A stretch of 64,000 nt of DNA. Origin: Escherichia phage CMS-2020a. Of the stretch, positions 1 through 64,000 are shown one piece after another (position 1 is the first letter of the stretch; the number at the start of each line of letters is the position of its first letter). Where the stretch lies: the sequence record CP053388.1, one strand, 5' to 3'. The notes under the pieces were generated by a model. That model searched no databases. It was not told the DNA's origin and was given only the letters and a program-made list of their open reading frames with translations. The position numbers were made by a program, and so were the translations under genes.

Positions 1-1095
1 ATGTCCACAAAAAATAAAAAAGGTAAAAATAACAAAGAAGTAGAAGATAACATCGACAACTTTGAAGAAGGTTCCCTTGAATTGTACACAGGGGAACTTG
101 TCCCTAATAGCAACAATACAGTCCAACCAATTGCGTTGATGCGACTGGGGTTGTTCGTCCCCACGCTTAAGGGAACAAAATACAGTAAACGTAACAAGCC
201 AAATGAGATCGATGCTTCAAAGGAGCTTGTCCAGCTCGAAGTAGCCCGTTCTGAAGGCTATTCCGATATCAAGATAACCGGTCCTCGTCTCGACATGGAT
301 CATGATTTCAAAACGTGGGTGGGCGTTGTGCGTTCGCTGGCAGAATACGGCGAACCTAACGGTCGTGTCGAGTTAAGCATCACGAAATTTGCTAAGTTTT
401 GTGGCTATCCATCGTCACAGATCCGCAAAACACTCCGCGACCGGCTTACAAACAGTCTTTTGAAGATCATGCGTACAACTCTGTCTTTCCAGAGAACGTA
501 TGAAGAAAAGAACGTCGACGGCTCTAACAAGATCTCGCTTCTGATGGTGCACCTCATCAATAGCGTGGACTACAACGAGCAGAAAGATACGGTGGTGTTC
601 TATGCAGAACCGAAGCTGGCCGAACTATATCGCTTTGACCATAAGGTTCTTTTGCAGTTAAAGGTTATCAATAAGCTACCACGCAAAGAAACAGCACAGG
701 CTCTGTACACCTTCATCGAAAGTCTTCCAACCAAGCCTGCGCCGGTATCGCTTGCTCGATTGCGTGCGCGACTCAATTTGAGTAGCAGGAATGTCAGCTC
801 GCAGAATCAGACTATACGTAACGGCTTAAAAGCTCTCCAAGATTTGGGCTATCTCGAATACAGCGAGATTAAGCGTGGGCGGTCGATCTATATCCAGATT
901 CACAGCCGCAATCCAAAACTCAAAGTCGCACCGCCAAAACCTGAAGACATCGAACCCAAAAAACCAGATGAGAAAGCTGGGGAAATTGATGCCAAACAGA
1001 ACATTATCAACAAGATAACCGAACTTTCGCAGAATTTGACGCCTGAAAATATCAAGATGATTGAGATCCTTTCCAATAGTCTCAAACTGCTTTGA
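1..1095 (+). CDS. putative plasmid-type replication initiator (iteron-binding Rep); ORF starts at window base 1, so the true 5' end is unverified
   Basis: 364-aa ORF with basic N-terminus, immediately followed by an array of 15-bp direct repeats; call is by context, no catalytic motif seen. Confidence 0.5.
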   Translation: MSTKNKKGKNNKEVEDNIDNFEEGSLELYTGELVPNSNNTVQPIALMRLGLFVPTLKGTKYSKRNKPNEIDASKELVQLEVARSEGYSDIKITGPRLDMDHDFKTWVGVVRSLAEYGEPNGRVELSITKFAKFCGYPSSQIRKTLRDRLTNSLLKIMRTTLSFQRTYEEKNVDGSNKISLLMVHLINSVDYNEQKDTVVFYAEPKLAELYRFDHKVLLQLKVINKLPRKETAQALYTFIESLPTKPAPVSLARLRARLNLSSRNVSSQNQTIRNGLKALQDLGYLEYSEIKRGRSIYIQIHSRNPKLKVAPPKPEDIEPKKPDEKAGEIDAKQNIINKITELSQNLTPENIKMIEILSNSLKLL

Positions 1096-1627
1096 TATGC
1101 TGTCAGCGGTGAAATGTATGCTATCAGCGGCTATTTTTCTGAAAAGTATGCTGTGAACGGTTAAAGATATGCTACCAGCGGTATAGTGAGATAAACGTAT
1201 GCTGTGAGCGGTAAATCATCTATCACCACTCAATGCTCTGGCATACCTCCCCAGTGGTTACTAACCTCGAAGAGTGCATTCCATATAGGTTTGCGCTCAC
1301 TAACATTCTATTGCTATTGCGCTGATTGCTTGTAGTGAAAGGCATTTATTGCCTGCTACTCCCTGATAGAACGTATGCTGTCAGCGGTGTTTTATTGAGG
1401 AATTTTTGTTTGGATATGCTATCAGCGGTAATTAATGGTATATGTCAGACATTCGTATGCTGCCAGCGGTAATTTTGTTCTGGTTATACCCATACCGGGA
1501 CACATTATTCATGCAATTTCTTAAGTATGCTGTCAGCGGTAAAAAATCGAGTAAAGTATGCTGTGAGCGGTGAGATAGACTCTCGATATGCTATCAGCGG
1601 TAGTTGATTGTGTATGCTGTCAGCGGT
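1095..1627. repeat. iteron array: 12 direct copies of TATGCT(R)(Y)(S)AGCGGT in two clusters (5 copies 1095-1212, 7 copies 1374-1627) separated by ~160 bp
   Basis: copies read at 1095, 1117, 1147, 1168, 1198, 1374, 1415, 1456, 1526, 1557, 1587, 1613. Confidence 0.85.
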
Positions 1628-1643
1628 GACGACTATGAAATAT

Positions 1644-1665
1644 GACTGCGGAACGTGCCGCAGTC
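1644..1665. terminator. hairpin GACTGCGG-N6-CCGCAGTC between convergent genes
   Basis: perfect 8-bp inverted repeat between end of iteron array and stop of minus-strand ORF at 1675. Confidence 0.4.
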
Positions 1666-1674
1666 AGTTTGCAT

Positions 1675-1887
1675 TTAGTGTATTTTCTTTAACAGACCCC
1701 AAAGTGTTCCGGCTTTTGTAGTCAGTTTTCCTGTTTCTGGATCGTACATACGCCATTCACGCCGCTGGTGGACGATATACCCATCTTCACGTTCCAGACG
1801 CTCAAGAATGCCAGGCTGCTTGAAACCCTTAGCACGCCAGTAGCCGCTTGTTTTCTCGATTTCCAGACCTGCCAGTGTTAATGCCAT
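1675..1887 (-). CDS. hypothetical protein (70 aa)
   Basis: ORF whose stop region abuts start of next gene; last gene of leftward operon. Confidence 0.4.
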   Translation of the reverse strand: MALTLAGLEIEKTSGYWRAKGFKQPGILERLEREDGYIVHQRREWRMYDPETGKLTTKAGTLWGLLKKIH

Positions 1888-2222
1888 TACCCAACCTCCT
1901 TGCAGTCATCGAAAAGGTAGCTTTGCTGAGAAGCGTGAACGCCATAGAAGCCCTTGTATTTGTTGTATACGAAGTGGTCTTCTCCGACGCCGGTTAATTT
2001 GCCATTACGATTTGTGAGATATGGGGATGACAACACTCGATCGTCACGCACAACATAGAACTGGTCGCCGCTGTCTACGACCATCGCTCCATATGGTGCT
2101 TTTATGACGTCGGTAAGAGCGCCATTCTTAACGTCGGCTACAGACATTTCACACTGATAAACAGTGGTGTCGGCCACAACGATCGAAGAAAGAAACAACA
2201 GCGCGAATGGGATGGTCTTCAT
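1887..2222 (-). CDS. secreted/periplasmic hypothetical protein (111 aa)
   Basis: N-terminal signal-peptide-like segment MKTIPFALLFLSSIVVA; start overlaps stop of upstream small ORF (ATGA). Confidence 0.5.
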   Translation of the reverse strand: MKTIPFALLFLSSIVVADTTVYQCEMSVADVKNGALTDVIKAPYGAMVVDSGDQFYVVRDDRVLSSPYLTNRNGKLTGVGEDHFVYNKYKGFYGVHASQQSYLFDDCKEVG

Positions 2223-2398
2223 GCTGCCACCTCTTTGATTACATCAAATGCTGAATTAAATACGAGCACGATAGCCAAAGCGTTTATGACTACGTCGTGC
2301 ACCGGGGAAAAGACTTTACGAATGACACCAGTGAAAATGCAGTCGATGACAAAAGCTATTGAAACGATGAGTAACAAGTATTCAATAAAAATCTTCAT
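2219..2398 (-). CDS. small membrane protein (59 aa), not in supplied ORF track
   Basis: hand-translated MKIFIEYLLLIVSIAFVIDCIFTGV...; hydrophobic; stop TGA overlaps ATG of 1887..2222. Confidence 0.35.
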   Translation of the reverse strand: MKIFIEYLLLIVSIAFVIDCIFTGVIRKVFSPVHDVVINALAIVLVFNSAFDVIKEVAA

Positions 2399-2437
2399 GA
2401 TAGGTAGATACTAACTTATATAAACTTTACTGTAAAC

Positions 2438-2713
2438 TCACTCAAAAGTGCTGATGCTTAAAATACGCTCAAGATGTTCAGCATCTTCATTACTGATTTG
2501 TTGAGTCTCTTCTACGTACCAACAGTTGCCGTTATGCCAACAAACACCATCATCATCAACCATCACTGAATCAGCGTCATGACCTGTATATTCAACAAGA
2601 GTACGCTGGATCAGCGCGTCAGTTTCTTCATCGTTAAGGCCATCGACTTTGACCATAAAAAGCGGAAACACGTCATAGACAGTGCTGGTAACGATTCGAA
2701 CTAAAACTCTCAT
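2438..2713 (-). CDS. hypothetical acidic protein (91 aa)
   Basis: ORF with RBS-like sequence upstream; D/E-rich. Confidence 0.45.
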   Translation of the reverse strand: MRVLVRIVTSTVYDVFPLFMVKVDGLNDEETDALIQRTLVEYTGHDADSVMVDDDGVCWHNGNCWYVEETQQISNEDAEHLERILSISTFE

Positions 2714-2768
2714 GTGTTTTTCCTTTTGTGGTTAGTGTTTACTTATTTTGTTAGTTATGAATAGGCGA

Positions 2769-3194
2769 TCAATCTTCTTGTTTAGGGAAAAACTGTTCAA
2801 TAACTCTGTCAACGGCTGTGTCTATATGGAGTAGATGCCACACAACCATATCTTTGCTTCCCATGCCTTGTGTGAATATCACGTCATACTTACGCCATGC
2901 GCAGTGGAACCAATATGCTGAGTCATCAATTGGTAAATCCTCTCCCGCCTCTTTGAAGTATTTCAGCAGCATTGCCTGCTCTGCCGTTGGCGTTGGACCT
3001 ATTTCCTGAGCGTACATACGGATGAATCGCTGCCAGTCTGTCTCGTCGGGGGTTGGATCTGGTGGGGTCATTTCTGCGATAGCGTTTCGTAGCTGATGCG
3101 CCCAATCAGGTTCAGGAAAGCCTTTTGCTACTTCATCATCAATAACATCCAGAGCCACGTTTGCGGCATCGTAGAGTTTCTTAATAACTGTCAT
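2769..3194 (-). CDS. hypothetical acidic protein (141 aa)
   Basis: ORF; AAACAAATTGTTT palindrome about 20 bp upstream of its start. Confidence 0.45.
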   Translation of the reverse strand: MTVIKKLYDAANVALDVIDDEVAKGFPEPDWAHQLRNAIAEMTPPDPTPDETDWQRFIRMYAQEIGPTPTAEQAMLLKYFKEAGEDLPIDDSAYWFHCAWRKYDVIFTQGMGSKDMVVWHLLHIDTAVDRVIEQFFPKQED

Positions 3195-3244
3195 GTTTTC
3201 TTATCCTTTTAAACAAATTGTTTTCTTAATAAGATAATTTCGAT

Positions 3245-3278
3245 AAAAAAGGCGTCCAACTGGACGCCTGAACTTTTT
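3245..3278 (-). terminator. intrinsic terminator GGCGTCC-AACT-GGACGCC flanked by A-run and T-run
   Basis: hairpin plus T-tract (on minus strand) directly after stop of 3286..4116. Confidence 0.6.
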
Positions 3279-3285
3279 AGGGGAG

Positions 3286-4116
3286 TTATTTCACTGTAAT
3301 GAAAGGAGTGTTAGCCCCTTGAGTCATGTACTGCGGTAACTGGCCATTCCATTTATTGATGGCTTCCAGCTCCATAACGTTCGGGTTTTGACGCAGAGCT
3401 TCACCGCGCAGACGAATGGCGTCTGCTTCTGCTTGCGCACGAGCACGGATAGCATCAGCTTCACCATTAGCCTGTTCACGTAGCATATTCGCCTCAGCTT
3501 TACGTTGTTCAACTTCCTGCTGACGTTGCAGAGTACGCTGGTTAGCCGTTACTTTGGCGTTGATAGATTCAATGACGGTTTTTGGGTAATCAGGCTTTCC
3601 AACCCATGACAGGCTCAGTACCTCAATACCAACCGGAGACATCTCTTTCTGAATATCTTTCAGTGCGTTGTCCAGCAATTGCGCCTTACCACCGTCGATA
3701 AATGAGTCAGTGGTCATACGGCTGGCCAAACGGTTTAGAGAGTCGGCAATTTTCTGACGCAGATCTGATTCGGTGATATCGTCTACGCCTTTGCGATAGG
3801 TCTGGAACACCGTCGTTACCTTGTCACGATTAACCAGATACGCAACGCCAATTTTGTGACCAATAGCAGTACCGTCACTCATCTGGAATGTGAACGGTTC
3901 GTCGTAGGTCTTCATTTGTTTGAAGGTCGGGAATACGTAAAGTTCGGTGTTAAGACCTGTCCATTGGCGACCAACGCCAACCACTTCACCGATCCCTTTG
4001 TCTTCACCTAATTTGTTTACTTTGATGCCAACGTATCCAGGCTCCACGCGATCACAGCCAGTAAGACCCATTGTGCAAATAGCCGCCAGAGCAACTGCAA
4101 GTAAACCTTTCTTCAT
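3286..4116 (-). CDS. SPFH/band-7 (stomatin/prohibitin-like) domain lipoprotein
   Basis: signal peptide with lipobox LTGC; C-terminal Ala/Glu/Arg-rich coiled-coil typical of SPFH proteins; domain call from recalled family features. Confidence 0.55.
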   Translation of the reverse strand: MKKGLLAVALAAICTMGLTGCDRVEPGYVGIKVNKLGEDKGIGEVVGVGRQWTGLNTELYVFPTFKQMKTYDEPFTFQMSDGTAIGHKIGVAYLVNRDKVTTVFQTYRKGVDDITESDLRQKIADSLNRLASRMTTDSFIDGGKAQLLDNALKDIQKEMSPVGIEVLSLSWVGKPDYPKTVIESINAKVTANQRTLQRQQEVEQRKAEANMLREQANGEADAIRARAQAEADAIRLRGEALRQNPNVMELEAINKWNGQLPQYMTQGANTPFITVK

Positions 4117-4119
4117 TAC

Positions 4120-4320
4120 TTATTTCCCCTTTGCTTTGATTAATGAGTTGATAAACTTACGACCAGCAATAAGACCGATTACAGGAGCACCAAAACCAAC
4201 GATAACTCCAAACATGACGGCTAAATCACTCTTGGTGGAAATCAGCGACGGAACCAGTAAACCGTAGATGAGAGCCACTGAAACGCCTGTGGCTACTGCC
4301 AATAGATAGATTTTGATCAT
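4120..4320 (-). CDS. small two-helix membrane protein (66 aa)
   Basis: two hydrophobic segments; 3 bp upstream of SPFH gene. Confidence 0.5.
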   Translation of the reverse strand: MIKIYLLAVATGVSVALIYGLLVPSLISTKSDLAVMFGVIVGFGAPVIGLIAGRKFINSLIKAKGK

Positions 4321-4383
4321 GTGTTTTCCTATGTGGTTGTTATGCGAAAATAATAAGTAAGTACTTATCTATTTTCAAGAGAT

Positions 4384-4407
4384 AAAAAAGGCGTCCTGTG
4401 GACGCCT
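4384..4407 (-). terminator. intrinsic terminator AGGCGTCC-TGT-GGACGCCT plus T-run
   Basis: hairpin and T-tract immediately after stop of RecA-like gene. Confidence 0.6.
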
Positions 4408-4412
4408 TGTGT

Positions 4413-5486
4413 TTACTCTTCTACTGACTCGGTGGGGTTGTCTTTTGCTCTTCGGTCGTCGATTGCCTGCAAAGCCGCAATGATTTCAGCCAGTGGCTTC
4501 TCCCGATACATCTCGACGATCTGCGATTTGGTGTATTTCTTGTCACCAATTTCAACTCGCCCGCTGGCGTTCTTTGGCAGGTATCCTTCTTCCAGCATGT
4601 ACTCGACGAGCGATTCGATAACGTCGAGGCCACGAGTAGGATCGAAGTAGAATTTCCAGGTGCATTTGCCATACGGTGGTGCAACTTTGTTTTTGATGCA
4701 TTCTGCGCCTACGTCCTGGCCGATCTTCTCTTTACCATCCTTCATCACCGATGCACCAAGACGGATACGTACAGAAGCGTAGAACTTCGGTGAATCTCCA
4801 CCTGGCGACGTAGTAGGGTCGCCAAACATTACACCGATTTTTGTGCGAACCTGATTCAAGAAGATGATGCAGGCGTTGTATTTGCGTGCCCACAAAGCCA
4901 GAGTAGGGAAGTTCGCACTTGTCGCACGAGCCAGTGCCGTATTGTCGTTCATGTTTAGCTGATCTTTGTCTTTGGCAGTGCCTTCAGCCATCTTTTCGAA
5001 CTTCTCGGCTTTGGAGTTCGGAACCATAGACGCAAGTGAGTCAGCCACGATACAGATAGGTGCTGATTCAGGAATAAGCTCTTCATCACGTACCAATTTA
5101 AGAATTGTGCCGATCAACTCTACAGAGTCTTCGAAGGTATCAGGCTGCTTGTATACCCACTGACCGTCATCCTCATCTGCGTTCAGGCCATTGGCTACAG
5201 CCAGGCCAACGTCAAAACTGTTTTCATGATCGAGGAATACCGCCAGACCATCTTGTTTTTGAGCGGAGATCATCGCTGCTGTTGCAAGGAACGTTTTCCC
5301 TGCACTTGGAGGACCGAATACTTCGACGATACGACCACATGGGAAGCCGCCATCGTAACGACCAGAAATAGCTTTGTTTAACGGTGGAAAGCCTGTATCA
5401 ATCCAATGAGTTACTTTCTGAATTTCGTCGTTGCTACCGATTTTCTTTTTCAGAGCAAGTGCCAGTGCGGATTTTCCTTTTGCCAT
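4413..5486 (-). CDS. RecA/UvsX-family recombinase ATPase
   Basis: Walker A GPPSAGKT, RecA-like core spacing. Confidence 0.7.
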   Translation of the reverse strand: MAKGKSALALALKKKIGSNDEIQKVTHWIDTGFPPLNKAISGRYDGGFPCGRIVEVFGPPSAGKTFLATAAMISAQKQDGLAVFLDHENSFDVGLAVANGLNADEDDGQWVYKQPDTFEDSVELIGTILKLVRDEELIPESAPICIVADSLASMVPNSKAEKFEKMAEGTAKDKDQLNMNDNTALARATSANFPTLALWARKYNACIIFLNQVRTKIGVMFGDPTTSPGGDSPKFYASVRIRLGASVMKDGKEKIGQDVGAECIKNKVAPPYGKCTWKFYFDPTRGLDVIESLVEYMLEEGYLPKNASGRVEIGDKKYTKSQIVEMYREKPLAEIIAALQAIDDRRAKDNPTESVEE

Positions 5487-5488
5487 GA

Positions 5489-5761
5489 TCAGGCTCCTTT
5501 TGTTTCGTTGATTCGTTTTAAAGCGGCGGATTCGTCGAATACAATCGCATCGTGGTTAAGGAGTCTGGATACACGAGCGAGGATTTTTACGACCTGCTCG
5601 CTGACTAATCCAAACTCGCGATCTGTCGCTTTCATTCCGGCAGCGCCTAGAATTGACGGCAGTGCGATGACAGCGTACTCACCGTGATAAAAGACAATCT
5701 CTTTTGCCAGTTGGGCAGGGGTGGTTGTAGCGCCATTAATAATCGATTTAAGCATTAGCAA
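5489..5761 (-). CDS. hypothetical protein (90 aa)
   Basis: ORF tightly packed between exonuclease and recombinase genes. Confidence 0.4.
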   Translation of the reverse strand: MLMLKSIINGATTTPAQLAKEIVFYHGEYAVIALPSILGAAGMKATDREFGLVSEQVVKILARVSRLLNHDAIVFDESAALKRINETKGA

Positions 5762-6699
5762 TACCTTTCGAATGGAAGAACAAACACTTCAAGGTCTTCA
5801 AGGAACGAACGGAAATTCAGCTCGTAGCACAGTTGCTCGAATGCTTTCACGTCACGATTGCCTTTGATTGTTTCGATTTCGGTAGGCGGAAACTTCGTCT
5901 CAATCAGGTTCATTAGCGTGATGTTTCTCTTGAACGCTTCGAGCATTCGACAGCCTGTTTTCTCGTTGAAGGCATTCTTCGCTAGTTTGTTGAAGGCGGT
6001 CTTATGGCGTCCTTTGTCAACCACGATTGAGCCGTCGTTGATACCGCGTACCATCGTTGCGACACTTCCCCATTCATGCAGCAGCTCTTTCGCACCGCCA
6101 GCACCAATGCCACCAACACCGCTAATGTTGTCCGATTTATCGCCTTGTAATGCTTTTGCTTCCAAAAATGCGCGAGGAGTAGCGAATCCTGTCAGTTCCG
6201 CAAATTGCTCAAAATTAACCTGCTTGTTTTTGGCGTCTTCGCGCAGGCTTACCCAGCTTACGTTTTCGCGAACTAACTGAAGCCAGTCGCTATCGCCTGT
6301 TAACAGATAGATGTGTTCAACGATTGGCTGCGGTGCAATGCTGGCTACCAGCAGCCCGGCCAGATCATCCGCTTCTGCATCTTTTGCAATGAGTTGGGTA
6401 ACTCCAAGCGCGGTCATCATTTTGAGGATGTATGGCTTCTGGATAGCAAAGCCTTCCTTCATCTTTTTCATATCAGGATCGTCGTCGCGATTTGCTTTGT
6501 AGTCCGGGTAAAAGTCGCGACGCTTGTCACTAAATCCATCCCAAAGAATCATAGGTCGGGCATGGAGGATGGAGGCATAACGACGGACGTTCTTAACAAA
6601 GCCGAAAGCAGCCTGTACTTCCATTTCGCCGTTGTGCAATTTGTCAGATTGTTGGTGGTAATAACCCAGGCTATTGCCATCTACGAAGAGATAATTCAC
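5755..6699 (-). CDS. 5'-3' exonuclease / flap endonuclease (FEN-like)
   Basis: N-terminal YLFVDGNSLGYY, helix-hairpin-helix GVGGIGAGGAKELL; start placed at in-frame GTG 6699 because terminator hairpin 6721-6742 lies inside the longer ORF to 6750. Confidence 0.75.
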   Translation of the reverse strand: MNYLFVDGNSLGYYHQQSDKLHNGEMEVQAAFGFVKNVRRYASILHARPMILWDGFSDKRRDFYPDYKANRDDDPDMKKMKEGFAIQKPYILKMMTALGVTQLIAKDAEADDLAGLLVASIAPQPIVEHIYLLTGDSDWLQLVRENVSWVSLREDAKNKQVNFEQFAELTGFATPRAFLEAKALQGDKSDNISGVGGIGAGGAKELLHEWGSVATMVRGINDGSIVVDKGRHKTAFNKLAKNAFNEKTGCRMLEAFKRNITLMNLIETKFPPTEIETIKGNRDVKAFEQLCYELNFRSFLEDLEVFVLPFERYC

Positions 6700-6714
6700 C
6701 GGTACATTCCTTCC

Positions 6715-6742
6715 AAAAAGTAAGGCGTCCGTAGACGCCTTA
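6715..6742 (-). terminator. intrinsic terminator TAAGGCGTC-CGTA-GACGCCTTA plus T-run
   Basis: hairpin and T-tract after SSB stop; same stem sequence family as terminators at 3250 and 4390. Confidence 0.55.
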
Positions 6743-6759
6743 CTGGTCACGTAATGGGA

Positions 6760-7788
6760 TTACAGAGAGTCCAGCTCTCTCAGTAGGTCATCCAGACCTT
6801 CATCTTCCGTCGCAGATGCGGCTGCTACAGATGTCGCTGCGACTGCTTCAGACTCTTTGACTGATACTGCAACGGCAGCGGGACTTGCTTCTGGTTTAAA
6901 TTCAGTTTCAACGGCACGGAGGATTTCTTCATCAACCAGACTGGTTGGTTCAGAAGCTGGGGTATGAGCGGTAGCTACAGCAGTCGCACCCTCCGTATGA
7001 CCAGTGACAGAGCCAAATCCAGGTAGTGCCGCAGCCGATGTTTTCGCGGTTGAGGAAATTGCTGGTGCAGATGCTGCGGCAGTTGGTGCAGCGATGCCAA
7101 TCAGACGACCCATAGTGCGAACTGTCGACAGAAGACGAGTTTCATCAGCCTGATTTGCGTATGCGATCAGATCATGCTGGGTATTCCAGAATTTATCTTC
7201 GATATCGCCTTTGTAGACTTTACGCTTAGGCGAGACGTCATATTTGGTATCGCGACCAGAGCCAGTACGTTTAATCAGGAATGCGTAGCCTTCCTCTTTG
7301 CTCAGTGGATTGCCGATATCATCAGCGATGTCTTCGGTGATTGCTTTGCAGATATCATCGAATACAGTAGACGGCAGCTCGATTAACTGGCATTTCTCAG
7401 CATCTGCGAAATCCTCACGAGCAGAAAGAATGCCGTTGACCAGGTAGCGAGGAGTGGCACGCATTTGACCGATGCGTTCTTCCATTGCTTTGTTACCCTT
7501 GTGACGAGCGCGACCTTCCATCACCATTTCGCATAGCTGACAAGCGCGACCGTGAGTATGTTGCTCACAAATATAAGCGTTGGTTGCTTCTTTACCTTCC
7601 TCGTTCTGATACTTAACGTAGTGCATACCGAAAGTCTGGAAGAACTTACCGTTTGGGTCGTCTTTATTCGGGAAGATGCGGATATAGTTGACGCCGTCTT
7701 TTAAGCGAGTCAGATCAACGTTGTTACCACGTTTGGCGGCAATGTCTTCACGAGTTTTGTTAAGCAAATCAAGTAATGTCTTAGACAT
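6760..7788 (-). CDS. ssDNA-binding protein, T4 gp32-like
   Basis: N-terminal YIRIFPNKDD resembling recalled gp32 motif, Cys/His zinc-site cluster CEQHTHGRACQLC, acidic C-terminal tail DEGLDDLLRELDSL. Confidence 0.65.
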   Translation of the reverse strand: MSKTLLDLLNKTREDIAAKRGNNVDLTRLKDGVNYIRIFPNKDDPNGKFFQTFGMHYVKYQNEEGKEATNAYICEQHTHGRACQLCEMVMEGRARHKGNKAMEERIGQMRATPRYLVNGILSAREDFADAEKCQLIELPSTVFDDICKAITEDIADDIGNPLSKEEGYAFLIKRTGSGRDTKYDVSPKRKVYKGDIEDKFWNTQHDLIAYANQADETRLLSTVRTMGRLIGIAAPTAAASAPAISSTAKTSAAALPGFGSVTGHTEGATAVATAHTPASEPTSLVDEEILRAVETEFKPEASPAAVAVSVKESEAVAATSVAAASATEDEGLDDLLRELDSL

Positions 7789-7905
7789 GTGTTTCTCCTT
7801 GTTGTGATTTGGCCGATGGCGCTATGCGCGTTGGGCTTTCGTTCATTCGTGGCTCTTTCGAGCTGTTAAATGATAGATCAGTACTTACTTATTATCTATC
7901 AAAAA

Positions 7906-8337
7906 TCAACGGGGAGTAATAAAGCGTTCAGAGCCTAATCGCTCTAATTCAACGATGGCCATCTTTGACGCCTGAACGATCATGTCTCGGCGATGCGAAA
8001 AGGCGGCGACAGCATGTTTGTATATGTCTGCGATGTGCCGTGCTTCATCCAACTTCTGCCGTTTAGACAGATACTGTGGGTTTGTTTTAACCTTAGCGTC
8101 CAGTACAGATTCGTTGAACTTAATGCCGTTCATACTCAAGTTCTTACGCTCTGTGTCGTATAGCTTTGCTTCAACAGCTTCAAGGTTAAGTTTTGCCTCT
8201 GCGACACTTCTTTCTGCATGAGCGAGTTTTGAGCCATACTCCATTAAAAGGCGGGGTTGTCTACGCCAGACTTCCTCCAGATTGTCTCGGTCAAACTCGA
8301 GATCAGACATTATTTTCTCGTAAATATCGGTGATCAT
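7906..8337 (-). CDS. hypothetical protein (143 aa), coiled-coil
   Basis: ORF between DnaE and SSB genes. Confidence 0.45.
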   Translation of the reverse strand: MITDIYEKIMSDLEFDRDNLEEVWRRQPRLLMEYGSKLAHAERSVAEAKLNLEAVEAKLYDTERKNLSMNGIKFNESVLDAKVKTNPQYLSKRQKLDEARHIADIYKHAVAAFSHRRDMIVQASKMAIVELERLGSERFITPR

Positions 8338-8431
8338 GTGCTTTCCTTTTTACTTATCATCTTATATTGATTATATCATTGTGATGATAAGGCAAGGAGT
8401 TCGAGGATAGGGGATATGAGGGGATAAGAGA

Positions 8432-8456
8432 AAACATGGCCATAGAGGCCATGTTT
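8432..8456 (-). terminator. hairpin AAACATGGCC-N5-GGCCATGTTT followed by T-rich tract
   Basis: 10-bp perfect stem directly after DnaE stop. Confidence 0.5.
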
Positions 8457-8462
8457 ATGGGA

Positions 8463-11400
8463 TCACGTCTTAATGGTTTCTGCTACGTCGGCTAATATCG
8501 CTTCTAGTCGTTCTCCCTCTTCAGGTCTGAAGTAAAGAATGTTGGGGTTAAACCCGTAAAAGACAGTAACGTCAAGGTCTGGAAGATACTCCTTCCTGCC
8601 GACCAAATCGGATGGCTTGTTTTTGTTGTTAAACAATGCCGTTGCCCGGCTACCACACGTCAGCACATAGGTCGGGCGCACCAGATTGATCTCTTCACGC
8701 ATAAAGTCGGTGAACTGGCCGATCTCGTCTTTGGTGTAGTCCTTTTCTTTGTCTTTCACCTTTTTGCAAACGCCTGTGACATAGAGATCGCCCATGCGCA
8801 AATCCCCAGCCGTCAACAGCTTGGCCTTAAAATCGTCGTATCCGTTCTCCATAAAGTAACCGGTTCGAGCATCATTGCCGTTCGCATTGTCCAGAATGAT
8901 CATGATTTTCGGCTTAATACCAATGCTGGGGCGGATTAGTTCATCACCTAAGCCCATTTCAGCCGCCATCCGCGTCATGAGTACGTTAATCTCAGCCGAA
9001 CGTTTGGGGTTCATCTCAAACGGACGTGAGGCTTTAACTGCGTCTATGACAAGGTCTCCCATCAATTCAGCCTGGTCGCGTAGGCGCTCTGGATCAGTTG
9101 CTGGCAGACTACCTGGCTCGATGGATGCAAACGCCCCTACTTTTTGCAGCGATTCGCGCACTCGACTATTACAGGCACGTTTCTCGACAGCTTCTTCGAA
9201 TTGCGCCAGTGACTCGAATTTGCCGCCAACTTTTTCTCGCGCTCTCATGATGGCTTGGCAGCCATTCTCAGAACACCCCTTCACAGCAGAGAAGGGCGCA
9301 TACAGCACCTGGCTGCCATCTTCAAGCGTGCGGATCTCGATTCGGTTAGATGACACGTTAACGTCTGGTGGCAATACGCGAATGCCATAGGTCAGCGCAT
9401 CCTTAACCAGCCCCTGGTGCTTATCCTCGCCCAGAATGGTGAGCGCAGCAGCGAAGAACTCAGCAGGGTAATGTGTCTTTAACCACATAGACTGATAGCT
9501 GATTAAAGAATAAGCAACACTGTGTGATTTGTTGAAGGCATATCCACCGAACTTCTCAAAGGCGTCCCATATTTCTTGGGCTTTTTCCTTACTGAGACCT
9601 TCCTGTTCAGAGACGATCTCCACGTAGTCTATGCCGTCACTAATAGCCTCGCTGTAGCTTCTACGCTTACCGTCTGAGCAATCCAGTTTTGCGTGTTTGT
9701 GAACCTCTACAGTACCTCCATTTTTGAGTGACAGTGTCACCCAGCCTGCTTGTGCTCGTTCTACAAAATCGCTGCCGATCGCTTTCATCTTATCCATGTT
9801 CTTTTTACCGATAGCGGAACGCAGAGCGTCTGCTTCGGCCATAGAGAACCCGGCAAGTACTCGGGAACTTTGCATGATTTGTTCCTGATAGAGCAAAACA
9901 CCATTAGTCTCCCGGGTGACTTCCTCAAGACGCGGATGAATTGAATGTGGAGCCATGAAGCCTTTGGCCACGGACACATAATCGTCCAACATGCCGGATT
10001 GAATCGGGCCAGGTCGGAAGAGCGCAGTCGTAGCAACAACCGTTTTAAAGCTCATTGGCTCAATTCCACCACCTAAATCTTTAAGCAGCTTGCGCATTGG
10101 GCCTGATTCAAGCTGGAAAACACCTTGAGTGTACCCAGCAGCAAAACCATCCAGCACCTTGCGATCTTCAAGAGAAATGGCATCAAGATTGATATCTTCA
10201 CCTGTGTTCTCTTTTATGTAGCGTTTTGCACTATCGAGCAAATCGAGAGTTGCCAGACCGAGTACGTCCAGCTTAATTAGGCCCATAGCCTCGCAGTAAC
10301 GCTTGTCAAATGCGATACAACGCGCGTCACCACGGCGTTCAACCGGTGTACGTTCTGTCAGAGGAACACCTGCTACGATCATCCCTGCCGCATGTCTACC
10401 AAAGCCACGCATAAGGCTTTGTAACTTGCAGGCTGCATTGAATGCATCAGGATATTTTGTTGCGTATTTGTCGAGACTTGCCAGTTGTTCGCGCAGCTCC
10501 TCCAATGGAAGGCTATCATCCTCGACGTTCTTCAGCTCTTTTGATACCGCCATATCTGCGGACTCCACACCATAAATACGAGCGGTATCACGTAGTGCAG
10601 AGGCTGCGCCCAGGTAGGTGAAGTTCGGAATGCCTGCAACGTAATCTTCGCCGTAGCGTTCATTCAGATACTCGATCACCTCATGGCGACGTGCCTGGCT
10701 GAAGTCCAAGTCCGCATCCGGCAAGTCGAGACGCTCAGGGTTGATGAAACGCTCAAACAGAAGACCGTGACGGATTGGGTCGACGTTGGTTATGCCTATG
10801 CACCACGCCACCAGAGAACCGGCAGAGGAACCACGACCAGGCCCAACGGGAATGCCAGTTTCACGACTATGATTCATCAGATCGCGCACCATCAGGAAGT
10901 AACCACAGAATCCCAGGCGAGTCAGCGTGTCCATTTCGTACTTTAGCCGCTCAACATAAACCCTGTTCTCAGAAGCAGGTGGTGTGTAGCCAAACTCTTT
11001 TGTGGTAAGACGTTTACGCAGCCCTGCAACAGCCAGTTTCATCAGCGTTGCAGGCTCGTCGTCTGCCATCTTTGGCAGTGCTGGCGGCAATTCATGCCAG
11101 CGCCATGTGCAGGCATCGATAATGGTATCCTGCGTTGTTGAGGCCATTGCAGCTGTTACCGGCACATCCATGCGAACGGAGAAGGCTTTAAGCGCCTCAA
11201 GGAGATGGCGGCGACCATTGACGGCGTTATCTCGCTGGTGGGGGATACGCAGACGATGCGGCTGGTCGATTTTTATGTTGTTCGTAACCATGTGCGCAAT
11301 GTCTTTAATGTCTGCATCGTCGATCGATTCGTAATAAGCGGGATAGAACGCCACTGGCTCTATTTTCAATGCGCTGGCGACTTTCATCGCCCGGACGTTA

Positions 11401-11969
11401 ATCTGGTCGTAGAATGGGGTAGGGTGCGGATAGACCACACTATAGAAGTTGTCTTTTCCACCCGCTGTAATCAGTGTGCTTATGATTTTTGCAAAATCGT
11501 TGCGTTGGAACACGCTACCGATGTCGGAAGTAAGCAGGATGATGTTGCCTTTGGCATATGTAGAAACCAACTGTTCGAGCGAGAGACGCGGTACAAAGTA
11601 GAACTGTTCTCGTGTGTTGGCCGCCGTCATTAGTTCGCAGATGTCGCGATATCCTTTCTCATTTTTAATTAGAGCGGTAAACGAGTAGTTACGTCCTCGC
11701 TCTAATGATTCCATACATCTCATAGATTCTTTAGCAAGTTTAGCCCGGTGCTCGTATGTGGGATCATCAACAATGTTTAGTTTCACACCACAAATAACCG
11801 CCATGTCGTCACCAGCGGCACGTTGTAGTGGAATAACGCTCGCAATATTCATGCTATCTGCTGAAATTACAGCGGTGTAGCCAGCTTCTCTGGCAATCTT
11901 CACCGCGTTTTCTGCTTTTAGAGCCGACTCCCCAAGTGAGAAGTCAGTTCGAACCATCAGTGCCTTCAT
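8463..11969 (-). CDS. dnaE: DNA polymerase III alpha subunit (DnaE-type, PHP domain N-terminus)
   Basis: 1168 aa; PHP-like N-terminus, conserved polymerase core segments such as GLIKLDVLGL and NKSHSVAYS. Confidence 0.85.
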   Translation of the reverse strand: MKALMVRTDFSLGESALKAENAVKIAREAGYTAVISADSMNIASVIPLQRAAGDDMAVICGVKLNIVDDPTYEHRAKLAKESMRCMESLERGRNYSFTALIKNEKGYRDICELMTAANTREQFYFVPRLSLEQLVSTYAKGNIILLTSDIGSVFQRNDFAKIISTLITAGGKDNFYSVVYPHPTPFYDQINVRAMKVASALKIEPVAFYPAYYESIDDADIKDIAHMVTNNIKIDQPHRLRIPHQRDNAVNGRRHLLEALKAFSVRMDVPVTAAMASTTQDTIIDACTWRWHELPPALPKMADDEPATLMKLAVAGLRKRLTTKEFGYTPPASENRVYVERLKYEMDTLTRLGFCGYFLMVRDLMNHSRETGIPVGPGRGSSAGSLVAWCIGITNVDPIRHGLLFERFINPERLDLPDADLDFSQARRHEVIEYLNERYGEDYVAGIPNFTYLGAASALRDTARIYGVESADMAVSKELKNVEDDSLPLEELREQLASLDKYATKYPDAFNAACKLQSLMRGFGRHAAGMIVAGVPLTERTPVERRGDARCIAFDKRYCEAMGLIKLDVLGLATLDLLDSAKRYIKENTGEDINLDAISLEDRKVLDGFAAGYTQGVFQLESGPMRKLLKDLGGGIEPMSFKTVVATTALFRPGPIQSGMLDDYVSVAKGFMAPHSIHPRLEEVTRETNGVLLYQEQIMQSSRVLAGFSMAEADALRSAIGKKNMDKMKAIGSDFVERAQAGWVTLSLKNGGTVEVHKHAKLDCSDGKRRSYSEAISDGIDYVEIVSEQEGLSKEKAQEIWDAFEKFGGYAFNKSHSVAYSLISYQSMWLKTHYPAEFFAAALTILGEDKHQGLVKDALTYGIRVLPPDVNVSSNRIEIRTLEDGSQVLYAPFSAVKGCSENGCQAIMRAREKVGGKFESLAQFEEAVEKRACNSRVRESLQKVGAFASIEPGSLPATDPERLRDQAELMGDLVIDAVKASRPFEMNPKRSAEINVLMTRMAAEMGLGDELIRPSIGIKPKIMIILDNANGNDARTGYFMENGYDDFKAKLLTAGDLRMGDLYVTGVCKKVKDKEKDYTKDEIGQFTDFMREEINLVRPTYVLTCGSRATALFNNKNKPSDLVGRKEYLPDLDVTVFYGFNPNILYFRPEEGERLEAILADVAETIKT

Positions 11970-12147
11970 GTGTTTTTACCTTTCTGGTTTTTTTGATTTT
12001 GTCATTGGGGAAGCCTACGAACTTCCCATGCATCGAAATCGCAACTTCTTTTGCTGATTGGTGACAATCGGGCTTGTCTGGACACACCAGACAAGCCTTA
12101 CCAGTTTCAGAAGCAGCGATAAGAGAGCCGAAACATCCTTTACGCAC
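11944..12147 (-). CDS. small Cys-rich protein (67 aa)
   Basis: ORF with C-x2-C...C-x4-C-H pattern; overlaps DnaE start by 25 bp. Confidence 0.3.
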   Translation of the reverse strand: MRKGCFGSLIAASETGKACLVCPDKPDCHQSAKEVAISMHGKFVGFPNDKIKKTRKVKTHEGTDGSN

Positions 12148-12149
12148 GA

Positions 12150-13385
12150 TTAACCAAATATTTTTTGAACAACTTCACGAGCCGCTTGTGCAGAAGCTGA
12201 AGGGAGTTTGTTAATGAAAGAACGCTCAATACCTGTCACAAAGTCGCCTCGCATCATTCCAATCTTGGCCGACAACAAAAGTTCACGAGGGCCAATTGGC
12301 TGACTAATGAGGTGTTCTTCGTATCCATCGCGAACGATACCGGCAAACTTAACCATCTTTTCAGCGTATTCATCCACGATGCCTGCATTTGTCAGCATGT
12401 TGATCTCTGCGTCTTTGCTCATGTATTTCACATTCGAAACGATGCCAAAACGCGAAAAGTTCGCGGCGTTCTGGATGTTTGTACCCTGGTACAAGCCGGT
12501 TTCATCACCAGATCCGTTCGTGTTGCCAGTGCCAATGAAAGCAAACCGTTCATGCGGAGTAATGCGACGCCATTCTGGAGTTGCCTCTTTGATGACCAAC
12601 GCTTCACCTTCCAGCACTGGCTGATACACGCCAAGAATTTGTGGAAACGCAAAGTCGTATTCATCCGCGAGGTAAACCCAGCCATGCTTCATTGCGAGCG
12701 CAAGCAAGCCAGGTTCGAAATACGTAGAGCCATCACGCGCCAGAATTTGCCCCGTAACATGTGCCTCTTCCATTGATGCTGTATGTTGGGCACGGATCAA
12801 CGGACGATTGAGCAAAGCACATAGCTGTGTAGGCAATGACGATTTGCCTGTTCCTGCATGACCCCACAAATAGCCAGGTATGCCAAGTTCAAGCATCATG
12901 AAAATATCTTTGATCAGTTCGAAGTCGCCATATACGTAGCCTTTCTTCACTTCGGGAACGAACTCTGGATACGGCGTATTGACGTTGACGCTAACCATGA
13001 GCGGCGTCCCACGTTTTGTTCCGAGTTCTTCCACCGTTACGTTTAGCAGTTCGTGAGCTGCGACCAGATCTGTCTTGTACTCAACTGTGCCTGTGTAGCC
13101 AGGGCTACTGGTCAAGCCAGAAGATTTGGCCATTTCGCTTTTTTGCTCGGCACGTTTAGCTTGAATTGCATCAAGTGCCTTTTTCGATAGCGTTGGTTCA
13201 TCTGGAAACTGCGTTGTGTACATTTTCAGTACGGTGTCAGGATCGGCATCTTTTACTGACTCAGGAATGCCCTCGCAATTACCATTGGCTACATGGGACT
13301 TAAAATAGTGAAATGATTTGCCGCACCACTTGCAAACAAGGTAATCAGAAGGATTTTTTTCATTTTGCAGTGCAGTAGTCGTCAT
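12150..13385 (-). CDS. AAA+ ATPase, CobS/MoxR-like
   Basis: Walker A GHAGTGKSS, Walker B VYLADEYD, paired with downstream VWA protein. Confidence 0.65.
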   Translation of the reverse strand: MTTTALQNEKNPSDYLVCKWCGKSFHYFKSHVANGNCEGIPESVKDADPDTVLKMYTTQFPDEPTLSKKALDAIQAKRAEQKSEMAKSSGLTSSPGYTGTVEYKTDLVAAHELLNVTVEELGTKRGTPLMVSVNVNTPYPEFVPEVKKGYVYGDFELIKDIFMMLELGIPGYLWGHAGTGKSSLPTQLCALLNRPLIRAQHTASMEEAHVTGQILARDGSTYFEPGLLALAMKHGWVYLADEYDFAFPQILGVYQPVLEGEALVIKEATPEWRRITPHERFAFIGTGNTNGSGDETGLYQGTNIQNAANFSRFGIVSNVKYMSKDAEINMLTNAGIVDEYAEKMVKFAGIVRDGYEEHLISQPIGPRELLLSAKIGMMRGDFVTGIERSFINKLPSASAQAAREVVQKIFG

Positions 13386-13480
13386 GCGTTTTTCCTTTGT
13401 TCTCTAATGAGCGTTCAACTTCTTATATAAATATATCATCATCTATCGTAAGTGGTTACTTATCATTAAGGCTGTTTTGT

Positions 13481-15589
13481 TCACTTTAAAATGATACGAG
13501 ATAGTTCAGTAACTACAGATGAACCAAGACTATCAACGCTCGTTACCAGGGCATGATTTGAGTAAAATCTCTCCGGTGCGTCAGTCATGATGCCAATTGC
13601 CATCAAATCAATATCAGTCTGCGTTTCAATTTGCTTCGCAACTGAACGCAAATGAGCGTCAAAACCTCTCCCAACAGCCCACGGCGCGCCATCACTCAGA
13701 ACAAGCATGATCTTCCTGTCCTCCAAGCGACCGGAAAATAACGATGCAAGGCTGGCTATGCTTTCACCATCCACGTTATTAAGAAGTGGGAATGTGTAGC
13801 CTACGCACCCCATACGTGAGCGAACTTCGCGAGAATTTACCTTTTCATTCCAATTTTTGATGATAGGTAGCATTAAAGATTCAAAGCGAGAGAACTCATA
13901 CTTGACAGCCTTAAGTTCTCCTGCCGCCATATGACTACCAAATGTAGTGAAGCCGGTGATAATGTTGGGAACATTTATTCGATCAAGGGCATCGGCGATG
14001 GTATATGCACTTGCAAGAGCCAATTGTATCGTTATACCACTCATTGAACCTGATAAATCAATCACTTGTTGAACACAGGCGTTAACGGCTTTAGATTCTT
14101 CTTTTTTACGAAACACGCGAGCATCATTCATTGCTAATCTGTAGATACTAGAACCATGAATGTGCCCCCGACGCTGGCCCGGTATAAACTGAACTCTGTT
14201 TCTGCTTGCTATTGCTCGCTCCAGGTCTTTTGCCAGCGTCGACGAAACACCTGACGAAAGATGCTTTTCAATATATTTGTCGAAGAGCTGGTTGCCTTCA
14301 GGAACGATGCGATAGCGGCTGATTGGATATCCTCCCAAATCAATATCGGAGAATGTTTTAATAAGCCGTTTGATATGGGCTTCTGCCTGATCAATCGAGC
14401 CGATGAAGTCGTATGAGCGATTGTATGGCCTGTATTCGCTTTTCGAGCTTTCTGTTAACTCGCTTTTAATCGTTTCGGATAGCGCATCTTCTGTCATGCC
14501 TCCGACTTCATCTTCCATGCTATCCAACTCCTCTAAAGCCTCTTCCAGACTCATTTTTGACGGAGTTGGGATATCTGAAGAGCCGTCTTCTGTCGTTTTT
14601 CTTTTTTCGTGGTCAGCGGTTAATGATTCTGACGCCGCGTTATCAGAAGCATCAGAATCTGATACCTCTTTATCATTTTCTGTATCATCGAATATTGTTT
14701 CTGATGATTCAGAATTATCTGAATCATCACTGTCGTTATTATCATGTTTGTGCTTACTATGTGATTCTGATTCGATAGATTTGTGATTATCTAACACTGA
14801 GGGTGTCTCATGATCTTCGTTGTCTTCACTGTTTTCTCCAGAGGCATCCGTCTGGTCAGCGTCTGAAGGATCGGAAGTTTTTCCCGGAGCTGACTCCTTA
14901 CCTTTGCTTTCACTTTCAGTGTCTTTGAGGATCTTAGCTATGGTCGCAGCCACCTTTACACAATCCTCGGTGCAAGACATGTTACGCACGGCCACATCGA
15001 TACCATGTTCTTTTAATAATGAAATTGGTTTCTCAATGACAGGCCAATATTCATCCATGAAATCTACGAACGGTGCTTGGCCATCCCAGGCTCTTACAAC
15101 CGGACAGAGAAAGAAGTTTAGAAAAAGCGCGCGCTGATCTTTGCCACAATAAGCAATAGCCTCTGAAGCCTTTGGTTTAAAGACTTTTTCGATTATAAGG
15201 CGCTGAGTTGCCATCAGATTACGTCTTGTTCCGTTAAAGACCTCACCCATTTTTCGCTCGATGAACACGTCTTCTAAGGCATTCCATAGCGACCAGGAAG
15301 GAACGCGTCCTTTTTCTCTCATTTTGTTGGACACACGAATATCGGTAAACAAAATGTGAGCAACTTCATGATCGAGAAATCCGCGCACAGCATTCATCAA
15401 TGCCGGTGTTGCGTTATCCGGGATTGATGGGATGTTTACGAGAATTGGATCTCCATCATCGTTATAGCGTACATAAGCGTCGTCCCCTCGTTCTGCAACA
15501 GGGATGTTTTTACCTGAAAGGAGAGCGACTACTCGTTTTACACTGTCACGGAAGTCCTGAACCTCTTTGATGGAACGTTTTTTAGACAT
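13481..15589 (-). CDS. von Willebrand factor A (VWA) domain protein, CobT-like, with long acidic Ser/Asp/Glu-rich linker
   Basis: C-terminal VWA/MIDAS-like segment DLSGSMSG; long acidic low-complexity region; partner of AAA+ ATPase. Confidence 0.6.
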   Translation of the reverse strand: MSKKRSIKEVQDFRDSVKRVVALLSGKNIPVAERGDDAYVRYNDDGDPILVNIPSIPDNATPALMNAVRGFLDHEVAHILFTDIRVSNKMREKGRVPSWSLWNALEDVFIERKMGEVFNGTRRNLMATQRLIIEKVFKPKASEAIAYCGKDQRALFLNFFLCPVVRAWDGQAPFVDFMDEYWPVIEKPISLLKEHGIDVAVRNMSCTEDCVKVAATIAKILKDTESESKGKESAPGKTSDPSDADQTDASGENSEDNEDHETPSVLDNHKSIESESHSKHKHDNNDSDDSDNSESSETIFDDTENDKEVSDSDASDNAASESLTADHEKRKTTEDGSSDIPTPSKMSLEEALEELDSMEDEVGGMTEDALSETIKSELTESSKSEYRPYNRSYDFIGSIDQAEAHIKRLIKTFSDIDLGGYPISRYRIVPEGNQLFDKYIEKHLSSGVSSTLAKDLERAIASRNRVQFIPGQRRGHIHGSSIYRLAMNDARVFRKKEESKAVNACVQQVIDLSGSMSGITIQLALASAYTIADALDRINVPNIITGFTTFGSHMAAGELKAVKYEFSRFESLMLPIIKNWNEKVNSREVRSRMGCVGYTFPLLNNVDGESIASLASLFSGRLEDRKIMLVLSDGAPWAVGRGFDAHLRSVAKQIETQTDIDLMAIGIMTDAPERFYSNHALVTSVDSLGSSVVTELSRIILK

Positions 15590-15687
15590 GGCTAATCCTT
15601 TGTTATGAAAACAAATTATTTACTAGTGTGTTTAATGTAGCACTGCGCGAACAGGGAACTAAGCCATTCGCGCAGGGAGAAGAGGGG

Positions 15688-15900
15688 TTAACAGATTCTG
15701 ACGGCTAAAGACCCGGAGCCGGTATTGAGAAGCGTGAAGCGTTTGTTGTTAAATTCGAATATAAAGCCAGTTGTGTCATTCACACCAACCTGAATCTGCT
15801 CATTCGGTAGATCGGTGAGGATGTCAGCTACACACTCATCAGCTAATTTCTGTACGTGTCCGATCTCAAGAGCGATTAGGCTGGAAATAGTGGTGTTCAT
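15688..15900 (-). CDS. hypothetical protein (70 aa), first gene of leftward early operon
   Basis: ORF adjacent to AT-rich divergent promoter region 15900-16150. Confidence 0.35.
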   Translation of the reverse strand: MNTTISSLIALEIGHVQKLADECVADILTDLPNEQIQVGVNDTTGFIFEFNNKRFTLLNTGSGSLAVRIC

Positions 15901-16151
15901 TCAATCAATCCATTCTAACTTATACTATGGTAAGGAATACTACTAAAATTTATATCAATACTGAATACATTCATATCATATACAAGTTAATTTTCTTACC
16001 TGTTTTGGGCTAATTTTTCTCCGTGCAATGGCCTTTAACCGGTCTTTTAAGTGCCTATCGAAAAAAATGATAATAGCTTTACAACCCTAACCTTTGATGT
16101 AATATCGGTAAGCACTTACCAGTGAGAATTGAACGCGCAAAGGTTGTAACA

Positions 16152-16538
16152 ATGTCTGACAACAAGATTGAATTTATAGAAAGTCGCTATGCTGCTTTTA
16201 TCGCAGGGCTGATTGAATCCTCACCTATGAGTCAGGCCCAAATAGCCAGACTTATTGGTTATAAAAATGCCAACAACCTTTCTTTAATTAAAAGTGGCAA
16301 AATTCCATTGCCTATCGATAAGGTTCGTCCGTTGGCGCTGGCGCTGGGTATTGAGCCAAGTCGTCTTATGATGATGGTGCTGGAAGAACGCCAACCTGAA
16401 CTCGCAGCATTTTTATACAAAGAAGGCACCGCTCCTCTTAACGAGGACGAAAAACAGGTTCTTGCTGCATATAACGAGCGATTCGGTAAAGAGAAAGGCG
16501 CATCACAAAAGGTTGTTGAGGCTATAAAGTCTCTATGA
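16152..16538 (+). CDS. XRE-family helix-turn-helix transcriptional regulator (candidate repressor)
   Basis: HTH segment SQAQIARLIGYKNANNLSLIKSGK; start placed at ATG 16152 with AAGG RBS (track ORF starts at GTG 16122). Confidence 0.65.
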   Translation: MSDNKIEFIESRYAAFIAGLIESSPMSQAQIARLIGYKNANNLSLIKSGKIPLPIDKVRPLALALGIEPSRLMMMVLEERQPELAAFLYKEGTAPLNEDEKQVLAAYNERFGKEKGASQKVVEAIKSL

Positions 16539-17636
16539 AAAATTTACACGAATAAGCTCTGTTGATAGACGATCTCCCTTGAATTTGTGGTCAATTTCGT
16601 CTAAATCCGGTTGCTCTACAATTGATGCGATGTACGTCGAGAAACTTTCTAAGGCGTCTCGCATCTCGTCCATATAATCGTGCCGGTCGTAGACTCGATC
16701 TATCCCCTCAAGACTGTGGTTCATGATTTTGCGTGATACCTCCTGGCTTATGCCTAATGCTGGGAAGTAACTACGCGCAGTACGGCGCAAGTCTCGGGGT
16801 GTAAATGGCTCAAGCTCCATCAGTTCTGGTCGTTCCAGAATACGACGTAATGCCTGGGCTATTGCCACTTTAGACATAGGAAGGTCTTTCCCGATTTTTT
16901 TATTCGAAGGCACGAGCCACTGGCTGCCTTTACCGTATTCGAACAACTCTTCAATACATGTGCGCATTAATGTGCTTAAAGGCAGCGAATGCTCACGGGC
17001 AGATTTGTTCCTCTTGCCTTGATTCCAAACCCCACGCTTAAGATTGAACTCACTTTTTTTAGCCCGCAGTACTTCGTCAGGTCGTCTTGCGGATACAAGA
17101 CACAGCCTGGCCGCCCATTTTGTACCAGCGCACACATTGAAGTAGTCCCATATATTCCAGAACACCCATACCTCTGCGTCGGTCAGCTTCCGCTCGCGAG
17201 GTGTGGGCTTTGCGCCACCGGCAACTTTGTTTAGTGACATATCGTTTAACGGTGACACGTCTATCATCCCCTGGAAGGCGCACCAGCTAAGGAACTGCTT
17301 CATCAGAGAGAAAACGCGGCGGCCCATAACAATTTTGCCATCCAGTATTAGTGGGTTGACCAGTTGGTTCACCATGAACCTATTAATGTCACTTACTTTT
17401 ACATCGGCAATGTGCGGCAAAACATGTATCAAAATACAATGAACAGCGATCTCTGGCCGACGTCTGGTTATCAGCAGAGATAAGCGAGTGAATAACATGA
17501 ATGCGTCCGAGAATCTCATGTCATTGCTGACCTGGGAGATCATAACGGCCTGCATTTGAGATGCTCTTTCGAGATACTCAATCGCCTCTTTTGAGGTGTT
17601 CTCCGCAGCGCGTGCTCTGTCAAAGCTATTTTTCAT
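16533..17636 (-). CDS. tyrosine site-specific recombinase (integrase/resolvase family)
   Basis: C-terminal R...H-x-x-R...Y pattern (RDLRRTARSYF, NHSLEGIDRVYDRHDY). Confidence 0.65.
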   Translation of the reverse strand: MKNSFDRARAAENTSKEAIEYLERASQMQAVMISQVSNDMRFSDAFMLFTRLSLLITRRRPEIAVHCILIHVLPHIADVKVSDINRFMVNQLVNPLILDGKIVMGRRVFSLMKQFLSWCAFQGMIDVSPLNDMSLNKVAGGAKPTPRERKLTDAEVWVFWNIWDYFNVCAGTKWAARLCLVSARRPDEVLRAKKSEFNLKRGVWNQGKRNKSAREHSLPLSTLMRTCIEELFEYGKGSQWLVPSNKKIGKDLPMSKVAIAQALRRILERPELMELEPFTPRDLRRTARSYFPALGISQEVSRKIMNHSLEGIDRVYDRHDYMDEMRDALESFSTYIASIVEQPDLDEIDHKFKGDRLSTELIRVNFS

Positions 17637-17809
17637 ATGACAATCACCGAGTTACGCCGATTCACTGTATAAGTAAACAGTATATTAGGCATAGATTCTT
17701 ATAGGATCAAGAGTAAAAGTAACTCATTTTCACTAATGATTCCATACATAGTAGGTATGGAATCATTTAAGGGAGGAATTTAAATTCTGAGGCGTTATTA
17801 ATATGATTG

Positions 17810-18220
17810 TTAAGGGTTAGTGAGAGCTTGAAATGCGGCCGCGTAGGCAGCGATATCGACCATAATTTTTGGATCTTTCGCGTACTGATGTGCGTTGTTA
17901 GGGAAGATTGCCAATAGGCTATACACATCTTGGAAATGTGCATGTTGACTGTAAACGAGTGCACGGTCGCTTGTGCAATTGAATCTGCTGCGGCTGCTGG
18001 TTCGTTCTTGCTTCGTGAACAAGAGATGAACGTGATAGACGCGGGAGGACACGATAGCACCAGGAGCCGTATACGGGCCATCTTTGCCGAATATGGCTGG
18101 GTACATGCCTTGTTTAAACGACTTGAAATCGTTGAGTAACGTAATCTCTAAGTCAGGCTTTATATCGAAGGTCGGCTTTAAAAATTGGGCGTAACTATCA
18201 CTGTTCCATGTGATCTTCAT
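17810..18220 (-). CDS. YafO-like toxin candidate
   Basis: motifs RVYHVHLL, FNCTSDRALVYSQHA, LLAIFPNNAH match my recollection of E. coli YafO; recall-based only. Confidence 0.45.
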   Translation of the reverse strand: MKITWNSDSYAQFLKPTFDIKPDLEITLLNDFKSFKQGMYPAIFGKDGPYTAPGAIVSSRVYHVHLLFTKQERTSSRSRFNCTSDRALVYSQHAHFQDVYSLLAIFPNNAHQYAKDPKIMVDIAAYAAAFQALTNP

Positions 18221-18229
18221 CGTTCAACC

Positions 18230-18838
18230 TCAATGGAATGAGAAGTTGGCGAAGACGTCCTCATCAATGAGGCCAGTCTGCGATTCGATGACGTCTACGT
18301 CGTTAAAACACTGATTTAAAATCAATAGCAGATCAGAGATAGCTAAACGATACTCAGTTACAGAATCGCTCAAGCGTTTCAAATATGGATGAGGTTGCTC
18401 AGAGTCGCGAATCAACTTGTTAACGAATCCCTCCAAACCACGAATGGTCAGGTCAACGTTCTTCAGTTCTTCGTAACGACTTTCACCGAAGTTGCTGCGA
18501 ATCTTTTCCGCTTTCCATCCAGAGATGGCATGGGCTAAGCGAACGTGTTTCGCCGTCAATTCTGCGAGCTTGCTTTCAATCTTTGCCAGCTGTGCCGCAT
18601 CGCGGTTTTCTTGAACAGGAATAGCCGCAGTGCTCACATAGGTTTGTGTTTTGAATCCTGTGAATTTCGCAGAGGGCTTCATCGTGCCACGGAAGCGTCG
18701 ATATCCACGCGGTTCAATAAAATCACGCCCAGATTTAGCTGTAGGCTTTGCGTTTGAAAAGCGTGAAGCGTTAGAGGTCACAGTAGCAAGGGCATTGCTA
18801 ATGACACTCATATCTTCTAGGCAATTTTCTAAACGCAT
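18230..18838 (-). CDS. hypothetical protein (202 aa), upstream partner of YafO-like gene
   Basis: ORF 9 bp upstream of toxin candidate on same strand. Confidence 0.45.
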   Translation of the reverse strand: MRLENCLEDMSVISNALATVTSNASRFSNAKPTAKSGRDFIEPRGYRRFRGTMKPSAKFTGFKTQTYVSTAAIPVQENRDAAQLAKIESKLAELTAKHVRLAHAISGWKAEKIRSNFGESRYEELKNVDLTIRGLEGFVNKLIRDSEQPHPYLKRLSDSVTEYRLAISDLLLILNQCFNDVDVIESQTGLIDEDVFANFSFH

Positions 18839-18933
18839 AAAACCTCTTAACTGCTCAATGGCTCGTAACTAAGTGTACGCTGTGCTGATGAAAGCTACAA
18901 ATAATAAATGGCCCCAAAAGGAGCCGTATTGTA

Positions 18934-19179
18934 TTACAGAGTGCTCGCAAAAGCAGCAAATTCTGTGTATCCGCCAATCGGCTGGCCATCGATCAGCACC
19001 TGGGGGATCGTCTCTACCGGTTTACCAACAATTTCGCTAAGTTTTTCCTTCTCGATACCGGCAGTGGTGATGTCGATGTACTCATAATCACCGTAGCCAT
19101 GTCCCTTTAGTTGCTTCGCCAGCTCGACCGCACGTTTGCAGTATGAGCAGTTATCTCGTCCGTAGATAGTGATCGTCAT
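18934..19179 (-). CDS. glutaredoxin / NrdH-like redoxin
   Basis: CSYC active-site motif near N-terminus, 81 aa thioredoxin-fold length. Confidence 0.8.
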   Translation of the reverse strand: MTITIYGRDNCSYCKRAVELAKQLKGHGYGDYEYIDITTAGIEKEKLSEIVGKPVETIPQVLIDGQPIGGYTEFAAFASTL

Positions 19180-19352
19180 AACTTAACAGATGCCTTTATA
19201 AATATTGATTCGAACATATCAGACTATACTACAAACAGATTTTTTTGATAAGTATGTAGTAACTTATTGATTGACTAGTAAGCAATTGAAGTGATTACGA
19301 CAATAGATTAGAGTAAGGATTGCCTTGAAATGTACATTTTATAGAGGTTTTA

Positions 19353-20261
19353 ATGATTGGTAAGTTGTCTGATTCTTTGATTGAAAATAAATACAACGAA
19401 TTTAGAGAAGAAATATCTTTACTTTTTGACTATTTAAATCAGATAAATGATACAACAAAGAAAAATATAAAACGTCTTCTTAAAGAAGTGGAGTATGCAC
19501 AGAATCCAGATACTATTATTAATATTAATGAAACTATTAAGATTAAGTGTGGCACAACGTTAGCTCGCCATTTATGTTCAAACCCATATACAGGTTCAAC
19601 ATTAGAGATAGGTAACAGCGCCATTGATTTAGAAGAAAAGATAAGATTGTGTAATACTTTGAAAAATAAACAATATCAGTGGGTTATTACTGAAGCCTAT
19701 GAGTTACTGGAAGACTATATTGAGGCAATATATGTCTATACTGTATGTGTTCGAAATGATTTATGGTCCTCAAGTGATTTTGGTAAGGTTGAAGATGATG
19801 AAATTGGGAAAAGGGAAGTTTATTACAGATTATTAAAAGCAAAAAGTAACCCATCGAAAAAAATAACTAAAATTTTCAGAAATAAAATACCTGGTTTCAA
19901 AGAGATAGAAACAAACAACAAGATTGGCAAAAACTATCGCTTTAACATCAAGCTAATTGAACTACTAAGACATACAATAGTACACAATAGTGGACGATTC
20001 AATGATACAGAAAAATTTATAAATAAGGTTTTAGATGAATCTGAAATAAACGGTAAGAAAAGAGTTATTGGAGAAAGAGCTGTTAGAAGTTACATTACTA
20101 AAGTGCAAGAAGATGATATTGTGATGCTCTTAGAAAGACCATCTGAAATTTTAGGTTCTTTTGGTGGGTATTTTAACAGAGCAAAATTTTTACTAAGTGA
20201 TATTTTAGAATACTCACTAATCATTAAAGAAGAACTAAAATCATATCTAGGCAATCATTAA
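19353..20261 (+). CDS. AT-rich foreign gene; HEPN-motif protein, possible Abi-like abortive-infection/defence protein
   Basis: GC content visibly far below neighbours; own AT-rich upstream region and terminator; RHTIVH fits Rx4-6H HEPN motif. Confidence 0.5.
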   Translation: MIGKLSDSLIENKYNEFREEISLLFDYLNQINDTTKKNIKRLLKEVEYAQNPDTIININETIKIKCGTTLARHLCSNPYTGSTLEIGNSAIDLEEKIRLCNTLKNKQYQWVITEAYELLEDYIEAIYVYTVCVRNDLWSSSDFGKVEDDEIGKREVYYRLLKAKSNPSKKITKIFRNKIPGFKEIETNNKIGKNYRFNIKLIELLRHTIVHNSGRFNDTEKFINKVLDESEINGKKRVIGERAVRSYITKVQEDDIVMLLERPSEILGSFGGYFNRAKFLLSDILEYSLIIKEELKSYLGNH

Positions 20262-20265
20262 CAAA

Positions 20266-20287
20266 AAAGGGGCCGAAGCCCCTTTGA
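20266..20287 (+). terminator. intrinsic terminator AAAGGGGC-CGAA-GCCCCTTT plus T-run
   Basis: GC stem-loop and T tract 5 bp after stop of 19353..20261. Confidence 0.7.
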
Positions 20288-20439
20288 ATTTTGCGCTGAA
20301 AAAAGTGTTGCTAGGATGTTAGCAAGCTATGGTTAAGAACGTCTGCCGTAATTGTCTATCACAGCGTTGAGCGGTCTGGTTTATGTTAGCGGAGTCTTAA
20401 TCTGGTTGATTAAAAGGCCAAACCGCTCAACGCTGTGTC

Positions 20440-20526
20440 TGGCGGAGAGTAATGGAATCGAACCATCATCGCTTGCGCAATGGGACGGTTTTCAAGACCG
20501 CTTGAGCACCATGCTCCCTACTCTCC
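20440..20526 (-). tRNA. tRNA-Ser (anticodon TGA), type II with long variable arm
   Basis: hand-folded: acceptor GGAGAGT/ACTCTCC, anticodon loop CTTGAAA, T-loop TTCGATT, encoded CCA; D-arm somewhat atypical. Confidence 0.55.
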
Positions 20527-20750
20527 GGCCGTTGTGGTGGCCGGTACTGAATCTCCGGCATACGGTGCAGCCAATTAGGACTACGGACGATCACCGCTCG
20601 CGAAAGGGAAGATTTGCGGCCGCATTTCCCTAACACCCAAGAAAGCTATCGCATCAGTCTGCGAATCCACCACAACGGTAAGATCACTACCTTTCGACCA
20701 GTCATTGTGCACATGAACGACGATTAACCGTAATGATCTTATCGTTGTAT

Positions 20751-20826
20751 TGGTGCCGGTTAACGGACTCGAACCGCTGACATCCTGCTTACAAGGCAGG
20801 CGCTCTACCAACTGAGCTAAACCGGC
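20751..20826 (-). tRNA. tRNA-Thr (anticodon TGT)
   Basis: hand-folded cloverleaf: acceptor GCCGGTT/AACCGGC, D-stem GCTC/GAGC, anticodon loop CTTGTAA, T-loop TTCGAGT, CCA encoded. Confidence 0.8.
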
Positions 20827-20830
20827 AATT

Positions 20831-20917
20831 TGGTGGGGAGTGATGGAGTCGAACCACCCGAGTCGCCATGACAGTAGATTTACAGTCTACACCGCTACCT
20901 CTACGGACTAACTCCCC
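20831..20917 (-). tRNA. tRNA-Tyr (anticodon GTA), type II
   Basis: acceptor GGGGAGT/ACTCCCC, anticodon stem-loop GTAGA-CTGTAAA-TCTAC, long variable arm, T-loop TTCGACT, CCA encoded. Confidence 0.7.
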
Positions 20918-20922
20918 TAAAT

Positions 20923-20997
20923 TGGCGATGGTGGGTGGATTCGAACCACCGACCAGTTGGTTAACAGCCAACTGCTCTACCGCTGAGCTACACCATC
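20923..20997 (-). tRNA. tRNA-Asn (anticodon GTT)
   Basis: clean cloverleaf: acceptor GATGGTG/CACCATC, D-stem GCTC/GAGC, anticodon loop CTGTTAA, T-arm GGTGG-TTCGAAT-CCACC, CCA encoded. Confidence 0.85.
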
Positions 20998-21775
20998 AAT
21001 TCGGCACTGCCAGTATTTATTACTCAACAGTGCCAATCGCGACGGTTTAGTTTCTGCCAGGAAACGCACCGCTACTTGCACTTTTCGTTAGTGCCAGACG
21101 CTTTCGACTTCGCTCAATAGTAGAAGGCAAAATCTTTAAGTAGATGATGTTTCTGAGGACAGCACCTACTTTGTTATTTATACAATGTAATGTATGGAAT
21201 CATTTGTTGTGAAAACAGGCACCAATGGCAACAGTGGTTAAACCTACACAACAATCCTGTCTTCACAACGTTGAGGCCACTACTCCGATTGAATGTTTGC
21301 CCAACATGTTACATATCAACGCTCGCCGGTATCTCTGTGAATAGAACCTTAGAATTGATAAAAATGTAATGGCCTCAACGTTGTGTGCTGGCTAACCATA
21401 CCAGCCGGGCTACGTCGCCGCTTTTTAACCCAGTATAAACGACATAATTGAACAAAATGACGTAACAGGATGGGCGGTCAGTGGCTAAGAATCCGGGAGT
21501 CATATGGAGTTGAAAATATACCGACCGCCCATTCTGTTACTTCATCGGAGGGAACACTCATGTTCCCTCCTGCGTTCTGCAATCACACTCGCTCAGTGTG
21601 TCCCATTTCGGTAACGAGGCTGGAAACTGACCTCGCTGGTGTTTGGCTTATTAGGCTACTGCCAGATAGACTTCTTCGTTTGCACTTGTATTTAAGTTCA
21701 AACAGTCGCGTCTCAACGAAAACAAAGTCATCTTATACATAAAAGATAAGTAAGTAAATACTTATCTTTGTGTTT

Positions 21776-22066
21776 TTATTCGGTTGTGGCTTTTTTGATC
21801 AAGGCCACTCTACGACTAGGTGTTCTTGTGATGGTGGCAGTGAACCGTTTCGCTTGGATAGTAATGGTTTCGTTCTCCTTAAGTTGCCCGTAGCGAGTTT
21901 CCACCAGGGTGCCAAGACGCCACAGACCATCATCGATACGTTTATGACTGGCAAATTTAATCAGCAGCAGTTTTACGACTAACTGACCTACGTAAAAGGC
22001 GAATGCGACTCCGGCCGCTAAGAAATAGGTGGCCAACCACCATTCCCAAGAAGTTAAATTGCTCAT
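21776..22066 (-). CDS. membrane protein (96 aa)
   Basis: N-terminal transmembrane segment; start overlaps stop of upstream small ORF. Confidence 0.45.
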   Translation of the reverse strand: MSNLTSWEWWLATYFLAAGVAFAFYVGQLVVKLLLIKFASHKRIDDGLWRLGTLVETRYGQLKENETITIQAKRFTATITRTPSRRVALIKKATTE

Positions 22067-22215
22067 TTTATAACCTTTGTTTCATGAACTACCCGATACA
22101 CGCGCTTTCCGATGCACAGTGTTTTGCTTTTAAGTTCCTGCTTAATTAAATCACGACAGATGCCGAAGCCGATAAGGAAGCCACCCATAAAAGCTAATGA
22201 GATGTATGGAATCAT
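22063..22215 (-). CDS. small membrane protein (50 aa), not in supplied ORF track
   Basis: hand-translated MIPYISLAFMGGFLIGFGICRDLIK...; ATGA overlaps with both neighbours. Confidence 0.3.
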   Translation of the reverse strand: MIPYISLAFMGGFLIGFGICRDLIKQELKSKTLCIGKRVYRVVHETKVIK

Positions 22216-22427
22216 TTTAACACTCCTGATTCTACTAATTGCTGTAGCAATACTTTCCCTTTATCAGTTAACTGGTAGTTGGCCGAGCACCACGTTTCAG
22301 AAACGTTTGCAACCAACCCTAACCGCTCTAACTTAGCTCGCGTTTTAGGCTTCCAGTACTCAGGGAACTCCGGCCACTTACTGATTTCATGAAGCGTTTC
22401 CTTCTCCCGCTTACTTAATACGATCAT
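22212..22427 (-). CDS. hypothetical protein (71 aa)
   Basis: ORF translationally coupled in chain of small genes. Confidence 0.4.
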   Translation of the reverse strand: MIVLSKREKETLHEISKWPEFPEYWKPKTRAKLERLGLVANVSETWCSANYQLTDKGKVLLQQLVESGVLK

Positions 22428-22590
22428 CCTTAATCTCCTTCACGGTGTTGGTTATTTCTACAATGCGATAAATACGACCGCGTCTTTCTATAACACCGCT
22501 TTTAATGTAGTCATTGATGCAACTGGACATCACCACAATACCTATGAAAAAACCAACTGCTAAAAATGCAATCATCCAGCCGAGCATCAT
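22411..22590 (-). CDS. small membrane protein (59 aa), not in supplied ORF track
   Basis: hand-translated MMLGWMIAFLAVGFFIGIVVM...; start ATG overlaps ligase stop (ATGA). Confidence 0.3.
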   Translation of the reverse strand: MMLGWMIAFLAVGFFIGIVVMSSCINDYIKSGVIERRGRIYRIVEITNTVKEIKDDRIK

Positions 22591-23909
22591 TCTTTATCTC
22601 CGATTCGATCTTCTGTATCGCGTAAGCAACGCGGCCATTTCAGTCGTGGGTGGCGTAAGCTGCCGTCCGGTGTTTTCTCGTGACAATGAACCTCGACAAT
22701 ACGACCACGGTACTTCTCTTTGTTGTTCCAGATCTCATCCAGATATTTATGCTTAATGCCGCTCGCACGAACGATGACGCCGTTTTCAAGACGAATAACA
22801 ATTTTTCCAAGCGTGTTGGCAAAACCAGAGTCCGGATCGCCCGGCTCAAAATCGATAATTTCACCATCTTCTGAATCTTCGTCTTTTAACTTCCACCAGC
22901 TGCGGGTACGTTTAAACTCGTAAACAGAGTTCGGATCTTTGCCCATCTCCCCTTCTTCGTTATCGTCCAGGCGTTTCATGAAGCGTTCGATGAAGTCTTC
23001 GTGGCTATGGATGATATAGAACGGATGCAGGTGAATGTCTTGTGTGTAGCCTTCACTGCGATCGTTTTTGAACAACGCCACCAGCATAGCCAGGCGCTCT
23101 TTCAGCTTCATACCTGTCTTTGCATACTCTTTGGATTTAGCCTGTGCTCGCCATTCCGGTAGGAAGAAGTCGAAAACATGATAAATAGCGCCAATTGCCT
23201 GCACGTTCTTTTTGCGCAATGCAGATACGGACTGGTTAAATGAACCGGCAGTTCCTTCACCATCGAAGAAGATGTGTTTGTGGCCTGAAAGTTTGCCTAA
23301 TTCGAGCATGGCTGGCTTTAGGTGATCGAGAGACGTGATTGGATTACCAGTACGAGAAAGGAAGTTAACCTCTTCCTCGTCAACAATAACCTCGCAAATT
23401 ACTCGCAAACCATCGAGCTTAAGACTGCCAATCATCGGCCATTTTGCTTTAGGATTTGGCTTGAAGGGGTATTTGTCGCCCTTTTCTTTATACGGTGACG
23501 CCAGCTGCACCTCGAATTTCGGAATGGAATTTTCAAAAACCTTGTTGCATAGGCTAATCCCAACGCCAGCTTTCGGGTCTTTTAAGAGGAAACGACGGAA
23601 CACGTCCTGCCCATCGGCGCACATTGACGCCACGATAGACTCAACAGCTGCTATTGCTGCGTTCCCCGTTAGCTCGCGAGAGGCCAGCTTATTCAGTACA
23701 TCAATGGCTTTTTCGTCACTTGGGATGGACTCACTAAGCGGCTCTGCCACTTTGTATTTCTTTACCCCAAAACGGATGAAAGGGTTGAGCATCAATGAAA
23801 CCATGCTTTGTTCAAAGTCATCCATGTTGGCCAATGCCTCTTTTTTTGCATTGGTTCCCATAGCTTTCATTTCGTCCAGCTTATGCTTAAGTGCGATCAA
23901 CTTTTTCAT
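22587..23909 (-). CDS. ATP-dependent DNA ligase
   Basis: adenylation motif I KLDGLR (KxDG) and motif FDGE. Confidence 0.8.
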   Translation of the reverse strand: MKKLIALKHKLDEMKAMGTNAKKEALANMDDFEQSMVSLMLNPFIRFGVKKYKVAEPLSESIPSDEKAIDVLNKLASRELTGNAAIAAVESIVASMCADGQDVFRRFLLKDPKAGVGISLCNKVFENSIPKFEVQLASPYKEKGDKYPFKPNPKAKWPMIGSLKLDGLRVICEVIVDEEEVNFLSRTGNPITSLDHLKPAMLELGKLSGHKHIFFDGEGTAGSFNQSVSALRKKNVQAIGAIYHVFDFFLPEWRAQAKSKEYAKTGMKLKERLAMLVALFKNDRSEGYTQDIHLHPFYIIHSHEDFIERFMKRLDDNEEGEMGKDPNSVYEFKRTRSWWKLKDEDSEDGEIIDFEPGDPDSGFANTLGKIVIRLENGVIVRASGIKHKYLDEIWNNKEKYRGRIVEVHCHEKTPDGSLRHPRLKWPRCLRDTEDRIGDKE

Positions 23910-24388
23910 TGTTGTTTTACCTCCATATGTTGATCGATTTGCTCATGTGTTTCTTTTGTTGTTTCTTCAAGCAACGCCGCATACACGTCAGTGATCGCTG
24001 TTTGTGATGTGGTGCTCTTCTTAACCATGCTATTAATCGTTACACTGTCACGTTTTCGTTTTAAAGTTCTGGCTTGTTTATTCCGTTCTTCAACCTCCTT
24101 AATGAGCGCGGTCATATCTTCGAAATACAGAGATTCTCCTTTACGAATCTCTTCAACCATCATTTTTAACGCCTTGCATTTGCCTGCTTTGATAGCGGTT
24201 GCGCACGACTGGAATGAAGTTCGAGGAAGACGGTTTTCTTTGAAGGCAAGAATGGTGTGCTGGCAAACGGAGTAGCTGCAATATGCCGACTCACCGTTTA
24301 TCTTTACTTCCTCACAACGAAGTGAATAACCATTATTTCCTGAAATAGAGGGGATTTTTGACAAATCAGCTTTCACAATTACCGCCAA
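23906..24388 (-). CDS. hypothetical Cys-rich protein (160 aa)
   Basis: ORF overlapping ligase start; several Cys in N-terminal half. Confidence 0.4.
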   Translation of the reverse strand: MAVIVKADLSKIPSISGNNGYSLRCEEVKINGESAYCSYSVCQHTILAFKENRLPRTSFQSCATAIKAGKCKALKMMVEEIRKGESLYFEDMTALIKEVEERNKQARTLKRKRDSVTINSMVKKSTTSQTAITDVYAALLEETTKETHEQIDQHMEVKQQ

Positions 24389-24443
24389 AAATAATCTTGT
24401 GCTTACCTATCATTATTTGCGTAAAAAACGACACACTGAGAGC

Positions 24444-25226
24444 TTACCAACTTCCCCAGCTAATCATCTTGCGCTGATCGCTTTCTAAGCGATAGGGGAC
24501 AAGAAGCTCTGTGACATGATTGGTGGCGTATGATTTAGCCTCTTGCTCTATCATCGGTAATTCGTTAGCAATCCTGACCATCTTCCCAGCAAACTCCGCC
24601 ATTACGCCATCACATGCCTTCCCAGCATCAATAACGATATGCACCAGATCCAACTGGCTTTTGCACATGTCGCAAAGAGACGCATACTCACTCTCTCTGA
24701 TTACATTTACGGCATCATTAGCCCCTTTATTAAGCAAGACTTCCAACAGGTTTGTCGGGGTAACGAAATCGGCTTTAAGTGACAATGTTCTCTCACCTTT
24801 TATCGACCGTAAGTACTCTTCGTAGTTTTGCTTGTCTTCCAGCAAAAATAAGCTATGCATAGTTAGAAGTGATTCTTGAATAGCCTCTTCAATAATACTG
24901 TCATTTGACGCACAAAAAACGGTATTTGTGTAGATCACTTTGCCATCCATCCATGCCCCAACCTGCACTTTAAGACTAATCGGGTTTTCTTTGCTAATAA
25001 AAACAACTAATGCAGAACGCCGTGCACAAGAAGGTTCACCCCATACGTGTAACTTAACCTTCAGATAAGGTAGCCCCGGTAGCGGGATCTCGACCAAACG
25101 AGTGGCGATATGATCCATTGCTGTTTTTACGGCTTTTTCAATGATGTCTAGCCGATTGCTCTCGCTGATTTCTAAACCAGTTTTATCAATGATGTCGCAG
25201 GCTAATTTCTGAATTTCGTCTTTCAT
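24444..25226 (-). CDS. hypothetical protein (260 aa)
   Basis: ORF in replication module, no motif recognised. Confidence 0.45.
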   Translation of the reverse strand: MKDEIQKLACDIIDKTGLEISESNRLDIIEKAVKTAMDHIATRLVEIPLPGLPYLKVKLHVWGEPSCARRSALVVFISKENPISLKVQVGAWMDGKVIYTNTVFCASNDSIIEEAIQESLLTMHSLFLLEDKQNYEEYLRSIKGERTLSLKADFVTPTNLLEVLLNKGANDAVNVIRESEYASLCDMCKSQLDLVHIVIDAGKACDGVMAEFAGKMVRIANELPMIEQEAKSYATNHVTELLVPYRLESDQRKMISWGSW

Positions 25227-25301
25227 ACCAACTCCTAGCTAACAGATGAAAGTATTCTCACAGAAAGATAAGTAATCATCTACTTATTTTGAAGGTGATT
25301 G

Positions 25302-26555
25302 TTATGATAGAGCCTTAATGCCCAAAACCTTGCTTTGCAACTCCAACTGCTTGGTATACGGTTTTGCCCGATAATAGGCTTTGATGATTTGCTCTGGCGT
25401 TGCATCGCCCGGGTCGAGTCCTTCCTCACCCAAACACGCAACTTTGACATTAAAACCGATACTGGTCAGTCGCCTGGCTGCGGCCATCGTGTTGCGTATA
25501 GCTTGCTTTTCACTATCCCACATCATGATCACATTACGTAACCCACGCGCCTTGAGCGTCAGGAACGCGCCTAACTGATCTTCTGCATCCTGAGTGGTGT
25601 TACCAGATAGATGCATCCCGAACGTTCCTATTGGTTCCACGTAATCACGTAATGTTTCTTCGTCAAAAATAGCTCGTTTAACCCCCATAACATCGAACGC
25701 CCCCTCACAGACAACTACAGTCTGTTTGCCGACTGCATTATGGCCGTTGTAGAGAAACTTACCTGAAGCTGGAAGTTGCATAGGAAAGAGGTAGCGGCGT
25801 TCTGCTGTACCGGTAATGTCTCGTCCCTGAAATGTCTTCATTACCCCATCCAGATCGTAAACCGGTATCAGTATTCGCATATCGAATATCTGTCCTTTAA
25901 CCTGATCTGTATACGGATCTACATAGGCGTGCTTGCCTTCGACGCAGTATCGTAGGTCAAAATACTTTGCCATTTCAGGCGATATGTTTCGTTCAACCAG
26001 ATAGTCTGGAAGACGGCCATCTATAGGAAGCTCGTAATGACGAGGGAGTGCAACTGGCCCCTCTAACTCGACTGTGCTTGCAAGCACTAGCTCTTCTTTC
26101 TTTGGTGCCCACCCCTGGGAAAGAAGGGCGTTCTGCACATATTCCTCGAACTGTCGTCGTGATTTGCCGCTGTAGTGCTTGAGGAAGACCAGCTTATTGA
26201 ACTGAATCTCTTCGGGATGATCACCAGCGAAGCATTTACCGACGCCACTGGTCAGATTGAAATATACCTTCCAGTTGGAGCTGCCGCATACCGGACACTC
26301 CTTGATATTCACTTCACGACCGCGAGTACTCACGCCTCCACGTCGATAAACGATACCTTCAGTATCCAACCATTGTTCAAAATCTAATTCGGTAATTAGC
26401 TCTTTCAGCTCGCTCACGATAATTCCACTTTTAACAGGCAATATTGTGACCAACCTAAATGTTGATATAACATAAAGGCTCATGTGTTTTTCTTTTGTGG
26501 TTTGGCAAAAGAAAAGTTGTTTCACCAATGAATCAAGCGTGGAGGTGTTCTCCAC
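25302..26555 (-). CDS. DNA primase (DnaG-like, zinc-ribbon plus TOPRIM)
   Basis: zinc-binding CPVCGSS and downstream Cys, acidic TOPRIM-like segment; start may lie at an internal Met. Confidence 0.75.
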   Translation of the reverse strand: MENTSTLDSLVKQLFFCQTTKEKHMSLYVISTFRLVTILPVKSGIIVSELKELITELDFEQWLDTEGIVYRRGGVSTRGREVNIKECPVCGSSNWKVYFNLTSGVGKCFAGDHPEEIQFNKLVFLKHYSGKSRRQFEEYVQNALLSQGWAPKKEELVLASTVELEGPVALPRHYELPIDGRLPDYLVERNISPEMAKYFDLRYCVEGKHAYVDPYTDQVKGQIFDMRILIPVYDLDGVMKTFQGRDITGTAERRYLFPMQLPASGKFLYNGHNAVGKQTVVVCEGAFDVMGVKRAIFDEETLRDYVEPIGTFGMHLSGNTTQDAEDQLGAFLTLKARGLRNVIMMWDSEKQAIRNTMAAARRLTSIGFNVKVACLGEEGLDPGDATPEQIIKAYYRAKPYTKQLELQSKVLGIKALS

Positions 26556-26564
26556 GCTTATTTT

Positions 26565-27905
26565 TTAGGTAACGTCTAAGATTCGCTCAATGAAGCGCAT
26601 TTGTTCGAGGTTTTGTTTAACGCGAATGCTGATCCCTCCCTGCTGGTTACGTGAACCGGCAAAGTAGAGACGAGCCTCTCCTTTCGCTTCTTCTTCTTCT
26701 GTTTTGTTGATCGTTATTACCAGGTCAGCAATACGTACTTTTTCGATGTTGTCGGCAGCGTGCATCATTGTGGCAACTTCTGACGCGCCACCTTCACGGT
26801 TTGTTTGCGATGCTGTGATACCAGCAACGTTGTGTTTGTCATAAAGAGCACGTAAGTCGGTATAGATACTACGTATGTTGGCGCGATCATCACGAAGGTC
26901 ATAACTGGCACGCATCAAATCTGCATAGTCGACAACAACCATGTCAGGCACCATGCCATTGGCTTTCATGCTGTTAAGCATACGATCCAGATCTGCCGGT
27001 GACATACTTCCTGACGGACGCTCAACAACCCACAAACTACCAATCCCCTTCGTGGCTCCCAACTCTGCCAACTTACGATGAACCTCATCGCGCCGTTCCA
27101 CCAGCTTGGACATTTCTGTCTCCGACAATCTTGCATCAAAACGGTCGGATAAAATGGTGGTGTGAACCTCCAGCGAGAGATACAGAACATTGTAGCCAGC
27201 AAGTGTTGCGTTTATGGAAAACTCACCCATTGCGGTCGATTTACCGGATTTAGCGAACCCCATGAAGAGCACCATTTCACGCTTCGCCCAGCCTTTTTGG
27301 TACAGCAACCTATCGAGCAGAGGGAGTCCAGTTGTAATGCTGTTTGGCACATACTCCTCTGAAGCCTCATATTCACGCGCCTTCAATCGCTCACTTGCGG
27401 AGGTGTAGTAGTCATAGATTCCGGTCGCTTCGTTCGATCCAATCTGCTGAACCTTGGCCATGATTGCCATCGCCCCCTGAAAGTCGCCCTTCTCTTTCAG
27501 TTCAGCAGCCTTAATCAGAGCATCATCAAACGCTACGCTTTTTGCGAAGGTTGATACCTGGTCAACCATGTACGAGGTATCGGACAATTTTTCTGCAAGG
27601 ATGCGCTTAAACGCAGCAACAACATCGGCGAATAGTTCCTCACGGATAGTCTTATCGCGTTTCGCACGCTTAAGCATATCCAGAATTGCAGATGAAGAGG
27701 GCGCGCTCTTGTACATACGGTAATAGCCCGAAACCATATTAACCAATATGGCATTGGCCGCATTGGCAAATTGGCTAGGTACAACCAGATCTCCAGCACG
27801 AGTAAGAAACTCGTGATCACGACAAAAATAGGCCGTCAATCTGTTCTGAAAATCTTCATCAAACTCTTCGGACAGCCCGCGTCCTGTATGGCAAAGTTCG
27901 GTCAT
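26565..27905 (-). CDS. replicative DNA helicase (DnaB-like)
   Basis: Walker A GFAKSGKST, Walker B VVVDYADL, RecA-like C-terminal domain. Confidence 0.8.
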   Translation of the reverse strand: MTELCHTGRGLSEEFDEDFQNRLTAYFCRDHEFLTRAGDLVVPSQFANAANAILVNMVSGYYRMYKSAPSSSAILDMLKRAKRDKTIREELFADVVAAFKRILAEKLSDTSYMVDQVSTFAKSVAFDDALIKAAELKEKGDFQGAMAIMAKVQQIGSNEATGIYDYYTSASERLKAREYEASEEYVPNSITTGLPLLDRLLYQKGWAKREMVLFMGFAKSGKSTAMGEFSINATLAGYNVLYLSLEVHTTILSDRFDARLSETEMSKLVERRDEVHRKLAELGATKGIGSLWVVERPSGSMSPADLDRMLNSMKANGMVPDMVVVDYADLMRASYDLRDDRANIRSIYTDLRALYDKHNVAGITASQTNREGGASEVATMMHAADNIEKVRIADLVITINKTEEEEAKGEARLYFAGSRNQQGGISIRVKQNLEQMRFIERILDVT

Positions 27906-27948
27906 GTGCTTTCCTTTGTTTTTTAAACAAATTGTTTTCTAGTATTAG

Positions 27949-28698
27949 TTAATTAGATAGGGGATCAATAAACCGCCGTGCTTCTTCCAGTTCTTCTGGA
28001 AAGTGGGCGGAAATAAGGCGCTCTGGAACGATTTCCATTAGCCAGATAGCGGAGAAAATTGCGCGTATGCGCTTGCTGCGGGGGATGGTGCGTAAACGCT
28101 CCAGAATCCACTCAAAATAGCTTTCCTGAATCGGGTTGAACTGCATGTCTCCCATATGCTTAAAGCTAACGAGAGAGTCATCCAGACGGGTTGTTGCGCG
28201 TCTGGCTAATTTCTCTTCAAATATCTCAATCAGTTCTGGCTGCCACAAATGCTGTGGGCGCGGCAGCTTGTCCCACAGCCGTCGTGCAGCTGCGGAAAGA
28301 ACGGTGGAGATAAAGTAGTCGTATGAGCAGCAATAGCGATCCGCAAACTGGCGTGCTTTCCATAGCGACGTTTTGTTGGCAGTCGACAACTCCTGATAAG
28401 GCAGACGTTTTAACCCGGTGGTGAACGGAGCTGTTTCAAAGTGTTCGCGACCGTGCGTCAGCATGATATTTGAGTACTGACGTTTGTATGCCTCCGTAAA
28501 AAGACAGGTGGCCATGAGAGGATGCATGTCGCGGTAATCAAACCACTTCGTCTCGAAGAGTTCAGCCTCGTCTTTACAGCGCGACAAACCAATGTTTTCA
28601 GCGACCCACTTGTCCATAACAGCGGTATTCCACTCTGTCATGAAGTCGTACTGGTCGTTGTCGATGGTATCGAAAAAGATTTGGCTCATGTGGCTCAC
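27949..28698 (-). CDS. hypothetical protein (249 aa), possibly replication-associated
   Basis: first ORF of helicase-primase operon, no motif recognised. Confidence 0.4.
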   Translation of the reverse strand: MSHMSQIFFDTIDNDQYDFMTEWNTAVMDKWVAENIGLSRCKDEAELFETKWFDYRDMHPLMATCLFTEAYKRQYSNIMLTHGREHFETAPFTTGLKRLPYQELSTANKTSLWKARQFADRYCCSYDYFISTVLSAAARRLWDKLPRPQHLWQPELIEIFEEKLARRATTRLDDSLVSFKHMGDMQFNPIQESYFEWILERLRTIPRSKRIRAIFSAIWLMEIVPERLISAHFPEELEEARRFIDPLSN

Positions 28699-28805
28699 CT
28701 GGTAGGTAGTTACTTACTTATCACAATGAGCGGATGATAGCGACTGGTGGCAGTTTTTGGAAGTGGAAACGGAAGGGAGTTGTTCTGGTGGTGTCTTTTA
28801 AAAGA

Positions 28806-28860
28806 CCTGCTTCCGTATATATTTAATAAGTTACTTATTATTTATATATACAGAAGCAGG
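28806..28860. repeat. 55-bp near-perfect palindrome, copy 1 (identical to 61526..61580)
   Basis: CCTGCTTCCGTATATATTTAATAAGTTACTTATTATTTATATATACAGAAGCAGG read at both loci. Confidence 0.9.
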
Positions 28861-28971
28861 CATAACTTGTCGTCTTAGACGCCCAGAAGCTCTACACTTT
28901 GAGCCTGTTAAATTGATTAAAAACTTATGTGTAAAATAGAACGCATTAGTCAGTAGCAAAGAGATGCAATA

Positions 28972-29739
28972 ATGGACGATTTATCGGTATACGCGAGATC
29001 ATTGGATAAGGCTAAATACTATGTTTACTGTCTCTATGATACAGAAGACAAGATGAAAAGACCGTTTTACATAGGAAAAGGCAAATCGACTCGTTGTCTC
29101 GATCACATCAAGTATCCCGATGACTCTCCCAAATCCATGCGGATCAAAGAACTTTTGGCTAATAAAAAATTAGGCATAGATATACTTCGTCATGGTATGG
29201 ATGAAACCACAGCCAAACTTGTTGAGGCGACATGCATCGACCTTATGGGGGTCGGAGAGCTTACGAATAAGGTACGAGGAAGTGGTTCCATGATGGGCAG
29301 AATATCACTGGACGCCTACCATCACTTAGTGCTGCAAGAGGAAACTGAAATTGCTCCTGATCACGCCGGTCTTGCCTTCCTGCTAAACAGCACCTACAAG
29401 TCAGGAATGTCCGCTCTGGCATTATATGAAGCTACGCGTGGCGTATGGGCAAAGGTTCCAAGAGACGAGAATCTCAAATATGCCTACGCTACATATGGTG
29501 GGCTGATAATGGAAGTTTATCAGATTGAATGCTGGGTCAAAGCCGGTTCTCAGCAGTACTTTACAAGGGATATAGCTCTTGGCCCCGACACAAAACGTTA
29601 TGAATTTGTTGGCAGAATAGCCGATGAGCATATTAGAAAACTGTATGTAGGCAAATTAATCAAGAAGCCACCAAGCTACGGTAGCCCTTTTGTGAAGGTT
29701 GGGGTGGTTAGGACTGAACATAGTGTTAGCGCGGCATAA
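28972..29739 (+). CDS. GIY-YIG domain protein (nuclease-family; homing-endonuclease-like or defence-related)
   Basis: N-terminal YVYCLYD...PFYIGKGKSTR...H matches GIY-(10-11 aa)-YIG spacing; + strand gene among minus-strand modules. Confidence 0.5.
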   Translation: MDDLSVYARSLDKAKYYVYCLYDTEDKMKRPFYIGKGKSTRCLDHIKYPDDSPKSMRIKELLANKKLGIDILRHGMDETTAKLVEATCIDLMGVGELTNKVRGSGSMMGRISLDAYHHLVLQEETEIAPDHAGLAFLLNSTYKSGMSALALYEATRGVWAKVPRDENLKYAYATYGGLIMEVYQIECWVKAGSQQYFTRDIALGPDTKRYEFVGRIADEHIRKLYVGKLIKKPPSYGSPFVKVGVVRTEHSVSAA

Positions 29740-29791
29740 AGCTGACACTGTAGTTATGCATTGGCGCAATGTACGCGCCAATGCATGATTT

Positions 29792-30151
29792 TTAACCTTT
29801 CTTCATCAACTCTCGTTTGATTTCATCGGTACGCATCGTGACATCGGCAGCGGTGATCGCCTCATTCAATTTCACGATGTCCTCGATTTCCTGCGGTGAC
29901 TTCTCTGCCAGATGGAAAATGGCTGCTCGAATCACGTCAGAACGAGTGAACTTCTCGAAGCGAGGGATGAACTTCATCATCTCCAGCAGTTCGAAGTATT
30001 CGTCCTCCAGTGACATTGTGCGGCTTTTAATTTTCTCTTTGCCACGAGTCGGGCGTCCCTGTGGTCTGACTGGTTGGCGCAAAGGAGTTGTGTTCTTAGC
30101 CGGTGCATCAGGCTCTTTGCGCTTTGCTAGGTCACCCATTTTCATGGACAT
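29792..30151 (-). CDS. ribbon-helix-helix centromere-binding protein (ParG-like small partition protein)
   Basis: 119 aa, basic N-terminal tail, RHH-like segment MSLEDEYFELLE; start overlaps parA stop. Confidence 0.5.
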   Translation of the reverse strand: MSMKMGDLAKRKEPDAPAKNTTPLRQPVRPQGRPTRGKEKIKSRTMSLEDEYFELLEMMKFIPRFEKFTRSDVIRAAIFHLAEKSPQEIEDIVKLNEAITAADVTMRTDEIKRELMKKG

Positions 30152-30819
30152 TATTCTTCTTCCTCCAGACTCAACAGATAATCTACAAATTCTTCAAACT
30201 CGGCTTCCGCCTTTTTGTCGCGCTCGCTACCGGTCATTTCAAAGATAGAACGACCAGACTCTTCCGCATCATCATAGACGTTGCGGTTATACAGATTGAC
30301 TGGCGCAGACTCGATTCCAAACGTCTCAACAATCTCTTTAGCCGCCAGAATGCGAGACACTTGTGATGGCAAAGCCGGGCACTGGTTCATGACCGCGCGG
30401 ACCTTCACTTTATCGTTTACATTGCGAACATTGTCGATAATAGGATCGATGTCACGTAAAGATTTCAAATCACGACGCTTAGGACGCAGCGGGATAATGA
30501 TAACGTCAGCCATCAGCATCGCTTGTCGCTGAATTTCGGAGTCGAAGCCACCAGCATCTACCACTACAAACTCAGCTCTACCCTGAAGCGATTTTAGGTG
30601 CTTAATGATGTCATCCTGAACGTATGCAAAAGGAATCAGCTCAAGGTCTTCGTTCTGTCGACGGTCTTCACACCAGCTCGTTGTCGTGCGCTGAATATCT
30701 ATATCGGTAATATAAACCTTCTTCTTCTTTTTGACTTTCAGGCAAACGGCAATTTGCTGGGCAACGGTGGATTTGCCAGGCCCGCCCTTTGTGCCGCCAA
30801 CCACAAAGATCTTGGTCAT
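30151..30819 (-). CDS. parA: ParA/Soj-family partition ATPase (short type Ib)
   Basis: deviant Walker A GGTKGGPGKST; 222 aa. Confidence 0.8.
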   Translation of the reverse strand: MTKIFVVGGTKGGPGKSTVAQQIAVCLKVKKKKKVYITDIDIQRTTTSWCEDRRQNEDLELIPFAYVQDDIIKHLKSLQGRAEFVVVDAGGFDSEIQRQAMLMADVIIIPLRPKRRDLKSLRDIDPIIDNVRNVNDKVKVRAVMNQCPALPSQVSRILAAKEIVETFGIESAPVNLYNRNVYDDAEESGRSIFEMTGSERDKKAEAEFEEFVDYLLSLEEEE

Positions 30820-31137
30820 TGGAGAGTTCCCTTTGCGTATATAATTATCGTCTGAAACAACTTGTTTTCTTATATGTGATATAGCCTAAATGCCTACGGC
30901 TGCGGTGTAAAGGTTAAATGGTAGGTTGTGATTAACAATTGGCAATCATAGCTTGTATTTGTCTGTTGAAAAAAGTAACAATGACCTCTATATTACAAGT
31001 ACGGTGATATGCCGTACACAATTTGATAATGCACACGTAATGGGCTATAGCCTTTTAAAGTAATTTTTGAGTCGAAAACTCAGTTTGAACAGAGGAGATT
31101 GATGGCCTTCCTACATCACGGCCATCAGGAGGAATAC

Positions 31138-31407
31138 ATGTCAGCACTAAAAAAGCAGCGCATCGATTTGAGATTAACCGATGACGATAAAAGCATCATC
31201 GAGGAAGCTGCCGCAATGTCTAACCAGAGCATTACTCAGTTTATGGTTAGCAGTGCATCTGAACGTGCCGTGAAAGTTATAGAGCAACACCGTAGACTAG
31301 TTCTGAATGAAGAATCCTGGAATCTGGTTATGGACGCTATAAGCAATCCTCCGGCACCGAACGACAAGCTGAAACGAGCTGCTGATCGTCTGAAAAGCAT
31401 GGAGTAG
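31138..31407 (+). CDS. DUF1778-type (TacA-like) RHH antitoxin
   Basis: small ORF 8 bp upstream of GNAT gene; start set at ATG 31138 with AGGAGG RBS. Confidence 0.6.
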   Translation: MSALKKQRIDLRLTDDDKSIIEEAAAMSNQSITQFMVSSASERAVKVIEQHRRLVLNEESWNLVMDAISNPPAPNDKLKRAADRLKSME

Positions 31408-31414
31408 TTTACTC

Positions 31415-31936
31415 GTGAGCAATACAACGATAGAGATTTTCTCTGGAGAGAAAGATTATGATCTAAACGGTTTTGATTGCGGCGAAGAGTCACTAAACGC
31501 CTTTTTAGCCAACCACTTAAAAAGGCAGCATGAGGGAAAAATTCTTCGTGCTTATGTGCTTTGCACTCAAGAAGAAAGGCCAAAAGTGCTAGGATATTAC
31601 ACTTTGTCAGGTAGTTGTTTTGAAAAGGAGTCCTTACCTTCAAGAAGCAAACAAAAGAAGGTTCCTTATCGGAATGTTCCAAGTGTTACTTTGGGTAGGC
31701 TGGCTTTGGACAAGTCCCTTCAAGGTCAAGGATTTGGCTCAATGCTTGTAACACATGCAATGCGCGTTGTGTACAATGCATCTCTTGCTGTAGGCATTCA
31801 TGGACTTTTCGTTGAGGCGTTAAATGACAAAGCCAAGGCGTTTTATAAAAGTTTAGGCTTTATCCAGCTGGTTGGTAACAACGAGCGTTCTTTGTTCTAT
31901 CCTACAAAATCTATCGAAAAATTGTTCGAAGAATAA
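31415..31936 (+). CDS. GNAT acetyltransferase toxin (TacT/AtaT-like)
   Basis: GNAT motif A LQGQGFGSMLV; operon arrangement with small upstream partner; GTG start. Confidence 0.65.
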   Translation: MSNTTIEIFSGEKDYDLNGFDCGEESLNAFLANHLKRQHEGKILRAYVLCTQEERPKVLGYYTLSGSCFEKESLPSRSKQKKVPYRNVPSVTLGRLALDKSLQGQGFGSMLVTHAMRVVYNASLAVGIHGLFVEALNDKAKAFYKSLGFIQLVGNNERSLFYPTKSIEKLFEE

Positions 31937-31968
31937 TGTGTTCCCCTCATTTGAGGGGAACTTCGACA

Positions 31969-32184
31969 TCACCAACCACAAACCCTCTCTCCCATCGTAT
32001 TGTGAAAAAGGATTTGGCGTTCGGTTTCTTCAGTCATTACATCATTATTGCTGATATAGATAGGCTCAGCCCCATCGCAGAACAACACGCTGGCTGTTTG
32101 TGGTTTAATGACGCACCCACTTATCATACAACTCACGATGAACGGCAGAAGCATCTTTCTGACGTATTTTACTGCTCGTCTCAT
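31969..32184 (-). CDS. o-spanin (Rz1-like outer-membrane lipoprotein) candidate
   Basis: signal peptide with lipobox ISGC; overlaps 3' end of i-spanin candidate. Confidence 0.45.
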   Translation of the reverse strand: MRRAVKYVRKMLLPFIVSCMISGCVIKPQTASVLFCDGAEPIYISNNDVMTEETERQILFHNTMGERVCGW

Positions 32185-32356
32185 TCACCACTTTCACTGT
32201 GTTTTGAAGTCGTTTTCTGTCTTCCTGTTTTGCCTTCTCTTCCATTGCTCGTCGCGCCGCATTCCCGCCCATCGTGTAAGCGCCGACAAGAACGAAAAGA
32301 ACGGCAGCCAGCGTAATCAAAGCAACTTTTAGCTTTGTCATCAGGCTGCCTAGCAT
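32105..32356 (-). CDS. i-spanin (Rz-like) candidate
   Basis: N-terminal TM helix then charged coiled-coil; immediately after lysin-like gene. Confidence 0.5.
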   Translation of the reverse strand: MLGSLMTKLKVALITLAAVLFVLVGAYTMGGNAARRAMEEKAKQEDRKRLQNTVKVVNETSSKIRQKDASAVHRELYDKWVRH

Positions 32357-32357
32357 A

Positions 32358-33077
32358 TTAGACCATCCCTTTCTGGTGTCTTCTTACCTGCGACCAGGCA
32401 ATGAATCCGGCCACAACAATAGTGGCAATGCCGAAGATGATGCGTACTGTATCCCCGCTAGAGATATGACCTTGTGCCTTATCCATAGCAGCGGAAACCT
32501 GCGGCATAACATCGGCCAGCTGCGCCAGACCAATACCTGCTGTAACAGTTGCGCCTGCGGTTTCTTTAGTTACAGGAACAGCCTTCACGGTTTTCACCGG
32601 CTTAACAACGCCAGCTCGACGCAGACCTTCCTCAATAACTTCTGCCGCATACCAGGTGTTCAGCGTTTTTAGCGGGCCTCGGCCATTCTCGTGGCGAATG
32701 ATTGCCTCAACCAAAGGTCGAAGGATGTCGTAATCATGCAGATCGATGATCATGTCTGCGGTTACACCAACGGCTTTAGACACCTCATTAATGTAGGCGT
32801 CAGTATTGTTTTCATTCGGCGGTGCCCAGCGTTCAATAACTTCACGAATGGTATCGATACTTGTGCCGTCTTTTGCGCGACGTTTATCGTGGTAGGTAAT
32901 TAGAGTCACCGCCAGCGCACGAATCCCCCAAACAGGGTCTTTAAACGTGCAAAAGCGCGGTTCGGCAGGGTTGTCGATTAGCCCCTGCCACGGCGAACCT
33001 TTGTCGAGGTTGCCAGGGTTGTTATTACGAATGCCTCTCGGAGTTTTCATCCTTGATCTCCTGTTATTGCAGTCCAT
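32358..33077 (-). CDS. putative cell-wall hydrolase / endolysin with C-terminal membrane anchor
   Basis: position in lysis cassette upstream of spanins; C-terminal hydrophobic helix; catalytic family not identified. Confidence 0.4.
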   Translation of the reverse strand: MDCNNRRSRMKTPRGIRNNNPGNLDKGSPWQGLIDNPAEPRFCTFKDPVWGIRALAVTLITYHDKRRAKDGTSIDTIREVIERWAPPNENNTDAYINEVSKAVGVTADMIIDLHDYDILRPLVEAIIRHENGRGPLKTLNTWYAAEVIEEGLRRAGVVKPVKTVKAVPVTKETAGATVTAGIGLAQLADVMPQVSAAMDKAQGHISSGDTVRIIFGIATIVVAGFIAWSQVRRHQKGMV

Positions 33078-33399
33078 TCTTCACGCCATAAGCGGCCAGA
33101 CCCAGCAGCAGCGCGGTAATCAGGAACGACGTTATCTTTGAGATAATGCCGCCAAAGAACCCGCTGGAGATGGCGTCTAGCCGATTAAGTAGTTTGTCCA
33201 GGTTGGAGTGCTGAATGCTGTGTTGCGAAGGCGTCATATCGCCAAAGTAGGTTTTGAGCTGGTCGTTGACCTCCTGGCCAATTTCCTCACGCAACTCCTT
33301 ACCTAATTTGCCGACAACTTCACGCGCAACGATAGCGGCAATGCGCTCTACCTGCTCTGGCGTTACGCCTGCCATCTCGTTCGACATTATTTCCTCCAT
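33064..33399 (-). CDS. holin-like membrane protein candidate (111 aa)
   Basis: C-terminal TM helix, first gene of lysis cassette. Confidence 0.35.
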   Translation of the reverse strand: MEEIMSNEMAGVTPEQVERIAAIVAREVVGKLGKELREEIGQEVNDQLKTYFGDMTPSQHSIQHSNLDKLLNRLDAISSGFFGGIISKITSFLITALLLGLAAYGVKNGLQ

Positions 33400-33461
33400 G
33401 AATCGTCAAATCGGGATGGCGGTTTTATATCATAAAACGCCCACACTTGGTAGGTAAGTAC

Positions 33462-34244
33462 TTACACATGAGCGCCGTAAATTGCCCCAGCTTTAGTCCA
33501 TGTAGGCGCGTTGCCAGTTACGGCTTTACCAGCTGCTCCGCCGTTATATTCTGTACCGTTACCTTGAGTATTACATCTTCCTCCAGCAGCACCGACATTA
33601 CCACCCGAACCGCCTGTATATGCACTAAGAGACCCCTCACCAACAGATCCTTTACCAGGAGCGGAAATAGTACCAGCAGTTGCACCGGAACTCATATGAG
33701 AGGAAGACCCACCAGCACCGAATGGGCGACCACCGCCACCACCAAATATTAGTTTACCCCTGTTACCGCCGCCACCGCCGCCGCCACCTCCAGCGATTGC
33801 ACCATTATTCGTAATACGCAAGCGTGTACCGATGCCATTATTAATTGCGTTACCACCAGCAGCACCGGCAGCGTTACTACCACCATTGCCACCGCGTCCA
33901 TAGACAGTCACACCTGCGTTGATTACAAGGCTGATATAAGAGTTGGTAAGTGAACTCGGGAAATCTAAACATGGCACGCCGCTACTGGACGACACCAGAT
34001 CCCCTGTAATGGTAACAACGACTGGCGTCGCCCCCTGGGATTTTAAATAGTTGATCAGTGTGTCTTTGTTGTAGTTATGATTCGCACCGATGCTGTAATG
34101 AATTTCCTTAGAACGACCTGCTAACTGAGACATATTCCCAGCAGCAGACAATTGCACCGCCGTTCGAGCTGCACTCATCCATCTCTGGCCTGTCACACTG
34201 ACAGCCGAAGACCCAATCCAACCGGGAACACCGACAATTGGCAC
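33462..34244 (-). CDS. glycine-rich protein downstream of side tail fibre (fibre-associated or receptor-binding accessory)
   Basis: poly-Gly runs; start reassigned to GTG 34244 with AAGGAG RBS (track ORF starts 34301). Confidence 0.45.
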   Translation of the reverse strand: MPIVGVPGWIGSSAVSVTGQRWMSAARTAVQLSAAGNMSQLAGRSKEIHYSIGANHNYNKDTLINYLKSQGATPVVVTITGDLVSSSSGVPCLDFPSSLTNSYISLVINAGVTVYGRGGNGGSNAAGAAGGNAINNGIGTRLRITNNGAIAGGGGGGGGGNRGKLIFGGGGGRPFGAGGSSSHMSSGATAGTISAPGKGSVGEGSLSAYTGGSGGNVGAAGGRCNTQGNGTEYNGGAAGKAVTGNAPTWTKAGAIYGAHV

Positions 34245-34310
34245 ATCTAATCTCCTTTTTGATGTGAATATCCTGAATTGGTGAGGGTGGCCCCTCACCA
34301 TTCACCTTGA

Positions 34311-37300
34311 TTACATTTTTGCCTTCAGTTCGCGCACTTCCTCGCGCAGCTCTTTGACAGCCTCGACCAACATGCCGATAACGCCGTTGTAGTTAAGACG
34401 CAGACGAGGCTCTCCTGACTGATCGTTATGGTCAACCGTTACCAGTTCAGGCTGAACATTCTGGACGTCCTGAGCGATGAGGCCGCCAGACTGCTCATAC
34501 CGGTCACAGACCTGAATCTCGTACAGAACACCTTCGATCCGATCCAGCTTGTCGAGCGCTCGTTCAATCTTGCGAATATTGCGTTTGCTACGACGGTCAG
34601 AGCGGATATAAACGTCATTAAAGCTGCCATTACCGCCACAAACCCAAGTACCATCATTCTGGAGGTATGCGTTCGCATCCGTGCCGTTTGCGGTACGTGA
34701 GTTGTTGATCATGTAAAAACCAAACTGACTGTTTCCCAAGCCACCCAAGAAGAATTTGCGATCCGCGTGGTCTTGTCTCAACAACGCTTGTGCAGAGCTT
34801 GTACTTACAGCGTTCCTCCCGAAGATGACGTTCTGGTTACGCATATCTATCCACGCGCCAGAGCCGCTGTTGATGGAAAAACGGTTGGCGTAAACCCACG
34901 CACTTGACGTGATGTCACCCGTTACACTCAACGGCTTAAGGCTTTGCAGCGTGCTATTAACGAACCTAAAAACATGGGCGCTATTGGCGTAAACATCCAG
35001 AATGCCATCTCCGTTCTGTTTAAAGCCGGTGTCATTGTCACCCAGAACAATGGAATTACCGCCAAGAGCACTGGATGTACCGATGCCCAGTGCACCATTC
35101 AATTGACCTCCAGATAATGATAACGCCCCAACATCAGCAGCAGTCGGTTTAATGTGCGAACTGTAAATTACATATACAGTTCCATCTGTCAGGCCTGTTG
35201 GTTTATTCGCTGTATAAGTTGGTGATGTATGAATCGTTACGCTGGCGTTACTGGTATAATCCCACTGGATATTAACACCTGTGGCGTAATTACCTATTTC
35301 TACATAAATGTCATAGGTATCACCGGATGTATTCACCCATGCAAAATTAGTAAATCCAACCGAGGTCCGTCGCCATAATGCACCAGTAATACCTTTGGGG
35401 TTCCCATTTCCTGCACGCAGAACCAGCTCAGAGATGCCTGCTTGCTGCGGGGAGCCAACGTTAAACCCTGCGCCACCAATCAGGCTTATGTAAACCACGG
35501 AACTGGCTTGTGGCATGGTTACAGTTGCCAGCTTGAACCATCCGGCACCACCACTAAAAGACATTGTTGCTGAGTTGATCGTGCCTATAGACCTTGGAGT
35601 TAGCTCAATATTTTTAGAACCGTCAAACGACACCCCATTTATAGTTCTAGCGGTTTGTAACTTGGTCGCTGTCGCTGCATTACCGGTTGTGTTCTGGTTA
35701 CCAGCAATGTTTACACCCGGCAGGTTGATATTGGCGGAGCCATCGAATGACACGCCGCCTATTGTGCGTGCTGTTTGCAGTTTTGTTGCAGTTGCAGCAT
35801 TACCGTTCAAACTACCATTGATGCCGCCAGTAACATTGAGTCCATTACCGATCGTAACAGCACCGCTGGTATTATTAATTATAATAGGTCGCAAACCGTT
35901 CCATGAACCTAATGTGTCTCCTGATGCTGTTAGCATGAAATATGTGTTCGATCCATCATTACGGATAAAGAATCCATAGTTGCCATAGGCAATGCGCAGA
36001 CCATTCGCCGATTTTGAAATAATCTCGCCAGCAGCAGTTAATCCGCCAGTTAACGCTCCTCCAGAAAGCGATAATGCTCCTACATCAGAAGCTGTTGGTT
36101 TGTTTCTAGTGTTATAAGAACGACGCCAGCCTGGCGCGTAATCACTGCCATTGTACACATAAATAAATTCCGCATTGTTAACACCACCATGACCCGATGT
36201 TGTTGTCGTTGTAACACGAATAGTGTAGTGGCTTGTTGCCTTATTACTAAACACCTCAATCACGGAACCAGATAGATCGATCCTACCGCAACCAGTGTCG
36301 TCTATATAATTATTGTTGGCGTAAGTCCATGAGCACCGTGCGATCCAATGTTTGTTTGTAAATGCCCCCTGATTATTTAGCCAAGTTATAAATTGAGCAG
36401 TCGTAAATGCCGTTCCGTTACCACTATTTAACCATCCAGCGGCAGCGGTTGGCGCGTTTATATCAGCCGGCTGAGGCATAAATCCAGTCGTGTAAACCTG
36501 CTCCCAACCACTTTCAAAACCATAGCCATCTCTTGAGGAACGGTAGAACAGACCACCATTTTTATAGTGAGCTTTAATTTGAAGCGTACGGCAACTACCT
36601 AAACCGGTATAAAAGTTGGCAAGAATATAACTGTGGCCTGTTCTATTTACATTATAAGCACCAGATTCAGCATTCCACGGCACGCCACCATCAGCATCCG
36701 CATATGACCCTGTTGCCCTTCTTGCGAAAGCGGCAACATGCGCAGCGGTTAAAGTGATATCAGTAGAACCATCAAATGGAACACCGGATATTTTTCTTAC
36801 CGTCTGAAGTTTTGTAGCAGTTGCAGCATTACCAGTGGTGTTCTGATTACCCGTAGTGTTTACACCTGGAAGGTTAATATTTGCAGAACCGTCGAAAACA
36901 ACTCCACCGATAGATCTTGCCGTCTGCAATTTCGTGGCTGTACTTGCATTACCATTCAATGAACCAGTTAATCCACCTGTAACAGACAACGGACCTGAAA
37001 CTGTTCCTCCGGTTGTTGGCAGTGCTCCAATATCTAACGGCGTCGGTTTCTGATGTGTGCTATACATCGTATAAACAACACCATCGGTAACGCTGGAAGG
37101 CTTACTCGCTGAATATGTTGGCGATGTATAAATAGAAACTGTCGCATTTGCAGTACAATCCCAATGGATATTTACACGAGTCGCATAATTGCCAATCTCA
37201 ACGTAAATATCATATGTATCGCCGGATGTGTTGATCCAGGCGAAATTCGTTAACCCGACGGCTGTACGCTTCCACAAAGCCCCGGTAATTCCTTTGGGGT

Positions 37301-39041
37301 TTCCATTGCCTGCTCGTAGAACCAGTTCTGAAATGCCTGCCTGATGTGGGGAACCGACGTTGTAACCAGCGCCACCAATCAATGCGATGTAAACGATGGA
37401 ACTCGCTTGTGGCATGGTAACCGTAGCCAGTTTGAACCACCCAGCCCCGCCAGAGAAAGACATCGTTACTGAATTTAAAGTACCAATATCTTTCGGCGTT
37501 AATGTTATATCCGCAGTCAGTGCTTTTCCGTTAACTTTTCGGTTAGATGGCACCCTGCTATTCGCATTGTCATTGGCTGCTTTAACTGCTTTTGGCGTTG
37601 CGGCCAGCGATTCACTGGTGCTATCAACAGCACTGCTAAGTTTCACAACACCTTTAGTTGTAAGGCTTGCGTCTTCCATCGCAACTGCACCGGCAATCTC
37701 TTCAGCACGATCAGCAGCAGCTTCCGCACGGGTCGCAGCGGATTCAGCAGCAGTTTTGCTCTGAGATGCTGCCGTCGCACTGCCTGCCGCCTCTGTTGCT
37801 TTCGTGGATGCCGTCGTGGCGCTGCCCTTCGCTGCTGACGCCTGTCTGGTCGCCTCATCTTTTGAAGCAGACGCAGATGATGCCGATGACGCTGCCGAAC
37901 TGGCGGACGATGCGGCTGCCGTTTTTGAGGATTCTGCACGGGTTTCCGACGCTTTCGCGTTCGTTTCGGATGTCTTCGCTGCGGAAGCAGACCTCGCTGC
38001 TGCGCTGGCCTGTTCAGTGGCTTCGCCAGCCTTCGTTGTGGCTGTTGAAGCAGACGATGCGGCACTTTCTGCCGATTTTCCGGCGGCGGTGGCACTGGCT
38101 GAGGCCTGCCCGGCACTTGTTGACGCGGCACTGGCAGACGACGCAGCCGCTGTTTTTGAGCCTGCCGCAGCTGAGGCACTCTGTCCCGCTGCCGTTTCAG
38201 AAGACCTGGCGTTCGTCTCGGACGTTTTTGCCGCCTTCGCGGAATTGCCTGCCGCTGTTGCCGAGGAGGCTGCACTACTGGCGCTCGAGGCTGCGCTCGT
38301 TTCTGATGATTTTGCCGCCTCTTTTGAAGCCGACGCATCTCTGGCTGAGGTGGCAGCTTCTGACGCTTTCGTGGTCGCGGTGGATGCAGAAGTGGCTGCA
38401 GATTTTTGTGACGCTGCAGCATTCGTTTCAGATTTTTTCGCAGCAGTTGCACTCGCACTTGCGGCACTTTGTGAGGATGCCGCAGCGGATGCACTTTGAG
38501 ACGCTTGAGAGGCTTTTTCTCCAGCGATATTGGCGCTTTCTGCTGCTGCGGCAGCACTGGCCGCCGCCTCACGAGCTTTGTCGCCAGCAGCATCAATCGC
38601 GTCAGTGTTATTTTTATACCACTCAACGTTTTCGTTGTGCTCGTTGACGATCTGCATTAGCGGCTTAACGGTCACTTCTGTACCGTCTTCACGCTCGATT
38701 GTCACCTCATCCAGAGCAGTCAACCAACTGCGCATGGACTTGGAATCAGCCGACATACGCGACATTAGTGCTGTAAAGCGCGCGCTAAACTGTGTTAAGT
38801 CGCCTTCATAGGTCGTAATGATTCGGCACGGAACTTCAGACTGAGTTTCGCCGGTATAAGGTTCTGAGAGAACAATGTTCGTATCACTGGTTACGCGCTT
38901 GATCTCATACAGCTTATTGTCGGGGCCAATGACGATCATCCCCGGCAACACACCATTAGCTGTTACGTTCCAGGCTGTCCCTGCCCCAACCAGAGTATTG
39001 CTACCCTGTGTAAATGTGATAGTACCTTCCCTGTACCACAT
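34311..39041 (-). CDS. side tail fibre protein with Ala/Ser-rich region, internally duplicated domains and C-terminal intramolecular-chaperone (peptidase S74-like) domain
   Basis: 1576 aa; C-terminal SDRRSKRNIR...ALDKLD auto-chaperone-like segment; repeated MSFSGGAGWFKLATVTMPQ and LNGNA-TATKLQTAR blocks. Confidence 0.8.
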   Translation of the reverse strand: MWYREGTITFTQGSNTLVGAGTAWNVTANGVLPGMIVIGPDNKLYEIKRVTSDTNIVLSEPYTGETQSEVPCRIITTYEGDLTQFSARFTALMSRMSADSKSMRSWLTALDEVTIEREDGTEVTVKPLMQIVNEHNENVEWYKNNTDAIDAAGDKAREAAASAAAAAESANIAGEKASQASQSASAAASSQSAASASATAAKKSETNAAASQKSAATSASTATTKASEAATSARDASASKEAAKSSETSAASSASSAASSATAAGNSAKAAKTSETNARSSETAAGQSASAAAGSKTAAASSASAASTSAGQASASATAAGKSAESAASSASTATTKAGEATEQASAAARSASAAKTSETNAKASETRAESSKTAAASSASSAASSASSASASKDEATRQASAAKGSATTASTKATEAAGSATAASQSKTAAESAATRAEAAADRAEEIAGAVAMEDASLTTKGVVKLSSAVDSTSESLAATPKAVKAANDNANSRVPSNRKVNGKALTADITLTPKDIGTLNSVTMSFSGGAGWFKLATVTMPQASSIVYIALIGGAGYNVGSPHQAGISELVLRAGNGNPKGITGALWKRTAVGLTNFAWINTSGDTYDIYVEIGNYATRVNIHWDCTANATVSIYTSPTYSASKPSSVTDGVVYTMYSTHQKPTPLDIGALPTTGGTVSGPLSVTGGLTGSLNGNASTATKLQTARSIGGVVFDGSANINLPGVNTTGNQNTTGNAATATKLQTVRKISGVPFDGSTDITLTAAHVAAFARRATGSYADADGGVPWNAESGAYNVNRTGHSYILANFYTGLGSCRTLQIKAHYKNGGLFYRSSRDGYGFESGWEQVYTTGFMPQPADINAPTAAAGWLNSGNGTAFTTAQFITWLNNQGAFTNKHWIARCSWTYANNNYIDDTGCGRIDLSGSVIEVFSNKATSHYTIRVTTTTTSGHGGVNNAEFIYVYNGSDYAPGWRRSYNTRNKPTASDVGALSLSGGALTGGLTAAGEIISKSANGLRIAYGNYGFFIRNDGSNTYFMLTASGDTLGSWNGLRPIIINNTSGAVTIGNGLNVTGGINGSLNGNAATATKLQTARTIGGVSFDGSANINLPGVNIAGNQNTTGNAATATKLQTARTINGVSFDGSKNIELTPRSIGTINSATMSFSGGAGWFKLATVTMPQASSVVYISLIGGAGFNVGSPQQAGISELVLRAGNGNPKGITGALWRRTSVGFTNFAWVNTSGDTYDIYVEIGNYATGVNIQWDYTSNASVTIHTSPTYTANKPTGLTDGTVYVIYSSHIKPTAADVGALSLSGGQLNGALGIGTSSALGGNSIVLGDNDTGFKQNGDGILDVYANSAHVFRFVNSTLQSLKPLSVTGDITSSAWVYANRFSINSGSGAWIDMRNQNVIFGRNAVSTSSAQALLRQDHADRKFFLGGLGNSQFGFYMINNSRTANGTDANAYLQNDGTWVCGGNGSFNDVYIRSDRRSKRNIRKIERALDKLDRIEGVLYEIQVCDRYEQSGGLIAQDVQNVQPELVTVDHNDQSGEPRLRLNYNGVIGMLVEAVKELREEVRELKAKM

Positions 39042-39134
39042 GTTGAATATGCTCCTTGATTTGGCGGGCTATCCTTGCCCGCCATTAAGTAAATACTTAC
39101 CTATTTTTACCGATATAAAATTTTTTTTCCACCA

Positions 39135-42100
39135 TCACAGACGGCCAATTCTTACTCGTAAGACGTTGTTATCGTCATAAACGTCAATCCGCTGACCATT
39201 TATAACCAATCGCCCATTGCCGCCGCTATTACCGTTGATCTCAAGCGTTCCATTTTTGCCGAACCGCCATCCAGATCTACCGCTAACAAAATTGGTAGAT
39301 TGCAGATCGCCTACTTTTGCATTGGTGATTGTGCCATCCTTGATATACGCTCCATTCATATAGGCGATACTGTTTTCGATAACAAATGGCGTTGTGATCT
39401 TCCCGTTAACAGAGTTGACCAAACCAAACCTGTCAGCCTGCACCAAAAACTGAGAAAGGCCAGTGGTGTCGATACCAAGCGCAATACCAGCAACATACTT
39501 CTGCCCTCCGCTCGTTGAAGTTTCCATTTTCAACGTCCACGCGGTTGACACTTTTTTGTTGGTATCAGCAATAGCTGTTGCCTGCTGTTGAATTGTCGCG
39601 GTATTTCCATCCACCTCTGCTTTCAGAGTATCGATTCGCCCACTCAGAGCATTATCTGCCTGCGTTCTCGCTGTCGTTTCAGTTGTTACCGCCGCGGAAA
39701 TGTTGGCTGCCGTTTGAGACTCTAAGTTTGTGATTTGAGTCGCCAATGCGGCATCTTGCTCTGTACGCGTTTTCGTTTCGGTTGCTACAGCCGCTTTAAT
39801 ATCCTCTTTGTATTGAGAGGTCAGCTTGGTGATCTGAGACGACAACGCCGAGTCAGCATCAGTTCGAGCCTGCGTTTCAACTGCAACGGCCGCACTAATA
39901 TCTTTCGCTGTCTGTGCTTTTAAACTTGAAACCTCTTTTGTTAAAGCGGTATCACCATCTGCACGAGCCGTTGTTTCTCTGGCAAGAGACGCCTCGAGAT
40001 CATTAGCTTTTGCTGTAAGAGACGTAATCTGGGTAGACAATGCACTATCGGCATCAGTCCTTGCTTTTGTCTCTACAGCAACCGCTGCGGCAATATCAGT
40101 TCCGGTTTGTGCTCGCAGGCTGTTAATTTCTCGTGAGAGCGCCTGGTCAGCACTTGCCCTGGCCTCCTGCTCCTGAGTGATGGCAGCGGATATATCACCG
40201 TCAACCTTTGACTGAAGCTGGTTTATTTGTTTGGCTAACGCAGAGTCCCCGCTTGCTCGAGCCTCCTGCTCACTACGTATTGCAGCAGAAATATCATCAT
40301 CAACCTTTGCCTGAAGTTGGGTGATCTGGCTTGCCAGAGCCGAATCTTCCGTTGCTCGGGCTTCTTGCTCTTCCTTAATAGCTGCGACGATATCGTTGCT
40401 TACTTTCGACTCAAGCTGAGTGATCTGTGTCGTCAGAGCTTCATCGGCAGATGTACGAGCCTCCTGCTCTGTACTAATCGCCGCGCTGATATCTCCTTCA
40501 AACTTAGATTGCAGCTGAGTGACACGCTTTGCCAACGCTTCATCGCCATCGGCACGAGCGGTGGACTCTTCCAGAATACTGGCCTTAATGTCTTCGCCAA
40601 TTTCTACGCGAATTTCCTCAACCTTCGTGGCTATTGCAGACATATCATCAGCAAAGGTTTTCTGTGTTGTTGCGATCTTCGCGTTATTGACCATCTGCTT
40701 GTGCTGGTCTTCATCTTGACGAAGAGCCAGGTCAATATTTGTTTTGGCTAACGCCTCAATGTTCGTAGTCAGTTCTGCACTGGCACGATCGACCTCTGCA
40801 ACCGTCTTTTTCATTTCTTCAACGGCAGCGGAGCTTTCCTCTACCGTTGACTGCAACACTTCCAGTTGTTTAGCGTTTGCAGCATCGCCTTCAACACGAG
40901 CCTCGCTTTCCTTAGCAATAAGAGCCGCCGCTTCATCTCTTGCAGCCTTTATTGCCTCGACTGTATTAGCGAGAGCTTTATCGTGTTCAGATACGGTGTT
41001 TTCGATTTCAACAATTGCAGCATCAGTAGCATCAATTTTTTCAAACGCTTCATTGACCTTGTCAATCGTTGCCGAAACCTCACCTTTAAGCTCGGTTTGT
41101 GCGTTCTCCAAAGCATCGCTACGCTCGTTGAATTTTATTTCAAAATCCGCGAGGTTATCGCTGAACTGCTTATCTAATTCAGCTATATCTTCCTTAACGT
41201 CGTTTACCGCCCCCTCCAAAGATTCGACGCTCTGGTTGATATGCTCATTTAACTCGTCAACTGCTTCTTGAGAGGCTTTGCTGTTGATGTCCTCAAGCAG
41301 AGCCTGACCAAGCTCGGAAGATGTAATTTTGCCAGTCAGGAACGACAGTACATCGCGAGTTGTCGCCTCTGTACCCAAGTTTGAGTTCGGAGGACTTAAC
41401 ATACCTCGCTTGTTCGATGCTCGAACCCAGTAATACCACGTTTCGCTATCCCCAAGACCAGCATGTGTAAAGGTGGTGCTTGCAGACTCTGCGATCAGTT
41501 TCGCCGTATCCAGATTGTTGGTCTGGGATGCGTAAACATTAATGTGATCAAGGTCTACCGAATCTGGATTAACCCAATTCAGTATCACATTACGATAGTC
41601 TCCAACGGCCGTTAATGACGTTGGGGAATCCGGCGGTGTCATTGTGCCCAACACCTGATAAACGGTACTGATAATCTCTGTTTTTTTACCGTTGAATGAA
41701 ACCGCATACAGCTGGAAGTCGTAGCGTCCATTCTCCGCGACATTAACGATTTCGTATTGCTCTTCGGTTACACGCGCCGATTGCCAGTTCGATACATTGT
41801 TTTCATCAGAACGTCGCCAACTGATCCAATACTCTGGAGATTTCCCTTCCCATGTTGCAGTCAGTTTTACTGACAGGTTGCCAGGGCTTGAGAGATAAGT
41901 CCCTTCGGTGATTTGCAAATTAGACGGCTTGGAGTAAGTCGGGTCCAATACCGTCGTATTCTGCGGGATAAGCGTTGCACCATTGTCGATTGCCTCATAT
42001 TTAGACGGATTGTTCTCAACAGCGGTGATGTCAAAGCTACCCGGCGTTTCCCCCTGCGCGATGTTAACGATGCGAACGCGCATAGGTTCGAGATCTGGTT

Positions 42101-43868
42101 CTGTAATTGTCCAGACACCGTTCAAAACAGGCGTTTCCGCTGACGACAGGGCTTTTGAAAACGTAACCTTTGTTATGTTTTCGCCAGTTTCAAGAACATC
42201 GCGTTCAACGATTTTGCCTTCCTGATTCAGTATTCGAATAAAGCAGCCGCCTTTGGCTAACGACACCGGCGCATCGAGTGTGACGCTGTTTTTGGTAAAC
42301 GCCACAATTCGACCTGAGTTACGTTTGCCTGCGCGATATTTGTTCTGAATCAGAACGGTTTCACCAGGCATCAGAAATGACGCGTCTAAGCCGGCAGTAA
42401 ATGTAATTACATCCGACTCCATTCTGGCGGTATATAAAAGCCACAAACCAACTCGGTGAGCCTGCCCTCGGCTTGTACAGCCAAATGCTACGACTTCTGT
42501 CTTACGCTCACCATAACGGCGCATTGCGTCCTGATCTTCAACGTACTCGATGTTTTGCTTATAACCGTCCTCCTTGTTGTTGTAGGTTACGAGCGCAACG
42601 GATGGGCGATCTTTACGCGCAGAACCTTTATAGGTAAACAATCCATCTTTGACGTTAGAGTTGGTAAACATCATTACCGGATCTGATGGGCTATCCTGCA
42701 TGATGTTAACCATGCCACCAGCCCAAAACACCATACCGCGGAATGCACCGGCAATATCCTGAATTAATCGGTATGCGTCCTGTCGACTGGTGATCTGCGT
42801 ATTGATTGCAAAGCGTTTCTCTTTACCACCAAAGCCATCATCAACCTCTTCGTCACAATATCGACCGATCTGGTATAGCTGGCCGAGGTCAATCATAGAT
42901 TCCGACACATACTGACCAAGGCCATATCGAGCATTGGTAAGCAAATCAAAGAGAATCCACGCGGGGTTTGAAGAAGACAACAGCTTAAAAGTGCCATCCC
43001 ATACACCATCATAAGTGTTGCTGGCCTCGTTGTAGTTTGACGGCACGCGAATTTTTAATCCACGTACCAAATACGAACGAGATGGCATGGTGCTACCAAA
43101 CTGCTCAGAATTAACCTTCAGACCCACCAGCACAGAGTTTGGGTAGTTCATCGGTGTATCTACAATCTCACCTATTGAGTCCACCCATGTATCGTTATAG
43201 AGATACTGGCTGCTGTTATCATCGGTAATACGGACTACACGAACCTTGTACGCGCGTCCAGGCTTAGGCAGCTTCAGCTCATAGCTACGGTAATAAACAC
43301 CTGTCTTCTTTGCTGTTAGCTTAATGCCAACGCTTTTTTCACCTTCTGCGACCACATCTACAAATGTTGAGTCGCCATTTGCTATCTGGAACTTGTACTC
43401 AACGGTTGTACCGTTCGTGTCACCAGTTTTTTTATCTATGCTTCGCAAAGAAGGAAACTTCATGATGACACGAACCCGATCAGCTTCATCGTTATCGATT
43501 GAAACCGTTACATAATGTGTTTTTTTTAACTGGATATTGACGGATTTAGGCGTTTCAACGAAATCAAAGCCAGACATTGGAGTCTGGTCTTGCGAACCGT
43601 CGCGAAAATCCCATGTGATTCCGCTGAAGTTGGAGGAACCGTCTTCATTTACAATCGGCAGATCGTCGACAAAAATAGATCTTGCGCCATTTACCAAGCC
43701 GCCAATTACACCTTCCCCAAGAAGATCGAGGATAGCGGCCATTGCACGAGAATTTACGGTATCGTCGGCTTCAACCGGTGTACGGCTAGAGCTTTTGCTG
43801 CTTTTTTTACCACCCGCACCTGCAATAAACAGCGGTAACTTTTTCTTCTTGAACTGTTCCATGTTCAA
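39135..43868 (-). CDS. J: central tail fibre / host specificity protein, lambda J-like
   Basis: blocks matching recalled lambda J such as VGLKVNSEQFGS, RVPSNYN, FGCTSRGQAHRVGLWL; 1577 aa with added coiled-coil repeat region. Confidence 0.85.
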   Translation of the reverse strand: MNMEQFKKKKLPLFIAGAGGKKSSKSSSRTPVEADDTVNSRAMAAILDLLGEGVIGGLVNGARSIFVDDLPIVNEDGSSNFSGITWDFRDGSQDQTPMSGFDFVETPKSVNIQLKKTHYVTVSIDNDEADRVRVIMKFPSLRSIDKKTGDTNGTTVEYKFQIANGDSTFVDVVAEGEKSVGIKLTAKKTGVYYRSYELKLPKPGRAYKVRVVRITDDNSSQYLYNDTWVDSIGEIVDTPMNYPNSVLVGLKVNSEQFGSTMPSRSYLVRGLKIRVPSNYNEASNTYDGVWDGTFKLLSSSNPAWILFDLLTNARYGLGQYVSESMIDLGQLYQIGRYCDEEVDDGFGGKEKRFAINTQITSRQDAYRLIQDIAGAFRGMVFWAGGMVNIMQDSPSDPVMMFTNSNVKDGLFTYKGSARKDRPSVALVTYNNKEDGYKQNIEYVEDQDAMRRYGERKTEVVAFGCTSRGQAHRVGLWLLYTARMESDVITFTAGLDASFLMPGETVLIQNKYRAGKRNSGRIVAFTKNSVTLDAPVSLAKGGCFIRILNQEGKIVERDVLETGENITKVTFSKALSSAETPVLNGVWTITEPDLEPMRVRIVNIAQGETPGSFDITAVENNPSKYEAIDNGATLIPQNTTVLDPTYSKPSNLQITEGTYLSSPGNLSVKLTATWEGKSPEYWISWRRSDENNVSNWQSARVTEEQYEIVNVAENGRYDFQLYAVSFNGKKTEIISTVYQVLGTMTPPDSPTSLTAVGDYRNVILNWVNPDSVDLDHINVYASQTNNLDTAKLIAESASTTFTHAGLGDSETWYYWVRASNKRGMLSPPNSNLGTEATTRDVLSFLTGKITSSELGQALLEDINSKASQEAVDELNEHINQSVESLEGAVNDVKEDIAELDKQFSDNLADFEIKFNERSDALENAQTELKGEVSATIDKVNEAFEKIDATDAAIVEIENTVSEHDKALANTVEAIKAARDEAAALIAKESEARVEGDAANAKQLEVLQSTVEESSAAVEEMKKTVAEVDRASAELTTNIEALAKTNIDLALRQDEDQHKQMVNNAKIATTQKTFADDMSAIATKVEEIRVEIGEDIKASILEESTARADGDEALAKRVTQLQSKFEGDISAAISTEQEARTSADEALTTQITQLESKVSNDIVAAIKEEQEARATEDSALASQITQLQAKVDDDISAAIRSEQEARASGDSALAKQINQLQSKVDGDISAAITQEQEARASADQALSREINSLRAQTGTDIAAAVAVETKARTDADSALSTQITSLTAKANDLEASLARETTARADGDTALTKEVSSLKAQTAKDISAAVAVETQARTDADSALSSQITKLTSQYKEDIKAAVATETKTRTEQDAALATQITNLESQTAANISAAVTTETTARTQADNALSGRIDTLKAEVDGNTATIQQQATAIADTNKKVSTAWTLKMETSTSGGQKYVAGIALGIDTTGLSQFLVQADRFGLVNSVNGKITTPFVIENSIAYMNGAYIKDGTITNAKVGDLQSTNFVSGRSGWRFGKNGTLEINGNSGGNGRLVINGQRIDVYDDNNVLRVRIGRL

Positions 43869-43880
43869 AAAAATCCTTGT

Positions 43881-44474
43881 TTACATTAGCTGGTCAATCG
43901 TGATTGAAGAACTCACAACCTGTGAGCCAACCAGAATTTCCTCGCCATAGATAAGTTGTACTGGGTTGCCCTGGTTTTCTGTATTTTGAGGGCCGTCGAA
44001 ATAATAAGAGTTCGAGTTATCTGCCTGTCTCACACTTTCGTTAGTGGCTTGCGGCGATATGATTTGTGATATGCCGCCCATCATCAGTGACAAACCGAGA
44101 GGTGCTAAAGCAGGCATCACTACCGCCGATACAACCAACAAAGCGGCCCCTACTACCGTCTGAAACCACCCAAAAGCAGATCCACCGCTTCCTCGCGGAA
44201 CAGGTGTAATGCGGATTTTGGCAATGTTGTCAGACTGCCCCATCATCTGATATTCACTTTCGTCAACAGACCACTTGTGGCCCTGTTTATTGGTGATCTG
44301 GATGTGGTAACGGTCATAGGTTTTGATATTGCGCTTCATCCATGCTTTAAACCCAGGCTTGTTGGCCTCAATTAAATCCAGAGCCTGTTTTGTATTGCGC
44401 ACCTTTAGATGCCAGTGGCGGCCAAAATGTTTGGCCATAGGGCCGCCAAGCTGCACATGAACTAACTCAGACAC
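43881..44474 (-). CDS. I: tail assembly protein, lambda I-like
   Basis: position between K-like and J-like genes; C-terminal hydrophobic segment. Confidence 0.6.
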   Translation of the reverse strand: MSELVHVQLGGPMAKHFGRHWHLKVRNTKQALDLIEANKPGFKAWMKRNIKTYDRYHIQITNKQGHKWSVDESEYQMMGQSDNIAKIRITPVPRGSGGSAFGWFQTVVGAALLVVSAVVMPALAPLGLSLMMGGISQIISPQATNESVRQADNSNSYYFDGPQNTENQGNPVQLIYGEEILVGSQVVSSSITIDQLM

Positions 44475-45286
44475 GTCTCATCTCCCTTGAGCAAGTCTCT
44501 GTGACGCAAGTGATGCGTCGTATGTTTCTGATACATTCCGCCGTAATAAGCACGACAACTAAGGCGGTCGATCTGGTGATGAAGAATCATTCCATCGCCG
44601 ATATAAACCGCGCAGTGGTCAGGCATTTTCCCGTATTGGATAAAGAAGATGTCCCCACGTTGAGGCTCTGTTCCGGGAGCAAGACGCACCAATCCCTCGT
44701 TACGGTAGTTCTGATCGAGAATGTCGTTATCGCCGGTGTACCACGATGGAATATGCAGGTGTGCGTTCGGGTTTAGTTCGACGTTAAACTCACGCTTCAA
44801 ATAGTCCCGACACAACATCCAGCAATCGAATACGCCAAATACATACGGTCTGCCCAGGTATGGCATTTCGAAACCATCAGGTGTGATCACATTCATCTCG
44901 CTAAAATGGAAAGGGGCATCTCCCTCAACATTCTTGCGAATAGCCAGAATCATCCACGGAACTTCCGTCGCTTCGCAGCCTGCACGATCGGCATCAGATG
45001 CTTCTGCTGATTCATCAGTATGTGAATGCCAGATTGCGATAACATCACCCGCATCCTCTGCCGCCATAATGTCGTCAACGTGCATTACAAAAGTGTTCTG
45101 CGGGTTCTCCGAAACATTCCGCGCTTCCATAAAGCGATATTTGTCGCCATTAGTTCTAACCAGAAAGCCACACGCTTCATTAGGGTAGCGATTTATGGCG
45201 CAGAGATAGATTTGCTGCATAACGTCAGAGCCAAGCTCAGGGATTGCTTTATTACCCATACCGCGTAGCTCCAATAAATCCGCCAA
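44462..45286 (-). CDS. K: tail assembly protein, lambda K-like (JAB/MPN plus NlpC/P60)
   Basis: JAMM motif HSHTDESAEASDAD and downstream Cys/His pattern. Confidence 0.8.
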   Translation of the reverse strand: MADLLELRGMGNKAIPELGSDVMQQIYLCAINRYPNEACGFLVRTNGDKYRFMEARNVSENPQNTFVMHVDDIMAAEDAGDVIAIWHSHTDESAEASDADRAGCEATEVPWMILAIRKNVEGDAPFHFSEMNVITPDGFEMPYLGRPYVFGVFDCWMLCRDYLKREFNVELNPNAHLHIPSWYTGDNDILDQNYRNEGLVRLAPGTEPQRGDIFFIQYGKMPDHCAVYIGDGMILHHQIDRLSCRAYYGGMYQKHTTHHLRHRDLLKGDETCLS

Positions 45287-45983
45287 AATGGATCACACCG
45301 TCGGCAAAATAATTCCGACGCGCATTACAGGCGTCATAACGTTTTGTGCAGTAATCCGCACCAGACATAGACGTCTGCTGGTTATTTTTGTCGAAATATG
45401 GACCGGTATAGCCGCATTCTGGCCCTCGGTATTTCCACGGGCAGGTGTTTTTAATGATCTGACGATACGGCAGTTGCACCCCCATCAAATCGAACACACT
45501 AGACAATTCAAACTCGACAACCTGATGAGTTTCGAGAGTTTTCTGTTCGATAAACCACATTTCATCCGGGAAATGTTGGTTTGGATCTGCTGTTGGGTTG
45601 CCGTCTTTAAAATTAACGGCATCGAGGAAGCGAGCCAGCGTCATCTTGCGAATAATGCGGCAGCCAACAAGATCGTCGTTTGCCTGAACTTCCGCAGAGA
45701 CAGTTCCGGCAAAGTTCGATACCTGAATTTTTGGACGTGGCAACGTTCCCTGGCCAGTTTTGTCAAAGCCTGATGCTTTGATTGGCCACGGCTCGTATGT
45801 CACTCCTTGCCAGACGACCGGTTGCATCAGTTCGTTTGTTCCGGCGTGGAAGAATAACTTCCCCCCTGAAGTTGTGTTCGACATATCCAGTACGAACAAC
45901 TCAATGAGTGCAGAGGGAGATAAGCTCTGAATATCAGCTTTAATTCCCATTGTTTCATCCTTGAAATAAGTAGGCGCTAACAT
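45252..45983 (-). CDS. L: minor tail protein, lambda L-like
   Basis: ARFLDAVNF and YRGPECGYTGP match recalled lambda L blocks. Confidence 0.85.
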   Translation of the reverse strand: MLAPTYFKDETMGIKADIQSLSPSALIELFVLDMSNTTSGGKLFFHAGTNELMQPVVWQGVTYEPWPIKASGFDKTGQGTLPRPKIQVSNFAGTVSAEVQANDDLVGCRIIRKMTLARFLDAVNFKDGNPTADPNQHFPDEMWFIEQKTLETHQVVEFELSSVFDLMGVQLPYRQIIKNTCPWKYRGPECGYTGPYFDKNNQQTSMSGADYCTKRYDACNARRNYFADGVIHFGGFIGATRYG

Positions 45984-46032
45984 CCTGTCAGCGCCACAAT
46001 GATAGTAAATTAGTACTTACTTATCCAGATAC

Positions 46033-46368
46033 TTAAGCCTCAAATACTTGTCTGAATGTAGCAGTTAAGACACAGTACCCCTGATATCGCTTGACCGTAT
46101 GACTGTCACATACAACTACAATCCGTTTTCCTCTTGGATTAACCCAATAGAACGACTCAACGCCTGCTCGCTCAGTCAGGAAGTCATCGATTGCATTAAT
46201 TTCGTTGTATGATCTGGTAAAGGTTAACGACCATTCTTCTTTAATACGATTAAGACCTTGAGCCTGTCTCTGCTCGTAGTCATCACCAAAATTAAGTACC
46301 GTTACATTCGGTTTTACGCTCTTTTCAGATTCGTAATCTGGATACCAATTAAACGTTTGTCTTTCCAT
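46033..46368 (-). CDS. M: minor tail protein, lambda M-like
   Basis: FGDDYEQRQAQGLN resembles lambda M FGDGYSQRAPAGLN; 111 aa. Confidence 0.75.
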   Translation of the reverse strand: MERQTFNWYPDYESEKSVKPNVTVLNFGDDYEQRQAQGLNRIKEEWSLTFTRSYNEINAIDDFLTERAGVESFYWVNPRGKRIVVVCDSHTVKRYQGYCVLTATFRQVFEA

Positions 46369-46410
46369 CTCACATCCTTGTGAGACTGCCCCGGTCGGGG
46401 CAGTCGATAG

Positions 46411-49400
46411 TTAGTTACGTTGAGTGTTTGGGTTGAGTGATCCGCCAGGGCGTTTCTCTTGAGCGATAGTCTCAAGCGCGATTGCTTTCATCCGTTGAGC
46501 GGCATTGTTCCATATGCTTTCTGTATCGCCGGATTCAGTTGTGCTACCGTCACTATGGACGTTGATCTCAATTGATACCGGAGAAAGAACATTTCCTCCT
46601 CCACTCATACCATCGGTACTGAGCGTTACAGGGATTGTTCGACCATCAGGCAATGGAACATACGCCTCATTCATATCGCCTTCCCCAAACAACGCCAATT
46701 GAGGTGAGTTGGCGATACCGCCTTTCTGGTATGCCCGGAGCGGGATCACGCCGTCTTTTCCGAATATGCCACCATTTGCAAACTTCGGAATTGCAGGAAT
46801 ACCATTCGTGCCATCGGCAGCAGAACTGGTCAGATTGTTGAACCCGGAAGTTGAGCCAGAAGAACCGGACATCAATCCATCGAATCCACCACCAGCCCAT
46901 ACTGAAACCAAACCAGATGCAACTGTCGCGCCGAAATTCAACCACTTATTACCAGAGCCGGAAGCATTAGCTCCAAGCATTGCAAACGCGGCAGACAGAG
47001 CGCCGGTAACAGAGCTGAGGTTCTGCATCGAGAAGATGGAGTCCTTCACTGCTTTTGTCTCAGCATCTTTGGCTTCGGTGCTATCAAATAGCCCCGATAC
47101 CCAGCTACCAATCGCATTTGTTGCTGTGCCAATTGCGCTGGTGGTCTGCTGTGTTGTTTGCCCCAATCCAGTTACCGAACTGGACGTCTCCTTCGTGGCT
47201 TCTCCTACCGACTTGTCGCCATTAACAGTGTTGCCCATTCGTACACCTTGATTGGCAACGGCAGAAGCAACTCCAGTGAGCAAATTGCCACTCTGTGAAC
47301 TACCAGCTGCGGTGGTTCCCATCCCCAACATGTTCATTAGAGGCAGCGTGATTTGCGACTTCACGACCATATTGGTGATATCTTTCAAAATGGACTGAGA
47401 TAGGCTGGAGAAGCTCATCTTCCCGTTAATAACGAAATCAGTCAGGACATCAGTTAAGCCACTAAACAAATCAGTCCAGGTGCTTTCGATCTGCTCTGCC
47501 AAGTTTTCGTATTCCAGTGCCAACTTCTGCGTCGCAGTCCCCGTCTCTTTAATAAGCGCGGTATTGCCAGCAGCAATCAGTTGATTGATTTTCTTTGTAT
47601 AAAGCGCCACAACTTTAGGATCAGACGCCTTATCACGAAGTTCTATCAACGCTTTGAGATTGCGGTTGTAGGTGTCTTCGAAATCAGCAACTTTCTCTTC
47701 GCGAGACGGCGTATAGCCAGCACTAATAATGGAATCCGCCTCCGGTGCCCAAGTGGAGATCATCTGCTCAACATTGCGGCGATTAAACATCTCGCGATAT
47801 TCAGGTGTCGCATTTTTGAGGTCTTCAAGACGTTTTTTCGCCTTGTCGATCATCTCTTGAGTGATGAACTCGTTAGGTACCGCATTAGCCAAATCTGTCA
47901 GCGATTTCGTTGTATCGCGAAGAGACTGATCAAACGATACCGTAGCCTTAGAGCTTTCACCCATTTGCCCCATAAGCTGATCAGCTTTGTCCAGAGCCTT
48001 CTGGTATCCGGCTGCCAGTTTCTGTTGCGCTGCCTGTTCCTTCTTGGCCGCACGCTGCGAGGCGTTAGCTGATCGTTGGGCTGCTTTCTCGGCAGCTGCT
48101 GCATCCTGTTCACGAGCTTTAGTAAGTGCGGCAATGGCTGCGGCACGCTCTTCATCGCTCATTTTCTCCAGAGAGCTGGCACTGGATGCTTTCTGCAAAT
48201 TAAGCTGCGTCTTGAGTTGTTTAGGCCCAATAATCGGCTTACCTTCGAAGTCCATCATCGGAGTGCCGTCAGGCAAAGTACGCTGATAAGTCGCAGAATC
48301 CATCTGGTTTCGCATATATTGCGCCAACGCCTTCTGAGCAGCTTTATCAGTTGTACCTAACCCAAGAACAGTCCCCTGGTTTGACATTACGCCCTTACCA
48401 GTTTTGGCCGCGTTATCTCTCTCGAACTCTGCCTGAGTCAGCTCCTGAGCAACGGCTTCCAAATGCTCCTGATAACCACGAATACTGCCTTGCAGTTTCT
48501 GGATCTGCTCGGTATTTCCATCCTTTTTGGCTTTTTCAAGCTGATCATTAAGAGTCGCAATTTGCTTCTCGGTCGCATTCTTACGAGAAGAAAGTGAATC
48601 AACCAGTTTTTGCGCAGGCTCCAGATAGCTTTTGTTTACCGTTTCACGTAACGGTGCCAATAGCTTGTTCTTTTCGTCATCTGAAAGTGAACCGTCATCA
48701 TTGATTTTCTGGATCTTATCCAGAGCCTCTTGCCGGGCTTTCACGAATGTTGCCGCGAAAATCTGGTTTTCCGCTCGAATTTTCTCAATCTGAGATTCGG
48801 CAGCCTCTTTAGCCAAACGCTTTGCTACAGCGCCGTCACCAAGAGCTATCGTGCCGGTTATCTTTTGATACTCCTCCTGATTTTTTTTCAGGCGTGCTTC
48901 GATGTCAGCCTTCGACTCTTTGTGAGTAATAACACCGGCAGAGTTAGATACGTAATTAACACCCTCACCAGTTTTTAATGCTCGTTGATCAGCAAGAATC
49001 TGCTTTTCGAGCTTTTCTGCGCGGTCGGCCATTTGTGCACGTTTGGCCGCTGTCATCGCTTCTGGTATTTTCCTAATCTCGTCAACGACCTTTGAAGTTT
49101 CGCTGCGGAGCATGGTCATGTACGTGATTAGGCCAGCAACAGCTACAGTGGCAACTGTAAATGCTGCCCCTATAGGGTTTGCTGCAATGAACGCCGTTAA
49201 TCCAGCAAAAGCGCCTTTAAGCCCCGTAATCGCCCCACGGATGGCGAAAATAAGAGAGGGGATCGGAGCCAGCCCCATACGTGCCGCACGATTGAATCGA
49301 GTTACTGCTGTAGCGCCGAGGTTAAATGGAGTCTGTATGGCGGTCGCCATCGTGGCAAAGGTGCTAACCATCTGGCTCCCAGCGCCAACTACCCCCATGA

Positions 49401-51000
49401 TCCCTGCTCGCATCAGTTTGAACGCAACCATCGCGGCCACGACCTTACCGAGATTAATTACCAGCTCTTGGTTCTTTGCTAACCATTGAGCAAGCTGACG
49501 CAACCCATCGATTGCCGTTGTTAACCCCGAACCTAAAGAATTGGCAAACGAAATCCCTTCGGCGCTATTCATGATTGAAGCCAGTTCTTTCATCCCCTTC
49601 GATAGAGAATCCAGATATCCGGCCTGACCAACCCGATCAGCAAATAACGTGAATGACGTCTGAAGTTGCGCCAGCGCACCTGTGTAGGTTTGCATCATGT
49701 CTTTCGCTGCGTTCTCATTCTCCGCACGCAGACCAACAAACATCAGAGACAACGCCTGTTTTGCCTCAACCGTACCGCTGGCAACGGCTTTAGTCAGTTC
49801 CCCCATAGTGATGCCTGCGGCGTCTGCCATTGCCTGCATCGCGTTAGGAACGGCTTCACCTAATTGCTGACGTAGCTCTTCCATTGACACGACGCCCTTA
49901 CCGGACATCTGCTGAACGGCCACAGCCGCACGTTTCAACAGCTCACTATCACCACCAAAACGAGCAACGGAGTCCACCAGCGCCTTCAGAGAGCCATCGG
50001 TTGGATCTAAGCCAGCAGAACGAAACTTCACGAAGGAATCTGTTAACGCCTGCATCGCGAACGGCGCATTTTGAGCCATGTCTACGATGTACTTCATGTC
50101 ATCGGCGGCAGCCTGGCCAGGGTTAGACTTCTCCTTATTCAACCCACGAAGCATCACCCGCATACGTTCCATTTCGGCCGCAGCTTCAACAATAGGCTTC
50201 TGCCATCCAAACATGATGTCAGTAACCGTTCTGGCTGCATCTCCGATCTCGCCAAGCAGGAAAATGTTGCCACGAAGGCCAGAGAACATACCTCCTTCGT
50301 TACTTTTACCGCTATGGCCAGAGCCGCTACGCCGCCCGCTGCCACCATCGCCACTTCCAGATGTACGAACGCGTACCGGCTTGCTAATCAGTTGCTGACG
50401 TCCGATAACTTCGTCCATCTGCTCACGAACCTTTTTCAGTCCCTCGGCAGCCTGACTCGTTGTGACACCCCAATTACTGAGTCGCTTCGTCGTGGTATTA
50501 AGGCGCGTATTCATGCCACTCACGGACGCAGAGGCTTCTTTGACCTCCGTACCAAAGCGGCTTGCGCTTTTGCTTGCATAGGTCGCCCAATCAGAGAAAT
50601 CATTTAGCTCTGATTGCACTTTACGTAATGACGCGGTGAGTTTATCTACTGAAGAAGTTGTCGTATCGACGCGCTCAATCAGGGCTTTAAGACCAGAATT
50701 GAGGCTGGTGATGTTGCCACGCATTTTACGCGTAGCATCTGAAGCAAGCTCAAAACCGGCAGCTACATCCTGTAGTTTATCTGCCGTAGAATCGAGCTTG
50801 CTTTCCAGAACGCCAATGATACGGGCGACCGAACCCAAAGAGCGTTCAAAGGTTTGGATTTTTTGAGCAGGCTTTGTTACCTGCTCACCAAATCGAGTAA
50901 GCAGTTTCCCCGCACGATCGATTGACGCTGTAAACTGTTTGTCTTCCAGCGACAGGATAAACTCTACGTTTTGTGACATTCCCTTGTCATCCTCTGCCAA
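46411..51000 (-). CDS. H: tail tape measure protein
   Basis: 1529 aa, coiled-coil rich, Gly-rich hydrophobic segments; position. Confidence 0.85.
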   Translation of the reverse strand: MAEDDKGMSQNVEFILSLEDKQFTASIDRAGKLLTRFGEQVTKPAQKIQTFERSLGSVARIIGVLESKLDSTADKLQDVAAGFELASDATRKMRGNITSLNSGLKALIERVDTTTSSVDKLTASLRKVQSELNDFSDWATYASKSASRFGTEVKEASASVSGMNTRLNTTTKRLSNWGVTTSQAAEGLKKVREQMDEVIGRQQLISKPVRVRTSGSGDGGSGRRSGSGHSGKSNEGGMFSGLRGNIFLLGEIGDAARTVTDIMFGWQKPIVEAAAEMERMRVMLRGLNKEKSNPGQAAADDMKYIVDMAQNAPFAMQALTDSFVKFRSAGLDPTDGSLKALVDSVARFGGDSELLKRAAVAVQQMSGKGVVSMEELRQQLGEAVPNAMQAMADAAGITMGELTKAVASGTVEAKQALSLMFVGLRAENENAAKDMMQTYTGALAQLQTSFTLFADRVGQAGYLDSLSKGMKELASIMNSAEGISFANSLGSGLTTAIDGLRQLAQWLAKNQELVINLGKVVAAMVAFKLMRAGIMGVVGAGSQMVSTFATMATAIQTPFNLGATAVTRFNRAARMGLAPIPSLIFAIRGAITGLKGAFAGLTAFIAANPIGAAFTVATVAVAGLITYMTMLRSETSKVVDEIRKIPEAMTAAKRAQMADRAEKLEKQILADQRALKTGEGVNYVSNSAGVITHKESKADIEARLKKNQEEYQKITGTIALGDGAVAKRLAKEAAESQIEKIRAENQIFAATFVKARQEALDKIQKINDDGSLSDDEKNKLLAPLRETVNKSYLEPAQKLVDSLSSRKNATEKQIATLNDQLEKAKKDGNTEQIQKLQGSIRGYQEHLEAVAQELTQAEFERDNAAKTGKGVMSNQGTVLGLGTTDKAAQKALAQYMRNQMDSATYQRTLPDGTPMMDFEGKPIIGPKQLKTQLNLQKASSASSLEKMSDEERAAAIAALTKAREQDAAAAEKAAQRSANASQRAAKKEQAAQQKLAAGYQKALDKADQLMGQMGESSKATVSFDQSLRDTTKSLTDLANAVPNEFITQEMIDKAKKRLEDLKNATPEYREMFNRRNVEQMISTWAPEADSIISAGYTPSREEKVADFEDTYNRNLKALIELRDKASDPKVVALYTKKINQLIAAGNTALIKETGTATQKLALEYENLAEQIESTWTDLFSGLTDVLTDFVINGKMSFSSLSQSILKDITNMVVKSQITLPLMNMLGMGTTAAGSSQSGNLLTGVASAVANQGVRMGNTVNGDKSVGEATKETSSSVTGLGQTTQQTTSAIGTATNAIGSWVSGLFDSTEAKDAETKAVKDSIFSMQNLSSVTGALSAAFAMLGANASGSGNKWLNFGATVASGLVSVWAGGGFDGLMSGSSGSTSGFNNLTSSAADGTNGIPAIPKFANGGIFGKDGVIPLRAYQKGGIANSPQLALFGEGDMNEAYVPLPDGRTIPVTLSTDGMSGGGNVLSPVSIEINVHSDGSTTESGDTESIWNNAAQRMKAIALETIAQEKRPGGSLNPNTQRN

Positions 51001-51256
51001 ATATTTGCATCAGTTGCTCTTTGGCGTCAGGGTCTGCCTTATCCTGGCTTGGATCGTAGACTTTATCTGTTACGACTGGTCTTCCAATCCTGAGTTGCAA
51101 ACCCTCCATGAACGCCTTCACAGCCTCGCCATCCGCCTGGGACGCACGAGCGACTTGTAAGTTGCGGACATCCTCTTCCGCACGCAGACGGTCTATATTG
51201 CGACTGAGCATCCAGAACATCGTGAGAGGAACGTTCAGTAGCTCTAATGGCGACAC
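50987..51256 (-). CDS. tail assembly chaperone T-like segment (probable -1 frameshift extension of G-like protein)
   Basis: frame stays open upstream through the G stop; frame offset -1 relative to G. Confidence 0.4.
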   Translation of the reverse strand: MSPLELLNVPLTMFWMLSRNIDRLRAEEDVRNLQVARASQADGEAVKAFMEGLQLRIGRPVVTDKVYDPSQDKADPDAKEQLMQIFGRG

Positions 51257-51336
51257 GGCGTAGTGAGCAACTACACGACTGAAATAGAATCCGAGATCTA
51301 TTGAGACGGTCCTTGTCCCGGATTCATCGCGGGAAA

Positions 51337-51654
51337 TTACTTTGCCCCTTCGCCAGCCGCTTTTTCGTTTTCTTCATCAATCACTTCCATAGCGAAGGTG
51401 AAGATCTGCTGGAGTTGCGGAACAGTCAGTTTTTCAAGAACTTCGTCAGGTACTGAAGGGATAACCTTACGAACCAGATCTGCATAAGCTGTCACTTGCT
51501 CAACAGGAGACATGTTCATGAGATCTTTGCCTTCCATCTGCTTGATGGAAACGAACAGACCTACCGTCATTTCAACGATGGGATATTCCTGACCGCCAAA
51601 TTTGATGCTTTTCTTCGGAGGCAGAATGGAATCGAGATCGAGTAATTTGGTCAT
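51337..51654 (-). CDS. tail assembly chaperone, lambda G-like
   Basis: 105 aa between major tail and tape measure genes; GAAAAAG near 3' end. Confidence 0.55.
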   Translation of the reverse strand: MTKLLDLDSILPPKKSIKFGGQEYPIVEMTVGLFVSIKQMEGKDLMNMSPVEQVTAYADLVRKVIPSVPDEVLEKLTVPQLQQIFTFAMEVIDEENEKAAGEGAK

Positions 51655-51709
51655 TGGTTAAAATCCTTTTAAAAGAGAGGCCCATCCTGAGCCTCTGCTT
51701 AATTACTGA

Positions 51710-52492
51710 TTAATCTGCGGGGTTAATCGTTACTGACTTAGTTGCCTTCTTACCACCGCTATTGCTGGTGAAGGAGATATTTGTAGAACCCTGCGCCACA
51801 CCACGTACCAGACCCGTTTGATCTACCGTGGCCTTTTTCTGGTCTTCGGATTCCCAAACACCGGTTTTGTCTGCGGCATCAGCTGGAGTAATTTCGACTG
51901 TCAGTTGCACAGTCTCCCCTGCTTTTACAGTTGGAGATTCCTGTTTGATCGACACGGTTTTTACCGGTTTAGGACCGCTCATTTTGCCCAGAACGCCTTC
52001 ATCATCCGGGTATGCGCTGAACTGAACAGAGAACACACGAACATCATCAGACTGGTAGGTCATAGTGAAGTTGCCCGCGGTTGCCGCTTTCGGGATGGTC
52101 AACACATAGTCGGTGGTGTCCTGCGGAGTCAGAACCAGCTCCTTCGCCACATCAATCAGGTTAACGCCCTGTGCAGATGTGATCGTGACAGAGCTGTCAT
52201 CTTCGCTCAGAGTAGAACCAGGCATCAGGTCAACCATGTTTTGGAGTACAGACTCAGCCAGAGGCGCGGTGATGGTAATGTTGCGCCCCTGAACTAATTC
52301 GGAAATTACGGTCTGCCCCAACTGATCGACGGTGACTTTCAGCGTTTCAGTGGCTACTTCAACCTGAACACCACCTTTGGTGTAACCCAAATCCACACCA
52401 CCAAACGACACCTTACAGGCACCAAGTTTGATGTTTTTTACATGGGTATTAGACATTGATGGAAAACTCCTTTTTCCGTTAATTCTACGCAT
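51710..52492 (-). CDS. major tail protein with C-terminal Ig-like (Big_2) domain, lambda V-like
   Basis: position; C-terminal Ig-like segment also seen in head decoration candidate. Confidence 0.7.
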   Translation of the reverse strand: MRRINGKRSFPSMSNTHVKNIKLGACKVSFGGVDLGYTKGGVQVEVATETLKVTVDQLGQTVISELVQGRNITITAPLAESVLQNMVDLMPGSTLSEDDSSVTITSAQGVNLIDVAKELVLTPQDTTDYVLTIPKAATAGNFTMTYQSDDVRVFSVQFSAYPDDEGVLGKMSGPKPVKTVSIKQESPTVKAGETVQLTVEITPADAADKTGVWESEDQKKATVDQTGLVRGVAQGSTNISFTSNSGGKKATKSVTINPAD

Positions 52493-52530
52493 TCATTGCG
52501 CTAATAGTAAGTATATACTTACCAATTGAG

Positions 52531-52887
52531 TTAATTCAATAAATAGCCAGCAAATTCAACAGGAATGCCTGCTTCTATTAATGCCCCATCATTTTTGGGA
52601 TAAATGATTGGCATCGCCATCGGTCGTACAAGTCGAAAATAAACACCACCAGATTCCGTTTCCTCTACTGGAAACATCTCAATGATTTTATTGGCTTTCT
52701 CAACCGTCGTAGTAATTGACGAACCACGCACAATGATTGTGAATGATTCGTGATAAAAGCCCTGTAGCTCATGATCGATGCTGATACCGGTATTTGGGTT
52801 AATAAGCAGGACGCCAGATTTCACATTGGCAGGCAAGTAGTGACAGAAAATGTCAGTCCCGACCGTGCCAATCTTTGCCTTCTGCAT
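52531..52887 (-). CDS. tail terminator/completion protein candidate
   Basis: position upstream of major tail gene; start trimmed to internal Met to avoid 120-bp overlap. Confidence 0.4.
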   Translation of the reverse strand: MQKAKIGTVGTDIFCHYLPANVKSGVLLINPNTGISIDHELQGFYHESFTIIVRGSSITTTVEKANKIIEMFPVEETESGGVYFRLVRPMAMPIIYPKNDGALIEAGIPVEFAGYLLN

Positions 52888-52915
52888 CAAACTTGCAAAC
52901 GCTTCAATAAACACA

Positions 52916-53389
52916 TTAACCTCTCGTAAATCCGGCTTTTCTGGCAGCCTCAAGAATCGCTTCTGAGAACTGCTTCTCGCTAATTTCCACCGCTCTTTCC
53001 AGAAAGTGTGGCCCAACACGGGGTTTAACACCGGCAATTGGTGGGTTTGTCACGTTCTTCATTCGAGAAAGATAACCGAGTCGGTATTTACCCAGCTCCA
53101 TGTACTTAGCATAGTCACCGACTTCTACGCCCGGATGCCCCTGACGTGGTTTTGCTCCAGACACAGAAAGCTCAATGCGCAGCCCTGAATAACCTTCTTT
53201 AATCACCCTGGCAAAGATGGCTGTCTCCAGAGATCCGGTTTCCAGCGGGGCCATTGCACGGCTGAGGCGCTCAACCAAACGCGCCAGCTTTTCCATGTCC
53301 CGAATAAGATATCGCTTAAATGCTTTCTGGCTGTTGTTGAGTCTATTCCCCGCACGTTTGAACTGATGCGCATCGTATTTCAGACCCAT
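52916..53389 (-). CDS. head-tail joining / tail completion protein candidate
   Basis: position in connector gene block; 157 aa. Confidence 0.4.
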   Translation of the reverse strand: MGLKYDAHQFKRAGNRLNNSQKAFKRYLIRDMEKLARLVERLSRAMAPLETGSLETAIFARVIKEGYSGLRIELSVSGAKPRQGHPGVEVGDYAKYMELGKYRLGYLSRMKNVTNPPIAGVKPRVGPHFLERAVEISEKQFSEAILEAARKAGFTRG

Positions 53390-53820
53390 ATATTCGCCCC
53401 TACTTCAAGATGCCCAGGTCTTCCTCGTAGCCCCCAGCGGCGATGAACACTGGACGCCTTTAATTTTTGACCTTCAAGGATCAGTACATCATCAAGTTGT
53501 ACAGCCGCTTCTAAAGGGACTACTAACACAGCATCAAACAGCTCCAGACTCGCCTTACCACGACTACCAGAGCTATCAGCACGAACTGACGATTTCTCAT
53601 TACTCTGTTCGAACTTAACCACGCCGACATTCGTCTTCCTGACGAATTGTAATTGCGCCTCACCGTAAACGTTCTTTGCGCCAAAGCGGTAGATCGCAAT
53701 TTCTGTTTGCCATGAAATATTCATGCTCTCTCCCTGTTGTTGTCGGTCGCTCTCATTACTGGCCAAAAACCCTTTCGACCAAAAGTAAATAATGCGACTG
53801 GCGTTACGCACGGCGAACAA
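53380..53820 (-). CDS. head-tail connector protein candidate
   Basis: position; 146 aa. Confidence 0.4.
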   Translation of the reverse strand: MFAVRNASRIIYFWSKGFLASNESDRQQQGESMNISWQTEIAIYRFGAKNVYGEAQLQFVRKTNVGVVKFEQSNEKSSVRADSSGSRGKASLELFDAVLVVPLEAAVQLDDVLILEGQKLKASSVHRRWGLRGRPGHLEVGANIWV

Positions 53821-54637
53821 TCATACGGTTGTTGATGTAACTGACCAGCAAGCGCCAGGTACTACGAGCCACATGCACGTTTGCAGCTTTACCGGTACGG
53901 TACATGTTGGTTGTTTCACCGATGGACTCTGACAAAATGCCATCCTCTCGTGCTGCGGCTACATCATTGCCATTTGCGATCTCACACGCTTCGTTGACAA
54001 CGGCAAGCATCAACGCTTCTTTGAAGTAGTCAGGGAACTCTTCAAACTTCTCCTGCGTCATCTTTTCCCAATCGACTAAATCATGCCGGTACGCTCCATC
54101 TGCTCCCCACGGAATGTCATACACATTCAGCATATTTTGAGGGCGATCGTATCGGTCAAAGTCGATACGTAGAATTTTGCGGATTGAGAACGGTAAAGTT
54201 TTAATTCGTCTGGTAGCCTCAATGAGACGCTTGCGCATTAAGCCTTCACCATCCGACAGCAAAGTGTCCCCATTCAGCATATCGATCGCCTGCATTTGAG
54301 CATCAGCGACAGTTGCAAACGACTGTTCTGGTATCGACAGTTCAAAACTATTCAGCAGAACATACATTTGCCGCTCTTCATGCGTCAGACCCGATGCAAC
54401 AGCCTTCACAATGACGTACCGCAGATCTCGCTCTTTCTCAGAGAGCTGGTTATATTCAGCCGACACGACAACCGGAATCGACATTTGACCGCTGGTAATT
54501 TCTAGCGGCTCGCCATCAACGAGAATAGCCCCGGTGCTGTCCTTTACTGTGTAGGTAGCAGATTCGATATCCAGCACGTTGAAGGCAAATGAAAGAGAAA
54601 CAGCTTCACCGCTACGATACGAGTCGATCTGCGCCAT
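53804..54637 (-). CDS. hypothetical structural protein (277 aa)
   Basis: within head/connector module. Confidence 0.4.
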   Translation of the reverse strand: MAQIDSYRSGEAVSLSFAFNVLDIESATYTVKDSTGAILVDGEPLEITSGQMSIPVVVSAEYNQLSEKERDLRYVIVKAVASGLTHEERQMYVLLNSFELSIPEQSFATVADAQMQAIDMLNGDTLLSDGEGLMRKRLIEATRRIKTLPFSIRKILRIDFDRYDRPQNMLNVYDIPWGADGAYRHDLVDWEKMTQEKFEEFPDYFKEALMLAVVNEACEIANGNDVAAAREDGILSESIGETTNMYRTGKAANVHVARSTWRLLVSYINNRMIVRRA

Positions 54638-55071
54638 TACTCACCGCCTTGTGCTTTCAGGATGCCTTCAATCATCTCGACAATTCCTTTCGCTTTGACA
54701 CCAACCTGATTACCAATAACTCGTAGACCGGCAATACCTTCGTTGTCTGCAATGGACTCCAGCTCTTCTCGTGTGAAAGCCTGGATCTGTTTGGCCGGTT
54801 CATCTGGTGTTCCACGTTTCATTGGCACAATGTCAGGCGCTGCTGGCTCGGTAATCAGGTCTGCTGTCAATTCACCACGATCACTGTATGCGGCAGACGG
54901 AGAAACATTTTTGCCCTCTACTGTTGACGCTCGCATTGAAGCACAAATCCTCTGCTGATCGATAAAAGGCAACTCCGCTACGGATACCCCGTTCTCGAAC
55001 TGAACGCCGCACAGCATTCCCGAATAACCGGAAAATTGCGGTTCTAATAAAACAATTTTTGCTGGTTTCAT
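54637..55071 (-). CDS. hypothetical structural protein (144 aa)
   Basis: within head module. Confidence 0.4.
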   Translation of the reverse strand: MKPAKIVLLEPQFSGYSGMLCGVQFENGVSVAELPFIDQQRICASMRASTVEGKNVSPSAAYSDRGELTADLITEPAAPDIVPMKRGTPDEPAKQIQAFTREELESIADNEGIAGLRVIGNQVGVKAKGIVEMIEGILKAQGGE

Positions 55072-55115
55072 AACGCTTTCTCTCCTCTTGGGCGGCTTTC
55101 GCCGCCCAATGTCGG

Positions 55116-56036
55116 TTATTCCTGTGCGGCAGTGACCTCTACGGTCGCTGTCGCTTTGTGGCTACCATCTTGGGTAGTAACCTCGATTGTGGCAGTACCA
55201 GCCGCAACACCAGTTACAACACCGGTTTCGCTGTCCACCGTTGCAAACTCGGTATTTTTAGATTCCCAAGTAACGGTTTTATTTGTGGCTCCTGCCGGCT
55301 CGACATTTGCGGTCAGCTGAACAGTTTTGTTTGCCTCAACGGTTGTGCTATTTGGGTCGATTCCGACGCCGGTAACAGCCACAACAGGCGCAGTTACTTC
55401 CACCGTTGCAGTTGCCTTTTTGCTGCCATCTTGGGAAACGATCTCAATCGTCGCAGTGCCAACTTCTACACCAGTAACGTTCCCGCTCTGGTCTACCGTT
55501 GCCTTGTCTTCATTTTTGGAAGACCAGGTAACTGCCTTATTCGTCGCATTTGACGGCTGAACATTCGCTTTCAGACTGACTGATTTCCCTTTCTCAACAG
55601 AGGTTGAGTCTGGCGTTACCGTTACGGATTTAACGGCTACCGGATTTACGGTGACTTCCACTGACGCGGAAAGCTGGGTTTCCTGATCAGTTGCGGTAAT
55701 TTTCACTTTGCCTGGGGCTACGCCAGTTACTAATCCAGTGCCGTTAACGGTTGCAATTTGATCATTGGCTGACTTCCAGGTAAATGAACTGGCACTCTTA
55801 CCCATACTAATACCTGCACTAAGTTGAACAGTTTTCCCAACCAAAACTGATGGTGAAGCCGGAGTTATGTTTACGGATTGGGAGAAGGGAACCGCCTGCA
55901 AACAAGCAGATAGCTGACTTTGTTGCCGCTCGGTTAAAGGTTCATCGGAGATAGAATTGGTAAATCCGGCGCGGCACATATGCCCCGTAAAATCCGAAAA
56001 TGCCTCTTCCGTAATCTTCATCTTTTGTTCTGGCAT
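55116..56036 (-). CDS. Ig-like (Big_2) repeat protein, head decoration candidate
   Basis: three Ig-like repeats (TVQLTANVEP, WSSKNEDKATVDQSG type); follows capsid gene. Confidence 0.5.
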   Translation of the reverse strand: MPEQKMKITEEAFSDFTGHMCRAGFTNSISDEPLTERQQSQLSACLQAVPFSQSVNITPASPSVLVGKTVQLSAGISMGKSASSFTWKSANDQIATVNGTGLVTGVAPGKVKITATDQETQLSASVEVTVNPVAVKSVTVTPDSTSVEKGKSVSLKANVQPSNATNKAVTWSSKNEDKATVDQSGNVTGVEVGTATIEIVSQDGSKKATATVEVTAPVVAVTGVGIDPNSTTVEANKTVQLTANVEPAGATNKTVTWESKNTEFATVDSETGVVTGVAAGTATIEVTTQDGSHKATATVEVTAAQE

Positions 56037-56109
56037 TTCTTGCTCCTACAAAAAGGGTGGGCGTATAGCCCACCCTTAAACATAGATAATTACTTATCTA
56101 CAACACTGA

Positions 56110-56985
56110 TTAAATTTTTACATTGGTCAGTGCAGCGATAGCCTTATCGTGCTTATTCGCCAGAGAGCAGTACCACTTCACACGGGTACGTACTGCGTCT
56201 TTGTTCTGTACAGTACCAATGTTTTCAACAACGATACCTGCGTTGTCGCCGCCATACAGACCAGTAACGCCGTTCTCTTCTGACAGATGCAGGCAGTAGA
56301 TGCTTGCTTTGCCAGCATCGGTCGGAATGAAGTCGTTTACGATAAACGGAACGCCGTTATGGCACAGCATCGGACGACCGAAGTTCTCCATCATGATTTC
56401 AGACGGACCTACGTTTACTGTACGCAGCAGCGCACGGTAAGCACGCAGGTGCTCTGAACGCATCATGATGCAGTCAGCACCAAGATCTTTCACCGCATCG
56501 ACCAGTTCGTCGAACATGGAGAAAGTCATAGATGCACCGGCGATATCGATCTTCTGATCTGCGTGCATCAGGCGTGGAATGCCGTCAAACGCCTTGTTGT
56601 TAGTGGTGGAGTCGCCAACAATCAGATTGCGACGGAAGGCACGAGCCAGACCTTTGACTTTCTGACGAACCTGGATAGCCAGCTGGTTGTTGGTATCAGC
56701 CATAGTGGTAGCCAGGAATTTGTCGACGTCAACGTCGCCAGCCAGAATGCGCAGCTTCGCAACTTTCTCTTCGAAGGTTGCTGCACCTTCGGTGATGGTG
56801 TCGTTCACATCAATGAAAGTAGCTTCGCTCAGCGTTTTTTCACGGTTGTACAGATATGCCTTTGAATTAATTTTCATAAAAGGCAGGATGGCAAACAGGT
56901 CATCGCGATCGATGATAGTTTCGATCACACCCTGTTCAAGTTCGTTGTTAGACAGCTTTTCAGCTTCTTCACGCAGTAATGGCAT
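56110..56985 (-). CDS. major capsid protein candidate
   Basis: 291 aa gene immediately after scaffolding gene. Confidence 0.6.
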   Translation of the reverse strand: MPLLREEAEKLSNNELEQGVIETIIDRDDLFAILPFMKINSKAYLYNREKTLSEATFIDVNDTITEGAATFEEKVAKLRILAGDVDVDKFLATTMADTNNQLAIQVRQKVKGLARAFRRNLIVGDSTTNNKAFDGIPRLMHADQKIDIAGASMTFSMFDELVDAVKDLGADCIMMRSEHLRAYRALLRTVNVGPSEIMMENFGRPMLCHNGVPFIVNDFIPTDAGKASIYCLHLSEENGVTGLYGGDNAGIVVENIGTVQNKDAVRTRVKWYCSLANKHDKAIAALTNVKI

Positions 56986-57010
56986 CTATCAATTCCCTTT
57001 GATTTAGATG

Positions 57011-57898
57011 TTACTTAAGTCCAATTTTCCCCAGACCGGAGGCCAACTTATCCATAGTCGACTTGTTCTTCGGTTGGGATATTGTGTAGGTCGATTTGGA
57101 ATGTGAGCCTACACCCTGCTTGGCTTCGCTACGCATCAATGCGTCAGCTTCCGGATCTGCCCGCACAATGCGTTCAATCGCGGATTCAAACGGCAACGGC
57201 TTACCTTCACCGTCAACCAGAACAGCTCGTTCTTTATGACCTGCCGGTTTGTCATAACCCACTACGCTACCGTCTTCACCCACTTCAAAATGAGAACCGT
57301 AGATCACGCGGGCTTTTGCCGGGGTCATCAGAACTTTGTCACGTAGGAAGAGAGAGTTACTGAAGGAAGCGCCCACGGTCATCTCGACTAATTGAGATTT
57401 CAGTGATGCGTTTTCACTTTCCAGTGCTGTATAACGTTCGTCACGCTGTGCCAGCTCTGCCTGGTGTGCTTCGATCATCTGTTTTTTAACAGCATCGAAC
57501 TCACCACGACGCTCCAGTTCAGCTTGCTCCGCCTCACGACGTGCATTTTCTGCGGCCTGTTCAGCTTCTAAAAGCTGGCGAGCACGCGCCGGGTCGATAT
57601 CACCGTACTGAGCAAGCTGATCGGCCAATGTGCGCTCTTTCTCTTTGCGCTTCATGTTCTCCTTCAGCAGTTCAGCACCAGCTTTCTTGGTTTTACGAAG
57701 TTCGGCCAGTAACTCTTCCTGAGTCATGCCAGCGTATTCGTCATCGCCCTTCGGCTGCTCTTTTTGTTCACCCTGTTTGTCAGGATCTTGTGTGCTCTGC
57801 TCATTATCAGCAGCTACACCGCCAGCGCCTCCACGCTCATGCGCTTCAGCGACATCCATCAGACCACGACGGGCCAAAAGCATTTGCCACAGATTCAT
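57011..57898 (-). CDS. scaffolding protein candidate
   Basis: charged coiled-coil 295 aa between portal and capsid genes. Confidence 0.55.
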   Translation of the reverse strand: MNLWQMLLARRGLMDVAEAHERGGAGGVAADNEQSTQDPDKQGEQKEQPKGDDEYAGMTQEELLAELRKTKKAGAELLKENMKRKEKERTLADQLAQYGDIDPARARQLLEAEQAAENARREAEQAELERRGEFDAVKKQMIEAHQAELAQRDERYTALESENASLKSQLVEMTVGASFSNSLFLRDKVLMTPAKARVIYGSHFEVGEDGSVVGYDKPAGHKERAVLVDGEGKPLPFESAIERIVRADPEADALMRSEAKQGVGSHSKSTYTISQPKNKSTMDKLASGLGKIGLK

Positions 57899-57919
57899 AA
57901 AAATTCCTTTTGTTACTTA

Positions 57920-59494
57920 TCACTCGTTCTCTTGAGTAGATGAGTCCCCATTCCCTCGGGGTTGATCTTGCCCGCTTTCTTGGGCTGCACCACGATAATA
58001 AGTAAGTACTGACTTATTTTCAAGGGTATTTAGATCATTTTTTGGAGGAAAATTCAAGAGATCTTTATCAAATTCCTTTTTCATCGCCTCAGTAATGTTC
58101 GGGAAAATCTTCTCAATAAGCATTTCCATCTGGTGACGACGTACAGAGTCCGGTGCCTGAAGTAATGACAGTTTCTCGGCAACAGAAAATTCATCAGTAA
58201 GGCCACGAATATCGAAACTTTCTGGATACGCAATTAAAGAGTGGTCTTCGTCCAGATCTGCCCCCATCCATTTCGCAACCAGTAGCATGATTTGGCGTTC
58301 AGCCCTTTCCAGACGCTCTGCTTTTGTGACAAGCAAGCTATTTACACGCTGGAAGTCATACATTTTTGCGGCACCAGATGAATTATCGATTCCCTGTGCG
58401 TTGTCCTGCTTCGTTCGCTCACCAGCTACACCAACTGAATGGTAGATTTCGTTAATCACCGTCTTAATCGTAGTGATGATCATCTGAGCTTGTTTCGGGT
58501 CTGGTGACAGATAAAACGGCTGGTTTCCACCTTCAGAATCGTAGGTGAAGACTCGCTTTGTGCCCATTTCAAGCACTTTAGTGTGGTTTTCATCACCAGG
58601 TAAAAGCGACTGTACCGGTATAGCCAACTGGCTAAATGTCTGATCCTGAATAATGGCATCAAGGTTTGACAGATAGTTTGCAACCGCACGATCAAGATAA
58701 GCGATATCATCGATCAACGATGGGCTGAAATACGGTGATTCACTTTCTCCAATACAATCAACAGGAAACACAGGAACTACGCCGAGATTATGCTCACCGC
58801 TATCCTCTAAAATAACTTTTGCCTGACGGCGACCTGCTCCACCAGCGCCCTTCTTCACTTCCTCACGGAACAGATACCACTCGTTTTGTGTCCACAGACG
58901 ATAACGTTGGTATTCCTGACCTGTAGAAGTAAAAGGATCTGCGTCATCACGAGCGACTTCCACAATTAACGCCCACAACATATTCCCGTCGTCGTCCCAT
59001 GCCACATCCAGCATTTGCTGAGGTGAAATCCAGTAGGCGTAGGCGCGAGCATCTTTCTTTTTCTCGTCAGCTACTGACTCAACATCACCACTCATCGTGC
59101 TATCGACAACAACCCATATGCGACCGTAAATAGACGACTGCAAATCAATAGCGGCCATAAATGAGTCAATAGAGGCATTCTGGCGAGTCGCACGTTTCCA
59201 GAAATTGCGGATCTGCTCTGGTGCCTCTTCGATATTTCTATGAATGTCTTCTTTAAAGAGATATTTGTTGATGAGGTTTACCACCTCACGAGTGTGGTTG
59301 AAGCGATAAGCACGTTCAACTCGCTCCTTAAACTCCTGATCTCCCTCTTTAAAGTAACGAAAGATATTGTCTGTAAACCAACCACGCCCGCCAGCGTAAG
59401 TGCTGGCGAGGAAGTCCCAATGTTCTTTTTTCTTTTCGTATTCCGGGTGGCGTCGCGCCACCAGATCCTTAATTTGTTTGTCGTTCAATTCCAT
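57920..59494 (-). CDS. portal protein
   Basis: 524 aa directly after terminase large subunit. Confidence 0.7.
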   Translation of the reverse strand: MELNDKQIKDLVARRHPEYEKKKEHWDFLASTYAGGRGWFTDNIFRYFKEGDQEFKERVERAYRFNHTREVVNLINKYLFKEDIHRNIEEAPEQIRNFWKRATRQNASIDSFMAAIDLQSSIYGRIWVVVDSTMSGDVESVADEKKKDARAYAYWISPQQMLDVAWDDDGNMLWALIVEVARDDADPFTSTGQEYQRYRLWTQNEWYLFREEVKKGAGGAGRRQAKVILEDSGEHNLGVVPVFPVDCIGESESPYFSPSLIDDIAYLDRAVANYLSNLDAIIQDQTFSQLAIPVQSLLPGDENHTKVLEMGTKRVFTYDSEGGNQPFYLSPDPKQAQMIITTIKTVINEIYHSVGVAGERTKQDNAQGIDNSSGAAKMYDFQRVNSLLVTKAERLERAERQIMLLVAKWMGADLDEDHSLIAYPESFDIRGLTDEFSVAEKLSLLQAPDSVRRHQMEMLIEKIFPNITEAMKKEFDKDLLNFPPKNDLNTLENKSVLTYYRGAAQESGQDQPRGNGDSSTQENE

Positions 59495-59520
59495 TTGAAT
59501 AACCTTAGATAACTACTTAC

Positions 59521-60777
59521 CTATCGAGAACCACCAAGAATAACACGGTTTTTGACTGGATACCTACGATGTACTGGATAGCCCAATGCGTCTGCACTAT
59601 GCTCAATGCCACCTGTCTTATCCATATCTCGTGTTCCAGGCTTGTAGATGACTTTTTCCAGTGAATCAATCAAATGCTTGCACTTCGGATCGATATACAG
59701 CCGGATATCTCCAGATGCGGACATCAGCATTCGGTTAACAGCATTAACACGATCCGCAATTGGCGGGTGCTTTTTCGAATAATCGACACGTAAGAATCCC
59801 TTCTCTTTGAATATGTCTACGTCAGACTCCCCACGAGCATGTTGGCGATAAGCACCTGCCGGATCTGGAAATACCGTTACCTGTGATTTCCAGCGCCAGA
59901 AGCGTCTCTCAAGCTCATCACAAACTTCTGCCGTGTTAGAGGAAAAGAGCACCAATTCATCAATTGCCCATAGCTCACCATTTGGCTGAGGTTGCAAAAT
60001 TACTGAAGACATCGGGTCAATGTTGAAGTCCTGCCCTACCCATATAGGCAACCGAGGGTTGAACTGAAGCGGTTTTACATGCACGTTACGATCGAACGGG
60101 TAGTAAACGCGCCCGGACATGTTCTCAAAGCTGGCCAGGTACTCCTGAGCGAACGATTTGGGGTCCATATCGTTCTTAGCAGCTTCAATTTCCGCCGTAG
60201 GTACAAACGGAGAATCGGCAGTTACAAACTGCCAGCTCTTCCACTGTCCCTTTCTTTGCAGCTCTACGTTCTGGCCTATCGTCCACAGTTTGTGAAATTC
60301 CGAGAAGCCTTTTGGCGTACCAATGATCAGTGCACCGCCGCGTGTCGATGAAAGAGTAGGTCGTAACACCTTGTACCAGGTGTCAGCCTTCATATCCTGA
60401 AATTCATCAAGCACTACAAAATGCAACGCTACGCCGCGCAGAGTGTCAGGCTTATCAGCACCTTTGAGGGCGATCTCCGAACCGTTCTTCAACACGATTG
60501 TCATCGTGGTGTCGTTCTTTTTCCTAACCCACTTACGAGGCAGAACTTCCTGTAGATCGTCCCACAAAATCTGGCGAGCCATCTGGTAAGTAGGAGCGAC
60601 ATACCAGACCCTTTGCTTTTTTTCCTTTGCCGCCGCACGAATAATAGTGGAGATCGACAACCGGGATTTTCCCCAGCGTCGACCAGCACAAACAACTTTA
60701 AATCGATGCGGAGACTGGAAGACTTTCATCTGTCCAGAATGCAGTTGCACAAGACTGAGCGAGGACGGGATTGCCAT
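59521..60777 (-). CDS. terminase large subunit
   Basis: Walker A-like AGRRWGKS, Walker B VLDEFQD, acidic nuclease-type C-terminal region. Confidence 0.75.
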   Translation of the reverse strand: MAIPSSLSLVQLHSGQMKVFQSPHRFKVVCAGRRWGKSRLSISTIIRAAAKEKKQRVWYVAPTYQMARQILWDDLQEVLPRKWVRKKNDTTMTIVLKNGSEIALKGADKPDTLRGVALHFVVLDEFQDMKADTWYKVLRPTLSSTRGGALIIGTPKGFSEFHKLWTIGQNVELQRKGQWKSWQFVTADSPFVPTAEIEAAKNDMDPKSFAQEYLASFENMSGRVYYPFDRNVHVKPLQFNPRLPIWVGQDFNIDPMSSVILQPQPNGELWAIDELVLFSSNTAEVCDELERRFWRWKSQVTVFPDPAGAYRQHARGESDVDIFKEKGFLRVDYSKKHPPIADRVNAVNRMLMSASGDIRLYIDPKCKHLIDSLEKVIYKPGTRDMDKTGGIEHSADALGYPVHRRYPVKNRVILGGSR

Positions 60778-61409
60778 TATTCGTCCTCCCCTTCACTTCC
60801 ATCATCTGTCGCATCAAATTCGCTTAGAGCTTCTTCTTCCAACGTCTCAAGCAATTCGTCATCGATGATTTCAGGCTCGTCGTCTTCCTGACGTAATTTC
60901 GCCACCTGGGAAGGCGTAAGCTCACCAAATACCAGGTTCGGAATTTCTTCCTCGTCATTTTCCGCATGATCCATGCCCAATGCTTTGGACGAAACTTCAA
61001 AGCATTTTGCAAGGGTATTACTGGCTCTCTGTAAGCTCTTGAGAGAATCCTCAATCGCCCCTAAAGGCTTACCCTCACGTTTGGCCGTAGTGACTTCGAC
61101 CATCACCATCTGCCCCAACGCATACGCCCAGCCGTCATAACGTGTACGACGTTCTTCTATCTTTTCCGCACGGGCTTTAGCGCGAAGCTCTGCGTCAGAT
61201 TTAAGAGACTCACGAACCATCTTCCCAACAGAGTCCGCGCCTTTCTCTAATCCTCGCTTTTTGAAATGTCTGGAGAGTGTTTCACGACGAATGCCGTACT
61301 CTTCCTCCAGCTTTGAGAGTGTATATTCGCCTGACGTCCATTTGGCTTCAGCTTCGGCCCACTCCGCTGGTGTCAGGCGAGTTTTTACCTCGTCTTTTTC
61401 GACCGTCAT
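60777..61409 (-). CDS. terminase small subunit candidate
   Basis: 210 aa with HTH-like N-terminal region and acidic C-terminus; ATGA-coupled to large subunit. Confidence 0.55.
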   Translation of the reverse strand: MTVEKDEVKTRLTPAEWAEAEAKWTSGEYTLSKLEEEYGIRRETLSRHFKKRGLEKGADSVGKMVRESLKSDAELRAKARAEKIEERRTRYDGWAYALGQMVMVEVTTAKREGKPLGAIEDSLKSLQRASNTLAKCFEVSSKALGMDHAENDEEEIPNLVFGELTPSQVAKLRQEDDEPEIIDDELLETLEEEALSEFDATDDGSEGEDE

Positions 61410-61525
61410 AGATCCCTCTAAAACACACAGAGCGCGTCCATGCGCTCTAAAACAACTTGTTTACTGCATCTGCTAACCAACTTGTTTTCTGGGGTGTTTA
61501 ATTAGGTCTGGCATGTCTTACGAAG

Positions 61526-61580
61526 CCTGCTTCCGTATATATTTAATAAGTTACTTATTATTTATATATACAGAAGCAGG
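61526..61580. repeat. 55-bp near-perfect palindrome, copy 2 (identical to 28806..28860)
   Basis: exact 55-bp match read in sequence. Confidence 0.9.
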
Positions 61581-61604
61581 TCTTTAAATAAGCTCCCAGA
61601 CCGA

Positions 61605-61871
61605 TTACATCACCAGTAACTTCGCTTTGGCTCGACCTAAAGTAGTTAACCCAAGAGTTCGGCGGTGATAGCGATTGTCACTGCGTTGGCGCGTATGCCC
61701 TTTCTCCACCAGCCCCTTTTTTATCAGAGCGCGAATTGAGAACTGGATACTTTGCTTGGTTGTCTTGTACGGCAAAACTTCAAGCAATTCGTCCAGGTCA
61801 AGTAGATGACCTCGCTCATAACCGAGATTGAGCGTTTTGATGATGTCCTTTTGTTTATCGGTTAACGTCAT
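61605..61871 (-). CDS. small winged-helix/HTH protein (88 aa), candidate late regulator
   Basis: basic helix-rich ORF upstream of terminase regulatory region. Confidence 0.35.
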   Translation of the reverse strand: MTLTDKQKDIIKTLNLGYERGHLLDLDELLEVLPYKTTKQSIQFSIRALIKKGLVEKGHTRQRSDNRYHRRTLGLTTLGRAKAKLLVM

Positions 61872-61880
61872 GGCAAATCC

Positions 61881-62780
61881 TTATGCCGGTAAAGCAATTT
61901 CTAACGGTTTATCCAAAGGTTGTTTGTCGAATGCCAGCAGTGGCAGCGTGTCAGGCAGTCGACGACCAAAGTCAGGGTTTCGATACACACCATACAACGG
62001 AGACGTAAAGCTCAGGTTGTGAATGTCCTTGAGCAGCTTCACAATGCTGGCCTCGTCCACCAGACTGTCGGCAATGTCCTGAATCGTCGTGCCACGATTC
62101 CGCCCAGCTTTTGCCAGGGAACTGTTCTTGTGGTAGTCCGCCACCAGATCACGCAGTGCACGGCGACGACGAGACTCGCTCATAGCGAACAACTCTTTGA
62201 CGATCGCCTCGTTATCACCCGGGTCGGAGCGGAAATGGCGCTGGAACACACGCAGTGCACTTTCATAGCTCTTCGGTCGCTCAGGGCGGATGAACTTAAA
62301 CCCTGCTTTCATGGCGAAGGGATTGTATTTGCTCATCGATGACTGGATCTCAATGATTGGCCGGTCATGCATCCTGCTAACCAGGTTAATCATTCGATAA
62401 GAGACGCCTACGCCACGGTACTGAGTATCCACAACTGAGCGGCTGATCACCGCAAAGTTGTTATTCACGTACCGGCCCCAGTACTGGTTAGCCACGGTGG
62501 TATTGGTAGTTGGTTTCAACTTAGGAAACATGCGATGGCGAGGTGCCAGCAGAAGTTTCGGGTAAGCCATAACCACGACGCCCACCAGACGGTCATCCAG
62601 TTCGCAGCGATAGTATGTTGGCGCGAAAGGTTTGCCGTCTGTTTTGTAGTGAAGCGATTTAAGAGCGTGCCAGTCCTCTACAGTTCCCTTTGTGACAGTC
62701 ATTCGCTCCAGAAAGTCCAGATGACGCGGAAACTCTTCAGGGCGGTAGCGTTTGATGATGATATCTGCCATCTCGATCAC
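61881..62780 (-). CDS. GNAT-like acetyltransferase-fold protein with C-terminal extension
   Basis: motif-A-like QYRGVGVSYRM; 299 aa. Confidence 0.4.
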   Translation of the reverse strand: MIEMADIIIKRYRPEEFPRHLDFLERMTVTKGTVEDWHALKSLHYKTDGKPFAPTYYRCELDDRLVGVVVMAYPKLLLAPRHRMFPKLKPTTNTTVANQYWGRYVNNNFAVISRSVVDTQYRGVGVSYRMINLVSRMHDRPIIEIQSSMSKYNPFAMKAGFKFIRPERPKSYESALRVFQRHFRSDPGDNEAIVKELFAMSESRRRRALRDLVADYHKNSSLAKAGRNRGTTIQDIADSLVDEASIVKLLKDIHNLSFTSPLYGVYRNPDFGRRLPDTLPLLAFDKQPLDKPLEIALPA

Positions 62781-63031
62781 CTGCGCTCGATATTGGCATT
62801 GATGAAATCCAGGCGAAGAGACTCCATCGCCCCTACCATGACATACGGGCGCCCGCCGTTATGCCAGCAATCAAGAACACTGCCGTCGTTGTTGATCATC
62901 AACAGCGCCAGGCTCTGGCTTTTTCCTTCTCTGGCGTGCTGAAGTGCTTCTTCCAGCAGGCGGATGACTTCCACGTTGTTGTTATCAGTCTCTTTCGATG
63001 GCTTCAGCTCTACGATCTTCAAATCAGGCAT
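62777..63031 (-). CDS. hypothetical protein (84 aa)
   Basis: ORF overlapping neighbours on both sides. Confidence 0.4.
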   Translation of the reverse strand: MPDLKIVELKPSKETDNNNVEVIRLLEEALQHAREGKSQSLALLMINNDGSVLDCWHNGGRPYVMVGAMESLRLDFINANIERR

Positions 63032-63662
63032 ATTCCACCTTCACGCGTTCTTTGTAGTGCTTGGTGATCTGCATATCCGGGCGCAGCGCGTTCTTCAGGT
63101 CTTCGTGAGTCGTCGCCACCATTACCGTCGCACCAACCTTTCGAGCGGCACGCTGGAGGTTAGATGCCACAACCTGAGCGGTTACACGGTCGAGAACAGC
63201 GCCGAACTCGTCAGCAGCCCACACTTTAGCGCCTGACTCAATCAGTTTGGCAATCTTGAGACGATATTTCTGACCGTCTGACATTTCAGAAGGCTTGCGA
63301 ACAAACAGATATGCATCGTTCAGACCAGCCATAGATAACAACCCAAGCGCATCACTGGTAGTTTTGCCCAGTTGGTCAATGACGTTAACCTCATTATCGA
63401 AGGTAAAATCATCGATGGAGGCCACAGATAGCCCTTCATCCTTCATCTGGTGTTGCAGCTCGCGCAGCACAACGGATTTGCCGGAACCGGATTGGCCGGT
63501 AATGTACACCACATCGCCCTGCTTCACTTCCAGCTCCAGATTGTCGTAAAGCGTCCACTCTTTTTCGTCCAGGCCAAGCCCGAACGACTCAGCGATTTCC
63601 AACGTGCGCGTGGTTTTATTTACGCGTGTCTGAAACGATACGTTGATGATGTATTTGCTCAT
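63024..63662 (-). CDS. minimal ABC-type ATPase (nucleotide-binding domain only)
   Basis: Walker A GQSGSGKS, signature-like SDGQKYRL, Walker B VWAADEF, H-loop TTHE. Confidence 0.7.
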   Translation of the reverse strand: MSKYIINVSFQTRVNKTTRTLEIAESFGLGLDEKEWTLYDNLELEVKQGDVVYITGQSGSGKSVVLRELQHQMKDEGLSVASIDDFTFDNEVNVIDQLGKTTSDALGLLSMAGLNDAYLFVRKPSEMSDGQKYRLKIAKLIESGAKVWAADEFGAVLDRVTAQVVASNLQRAARKVGATVMVATTHEDLKNALRPDMQITKHYKERVKVEYA

Positions 63663-64000
63663 GCAGCCATCTCCCCGGAAGAGATCTTCTCCGCATATGC
63701 CACAAATGCGTCTACCCCGCTTTCTCCCGTCATTTCTTCCATGTGGGCAAGCAAATCACCAACAACAATGGCAGAGCCAGCAGGGAGCGTTTTAAAGCCC
63801 AATACGTCGACAACACGTACTTCTTCCGCTGCAACTTCACGACTGATCTCGGTGTGTTCATCCTTCTGTCGTTTAGTTTCTTCGCCAAGATCGATAACTA
63901 GCGAGTCGGTGTCCATTTCTTCTGTCATACTGCCAACGAGAACATTCAACTCACGCTCTTCAAAGCCGAAAACCTCGATATCGTCCAGAACAAGCGACTC
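63659..64000 (-). CDS. hypothetical acidic protein, 5' end beyond window
   Basis: ORF runs to the window edge; stop overlaps ABC ATPase start. Confidence 0.3.
   Translation of the reverse strand, partial: ESLVLDDIEVFGFEERELNVLVGSMTEEMDTDSLVIDLGEETKRQKDEHTEISREVAAEEVRVVDVLGFKTLPAGSAIVVGDLLAHMEEMTGESGVDAFVAYAEKISSGEMAA

Follow-up and report, generated by a model that had tools for sequence, protein, structure and literature searches.

A predicted P1/RepFIB-type replicon with twelve direct downstream iterons in an SSU5-like Escherichia phage-plasmid

RESULTS

The organization of the locus

The window analysed is a single stretch of 64,000 nt from Escherichia phage CMS-2020a (CP053388.1), read 5′ to 3′. 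Starting at position 1 the plus strand encodes a RepA protein, and then continues one base past the TGA stop (repA ORF 1..1095) as a first cluster of iterons (beginning at 1096). After a spacer the iterons resume as a second cluster, following which the strand passes through a G+C-rich hairpin and enters the 3′ end of a convergent gene. Genes for partition and for a toxin–antitoxin pair lie much further to the right. The features are itemized below.

1..9, plus strand: weak DnaA-box-like 9-mer ATGTCCACA, overlapping the start codon, with 2 mismatches to TTATCCACA
1..1095, plus strand: repA, 364 aa; iteron-binding initiator of the P1 RepA / RepFIB family by homology
1096..1212, plus strand: downstream iteron cluster 1, 5 direct iterons starting at 1096, 1117, 1147, 1168 and 1198
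1213..1373, no strand: inter-cluster spacer, 161 bp, lacking iterons, Rfam matches and conserved ORFs
1374..1627, plus strand: downstream iteron cluster 2, 7 direct iterons starting at 1374, 1415, 1456, 1526, 1557, 1587 and 1613
1643..1666, no strand: G+C-rich hairpin with 9-bp stems (1643-1651 and 1658-1666), 6 of the pairs G-C
1675..1887, minus strand: cra-like gene, 70 aa, convergent with repA; the first backbone gene beyond the replicon module
30151..30819, minus strand: short ParA-type partition ATPase, 222 aa (Pfam MipZ, AAA_31, CbiA, ParA)
31099..31936, plus strand: TacA antitoxin and GNAT (TacT-like) toxin (Pfam TacA1, E = 8.6e-26; GNAT acetyltransferase domains)

The initiator protein

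A sequence-only reading of this DNA had taken the first ORF for a Rep protein of 364 aa, and the profile searches bear this out. Residues 118-239 match Pfam Rep3_N (WH1) with E = 3.9e-9 (37.5 bits, against a gathering cut-off of 22.4). The match to Rep3_C (WH2) is weak, at 13 bits against a cut-off of 21.1. The protein also matches PHROG 775 (E = 5e-133). NCBIfam has no family for it, and a sequence search of all PDB chains gave no relevant match (the best, with E = 2.1, being an inulinase).

Residues 32-309 (278 aa) are 46% identical to P1 RepA (BLASTP, E = 3e-86). The identity is 48-49% to RepA of the SSU5 / Cyrano type (49% for SSU5 by BLASTP) and 50-53% to IncFIB plasmid RepA (about 53% in alignment), and the closest RepA relatives beyond the sibling group described below are those of the RepFIB (IncFIB) replicons. 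In tblastn the RepA query matches P1, P7 and RepFIB records, and homologues are found in >5,000 plasmid records, mostly labelled as the RepB/RepFIB family. P1 RepA is experimentally characterised, and at the level of sequence the 46% identity to it settles the protein family. Compared with P1 RepA the protein has an extra Lys-rich N-terminal extension of ~31 aa and a C-terminal tail of ~55 aa, the latter being common to the RepA proteins of the window, SSU5 and IncFIB.

The downstream iteron array

A pattern search of the 64-kb window located 12 copies of TATGCTGTCAGCGGT with up to 2 mismatches, all on the plus strand between 1096 and 1627. The sequence-only reading had described twelve repeats directly after the first ORF in a 5+7 arrangement with a gap of ~160 bp, and this is the arrangement found, with a spacer of 161 bp. 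When up to 3 mismatches are allowed there are 13 matches in the window, where shuffled sequence gives 1.7 on average and 5 at most. None of 100 shuffles reached 13, so chance is excluded as the source of the repeats. The thirteenth match (20773, minus strand, 3 mismatches) sits within a tRNA-Thr gene and was rejected as fortuitous.

A weight matrix built from the iterons themselves separates them clearly from the remainder of the sequence. All 12 score at least 25.9 bits; the next site is the tRNA-Thr match at 13.8 bits, and all others score 9 bits or less. The informative core comprises 16-17 bp, RTATGCTGTCAGCGGT[A/G]; the copies of the 15-bp repeat first described are thus real, while the unit is longer than was supposed. 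By the same matrix the iterons of clusters 1 and 2 are indistinguishable in sequence. Their start-to-start spacings are 21, 30, 21 and 30 bp in cluster 1, and 41, 41, 70, 31, 30 and 26 bp in cluster 2. These are irregular yet near to multiples of the helical turn of 10.5 bp, as they are in P1 incA.

The array contains no DnaA box, there is no GATC site from 1069 to 1739 of the window, and no AT-rich unwinding stretch like that upstream of repA is present within the array. Cluster 2 is slightly AT-richer, with 41% G+C.

The origin upstream of repA

The DNA to the left of position 1 was taken from two circular relatives, p09EL50, in which repA is internal, and pEC16-526_1, whose record begins, like the window, with the repA ATG. 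The former differs from the window by 5 mismatches over 2,400 bp, and the latter is 100% identical to it over 1000-1720. The origin occupies the ~250 bp 5′ of position 1, which are the last ~250 bp of circular records starting at the same ATG. Reading towards repA it comprises TTATTCACATATCCACA, a pair of tandem DnaA boxes, then a cluster of six GATC sites within 59 bp (33% G+C), a GC block CCGCGCCACG and finally five iterons. The iterons are spaced by 21, 21, 21 and 23 bp, and the last ends 20 nt before the ATG. They have the same sequence as the downstream iterons, so that the rep gene is flanked by a total of 17 (5 upstream and 12 downstream). The sequence-only reading had anticipated that any origin-proximal iterons would lie outside the window and had pointed to the same region for DnaA boxes; the five iterons are there in these near-identical relatives, and the tandem pair TTATTCACATATCCACA is present in both p09EL50 and pEC16-526_1.

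This upstream stretch aligns column by column with the annotated P1 oriR, with the five iterons in the same register. The strings GGATAGATCC and GATCCC-GATCG-TG-A-GCCGCGCCACG-CTGG are common to the two. The 9-mer ATGTCCACA that overlaps the start codon (1..9) is in tandem with GTGTCCACA, located directly upstream of the window, and is aligned with the P1 stretch that holds the TATCCACA box between incC and repA. This 9-mer may be a counterpart of the right-hand DnaA boxes of P1 oriR. A search of the origin iterons for an embedded sigma-70 promoter of repA, which would suit autoregulation of the P1 kind, gave no plus-strand consensus match at a spacing of 16-18 bp. By eye the one candidate is TTGATA-19 nt-TATGCT, which is not conserved in Klebsiella.

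The spacer, the hairpin and the convergent gene

Within the locus the spacer between the two clusters varies most, with 22 of 160 columns differing among nine natural variants. The weight-matrix scan found no cryptic or inverted iterons within its 161 bp. Two GCGCT(C/G)A stretches that had been spotted by eye score as background in that scan. An Rfam search of the locus with E up to 1 returned nothing, and so no known antisense or regulatory RNA in the spacer. Given that variability, and a spacer length of only ~66 bp in Klebsiella, the 5+7 split looks like poorly constrained, tolerated spacer DNA rather than a division into two functional units.

Beyond cluster 2 the strand can form the hairpin of 1643-1666, with a fold energy of -17.6 kcal/mol (z = -4.2). 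A terminator-like score was obtained for each strand, and the hairpin is placed 9 nt downstream of the stop codon of gene 1675..1887, which is convergent and on the minus strand. Across the nine variants the hairpin has three substitutions, every one of them in the loop, while the stem is unchanged; this fits a terminator of the leftward operon. The sequence-only reading had the array ended by a GC hairpin. The hairpin with its 9-bp stem is indeed there, but its position makes a role as terminator of the convergent leftward gene or operon more probable than membership of the array. It does mark the right end of the replicon module. In SSU5 and Cyrano the counterpart of the gene 1675..1887 bears the annotation P1 Cra-like or 'Cre-associated'; the 70-aa protein itself has no Pfam match.

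The phage-plasmid and the limits of the replicon module

The first 2.4 kb of the window are 99.8-99.9% identical to many non-mobilizable plasmids of ~110 kb from E. coli and Shigella, and their similarity to the deposited records of Escherichia phages CMS-2020a and PhiR41_1 is just as high. The genes of the window, or of its annotated twin, include those for tail, tape-measure and terminase proteins, together with dnaE, primase, a DnaB-like helicase and an integrase. The ParA-type gene is 29 kb from the replicon. That the element is a plasmid prophage had been argued in the sequence-only reading from the iterons together with ParA and a toxin–antitoxin pair. This is now supported by the identification of the ParA-type ATPase, TacA/TacT, tail genes and terminase within the window, and by the deposition of near-identical DNA both as phages and as non-mobilizable plasmids. 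The element is an SSU5-like phage-plasmid that carries phage and plasmid-maintenance genes on a non-integrated circle of ~110 kb. The SSU5 supercommunity is IncFIB-typed and predicted to be a siphovirus (PMC7969092).

The RepA of pECOH89 is 100% identical to that of p09EL50, and is 48% similar to that of pLF82 (PMC3999498). With only 5 differences from p09EL50 in 2,400 bp, and given the identity of those two RepA proteins (PMC3999498), the replicon of the window is assigned by sequence to the pECOH89/p09EL50 type. A pLF82-type replicon is not what the window carries; pLF82 and Cyrano share with it only the backbone from 1675 onward. The PlasmidFinder name for the pECOH89/p09EL50 type is presumably IncFIB(H89-PhagePlasmid).

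Phage Cyrano, the record of which has the same length as pLF82, carries the alternative replicon type and defines the limits of the module. On the right, from 1675 onward, and on the left, in the ASCH-domain gene, it matches the window with ~99% identity. Followed from the left, the similarity extends across the DnaA/GATC core and is lost on reaching the first iteron; homology with the alternative-replicon phage-plasmids resumes at 1675. From these two boundaries the part that differs between backbones with like flanking genes is the specificity unit, comprising the iterons, repA and the control array up to the hairpin.

Comparison with known replicons

The P1 record is annotated, in order, with a DnaA site, five Dam sites, five incC iterons, repA and a set of nine incA iterons that begins on the final nucleotide of the repA CDS. 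The sequence-only reading had likened the arrangement to P1 incA from recall, and both the homology and the layout of the P1 record agree with it. P1 resembles the window in its homologous RepA (46%), the position of the control array at the repA stop, near-helical-turn spacings and existence as a plasmid prophage. Likewise P1 oriR has the tandem DnaA boxes, clustered GATC sites, CCGCGCCACG block and five 21-bp-phased iterons of the window origin. There are also differences. The downstream iterons of P1 number 9 (3 direct and 6 inverted), whereas the 12 of the window are all direct, and the internal subdivision of incA is 3+6 in place of a 5+7 split by a poorly conserved 161-bp spacer. The P1 iteron is 19 bp long, compared with 16-17 bp, and the sequences have diverged (about 8 of 19 positions in register). 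In P1 parAB follows incA, while the short ParA of the window is 29 kb away, and the phage backbone is SSU5-like, not P1-like. The downstream arrays of P1, SSU5, Cyrano, JK004 and RCS47 each contain an inverted block, and that of the window contains none. With a direct-only array of diverged iterons the geometry of pairing could be different from that in P1.

RepFIB (IncFIB), like the window, has iterons on both sides of repA, in the one example locus compared. There the iteron sequence is different, the downstream arrays are shorter, with iterons in both orientations, and the host is a conjugative plasmid where that of the window is a phage.

The SSU5/pLF82 (Cyrano) replicon also lies between an ASCH-domain gene and a cra-like gene, and also has a long downstream array. 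The flanking backbone genes are ~99% identical to those of the window in Cyrano and ~80% in SSU5. The replicon nevertheless has its own iteron, TATCCACTGTAGAGAGTA, about six inverted downstream copies and an origin core that is duplicated upstream.

The Klebsiella IncpKPHS1 replicon (pKPHS1, pPMK1-B and phage pJN2-26) is a sibling with RepA 85-87% identical to that of the window. It has the same iteron consensus, with all copies direct, and a downstream array that is again bipartite, although arranged as 4+4 with a spacer of ~66 bp rather than 5+7 with 161 bp. As published it has four downstream iterons only and no recognised RepA domain (PMC6735626); the present analysis finds more downstream iterons, and a RepA domain, than that description gives.

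Prevalence and natural variation

Of 5,426 complete E. coli genomes, 116 carry the array at its full length, in every case on a plasmid; it was also found at full length in 120 PLSDB records. None of the 168 matches in the complete genomes is chromosomal. Some 51 of the 5,426 genomes match the backbone flank only (from 1675), and so are without the replicon of the window; in the plasmid collection LF82's own plasmid is among these flank-only records.

Nine natural variants with 95-100% identity were compared. All nine keep 12 iterons, with the same spacing to within 1 bp. Variable columns number 6 of 191 in the iterons and 46 of 365 in the DNA between them (Fisher p = 1.7e-4), so that the iterons are four times less variable than their surroundings. 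PhiR41_1, deposited as a complete phage genome, has undergone an exact loss of 87 bp that joins iteron 9 to iteron 12, leaving 9 downstream iterons (5+4). It follows that the direct repeats can recombine and that the full set of iterons is dispensable.

DISCUSSION

The region 1-1670 is very probably the right two-thirds of a theta replicon of the P1/RepFIB type, in which the downstream array serves as a copy-control locus. By homology of protein and DNA alike the array is the counterpart of P1 incA, because the RepA proteins are homologous and the upstream DNA aligns with P1 oriR. In P1, titration and handcuffing by the incA iterons is the established mechanism. According to a review, copy number is modulated through titration and handcuffing where iterons lie downstream of rep (PMC12361487). 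It is most likely that the present array would limit copy number in the same two ways, by titration of RepA and by pairing with the origin. Several properties are consistent with a control locus. Having no DnaA box, GATC site or AT-rich tract, the array lacks what an origin needs; its spacings, like those of P1 incA, approximate whole helical turns; and its iterons are constrained, with the twelve-iteron layout constant in the nine variants. No experiments on this replicon were found in the searchable literature, so the functional assignment rests upon homology to P1.

Extrapolating from P1, RepA monomers would bind the five 21-bp-phased iterons just upstream of position 1, and DnaA would bind the tandem boxes beside them. 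Together RepA and DnaA would open the adjoining AT-rich, GATC-dense stretch, and replication would start. The 12 downstream iterons, acting as incA does, would soak up RepA and so exert negative control. RepA–RepA contacts would also pair the array with the origin iterons, either in cis by looping or in trans between sister copies (handcuffing). As copy number rises initiation would be shut off, and the prophage would be maintained at some one to two copies for each chromosome; the array should also confer incompatibility with like replicons. The hairpin would end leftward transcription, and thereby shield the array.

The alternative that the downstream repeats are themselves an origin, primary or secondary, has some precedent in that certain Rep_3 plasmids have an iterated origin downstream of rep. 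The repeats do share the sequence of the origin iterons, the 21/30-bp spacing of cluster 1 is partly regular and cluster 2 is slightly AT-richer (41% G+C). We nevertheless regard this as very unlikely. It is the upstream region that aligns with the experimentally defined oriR of P1, and the homologous downstream array of P1 is the incA control element; the DnaA box, GATC site and AT-rich unwinding stretch are missing from the array, and PhiR41_1 dispenses with three of its iterons.

Slightly less probable again is a division of labour, in which cluster 1 is incA-like while cluster 2 acts as a RepA-dependent roadblock or switch on the convergent operon, or as a pairing or centromere-like site. 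Cluster 2 adjoins the putative terminator of that operon, and the par locus is 29 kb away. Moreover the length of the split is kept in all the E. coli variants examined, and the Klebsiella sibling is also bipartite (4+4). Yet the two clusters have iterons of indistinguishable sequence, and the spacer is the least conserved segment, measuring 161 bp in E. coli and ~66 bp in Klebsiella. P1 incA too is subdivided, as 3+6, with no need for separate functions, and the three iterons that PhiR41_1 has lost belong to cluster 2. Finally, a reading of the repeats as phage attachment or recombination sites, prompted by the 20-bp attL/attR annotated in MZ779062 (Klebsiella phage pJN2-26) that coincide with two iterons, or as chance tandem repeats, has a negligible probability and is refuted by copy number and context: there are 17 copies around the rep gene, not two, with no integrase adjacent, all matches are on plasmids with none chromosomal in 5,426 genomes, and the shuffled sequences fall short of the 13 matches.

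The replicon is a further and well-populated member of the P1/RepFIB family in an already recognised group of phage-plasmids. It involves no new mechanism, the P1 / IncFIB design being a textbook one. What novelty remains is in the detailed anatomy of the replicon; we found no description in the literature of this anatomy, with its 5 + 12 iterons, every one of them direct, its bipartite array and its delimited module.

A more speculative suggestion, which we consider doubtful, is that the all-direct array of 12 iterons acts as a recombination-prone rheostat of copy number, through unequal exchange between identical iterons, of which the 87-bp loss in PhiR41_1 (12 to 9 iterons) would be an example. 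Were this so, contraction or expansion of the array would alter how many copies of the phage-plasmid are kept, and reversible gene-dosage variants (heteroresistance) would be possible in relatives that carry blaCTX-M-15, such as pECOH89. A 2026 preprint on phage-plasmid heteroresistance reportedly refers frequently to RepA and copy number and makes no reference to iterons.

The value of the mapping is mainly in annotation and typing. Roughly 2% of complete E. coli genomes have this replicon, and CTX-M-15 is found on its relatives (pECOH89). The limits of the module explain how two replicon types occupy one site in backbones with ~99% identical flanking genes, and the map supplies ready-made constructs for tests of copy number and incompatibility. 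It also corrects an over-extended RefSeq start codon, and the labelling of iterons as att in a Klebsiella phage record.

Two replicon modules at a single site

A single site on the phage-plasmid backbone carries either of two replicon modules, the pECOH89/p09EL50 type present in the window or the pLF82/Cyrano type. Their RepA proteins are 48% identical, while the backbone genes flanking the two types are ~99% identical. The boundaries, and the backbone genes that adjoin the replicon, are:

Right module junction: window 1675
Left module junction: ~5880 in L001, a relative's locus extending upstream of window position 1
First two backbone genes (70 aa and 111 aa): window 1675-2222, (-) strand

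Neither of these backbone proteins has a match in Pfam; other records call the 70-aa protein P1 Cra-like or 'Cre-associated', and the N-terminus of the 111-aa protein resembles a signal peptide. Among 5,426 complete E. coli genomes, 116 have the replicon type of the window and about 51 match the backbone flank alone. In the pLF82/Cyrano type the origin core is duplicated (phage Cyrano, L008 1780-2440; SSU5, L004 1890-2440). The first copy carries about three iterons along with its DnaA box and GATC region, and the second, lying ahead of repA, pairs five iterons with a degenerate DnaA/GATC-like region.

The termini of RepA

The RefSeq/PGAP Rep models (WP_001348683.1) are 404 aa in length, starting 120 nt upstream of window position 1 within origin iteron 1. 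The 40 additional codons are the origin iterons themselves, through which the reading frame stays open because the iteron period is 21 nt (7 codons). From the PhiR41_1 record and the alignment with P1 RepA we favour window position 1 as the probable start, giving 364 aa.

Additional RefSeq/PGAP N-terminal stretch: L001 5881-6000, upstream of window position 1
C-terminal tail, residues 310-364: window 928-1092

The tail is shared with SSU5 and IncFIB RepA, whereas P1, JK004 and RCS47 RepA lack it. Its first part is an acidic linker rich in Pro, after which comes a helix-like, amphipathic motif that is rich in Leu and Glu and weakly conserved (in the window, for example, LTPENIKMIEILSNSL).

Iterons in related phages and outside the replicon

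In phage PhiR41_1, whose record names K-12 MG1655 as host, a deletion of exactly 87 bp between a pair of consensus iterons (L002 4060-4075, corresponding to window 1526-1627) has removed three of the 12 downstream iterons. In Klebsiella phage pJN2-26 (MZ779062) two annotated attachment sites fall on RepA iterons either side of repA, and these labels are almost certainly mis-annotations.

attR, 20 bp: L005 (pJN2-26) 1378-1397
attL, 20 bp: L005 2648-2667
tRNA cluster (Ser-TGA, Thr-TGT, Tyr-GTA, Asn-GTT): window 20440-20997, (-) strand

The sole iteron look-alike outside the replicon (window 20773-20787) lies within tRNA-Thr of this four-gene cluster.

Follow-up and report, generated by a model that had tools for sequence, protein, structure and literature searches.

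A self-contained cassette in an SSU5-like phage-plasmid encodes an SPFH lipoprotein and a conserved two-helix membrane partner

Among the described SPFH systems, HflK/C and FtsH are established in the control of lambda CII, the SPFH domain of QmcA faces the cytoplasm, and for the prohibitins and erlins we know of no small partner of the 66-aa kind described here. Among phage proteins, T4 Imm and Sp, HK97 gp15 and P22 SieA act at the inner membrane or in the periplasm. HflK/HflC is a cage that modulates FtsH (PDB 7vhq, 7wi3 and 9cz2), in whose subunits the SPFH domain is followed by a long helix, forming the wall, and then by a second, short one. The stomatin/QmcA systems consist of two genes, encoding an SPFH protein and an NfeD membrane partner with a beta-barrel (QmcA-YbbJ, PDB 8z5g; PH1511/PH1510), and the pairing is supported by the reported PH1510-PH1511 interaction and by the solved QmcA-YbbJ complex. 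The prohibitin PHB1/2 and erlin1/2 cages (8rrh, 9o9z and 9vvj) are eukaryotic hetero-oligomers in which the SPFH domain lies away from the cytoplasm. Lambdoid-phage morons have their own promoter and terminator and sit between backbone genes, and the inner-membrane exclusion systems exemplified by T4 Imm/Sp, found in virulent and temperate phages, include small two-TM proteins and membrane-anchored periplasmic ones.

The locus compared with them here lies in a 64-kb window (64,000 nucleotides of Escherichia phage CMS-2020a), which represents an SSU5-like phage-plasmid with a nucleotide identity of 97% to Escherichia phage PhiR41_1 and 96% to Cyrano. All six ORFs of an initial annotation were found on the minus strand with the same coordinates. 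Each matched a PHROG family (E 1e-26 to 1e-108) and, where dS was measurable, dN/dS relative to SSU5 was 0.03-0.10. Because of these matches and low ratios, we consider the six to be genes rather than chance ORFs. The leftward run extends past 1887, to a 70-aa Cra-like gene which the initial annotation had omitted and which belongs with the secreted-protein unit. Its features were as follows.

4388-4408, minus strand: upstream intrinsic terminator after recA, stem AAGGCGUCC/GGACGCCUU then U6 (terminator scan; -14.7 kcal/mol, z -6.1)
4350-4378, minus strand: σ70-type promoter, TTGAAA, 17 nt, TATTAT, 10 of 12 consensus positions (promoter scan)
4357-4368, minus strand: operator-like palindrome ATAAGTACTTAC in the promoter spacer (promoter scan)
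4120-4320, minus strand: 66-aa two-TM protein, PHROG 1130, pI 10.2, two hydrophobic segments (ORF, PHROG, hydropathy)
3286-4116, minus strand: SPFH/band-7 lipoprotein, 276 aa, PHROG 200 (Pfam, PHROG, AlphaFold2, Foldseek)
3250-3269, minus strand: downstream intrinsic terminator, 17 nt past the SPFH stop (terminator scan; -15.1 kcal/mol, z -4.8)
2769-3194, minus strand: 141-aa acidic protein, DUF7238, pI 4.52, net charge -13, outside the SPFH cassette (Pfam E 5e-38)
2438-2713, minus strand: 91-aa acidic protein, pI 4.17, net charge -14 (PHROG, composition)
2408-2436, minus strand: promoter-like site, TTTACA, 17 nt, TAGTAT, start of the third unit (scan)
2219-2398, minus strand: 59-aa hydrophobic membrane protein, GRAVY 1.56 (PHROG, hydropathy)
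1887-2222, minus strand: 111-aa secreted protein, Sec signal peptide ending in SSIVVA before DTT, two Cys (PHROG, sequence)
1675-1887, minus strand: 70-aa basic Cra-like protein, PHROG 804 (PHROG)
1643-1666, minus strand: run-ending hairpin, abutting the repA iteron array (terminator scan; fold -15.4 kcal/mol, z -5.3)

The 66-aa and SPFH genes form a self-contained cassette, consisting of a terminator, a σ70 promoter with a palindrome, the two genes and a second terminator. A GGCGUCC/GGACGCC stem is common to both terminators. Both terminators and the promoter were kept in Cyrano and SSU5, in which the 66-aa gene falls to 61-71%, and in the same comparison the promoter was more conserved than the neighbouring coding sequence. 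With its variable positions wild-carded, the promoter pattern matched exactly at the cassette position in 32 SSU5-like loci, and the downstream terminator was found in 46 loci, every one of them SSU5-like. In P2-like and P1-like contexts the pair occurs without a dedicated flanking promoter and terminator, so the autonomy belongs to the SSU5 lineage rather than to the module itself.

The initial annotation had described its six genes as the last of a leftward operon and as one envelope-modifying set. On this reading, the seven genes between 4320 and 1675 would be the distal part of a single early operon whose products act jointly on the envelope, the acidic ones as DNA mimics. The genes do share one strand and are tightly packed, their order is syntenic across E. 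coli/Salmonella-type SSU5-like elements, and four of the seven encode proteins that are exported or associated with membranes. However, two strong terminators and two internal promoters interrupt the run, and in the published RNA-seq of Cyrano (PMC9928086) the transcript level steps at the cassette boundaries, with neighbouring genes differing by 3-5 log2 units. Together, the predicted signals and these data divide the run into at least three units. In other phage types only the 66-aa and SPFH pair travels together, and the element pJN2-26 has kept the secreted and Cra-like genes but has neither the pair nor the two acidic genes nor the 59-aa gene. The reading of a single operon with a joint function is thus already largely refuted, and we give it very little credence. 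The five downstream genes are separate genes of the SSU5 backbone, namely the DUF7238 and 91-aa genes followed by a trio with its own promoter.

The assignment of the 276-aa product to the SPFH/band-7 family survived both HMM searches and structure prediction. Its Band_7 match (PF01145, residues 23-209) scored 106.2 bits against a gathering cut-off of 23.6 (E 2.6e-30). The AlphaFold2 monomer model (pLDDT 79) contained strands at residues 21-95 and 164-176 and a single 65-residue helix at 179-243, corresponding to the long helix that the initial annotation had proposed. The protein is thus laid out as an SPFH domain (~23-178), the long helix, a short helix (245-255) and a conserved C-terminal tail. 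Using this model as a query, Foldseek returned HflK/HflC, prohibitin, erlin and stomatin at E 1e-11 to 1e-14. The top matches were outward-facing cage formers, with HflC/HflK at E 2.5e-14 and prohibitin and erlin at about 1e-13 (to 3e-13). The order of SPFH domain, long helix and short second helix is shared with HflK/HflC, and the prohibitins and erlins have a similar monomer architecture with an 'NP...LE..' segment after the long helix. Identity was low in both comparisons (~16-18% to HflK/HflC and 15-17% to prohibitin/erlin). Unlike HflK/HflC, the protein is phage-borne, is anchored by a lipid and not by an N-terminal TM helix, and is accompanied by a two-TM partner.

These likenesses raise the possibility that the phage protein enters the host HflK/C cage round FtsH or competes with it. 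FtsH-dependent proteolysis would then change, and with it either the choice between lysis and lysogeny or how stable phage proteins are. The nearest solved structures, HflK/HflC-FtsH and prohibitin, are both regulators of membrane AAA proteases, the predicted periplasmic orientation is that of HflK/C, and the control of lambda CII offers a precedent. However, the protein scored far below the cut-offs of the NCBIfam equivalogs for HflC (TIGR01932, 30.2 bits against 134.4) and HflK (TIGR01933, 18.7 against 159.4). In place of the tandem HflK/HflC-type pair, a single SPFH gene was present per locus in the 104 loci examined, here with its two-TM partner, and the SPFH family also occurs in virulent phages, which have no lysogeny decision to make. 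We therefore regard mimicry of HflK/C as improbable.

The N-terminus of the SPFH protein, MKKGLLAVALAAICTMGLTG followed by C-D, contains the lipobox proposed in the initial annotation (L18-T-G-C21), which satisfies the pattern [LVI][ASTVI][GAS]C at the end of the signal peptide and places Asp22 at position +2. Across the 31 enterobacterial homologues in alignment A1, Cys21 was at least 90% conserved, and the +2 residue was Asp in 29 and Glu in two. In two common E. coli variants (P0002 and P0005) Tyr replaces the lipobox Cys while the Asp is kept, and among distant non-enterobacterial relatives the +2 residue varies. Since Asp at +2 is a Lol-avoidance signal in Enterobacterales, we infer that the protein is tethered to the inner membrane through its N-terminal lipid anchor and faces the periplasm. 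This would be the location of HflK/HflC, also predicted to be anchored in the inner membrane with a periplasmic SPFH domain, and the opposite of the cytoplasmic orientation of QmcA. Asp at +2 followed by Arg may weaken Lol avoidance. Asp22 is followed by Arg, and some sorting to the outer membrane is therefore possible.

Six residues of the C-terminal tail (W256, G258, P261, M264, G267 and P271) were invariant in alignment A1. The tail was modelled with low confidence in the monomer, which, together with its conservation, would be compatible with a role between subunits. The SPFH gene had a dN/dS of 0.027 relative to SSU5, near that of RecA (0.018).

The partner is predicted to have an N-in/C-in topology, with its positive charges concentrated at the C-terminus and the motif P-x-L-I-S-x-x-S-D in the periplasmic loop. 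In alignment A3 of the partner proteins, G38 was invariant and P24 and S28 were nearly so. The stop of the 66-aa gene lies 3 nt from the SPFH start, and in most other contexts the two genes overlap. A small two-TM ORF adjoined the SPFH gene in 100 of the 104 loci, ending between -25 and +35 nt from the SPFH start. These ORFs represented 42 distinct sequences, all but two of which (40/42) carried a motif of the P-x-[LM]-[IV]-S type. Two of the four exceptions had an IS1 between the genes, one was a decayed pseudogene and one had a different, single-TM partner. Three of them are therefore disrupted or decayed copies and not genuine absences. The pairing persisted at SPFH identities of 32-46%, in Sutterella, Luteibacter, Dyella and one Lachnospiraceae genome, and in at least 12 representative protein clusters the partner was fused in-frame to SPFH. 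The N-terminal fusions had the order two TM segments, linker, third hydrophobic segment and SPFH, which fits a protein of the inner membrane whose SPFH domain faces outward. Gene linkage and fusions indicate that the 66-aa protein is a true, dedicated partner of the SPFH protein.

The initial annotation had presented this protein as a minimal partner in the place of NfeD. It is a genuine and conserved partner, but not an NfeD-like one. It has only two helices, and 66 aa (58-89 aa among the homologues listed) leave no space for the C-terminal beta-barrel of NfeD. A Pfam search with the window's protein gave zero matches, NfeD was absent among the 25 most-matched Pfam families for 19 partner homologues (E up to 1), and a partner profile retrieved nothing from the PDB, including YbbJ of 8z5g. 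The locus thus resembles the SPFH-NfeD systems in its adjacent, co-translated membrane partner gene and differs from them in the absence of an NfeD domain.

Outside the cassette, the 29-bp promoter had one other exact copy in the window, where none was expected. The features related to it and to its palindrome are listed below.

57995-58023, minus strand: second copy of the 29-bp promoter/operator, exact match, upstream of the scaffold-like and major capsid genes
57011-57898: 295-aa scaffold-like gene, downstream of the second promoter copy
56110-56985: major capsid gene, downstream of the second promoter copy
16108-16119, no strand assigned: palindrome GTAAGCACTTAC, candidate operator of the same type as that in the cassette promoter, just upstream of an HTH repressor gene
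16122-16538: HTH repressor gene

Corresponding second copies of the promoter were found upstream of CYRAN_4 in Cyrano and SSU5_004 in SSU5. The palindrome type occurred at 7 sites against 1.16 expected, and the palindrome preceding the HTH repressor gene was at the same position in Cyrano. We consider it a candidate repressor operator, though another regulator could use it instead. The HTH repressor is probably the phage regulator that would keep the cassette off in the lysogen. Since the same promoter drives the scaffold-like and major capsid genes, the cassette is most likely off in the lysogen and switched on with the genes of the lytic cycle.

Expression was assessed from Table S1 of PMC9928086, an RNA-seq survey, with two replicates per condition, of the near-identical phage-plasmid Cyrano and not of CMS-2020a itself. 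In LB, CYRAN_56 and CYRAN_57, the pair in Cyrano, were at or near the detection floor, a level at which values for a 201-nt gene have to be read with care, and reached log2 7.3-7.7 in the 6-h macrophage sample, a condition which is no clean prophage induction. The neighbouring RecA (~4.1) and DUF7238 (~4.1) genes remained low, the latter also being flat. Among the 72 other tabulated genes, the major capsid gene gave the best correlation with the small gene, CYRAN_56 (r 0.95) and the closest absolute profile.

A moron could also account for several of these observations. The pair would then serve in lysogenic conversion or superinfection exclusion, be switched on by its own promoter in the lysogen, if only under host-associated stress, and either block incoming phage DNA or aid survival in macrophages. 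Like the lambdoid morons, the cassette has its own promoter and terminator between backbone genes, and it lies in a variable slot of the SSU5 elements, since between recA and the Cra-like gene L006 carries additional cargo and pJN2-26 lacks the pair. The pair rises strongly inside macrophages, in which the authors found no Cyrano virions (PMC9928086). An inner-membrane or periplasmic site suits exclusion proteins, and the combination of a small two-TM protein with a membrane-anchored periplasmic one is shared with T4 Imm/Sp. Amino-acid change accumulates 7-fold faster in the partner than in SPFH, which could reflect an arms race. In PhiSH19 the SPFH gene is preceded, at a distance of 205 nt, by a gene annotated for superinfection exclusion, and a Pasteurella prophage protein, HflK/C-like by its description, has been reported as a virulence factor (PMC9872710). 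However, a moron should be transcribed in the lysogen whether or not the lytic programme runs, whereas in the Cyrano lysogen grown in LB the pair was at or near the detection floor, and it is missing from the authors' list of lysogen-expressed (moron) genes (PMC9928086). A second copy of the pair's promoter lies at the capsid operon, expression of the pair follows the capsid gene, and its SPFH component is under RecA-like purifying selection. PADLOC gave no meaningful match for the eight proteins of the region, and PHROG and Pfam gave no match to an exclusion family, the PHROG annotations being lipoprotein, membrane protein and unknown. The proteins did not match T4 Imm/Sp or similar exclusion proteins by sequence or family, and their periplasmic member, unlike the one in those systems, is an SPFH scaffold of 276 aa.

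The distribution of the family also weighs against a moron. Homologues were found in 372 phage records, and the 66-aa and SPFH pairing was seen in hundreds of unrelated phages. Many of the carriers are strictly virulent phages, whose receptors and injection machines are unrelated. In virulent N4-like and LUZ24-like phages the homologue lies among non-structural genes near the left genome end, and further carriers included ~145-kb myoviruses and jumbo, phiCbK-like and crAss-like phages. On the other side, and as in a moron, the pair is found in accessory slots of P2-like, P1-like and Stx phages. It is missing altogether from a Klebsiella SSU5-like phage. A moron is in our view unlikely, and a constitutive lysogenic-conversion factor is the less likely role for the pair.

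We somewhat favour, by a modest margin over even odds, a self-contained cassette for use in the lytic cycle, in which a periplasm-facing inner-membrane SPFH scaffold and its 66-aa partner organise or protect the host inner membrane. The scaffold would be of the prohibitin/HflK-C type and lipid-anchored, and the two helices of the partner would lie in the same membrane with the conserved loop directed, like SPFH, towards the periplasm. Judging by solved SPFH complexes, the subunits should form a ring or cage, with the long helix and the conserved C-terminal tail as contacts, and this enclosure would fence a patch of inner membrane holding the partner. Because of the lytic-cycle control, the job of the pair is most likely exerted on the inner membrane during phage development. 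Candidate roles are membrane integrity, quality control of membrane proteins under infection stress, and control of membrane crossing.

Downstream of the cassette, the pI values, hydropathy and signal peptide bore out the two acidic proteins, the small membrane protein and the secreted protein of the initial annotation. As with the SPFH lipoprotein and its two-TM partner, these calls stood; the single operon, the joint set and the suggestion of DNA mimicry did not. The last had been raised for the acidic proteins, whose pI (4.2-4.5) is in keeping with mimics of the Ocr/ArdA type. Beyond charge, neither protein had a sequence match to anti-restriction proteins. The AlphaFold2 model of the 141-aa DUF7238 protein was all-alpha with seven helices (pLDDT 77), and a PDB fold search, made with this protein alone, returned no match better than E 1.9. 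DUF7238 also occurs on its own in T4-like, ~145-kb and other virulent phages. The 91-aa protein had no family match in Pfam or PHROG save one PHROG of unknown function.

Three of these genes, encoding the 91-aa, secreted and Cra-like proteins, were confined to SSU5-like elements within the phage collection, and the 59-aa gene was seen in SSU5-like loci only. A tblastn search with the Cra-like protein matched only SSU5-like phages, P1 not being among the matches. Read directly, the 59-aa protein has two helices (residues ~4-25 and 36-53). Its gene has no Shine-Dalgarno sequence, and the promoter-like site at 2408-2436 ends 9 nt before its ATG. The 59-aa stop and the 111-aa start share an ATGA, and the start of the Cra-like gene overlaps the stop of the secreted-protein gene. 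The three genes are a translationally coupled trio under their own promoter. The promoter-like site was kept across divergent SSU5-like loci, and the transcript level stepped up at it in Cyrano.

The window belonged with the SSU5-like phage-plasmids, sharing 97% nucleotide identity with PhiR41_1, 96% with Cyrano (pLF82) and about 75% with Salmonella phage SSU5. It opened with repA (Rep3 family), followed by an iteron array, against which the minus-strand gene run stopped. The iteron, TATGCTGTCAGCGGT, occurred in about 14 copies in two clusters (1094-1642) downstream of repA. This array is presumably where the plasmid prophage has its origin or copy control, and its last copy abutted the hairpin that closes the leftward gene run. 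All six ORFs proposed for this run by the initial annotation were found where it had placed them. Each matched a PHROG family (E 1e-26 to 1e-108), and dN/dS against SSU5 was 0.03-0.10 where dS was measurable; the six are therefore real genes. A further gene that had been missed, encoding a 70-aa "Cra-like" protein, overlapped the stop codon of the secreted-protein gene in the same unit. The genes and signals of the region, in order of transcription, were as follows.

4408-4388, minus strand: terminator after the recA stop codon, -14.7 kcal/mol, U6
4378-4350, minus strand: cassette promoter, TTGAAA, 17 nt, TATTAT, followed by the 66-aa gene
4120-4320, minus strand: 66-aa product, pI 10.2, hydrophobic in two segments and basic at the C-terminus
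3286-4116, minus strand: 276-aa SPFH product, N-terminus MKKGLLAVALAAICTMGLTG-C-D, a lipobox
3269-3250, minus strand: terminator after the SPFH gene, -15.1 kcal/mol, U6, stem GGCGUCC/GGACGCC as in the upstream terminator
2769-3194, minus strand: 141-aa acidic product (DUF7238), pI 4.5
2438-2713, minus strand: 91-aa acidic product, pI 4.2
2436-2408, minus strand: promoter-like site, TTTACA, 17 nt, TAGTAT, directly 5' of the 59-aa gene and kept in divergent relatives
2219-2398, minus strand: 59-aa hydrophobic product
1887-2222, minus strand: 111-aa product with a Sec signal peptide (direct reading)
1675-1887, minus strand: 70-aa Cra-like product

These genes had been read as a single envelope set at the end of the early operon, and neither part of that description held. 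The 66-aa and SPFH genes, separated by a 3-nt gap, were isolated by the two terminators and a promoter of their own, and steps in the Cyrano transcripts coincided with the predicted terminator and promoter boundaries. Both terminators and the promoter were kept in Cyrano and SSU5, in which the 66-aa protein between them was only 61-71% identical. The downstream terminator was found in 46 loci, every one of them SSU5-like, and the promoter in 32. Autonomous signals were rejected as a trait of the module as a whole, since none surrounded the pair in P88 or in a P1-like plasmid. The pair alone formed a phage-wide module, with a partner other than NfeD. The object of interest is thus narrower than first described (two genes, not seven), yet broader in its occurrence across phages.

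The suggestion that a small two-TM neighbour serves as the SPFH partner in place of NfeD was borne out by synteny and by in-frame fusions. Loci with SPFH relatives were drawn from viral contigs, reference genomes, phage records and E. coli genomes, and 104 had enough upstream sequence to be scored. An ORF of 45-125 aa with two hydrophobic helices, ending between -25 and +35 nt from the SPFH start, was present in 100 of them. Three of the four exceptions were not true absences, comprising two IS1-like insertions and one decaying copy in a Symbiopectobacterium locus; Pseudomonas phage TL was the sole locus with a different, single-TM neighbour. In the two insertion loci (L089 and L090; 3027-4001; Shigella flexneri and E. 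coli chromosomes) the IS1-like element splits the partner from the SPFH gene. Even where SPFH identity was down to 32-46% (Sutterella, Luteibacter, Dyella and a Lachnospiraceae genome), the pairing was kept. The partner ORFs represented 42 distinct sequences, 40 of which carried the motif P-x-[LM]-[IV]-S, and in an alignment of 19 partners the loop between the helices had a Gly that never varied and a Pro and a Ser that hardly did. Amino-acid changes accrued 7-fold faster in the partner than in the SPFH protein.

The two-TM module was fused in frame at the N-terminus in at least 12 of the 150 best cluster representatives (clustered at 50% identity), and at the C-terminus in one. An enterobacterial near relative (P0021) was also a two-TM/SPFH fusion. 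The order in the fusions was two-TM module, linker, hydrophobic segment and SPFH domain. From this order and the positive-inside rule, the conserved loop of the partner and the SPFH domain would both be periplasmic. The window's 66-aa protein had no match in Pfam, the Pfam families listed for the 19 partners included no NfeD family, and no PDB entry matched a partner profile, not even YbbJ of the QmcA-YbbJ complex. On these absences and its short length, an NfeD identity was rejected for the 66-aa protein.

The SPFH/band-7 assignment was confirmed by profile and structure. The protein scored 106 bits against Pfam Band_7 (cut-off 23.6), and an AlphaFold2 model built with 31 homologues as input (pLDDT 79) had a beta-rich SPFH domain, an unbroken helix at 179-243, a short helix at 245-255 and a low-confidence tail. 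Foldseek matched this model in the PDB to HflC/HflK (E 2.5e-14), prohibitin, erlin, stomatin, flotillin and vault protein, and the top matches were SPFH proteins oriented away from the cytoplasm. An HflK/HflC orthologue was rejected, as the scores were 30 bits for HflC (cut-off 134) and 19 bits for HflK (cut-off 159). FtsH mimicry, considered beside the HflC/HflK fold match and these low profile scores, seems to us very improbable.

The claimed lipobox likewise stood: its Cys and an acidic residue at +2 were nearly invariant in 31 enterobacterial homologues, as were the C-terminal residues W256, G258, P261, M264, G267 and P271. In Enterobacterales, Asp at this position is the textbook signal for keeping a lipoprotein in the inner membrane. 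In two common E. coli SPFH variants (P0002 and P0005, the latter on 175 contigs) Tyr replaces the lipobox Cys; judging from the sequence, these would use an uncleaved signal sequence as anchor, or undergo other processing. Where present, the SPFH gene was as constrained as recA (dN/dS 0.027 vs 0.018).

SPFH relatives were found in 372 of 50,697 phage records, viral contigs gave 476 hits, and a library of representatives yielded 195 clusters with E no higher than 1e-30. Their hosts included Stx2 and phiP27 prophages, the P2-like P88 and P1-like phage-plasmids; further carriers were N4-like, LUZ24-like, phiCbK-like, Lak and crAss-like phages, and roughly 145-kb and jumbo myoviruses. A copy was present in 768 of 5,426 complete E. 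coli genomes (14%), about evenly on plasmids and chromosomes. The gene lay among non-structural genes near the left genome end in both virulent phages that were inspected, the N4-like S6 and the LUZ24-like TL. The many strictly virulent carriers argue for a role during infection.

Individual loci varied around the pair. In P1-like phage-plasmids other than P1, such as L101 (NZ_CP058750.1, 3005-4885), it replaces plp-upl-tciABC between tRNA genes, as judged against P1 (L104, 11349-13009), and RefSeq leaves the small partner gene unannotated there. The pair is not P1 upl-plp itself, as P1 plp is 378 nt long and on the other strand, and the pair occupies the tRNA-flanked slot in place of those genes. 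In L006 (4927-6949; also L011, L029 and L030) about 2.1 kb of extra cargo lay between the SPFH terminator and the DUF7238 gene, with three ORFs of 274 aa (DUF1281_C/Api92-like domain), 246 aa and 129 aa; this junction is an insertion hotspot. The SSU5-like Klebsiella phage pJN2-26 (L108, 3440-4700) had neither the pair nor the 59-aa gene nor either acidic gene, so the idea that every SSU5-like element has the pair in its core was rejected. Two opposite-strand genes stand in their place, one with a weak match to a Crp-like HTH, and the secreted-protein and Cra-like genes are retained.

The 29-bp cassette promoter (TTGAAAAT..AGTACTTACTTATTAT) occurred exactly twice in the window, whereas no second copy was expected by chance. 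One copy (4350-4378) lay upstream of the SPFH cassette and the other (57995-58023) upstream of the scaffold-like (57011-57898) and major capsid (56110-56985) genes. Both copies were also present in Cyrano and SSU5. The spacer of the cassette promoter holds a palindrome, ATAAGTACTTAC. Its form GTAAG-N2-CTTAC was found at seven sites in the window against 1.2 expected, among them 16108-16119, 33454-33465, 13448-13459, 39089-39100 and 7638-7649. One site lay immediately upstream of the HTH repressor gene (16122-16538), in the same place as in Cyrano. On sequence grounds the palindromes may be dispersed operators of a single regulator, and their scatter resembles that of the C1 operators of P1.

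Published RNA-seq of E. coli LF82 carrying Cyrano (PMC9928086, Table S1) was used for expression.

Expression of Cyrano genes, as mean log2(FPKM+5), where 2.32 means no reads; values in the order LB / medium 1 h / medium 6 h / macrophage 1 h / macrophage 6 h (PMC9928086)
RecA: 3.3 / 4.0 / 4.2 / 3.6 / 4.1
66-aa gene: 2.3 / 4.9 / 3.3 / 4.3 / 7.7
SPFH: 3.7 / 5.1 / 4.9 / 5.5 / 7.3
DUF7238: 2.5 / 3.4 / 3.0 / 2.9 / 4.1
91-aa gene: 3.2 / 4.1 / 4.1 / 5.6 / 5.0
59-aa gene: 2.3 / 4.3 / 3.3 / 7.0 / 8.6
Secreted protein: 2.5 / 4.7 / 3.1 / 6.2 / 8.4
Cra-like: 3.7 / 5.4 / 6.3 / 7.2 / 8.9

Among 72 other Cyrano genes, the profile nearest to that of the 66-aa gene was the major capsid gene's (r 0.95, smallest distance). 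Since the cassette shares its promoter with the capsid genes and has a capsid-like profile, we read it as a regulator-controlled unit that is on with the lytic genes. The pair was absent from the authors' list of lysogen-expressed genes (PMC9928086). We infer that the cassette is not a constitutive lysogenic-conversion gene and that the repressor is a candidate for its control. A role in superinfection exclusion, as first suggested, or in lysogenic conversion is unlikely in our estimation.

SPFH proteins such as prohibitin, stomatin, flotillin and HflK/C are now seen as membrane cages. On balance we favour a reading in which the SPFH protein and its two-TM partner would form a periplasm-facing assembly in the inner membrane, which would be switched on with the lytic genes and would organise or protect that membrane. 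Its chief competitors are the exclusion or conversion role and FtsH mimicry. We suggest more tentatively that the pair could be a distinct, undescribed class of SPFH-partner system beside SPFH-NfeD and HflK/C, mainly phage-borne, providing a private inner-membrane compartment in the lytic cycle (one that might, for instance, govern holin triggering, DNA entry or quality control of the FtsH type).

No functional study of the phage SPFH family was found in the literature on superinfection exclusion, anti-phage and defence systems or phage-plasmids. Several phage genome papers state that the role of the gene is unknown, and why so many phages have an SPFH gene is repeatedly flagged in such papers as unexplained. 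PM0222, an HflK/C-like protein of a Pasteurella prophage, is reported to occur in outer-membrane vesicles and to act as a virulence factor (PMC9872710). The present locus is a compact and genetically tractable SPFH example, with a partner backed by deep-divergence synteny and fusions, a predicted topology, a promoter and operator common to the capsid operon, and an existing expression data set for a clinical E. coli strain. Should the two proteins build an inner-membrane compartment specific to phages, this would be a new route by which phages manipulate the host envelope, and the pair would serve as a minimal model of how SPFH proteins interact with clients. Should the pair only mark a backbone gene, the labels "serine protease", "lipoprotein" and "hypothetical" are still corrected to "SPFH lipoprotein + cognate 2-TM partner", and SSU5-like phage-plasmids gain a corrected operon map.

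No protein of the region matched a PADLOC model of a known defence system. DUF7238 was predicted to be all-alpha and a fold search of the PDB gave no match. Virulent phages, both T4-like ones and some of roughly 145 kb, share its core domain. In the phage collection, matches to the 91-aa, 111-aa and Cra-like proteins came only from SSU5-like elements. The proposal that the acidic proteins are DNA mimics drew on net charge and gained nothing further. The label "P1 Cra" for the 70-aa gene was not reproduced, as tblastn gave no P1 record.

The 59-aa, secreted-protein and Cra-like genes differed from the cassette in expression. They tracked the repressor-divergent gene, the integrase and HicAB (r 0.97-0.99) and were already up at macrophage 1 h. 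Their Cyrano counterparts (CYRAN_60-62, window 1675-2398) ranked 1, 2 and 15 for macrophage induction among the first 73 Cyrano genes, rising from 2.3-3.7 in LB to log2 8.4-8.9 at macrophage 6 h. A PhoP box in the 59-aa promoter was rejected as the source of this induction, as its half-sites are 12 rather than 11 nt apart and the second is not conserved. The 59-aa gene is without a Shine-Dalgarno sequence and the conserved promoter-like -10 element stops 9 nt before its ATG (2398-2436), which suggests that its mRNA is leaderless or nearly so. Upstream of the cassette, recA (4413-5486) is 1,074 nt long in the window and 2,340 nt in Cyrano and several other SSU5-like elements (L001 6740-9079; H13, H15 and H39). 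RefSeq annotates a LAGLIDADG homing endonuclease in the long version, and the difference looks like a presence/absence polymorphism of an intein or homing endonuclease.

What the first reader, a model, noticed from the sequence alone, without database searches (positions are those of the whole stretch)
3211..61490. Second palindromic operator-like motif AAACAA(A/C)TTGTTTTCT upstream of several operons, tandem before the terminase gene
The palindrome AAACAA-N-TTGTTT followed by TCT is found 15-70 bp upstream of starts of minus-strand genes at 3211-3226 (141-aa gene), 27924-27939 (helicase), 30854-30869 (parA), and twice in tandem at 61449-61463 and 61476-61490 before the terminase small subunit, where it is followed by the hairpin AGAGCGC-N-GCGCTCT (61426-61448) next to the RBS. 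A weaker match lies near 15610 upstream of the VWA gene. This looks like a second regulator's operator, distinct from the TACTTATC dyad.
Basis: seen in the sequence. Interest (0 to 1): 0.45.

Follow-up and report, generated by a model that had tools for sequence, protein, structure and literature searches.

The report
Genome-wide control element of SSU5-type phage-plasmids
The reported palindrome is real and is the core of a 17-base control sequence that sits on the promoters or leaders of about 20 genes in a widespread family of phage-plasmids (which includes plasmids of the typhoid and plague bacteria), most likely the docking site of one still-unidentified master regulator.

Summary
Observation confirmed: AAACAANTTGTTT occurs 4 times exactly (0.01 expected) and at 6 loci with mismatches, all 15-64 nt upstream of minus-strand start codons. 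The window is an SSU5-like phage-plasmid. Whole relatives (CMS-2020a, Cyrano, SSU5, Klebsiella pJN2-26, Enterobacter pCP102) each carry about 16-20 copies at orthologous positions, conserved where the flanks have diverged. The element is not a simple palindrome. It is an asymmetric 17-mer, AGAAAACAAnTTGTTTA: AGA is about 90% conserved, its mirror is not, and 218 contexts show no compensatory changes. It lies inside the predicted RNA-polymerase footprint of sigma-70 promoters: usually +3..+20 and abutting the Shine-Dalgarno, -6..+12 at the helicase promoter in six lineages, and about -38 for antisense copies. In a Cyrano lysogen, 12 of 15 downstream genes are at background. Best reading (about 0.5): DNA operator of an element-encoded global repressor. 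Candidates are two proteins with ribbon-helix-helix-like sequence signatures (weak statistical support), the ParG-like protein in the window and the CYRAN_117 family. The XRE/HTH protein is excluded because SSU5 lacks it. Main rival (about 0.25): RNA operator of the universally conserved FljA-family protein, modelled here as a tandem Hfq-like fold. The motif was not found in the searchable literature.

The parts
3210..3226 (-). 17-mer AGAAAACAATTTGTTTA, 15 nt upstream of the ATG of the 141-aa gene (2769-3194; CYRAN_58 ortholog)
   Evidence: (28.7 bits)
3231..3259 (-). Predicted sigma-70 promoter: -35 TTGGAC (3254-3259), 17-nt spacer, -10 TATCTT (3231-3236). The -35 lies in the 3' arm of the upstream terminator hairpin (3244-3272). 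The element is predicted to span -2..+14 here and +3..+19 in SSU5 and pCP102.
   Evidence: inferred; no TSS data
15608..15624 (-). Decayed copy AGTAAATAATTTGTTTT, 18 nt upstream of the cobT/VWA gene (13481-15589). The orthologous site is near-consensus in SSU5, pJN2-26, pCP102 and pMT1.
15634..15642 (-). Extended -10 (TG-n-TACATT), 9 nt upstream of the copy. The element is predicted at +4..+20.
   Evidence: inferred
27924..27940 (-). 17-mer AGAAAACAATTTGTTTA, 18 nt upstream of the DnaB-like helicase gene (26565-27905)
   Evidence: (28.7 bits)
27941..27968 (-). Predicted helicase promoter: -35 TTGATC (27963-27968), 16-nt spacer, -10 (27941-27946) directly abutting the 17-mer, so the element spans about -6..+10. 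The same geometry holds in six lineages that have different -10 sequences.
   Evidence: inferred; conserved architecture
30854..30870 (-). 17-mer AGAAAACAAGTTGTTTC, 34 nt upstream of parA (30151-30819). It is retained even where the parA upstream region is otherwise unalignable (L148, L152).
   Evidence: (26.3 bits)
30883..30911 (-). Predicted parA promoter: -35 TTTACA, 17-nt spacer, -10 TAGGCT. The element is predicted at +7..+23.
   Evidence: inferred
61474..61490 (-). Distal terS copy AGAAAACAAGTTGGTTA, 64 nt upstream of the terS ATG (61409)
   Evidence: 26.1 bits
61449..61465 (-). Proximal terS copy AGTAAACAAGTTGTTTT, 39 nt upstream of terS. The two copies are 25 bp apart in direct orientation and are fused into one copy in Klebsiella pJN2-26.
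   Evidence: (23.2 bits)
61428..61449 (-). Conserved terminator-like hairpin between the tandem copies and the terS Shine-Dalgarno. Two stem pairs change on both sides in the diverged lineage.
29792..30151 (-). ParG-like gene, second gene of the parA operon. It has a ribbon-helix-helix-like sequence signature and is a candidate DNA-level binder. It is expressed in the Cyrano lysogen (89 against a median of 9.8).
   Evidence: the fold assignment is weak

Best explanation
The motif is the core of an asymmetric 17-bp cis-element, 5'-AGAAAACAAnTTGTTTA-3' as read on the strand of the downstream gene. It acts as the common DNA operator of a family-wide regulon in SSU5-type phage-plasmids. SHOWN: (a) there are about 16-20 copies per genome, almost all intergenic, at orthologous positions in lineages down to about 71% nucleotide identity; (b) the element is conserved where the flanks have diverged; (c) it is strongly asymmetric, with no structure-preserving covariation; (d) the downstream genes are at background RNA level in a lysogen. 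INFERRED: the copies lie inside the DNA footprint of RNA polymerase at sigma-70 promoters, most of which are of the extended -10 type. The predicted positions are +3..+20 for most, -6..+12 at the helicase promoter, +7..+23 at parA, and about -38 for the antisense-oriented copies, always with the AGA end facing the -10 element. A phage-plasmid-encoded repressor bound there would block open-complex formation or promoter escape. This would keep early, nucleotide-metabolism, replication and terminase units off in the plasmid state, with parA only partly repressed. Paired copies about 51 bp apart (five helical turns) on either side of a promoter would allow cooperative binding. The cognate protein is not identified. 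The best DNA-binding candidates are two small, lysogen-expressed proteins with ribbon-helix-helix-like signatures: the ParG-like protein (window 29792-30151), whose own operon starts with a copy, and the CYRAN_117 family (outside the window), which is present in every family member examined, including pMT1.
For: Enrichment. Copy number and orthology: CMS-2020a, SSU5, Cyrano, pJN2-26, pCP102, pMT1. 15 of 18 Cyrano sites lie in the 13% of the genome that is non-coding, P = 3e-11. Footprinting: at the helicase and cobT loci the flanks diverge while the 17-mer is kept, and the parA copy is kept in otherwise unalignable upstream regions. Geometry: the spacing from the -10 to the element peaks sharply at 10-11 nt (74 sites) and at 17 nt for antisense copies (38 sites). 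At the helicase locus in six lineages the arrangement is -35 TTGAT(C/T), 16 nt, -10 TAnnnT, 0-2 nt, then the element, so the element overlaps +1 and a transcript from that promoter would lack AGAAA (114). Antisense copies end 16 nt upstream of TGnGAAAAT/GATAAT elements, and at some promoters they are the only copy. No hairpin function: 0 compensatory changes in 6 symmetric pairs over 218 contexts, 17 G13-to-A changes that break the only G:C pair, and a hairpin energy of -0.7 kcal/mol. Lysogen RNA-seq from PMC9928086 S1 Table: motif-preceded genes score 5-13 against a median of 9.8, except parA at 50, helicase at 21 and CYRAN_111 at 26. Candidates: RHH-like signatures with invariant strand residues, weak RHH-family hits, lysogen expression of 89 and 114, and conservation across lineages.
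Against: No transcription start sites are known; every position relative to +1 rests on predicted promoters. The element is asymmetric. AGA is about 90% conserved while its mirror position reads A/A/G, and one-sided changes number 24 in the left half against 68 in the right, P = 2e-6. That is unusual for a homodimeric RHH or HTH protein on a palindrome. Every copy is also oriented so that it would be read 5'-AGAAAACAA...-3' in a transcript, if the symmetric -10 regions fire in both directions. Most copies directly abut the Shine-Dalgarno, which fits an RNA operator equally well. The RHH assignments are statistically weak. pMT1 lacks the ParG-like gene yet keeps six intact copies, although pMT1 is too young for this to be decisive. 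The operon containing CYRAN_117 has no copy of the element at its own promoter. No co-variation between any protein and the motif could be obtained, because the motif is invariant across the family.
Confidence: 0.5

Rival explanations
1. RNA operator. The 17-mer is recognised in the 5' leader of the mRNAs by the element's FljA-family protein (CYRAN_114 = SSU5_121 = pJN226_0046; outside the window, at CMS-2020a 68799-69308). That protein would block ribosome binding at the adjacent Shine-Dalgarno, as Salmonella FljA does on fliC mRNA. Untranslated messages would then be lost through polarity and decay.
Against: At the helicase promoter, conserved in six lineages, the element overlaps the predicted +1, so that transcript would lack the conserved AGAAA (114). 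Antisense copies at about -38 are outside the sense transcript from their promoter. A perfect 6+6 palindrome has no explanation for single-strand recognition, and there is no hairpin covariation. The E. coli fliC leader, which is also FljA-repressible, has CAA-CGAC-UUG rather than the shared 8-mer. I estimate the chance probability of the 8-mer match at only about 0.03. There is no copy upstream of the FljA-like gene itself. The protein is only 35-40% identical to true FljA. Its lysogen expression is modest at 18.
Confidence: 0.25
2. No dedicated trans-factor. The 17-mer would be part of a duplicated, recombinationally mobile cassette (terminator, extended -10 promoter, AU-rich leader, SD), comparable to T4 PeSL cassettes. 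In that case it would be conserved by shared descent and gene conversion, and by acting as an AU-rich translational enhancer or S1-binding leader.
For: The cassettes are highly uniform, and novel early-region gene sets in relatives are flanked by the same cassette (loci with 3-9 sites and about 0-15% alignment to CMS-2020a). The element abuts the SD. From memory, it matches the T7 gene 10 leader AGAAAUAAUUUUGUUUA at 13 of 16 specified positions.
Against: The 17-mer is more conserved than the -10 hexamers beside it. It survives at orthologous non-cassette loci (parA, helicase, cobT, terS) with different promoters and spacings and about 30% flank divergence. C7 and G13 are nearly invariant while the central base is completely free, which is the pattern of specific recognition, not of general AU-richness. 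Antisense copies have no gene to enhance. The downstream genes are silent in the lysogen despite good promoters.
Confidence: 0.1
3. Host-factor or packaging site. The element would be an IHF site (it resembles the lambda H' core, TATCAATTTGTTG), or a terminase/cosB-type site, given the tandem copies between the probable genome end and terS.
For: It matches WATCAANNNNTTR at 7 of 9 specified positions (own knowledge of the consensus). The tandem copies lie 40-65 bp from the large palindrome at which the linear SSU5 and Cyrano records end.
Against: The conservation pattern is the opposite of IHF's: the positions IHF leaves free are nearly invariant (T12 217/218, G13 201/218), and two IHF-defined positions are consistently wrong. 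About 18 other copies are at gene starts far from the genome end. The tandem pair is a single copy in Klebsiella.
Confidence: 0.04

Closest known systems
Phage-plasmid P1 C1 repressor and its dispersed operators (own knowledge: 17-bp asymmetric ATTGCTCTAATAAATTT, more than 14 sites)
   Same: A phage-plasmid with one asymmetric operator of about 17 bp, scattered over the genome at the promoters of many functionally diverse operons, some sites paired. Genes are silent in the plasmid prophage.
   Different: The sequence is unrelated. The element here has a perfect 13-bp palindromic core. No C1 homologue was detected among the candidates scanned. Most copies lie just downstream of +1 and abut the SD.
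RK2/RP4 KorB-OB global regulon (own knowledge: 13-bp palindrome TTTAGCSGCTAAA, 12 copies, bound by the ParB-type partition protein)
   Same: A 13-bp palindrome with a free central base, present in many copies at or near promoters of a plasmid. The partition operon itself carries a copy, and promoter-proximal positions include about -40.
   Different: The partition partner here is a small RHH-like type Ib protein, not an HTH ParB. The flanks make the site asymmetric. pMT1 keeps the sites without that partition module.
Omega (RHH) global regulator of pSM19035 (own knowledge)
   Same: A small RHH protein that is both partition adaptor and repressor of several plasmid promoters, binding short, intrinsically asymmetric repeats in various orientations.
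   Different: Omega binds arrays of 7-bp heptads upstream of promoters. Here single 17-mers, or pairs of them, lie mostly at +3..+20.
FljA-fliC leader translational control in Salmonella
   Same: An FljA-family protein is encoded by every family member. The element lies in 5' leaders next to the SD. The fliC leader shares CAAGUUGU.
   Different: FljA has one known target whereas here there are about 20. The protein is 35-40% identical to FljA. Some copies are predicted to lie outside the transcript.
T4-type PeSL (promoter-early stem-loop) mobile cassettes (own knowledge)
   Same: Uniform terminator-hairpin plus early sigma-70 promoter modules that flank small, variable early ORFs in a hyperplastic region.
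   Different: PeSLs have no embedded operator-like 17-mer. The element here also occurs at conserved core genes (parA, helicase, terS).

Membership tests
Symmetric palindromic operator of a homodimeric repressor | Two-fold symmetric conservation, flanks included | tested here: not met
   The core is symmetric, but AGA (186-201 of 218) is mirrored by A/A/G, and the right half varies 2.8 times more than the left.
Symmetric palindromic operator of a homodimeric repressor | Overlaps a promoter | tested here: met
   Predicted positions are -38, -6..+12, +3..+20 and +7..+23 relative to predicted starts. The promoters are inferred, not mapped.
Symmetric palindromic operator of a homodimeric repressor | Identified cognate dimeric DNA-binding protein | tested here: inconclusive
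   Two RHH-like candidates exist, on weak statistical support. The XRE/HTH and S24 proteins are excluded by their absence from SSU5 and Klebsiella.
P1 C1-type dispersed operator network | Many copies of one asymmetric operator of about 17 bp at diverse operons of a phage-plasmid | tested here: met
   16-20 copies per genome before terS, parA, helicase, cobT, nrdB, tciA and small early genes.
P1 C1-type dispersed operator network | C1 operator consensus and a C1-family repressor | tested here: not met
   The sequence is unrelated to ATTGCTCTAATAAATTT. No C1-like family was detected among the candidates scanned.
KorB-OB type partition-protein regulon | 13-bp palindrome at many promoters, including that of the partition operon | tested here: met
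KorB-OB type partition-protein regulon | Bound by the partition (centromere-binding) protein | not testable with these tools
   This needs EMSA or ChIP. pMT1 lacks the ParG-like gene yet keeps six copies, which weakly argues against it.
FljA-type mRNA-leader operator | FljA-family (PF03614) protein encoded by the element | tested here: met
   E = 1e-80 over the full length. Universal in the family. The gene is outside the window.
FljA-type mRNA-leader operator | Site lies in the transcribed 5' leader next to the SD | tested here: inconclusive
   Met for most copies, with the peak distance to the start codon at 10-13 nt. Not met by prediction for the helicase copy and the -38 copies. No TSS data are available.
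FljA-type mRNA-leader operator | Sequence related to the known target (the fliC leader) | tested here: inconclusive
   The shared 8-mer CAAGUUGU is present in Salmonella- and Citrobacter-type leaders but not in the E. coli leader. I estimate the chance probability at about 0.03.
IHF binding site | WATCAANNNNTTR, with the NNNN positions unconstrained | tested here: not met
   Two defined positions are consistently mismatched, and the 'free' positions are nearly invariant.
Structured RNA or DNA hairpin element | Base pairing maintained by compensatory change | tested here: not met
   0 double changes in 6 pairs across 218 contexts. The hairpin energy is -0.7 kcal/mol. No Rfam family matches.

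The most novel reading that the evidence does not exclude
The 17-mer is an RNA operator, and the universally conserved FljA-family protein, predicted here to be a tandem Hfq-like (Sm) protein, is a post-transcriptional master regulator of the phage-plasmid. It would hold about 20 leaders silent by occluding their Shine-Dalgarno sequences. The antisense-oriented copies, each followed by a stem-loop and lying downstream of the reverse reading of symmetric -10 elements, would be small decoy or antisense RNAs. Their palindromic core can pair with every leader (a two-copy duplex is -12.9 kcal/mol). The system would then be a self-contained Hfq-like chaperone and sRNA regulon carried by a mobile element.
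Probability: 0.2. Interest if true: 0.8.

Novelty: new member of a known kind. Interest (0 to 1): 0.55.

Why it matters
SSU5-type phage-plasmids are very common in Enterobacterales. 831 PLSDB plasmids carry the family's FljA-like marker, among them S. Typhi pHCM2-type and Y. pestis pMT1 plasmids and carriers of resistance genes. Their lysis-lysogeny and maintenance circuitry is essentially uncharacterised, and I found no paper that prints this motif. A single 17-bp element marking about 20 transcription units defines the regulon and supplies a direct handle for finding the master regulator, through pull-down, EMSA or one-hybrid assays. It also offers a simple way to annotate promoters and correct gene starts across the family. 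If the RNA-level rival is right, it would additionally give the FljA family a much wider role than flagellar phase variation.

Tried and rejected
1. Hairpin or structured-RNA reading. There is no compensatory covariation in 218 contexts, the hairpin stability is negligible and Rfam has no match.
2. CYRAN_45 (XRE/HTH 'putative repressor'), its neighbour CYRAN_46 and the S24 protein CYRAN_98 as the cognate factor. They are absent from SSU5 and/or Klebsiella, which keep all the sites.
3. Co-variation between the motif and the candidate proteins. The motif is invariant even where the FljA-like protein is 54% identical and the ParG-like protein 48-64% identical, so the test has no power.
4. pMT1 as a natural ParG-like knockout. 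The sites are intact, but the plasmid is too close to SSU5 for unused sites to have decayed.
5. IHF. The conservation pattern is wrong.
6. Autoregulatory copy upstream of the FljA-like gene. None was found.
7. Distribution outside the family. All multi-site loci in IMG/VR come from SSU5-like contigs of 57-112 kb, and single hits elsewhere are at about chance level.
9. Literature. The primary FljA papers and a 2026 phage-plasmid preprint are not held, and no TSS or sRNA data for pHCM2 or pMT1 were found.
10. The more distant TerL relatives (Stenotrophomonas, Rhizobium and Pseudomonas phages of about 110 kb) gave no FljA-like hit in the phage-collection search and were not scanned for the motif.
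Full report
OBSERVATION. The core AAACAANTTGTTT occurs four times exactly in the window (3211, 27925, 30855, 61450), against 0.01 expected. All six lie 15-64 nt upstream of ATGs of minus-strand genes: the 141-aa gene, the cobT/VWA gene, the DnaB-like helicase, parA, and terS with two copies 25 bp apart. The hairpin next to the terS copies is real, at 61428-61449.

WHAT THE WINDOW IS. It is 99% identical to Escherichia phage CMS-2020a and about 97-99% identical to PhiR41_1 and Cyrano. It is about 88% identical to Salmonella phage SSU5 and about 80% identical to Klebsiella SSU5-like phages. So it is an SSU5-type phage-plasmid. I fetched whole relatives: CMS-2020a (11-13), SSU5 (20-22), Cyrano (26-28), pJN2-26 (34-36), Y. 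pestis pMT1 (105-106) and the deeply diverged Enterobacter plasmid pCP102, which is about 71% identical over the half of the window that aligns (110-113).

SCALE. The six window sites are about a third of a genome-wide set. There are about 18-20 strong sites each in CMS-2020a, SSU5, Cyrano and pJN2-26, and about 16 in pCP102. The orthologous positions are terS, parA, helicase, cobT, nrdB, tciA/terB-like and a block of small early genes. In Cyrano, 15 of 18 sites of at least 20 bits fall in the 13% of the genome that is non-coding (P = 3e-11). The other three sit at doubtful annotated starts. Thirteen are co-oriented with a gene that starts 10-64 nt downstream. In an IMG/VR scan, every locus with several sites came from a 57-112 kb SSU5-like contig, often with a novel early gene set, and single hits elsewhere were at about chance level.

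ANATOMY. Oriented on the gene strand the element is AGAAAACAAnTTGTTTA (29). Over 218 distinct contexts, A5-A9 and T12, T14 and T15 are nearly invariant, C7 is present in 212 of 218 and G13 in 201 of 218, and the central base is completely free (55/59/54/50). The 5' flank AGA is conserved in 186-201 of 218 contexts, whereas the mirror flank is A/A/G, not TCT. One-sided changes are 24 in the left half against 68 in the right (P = 2e-6). No compensatory double change occurs in any of the six symmetric pairs. The isolated hairpin is worth -0.7 kcal/mol. So this is a sequence-specific, intrinsically asymmetric site with a palindromic core. It is not a hairpin and not a classical two-fold operator.

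FOOTPRINTING. At the helicase and cobT loci the flanks diverge between the window, SSU5 and Klebsiella while the 17-mer is kept. In Klebsiella the terS pair is collapsed to one copy by a 25-bp deletion. In lineages whose par module has diverged (ParG-like 48-64% identical) the parA upstream region is otherwise unalignable but keeps a -10-like TAGGCTAnA, ACATA and the 17-mer.

PROMOTER CONTEXT (inferred; no TSS data found). Most gene-oriented copies start 10-11 nt after a -10 hexamer, often of the extended form TGnGATAAT or TGnTATTAT (74 sites). The antisense-oriented copies lie 17 nt from the reverse reading of the same quasi-symmetric -10 region (38 sites), which means they end 16 nt upstream of the sense -10, centred near -38 (81). 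In both classes the AGA end faces the -10. At some promoters the -38 copy is the only copy (Cyrano 97189 and 85817; pJN2-26 21772). Pairs are about 51 bp apart. A locus-by-locus promoter search gives the following:
- Helicase, six lineages: -35 TTGAT(C/T), 16 nt, -10 TAnnnT with differing hexamers, then 0-2 nt to the element. The element spans about -6..+12.
- cobT: +3/+4..+20, with TGn-extended -10 elements.
- CYRAN_58 ortholog: +3..+19 (-2..+14 in the window).
- parA: +7..+23.
- terS: no sigma-70-like promoter.
The 3' end of the element is most often 10-13 nt from the start codon, so the SD abuts it.

EXPRESSION. In the published LF82 (Cyrano lysogen) RNA-seq table (PMC9928086, S1 Table), the motif-preceded genes score 5-13 normalised counts against a prophage median of 9.8. 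The exceptions are parA (50, with the next two genes at 89 and 55), helicase and CYRAN_111 (26). Promoters that look constitutive are thus silent in the plasmid state. Cyrano is induced 39-fold by ciprofloxacin.

WHO BINDS IT? The phyletic pattern excludes the XRE/HTH 'putative repressor' (window 16122-16538), its 70-aa neighbour, and the S24 protein, because they are absent from SSU5 and/or Klebsiella. Three universal or near-universal candidates remain.

(ii) CYRAN_117 family (92 aa, outside the window). It has an N-terminal RHH-like signature with invariant C-Q-V-x-L strand residues across lineages only 37-58% identical. It aligns in register with CopG, non-significantly. Lysogen expression is 114. 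It is present in every member examined, including pMT1.

No co-variation test was possible, because the motif is invariant in all lineages.

WEIGHING THE READINGS. For a DNA operator: the palindromic core with a free centre; positions that share only the RNA-polymerase footprint (-38, across +1, and +3..+23); the conserved helicase architecture, in which the transcript would lack AGAAA; promoters with only the -38 copy; RNA-level silence in the lysogen; and the availability of RHH-like candidates, a fold class that fits a compact 13-bp core. For an RNA operator: the strand asymmetry; co-orientation with the downstream gene; SD adjacency; an RNA-binding FljA homologue retained even in non-flagellated hosts; and the partial match to the fliC leader. 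If the symmetric -10 regions fire in both directions, giving divergent starts 18 bp apart, even the antisense copies would lie in short leaders followed by stem-loops. I put the DNA operator at about 0.5, the FljA-type RNA operator at about 0.25, a cis-only cassette or translational enhancer at about 0.1, and IHF or packaging at about 0.04. The remainder is unassigned.

COMPARISON AND NOVELTY. Functionally it most resembles the dispersed C1 operators of phage-plasmid P1 and the KorB-OB or omega regulons of plasmids RK2 and pSM19035. It fails sequence and protein membership for each of these (see the membership table). The four spelled-out variants of the core returned no paper in the searchable library, and no Rfam family matches. 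I rate it a new member of a known kind (a dispersed operator regulon of a mobile element), with a real chance of being something more unusual.

LIMITS. All promoter and TSS positions are predictions. The RHH assignments are signature-based. The expression data are one published lysogen data set summarised per gene. The FljA mechanism and the P1, RK2, omega, PeSL, IHF and T7 comparisons rest on my own knowledge, except where a call is cited.

Noticed in passing
[not shown]
   Followed up: partly
window 61526-61580: A large, conserved, AT-rich palindrome (CCTGCTTCTGTATATATAAATAATAAGTAACTTATTAAATATATACGGAAGCAGG). The linear GenBank records of SSU5 and Cyrano begin and end inside it, so it is probably the cos/pac region, 40-65 bp upstream of the tandem 17-mers and terS.
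   Followed up: no
window 61428-61449 (-): The terS leader hairpin is terminator-like (8-bp stem, then UGUGUUUUAG) and shows two compensatory pair changes in the diverged lineage. No sigma-70-like promoter is predicted upstream of terS. The MFE fold pairs the two tandem 17-mers with each other directly ahead of the hairpin, so this may be an attenuator.
   Followed up: partly
window 4362, 8351, 13457, 19247, 21745/21759, 25267, 28715, 46018, 56091, 57914: TACTTATC (GATAAGTA on the gene strand, often TGATAAGTAA) occurs 11 times against 1.5 expected. It lies a few to about 50 nt (mostly 10-30 nt) upstream of start codons of a different gene set (uvsY, CYRAN_31 and CYRAN_34 orthologs, structural genes). 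This is a separate motif class from the 17-mer.
   Followed up: partly
early region of relatives, e.g. Cyrano 93113/93162, 85817, 97189; pJN2-26 21772, 23661, 28538/28587: The -10 regions of the cassettes are quasi-symmetric (TGcGATAATAACA; reverse complement TGTTATTATCgca), which predicts divergent starts 18 bp apart. The antisense 17-mers are followed directly by stem-loops whose arms co-vary between copies (GGCCAC/GTGGCC, GGCTAT/ATAGCC, GGCAGT/ACTGCC). These may be small antisense RNAs.
   Followed up: partly
L017 (E. coli chromosome CP125919.1, 381158-401682): A decayed, chromosomally integrated SSU5-like remnant with fragmented ORFs. Its FljA-like gene is 48% identical, and several of its 17-mers are visibly decayed (for example AGAAAACAGTTCGTTTA). 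This illustrates what unselected copies look like.
   Followed up: no
L153/L154 (Y. pestis pMT1): pMT1 has lost the type Ib parA/ParG-like module and the helicase region of the SSU5 backbone. It keeps the FljA-like gene, the CYRAN_117 and CYRAN_123 orthologs, and six intact 17-mers.
   Followed up: partly
SSU5 L005:46897-47415; Cyrano 95805 and 97903: Likely annotation errors. SSU5_121 (FljA-like) is annotated about 25 codons short. The annotated starts of CYRAN_105 and CYRAN_110 overlap or precede a 17-mer + SD + ATG that suggests a downstream start.
   Followed up: no
window 61605-61871 (-): An 88-aa conserved protein (CYRAN_123) lies immediately upstream of the palindrome and terS. It has weak hits to winged-helix families (Sta1/Lrs14, LexA DNA-binding domain) and is not expressed in the lysogen. 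It may be a packaging or late-gene DNA-binding factor.
   Followed up: partly
window 20754-20997 (-): Three tRNA genes in a row (Rfam RF00005). Cyrano annotates Asn, Thr and Ser at the orthologous place.
   Followed up: no
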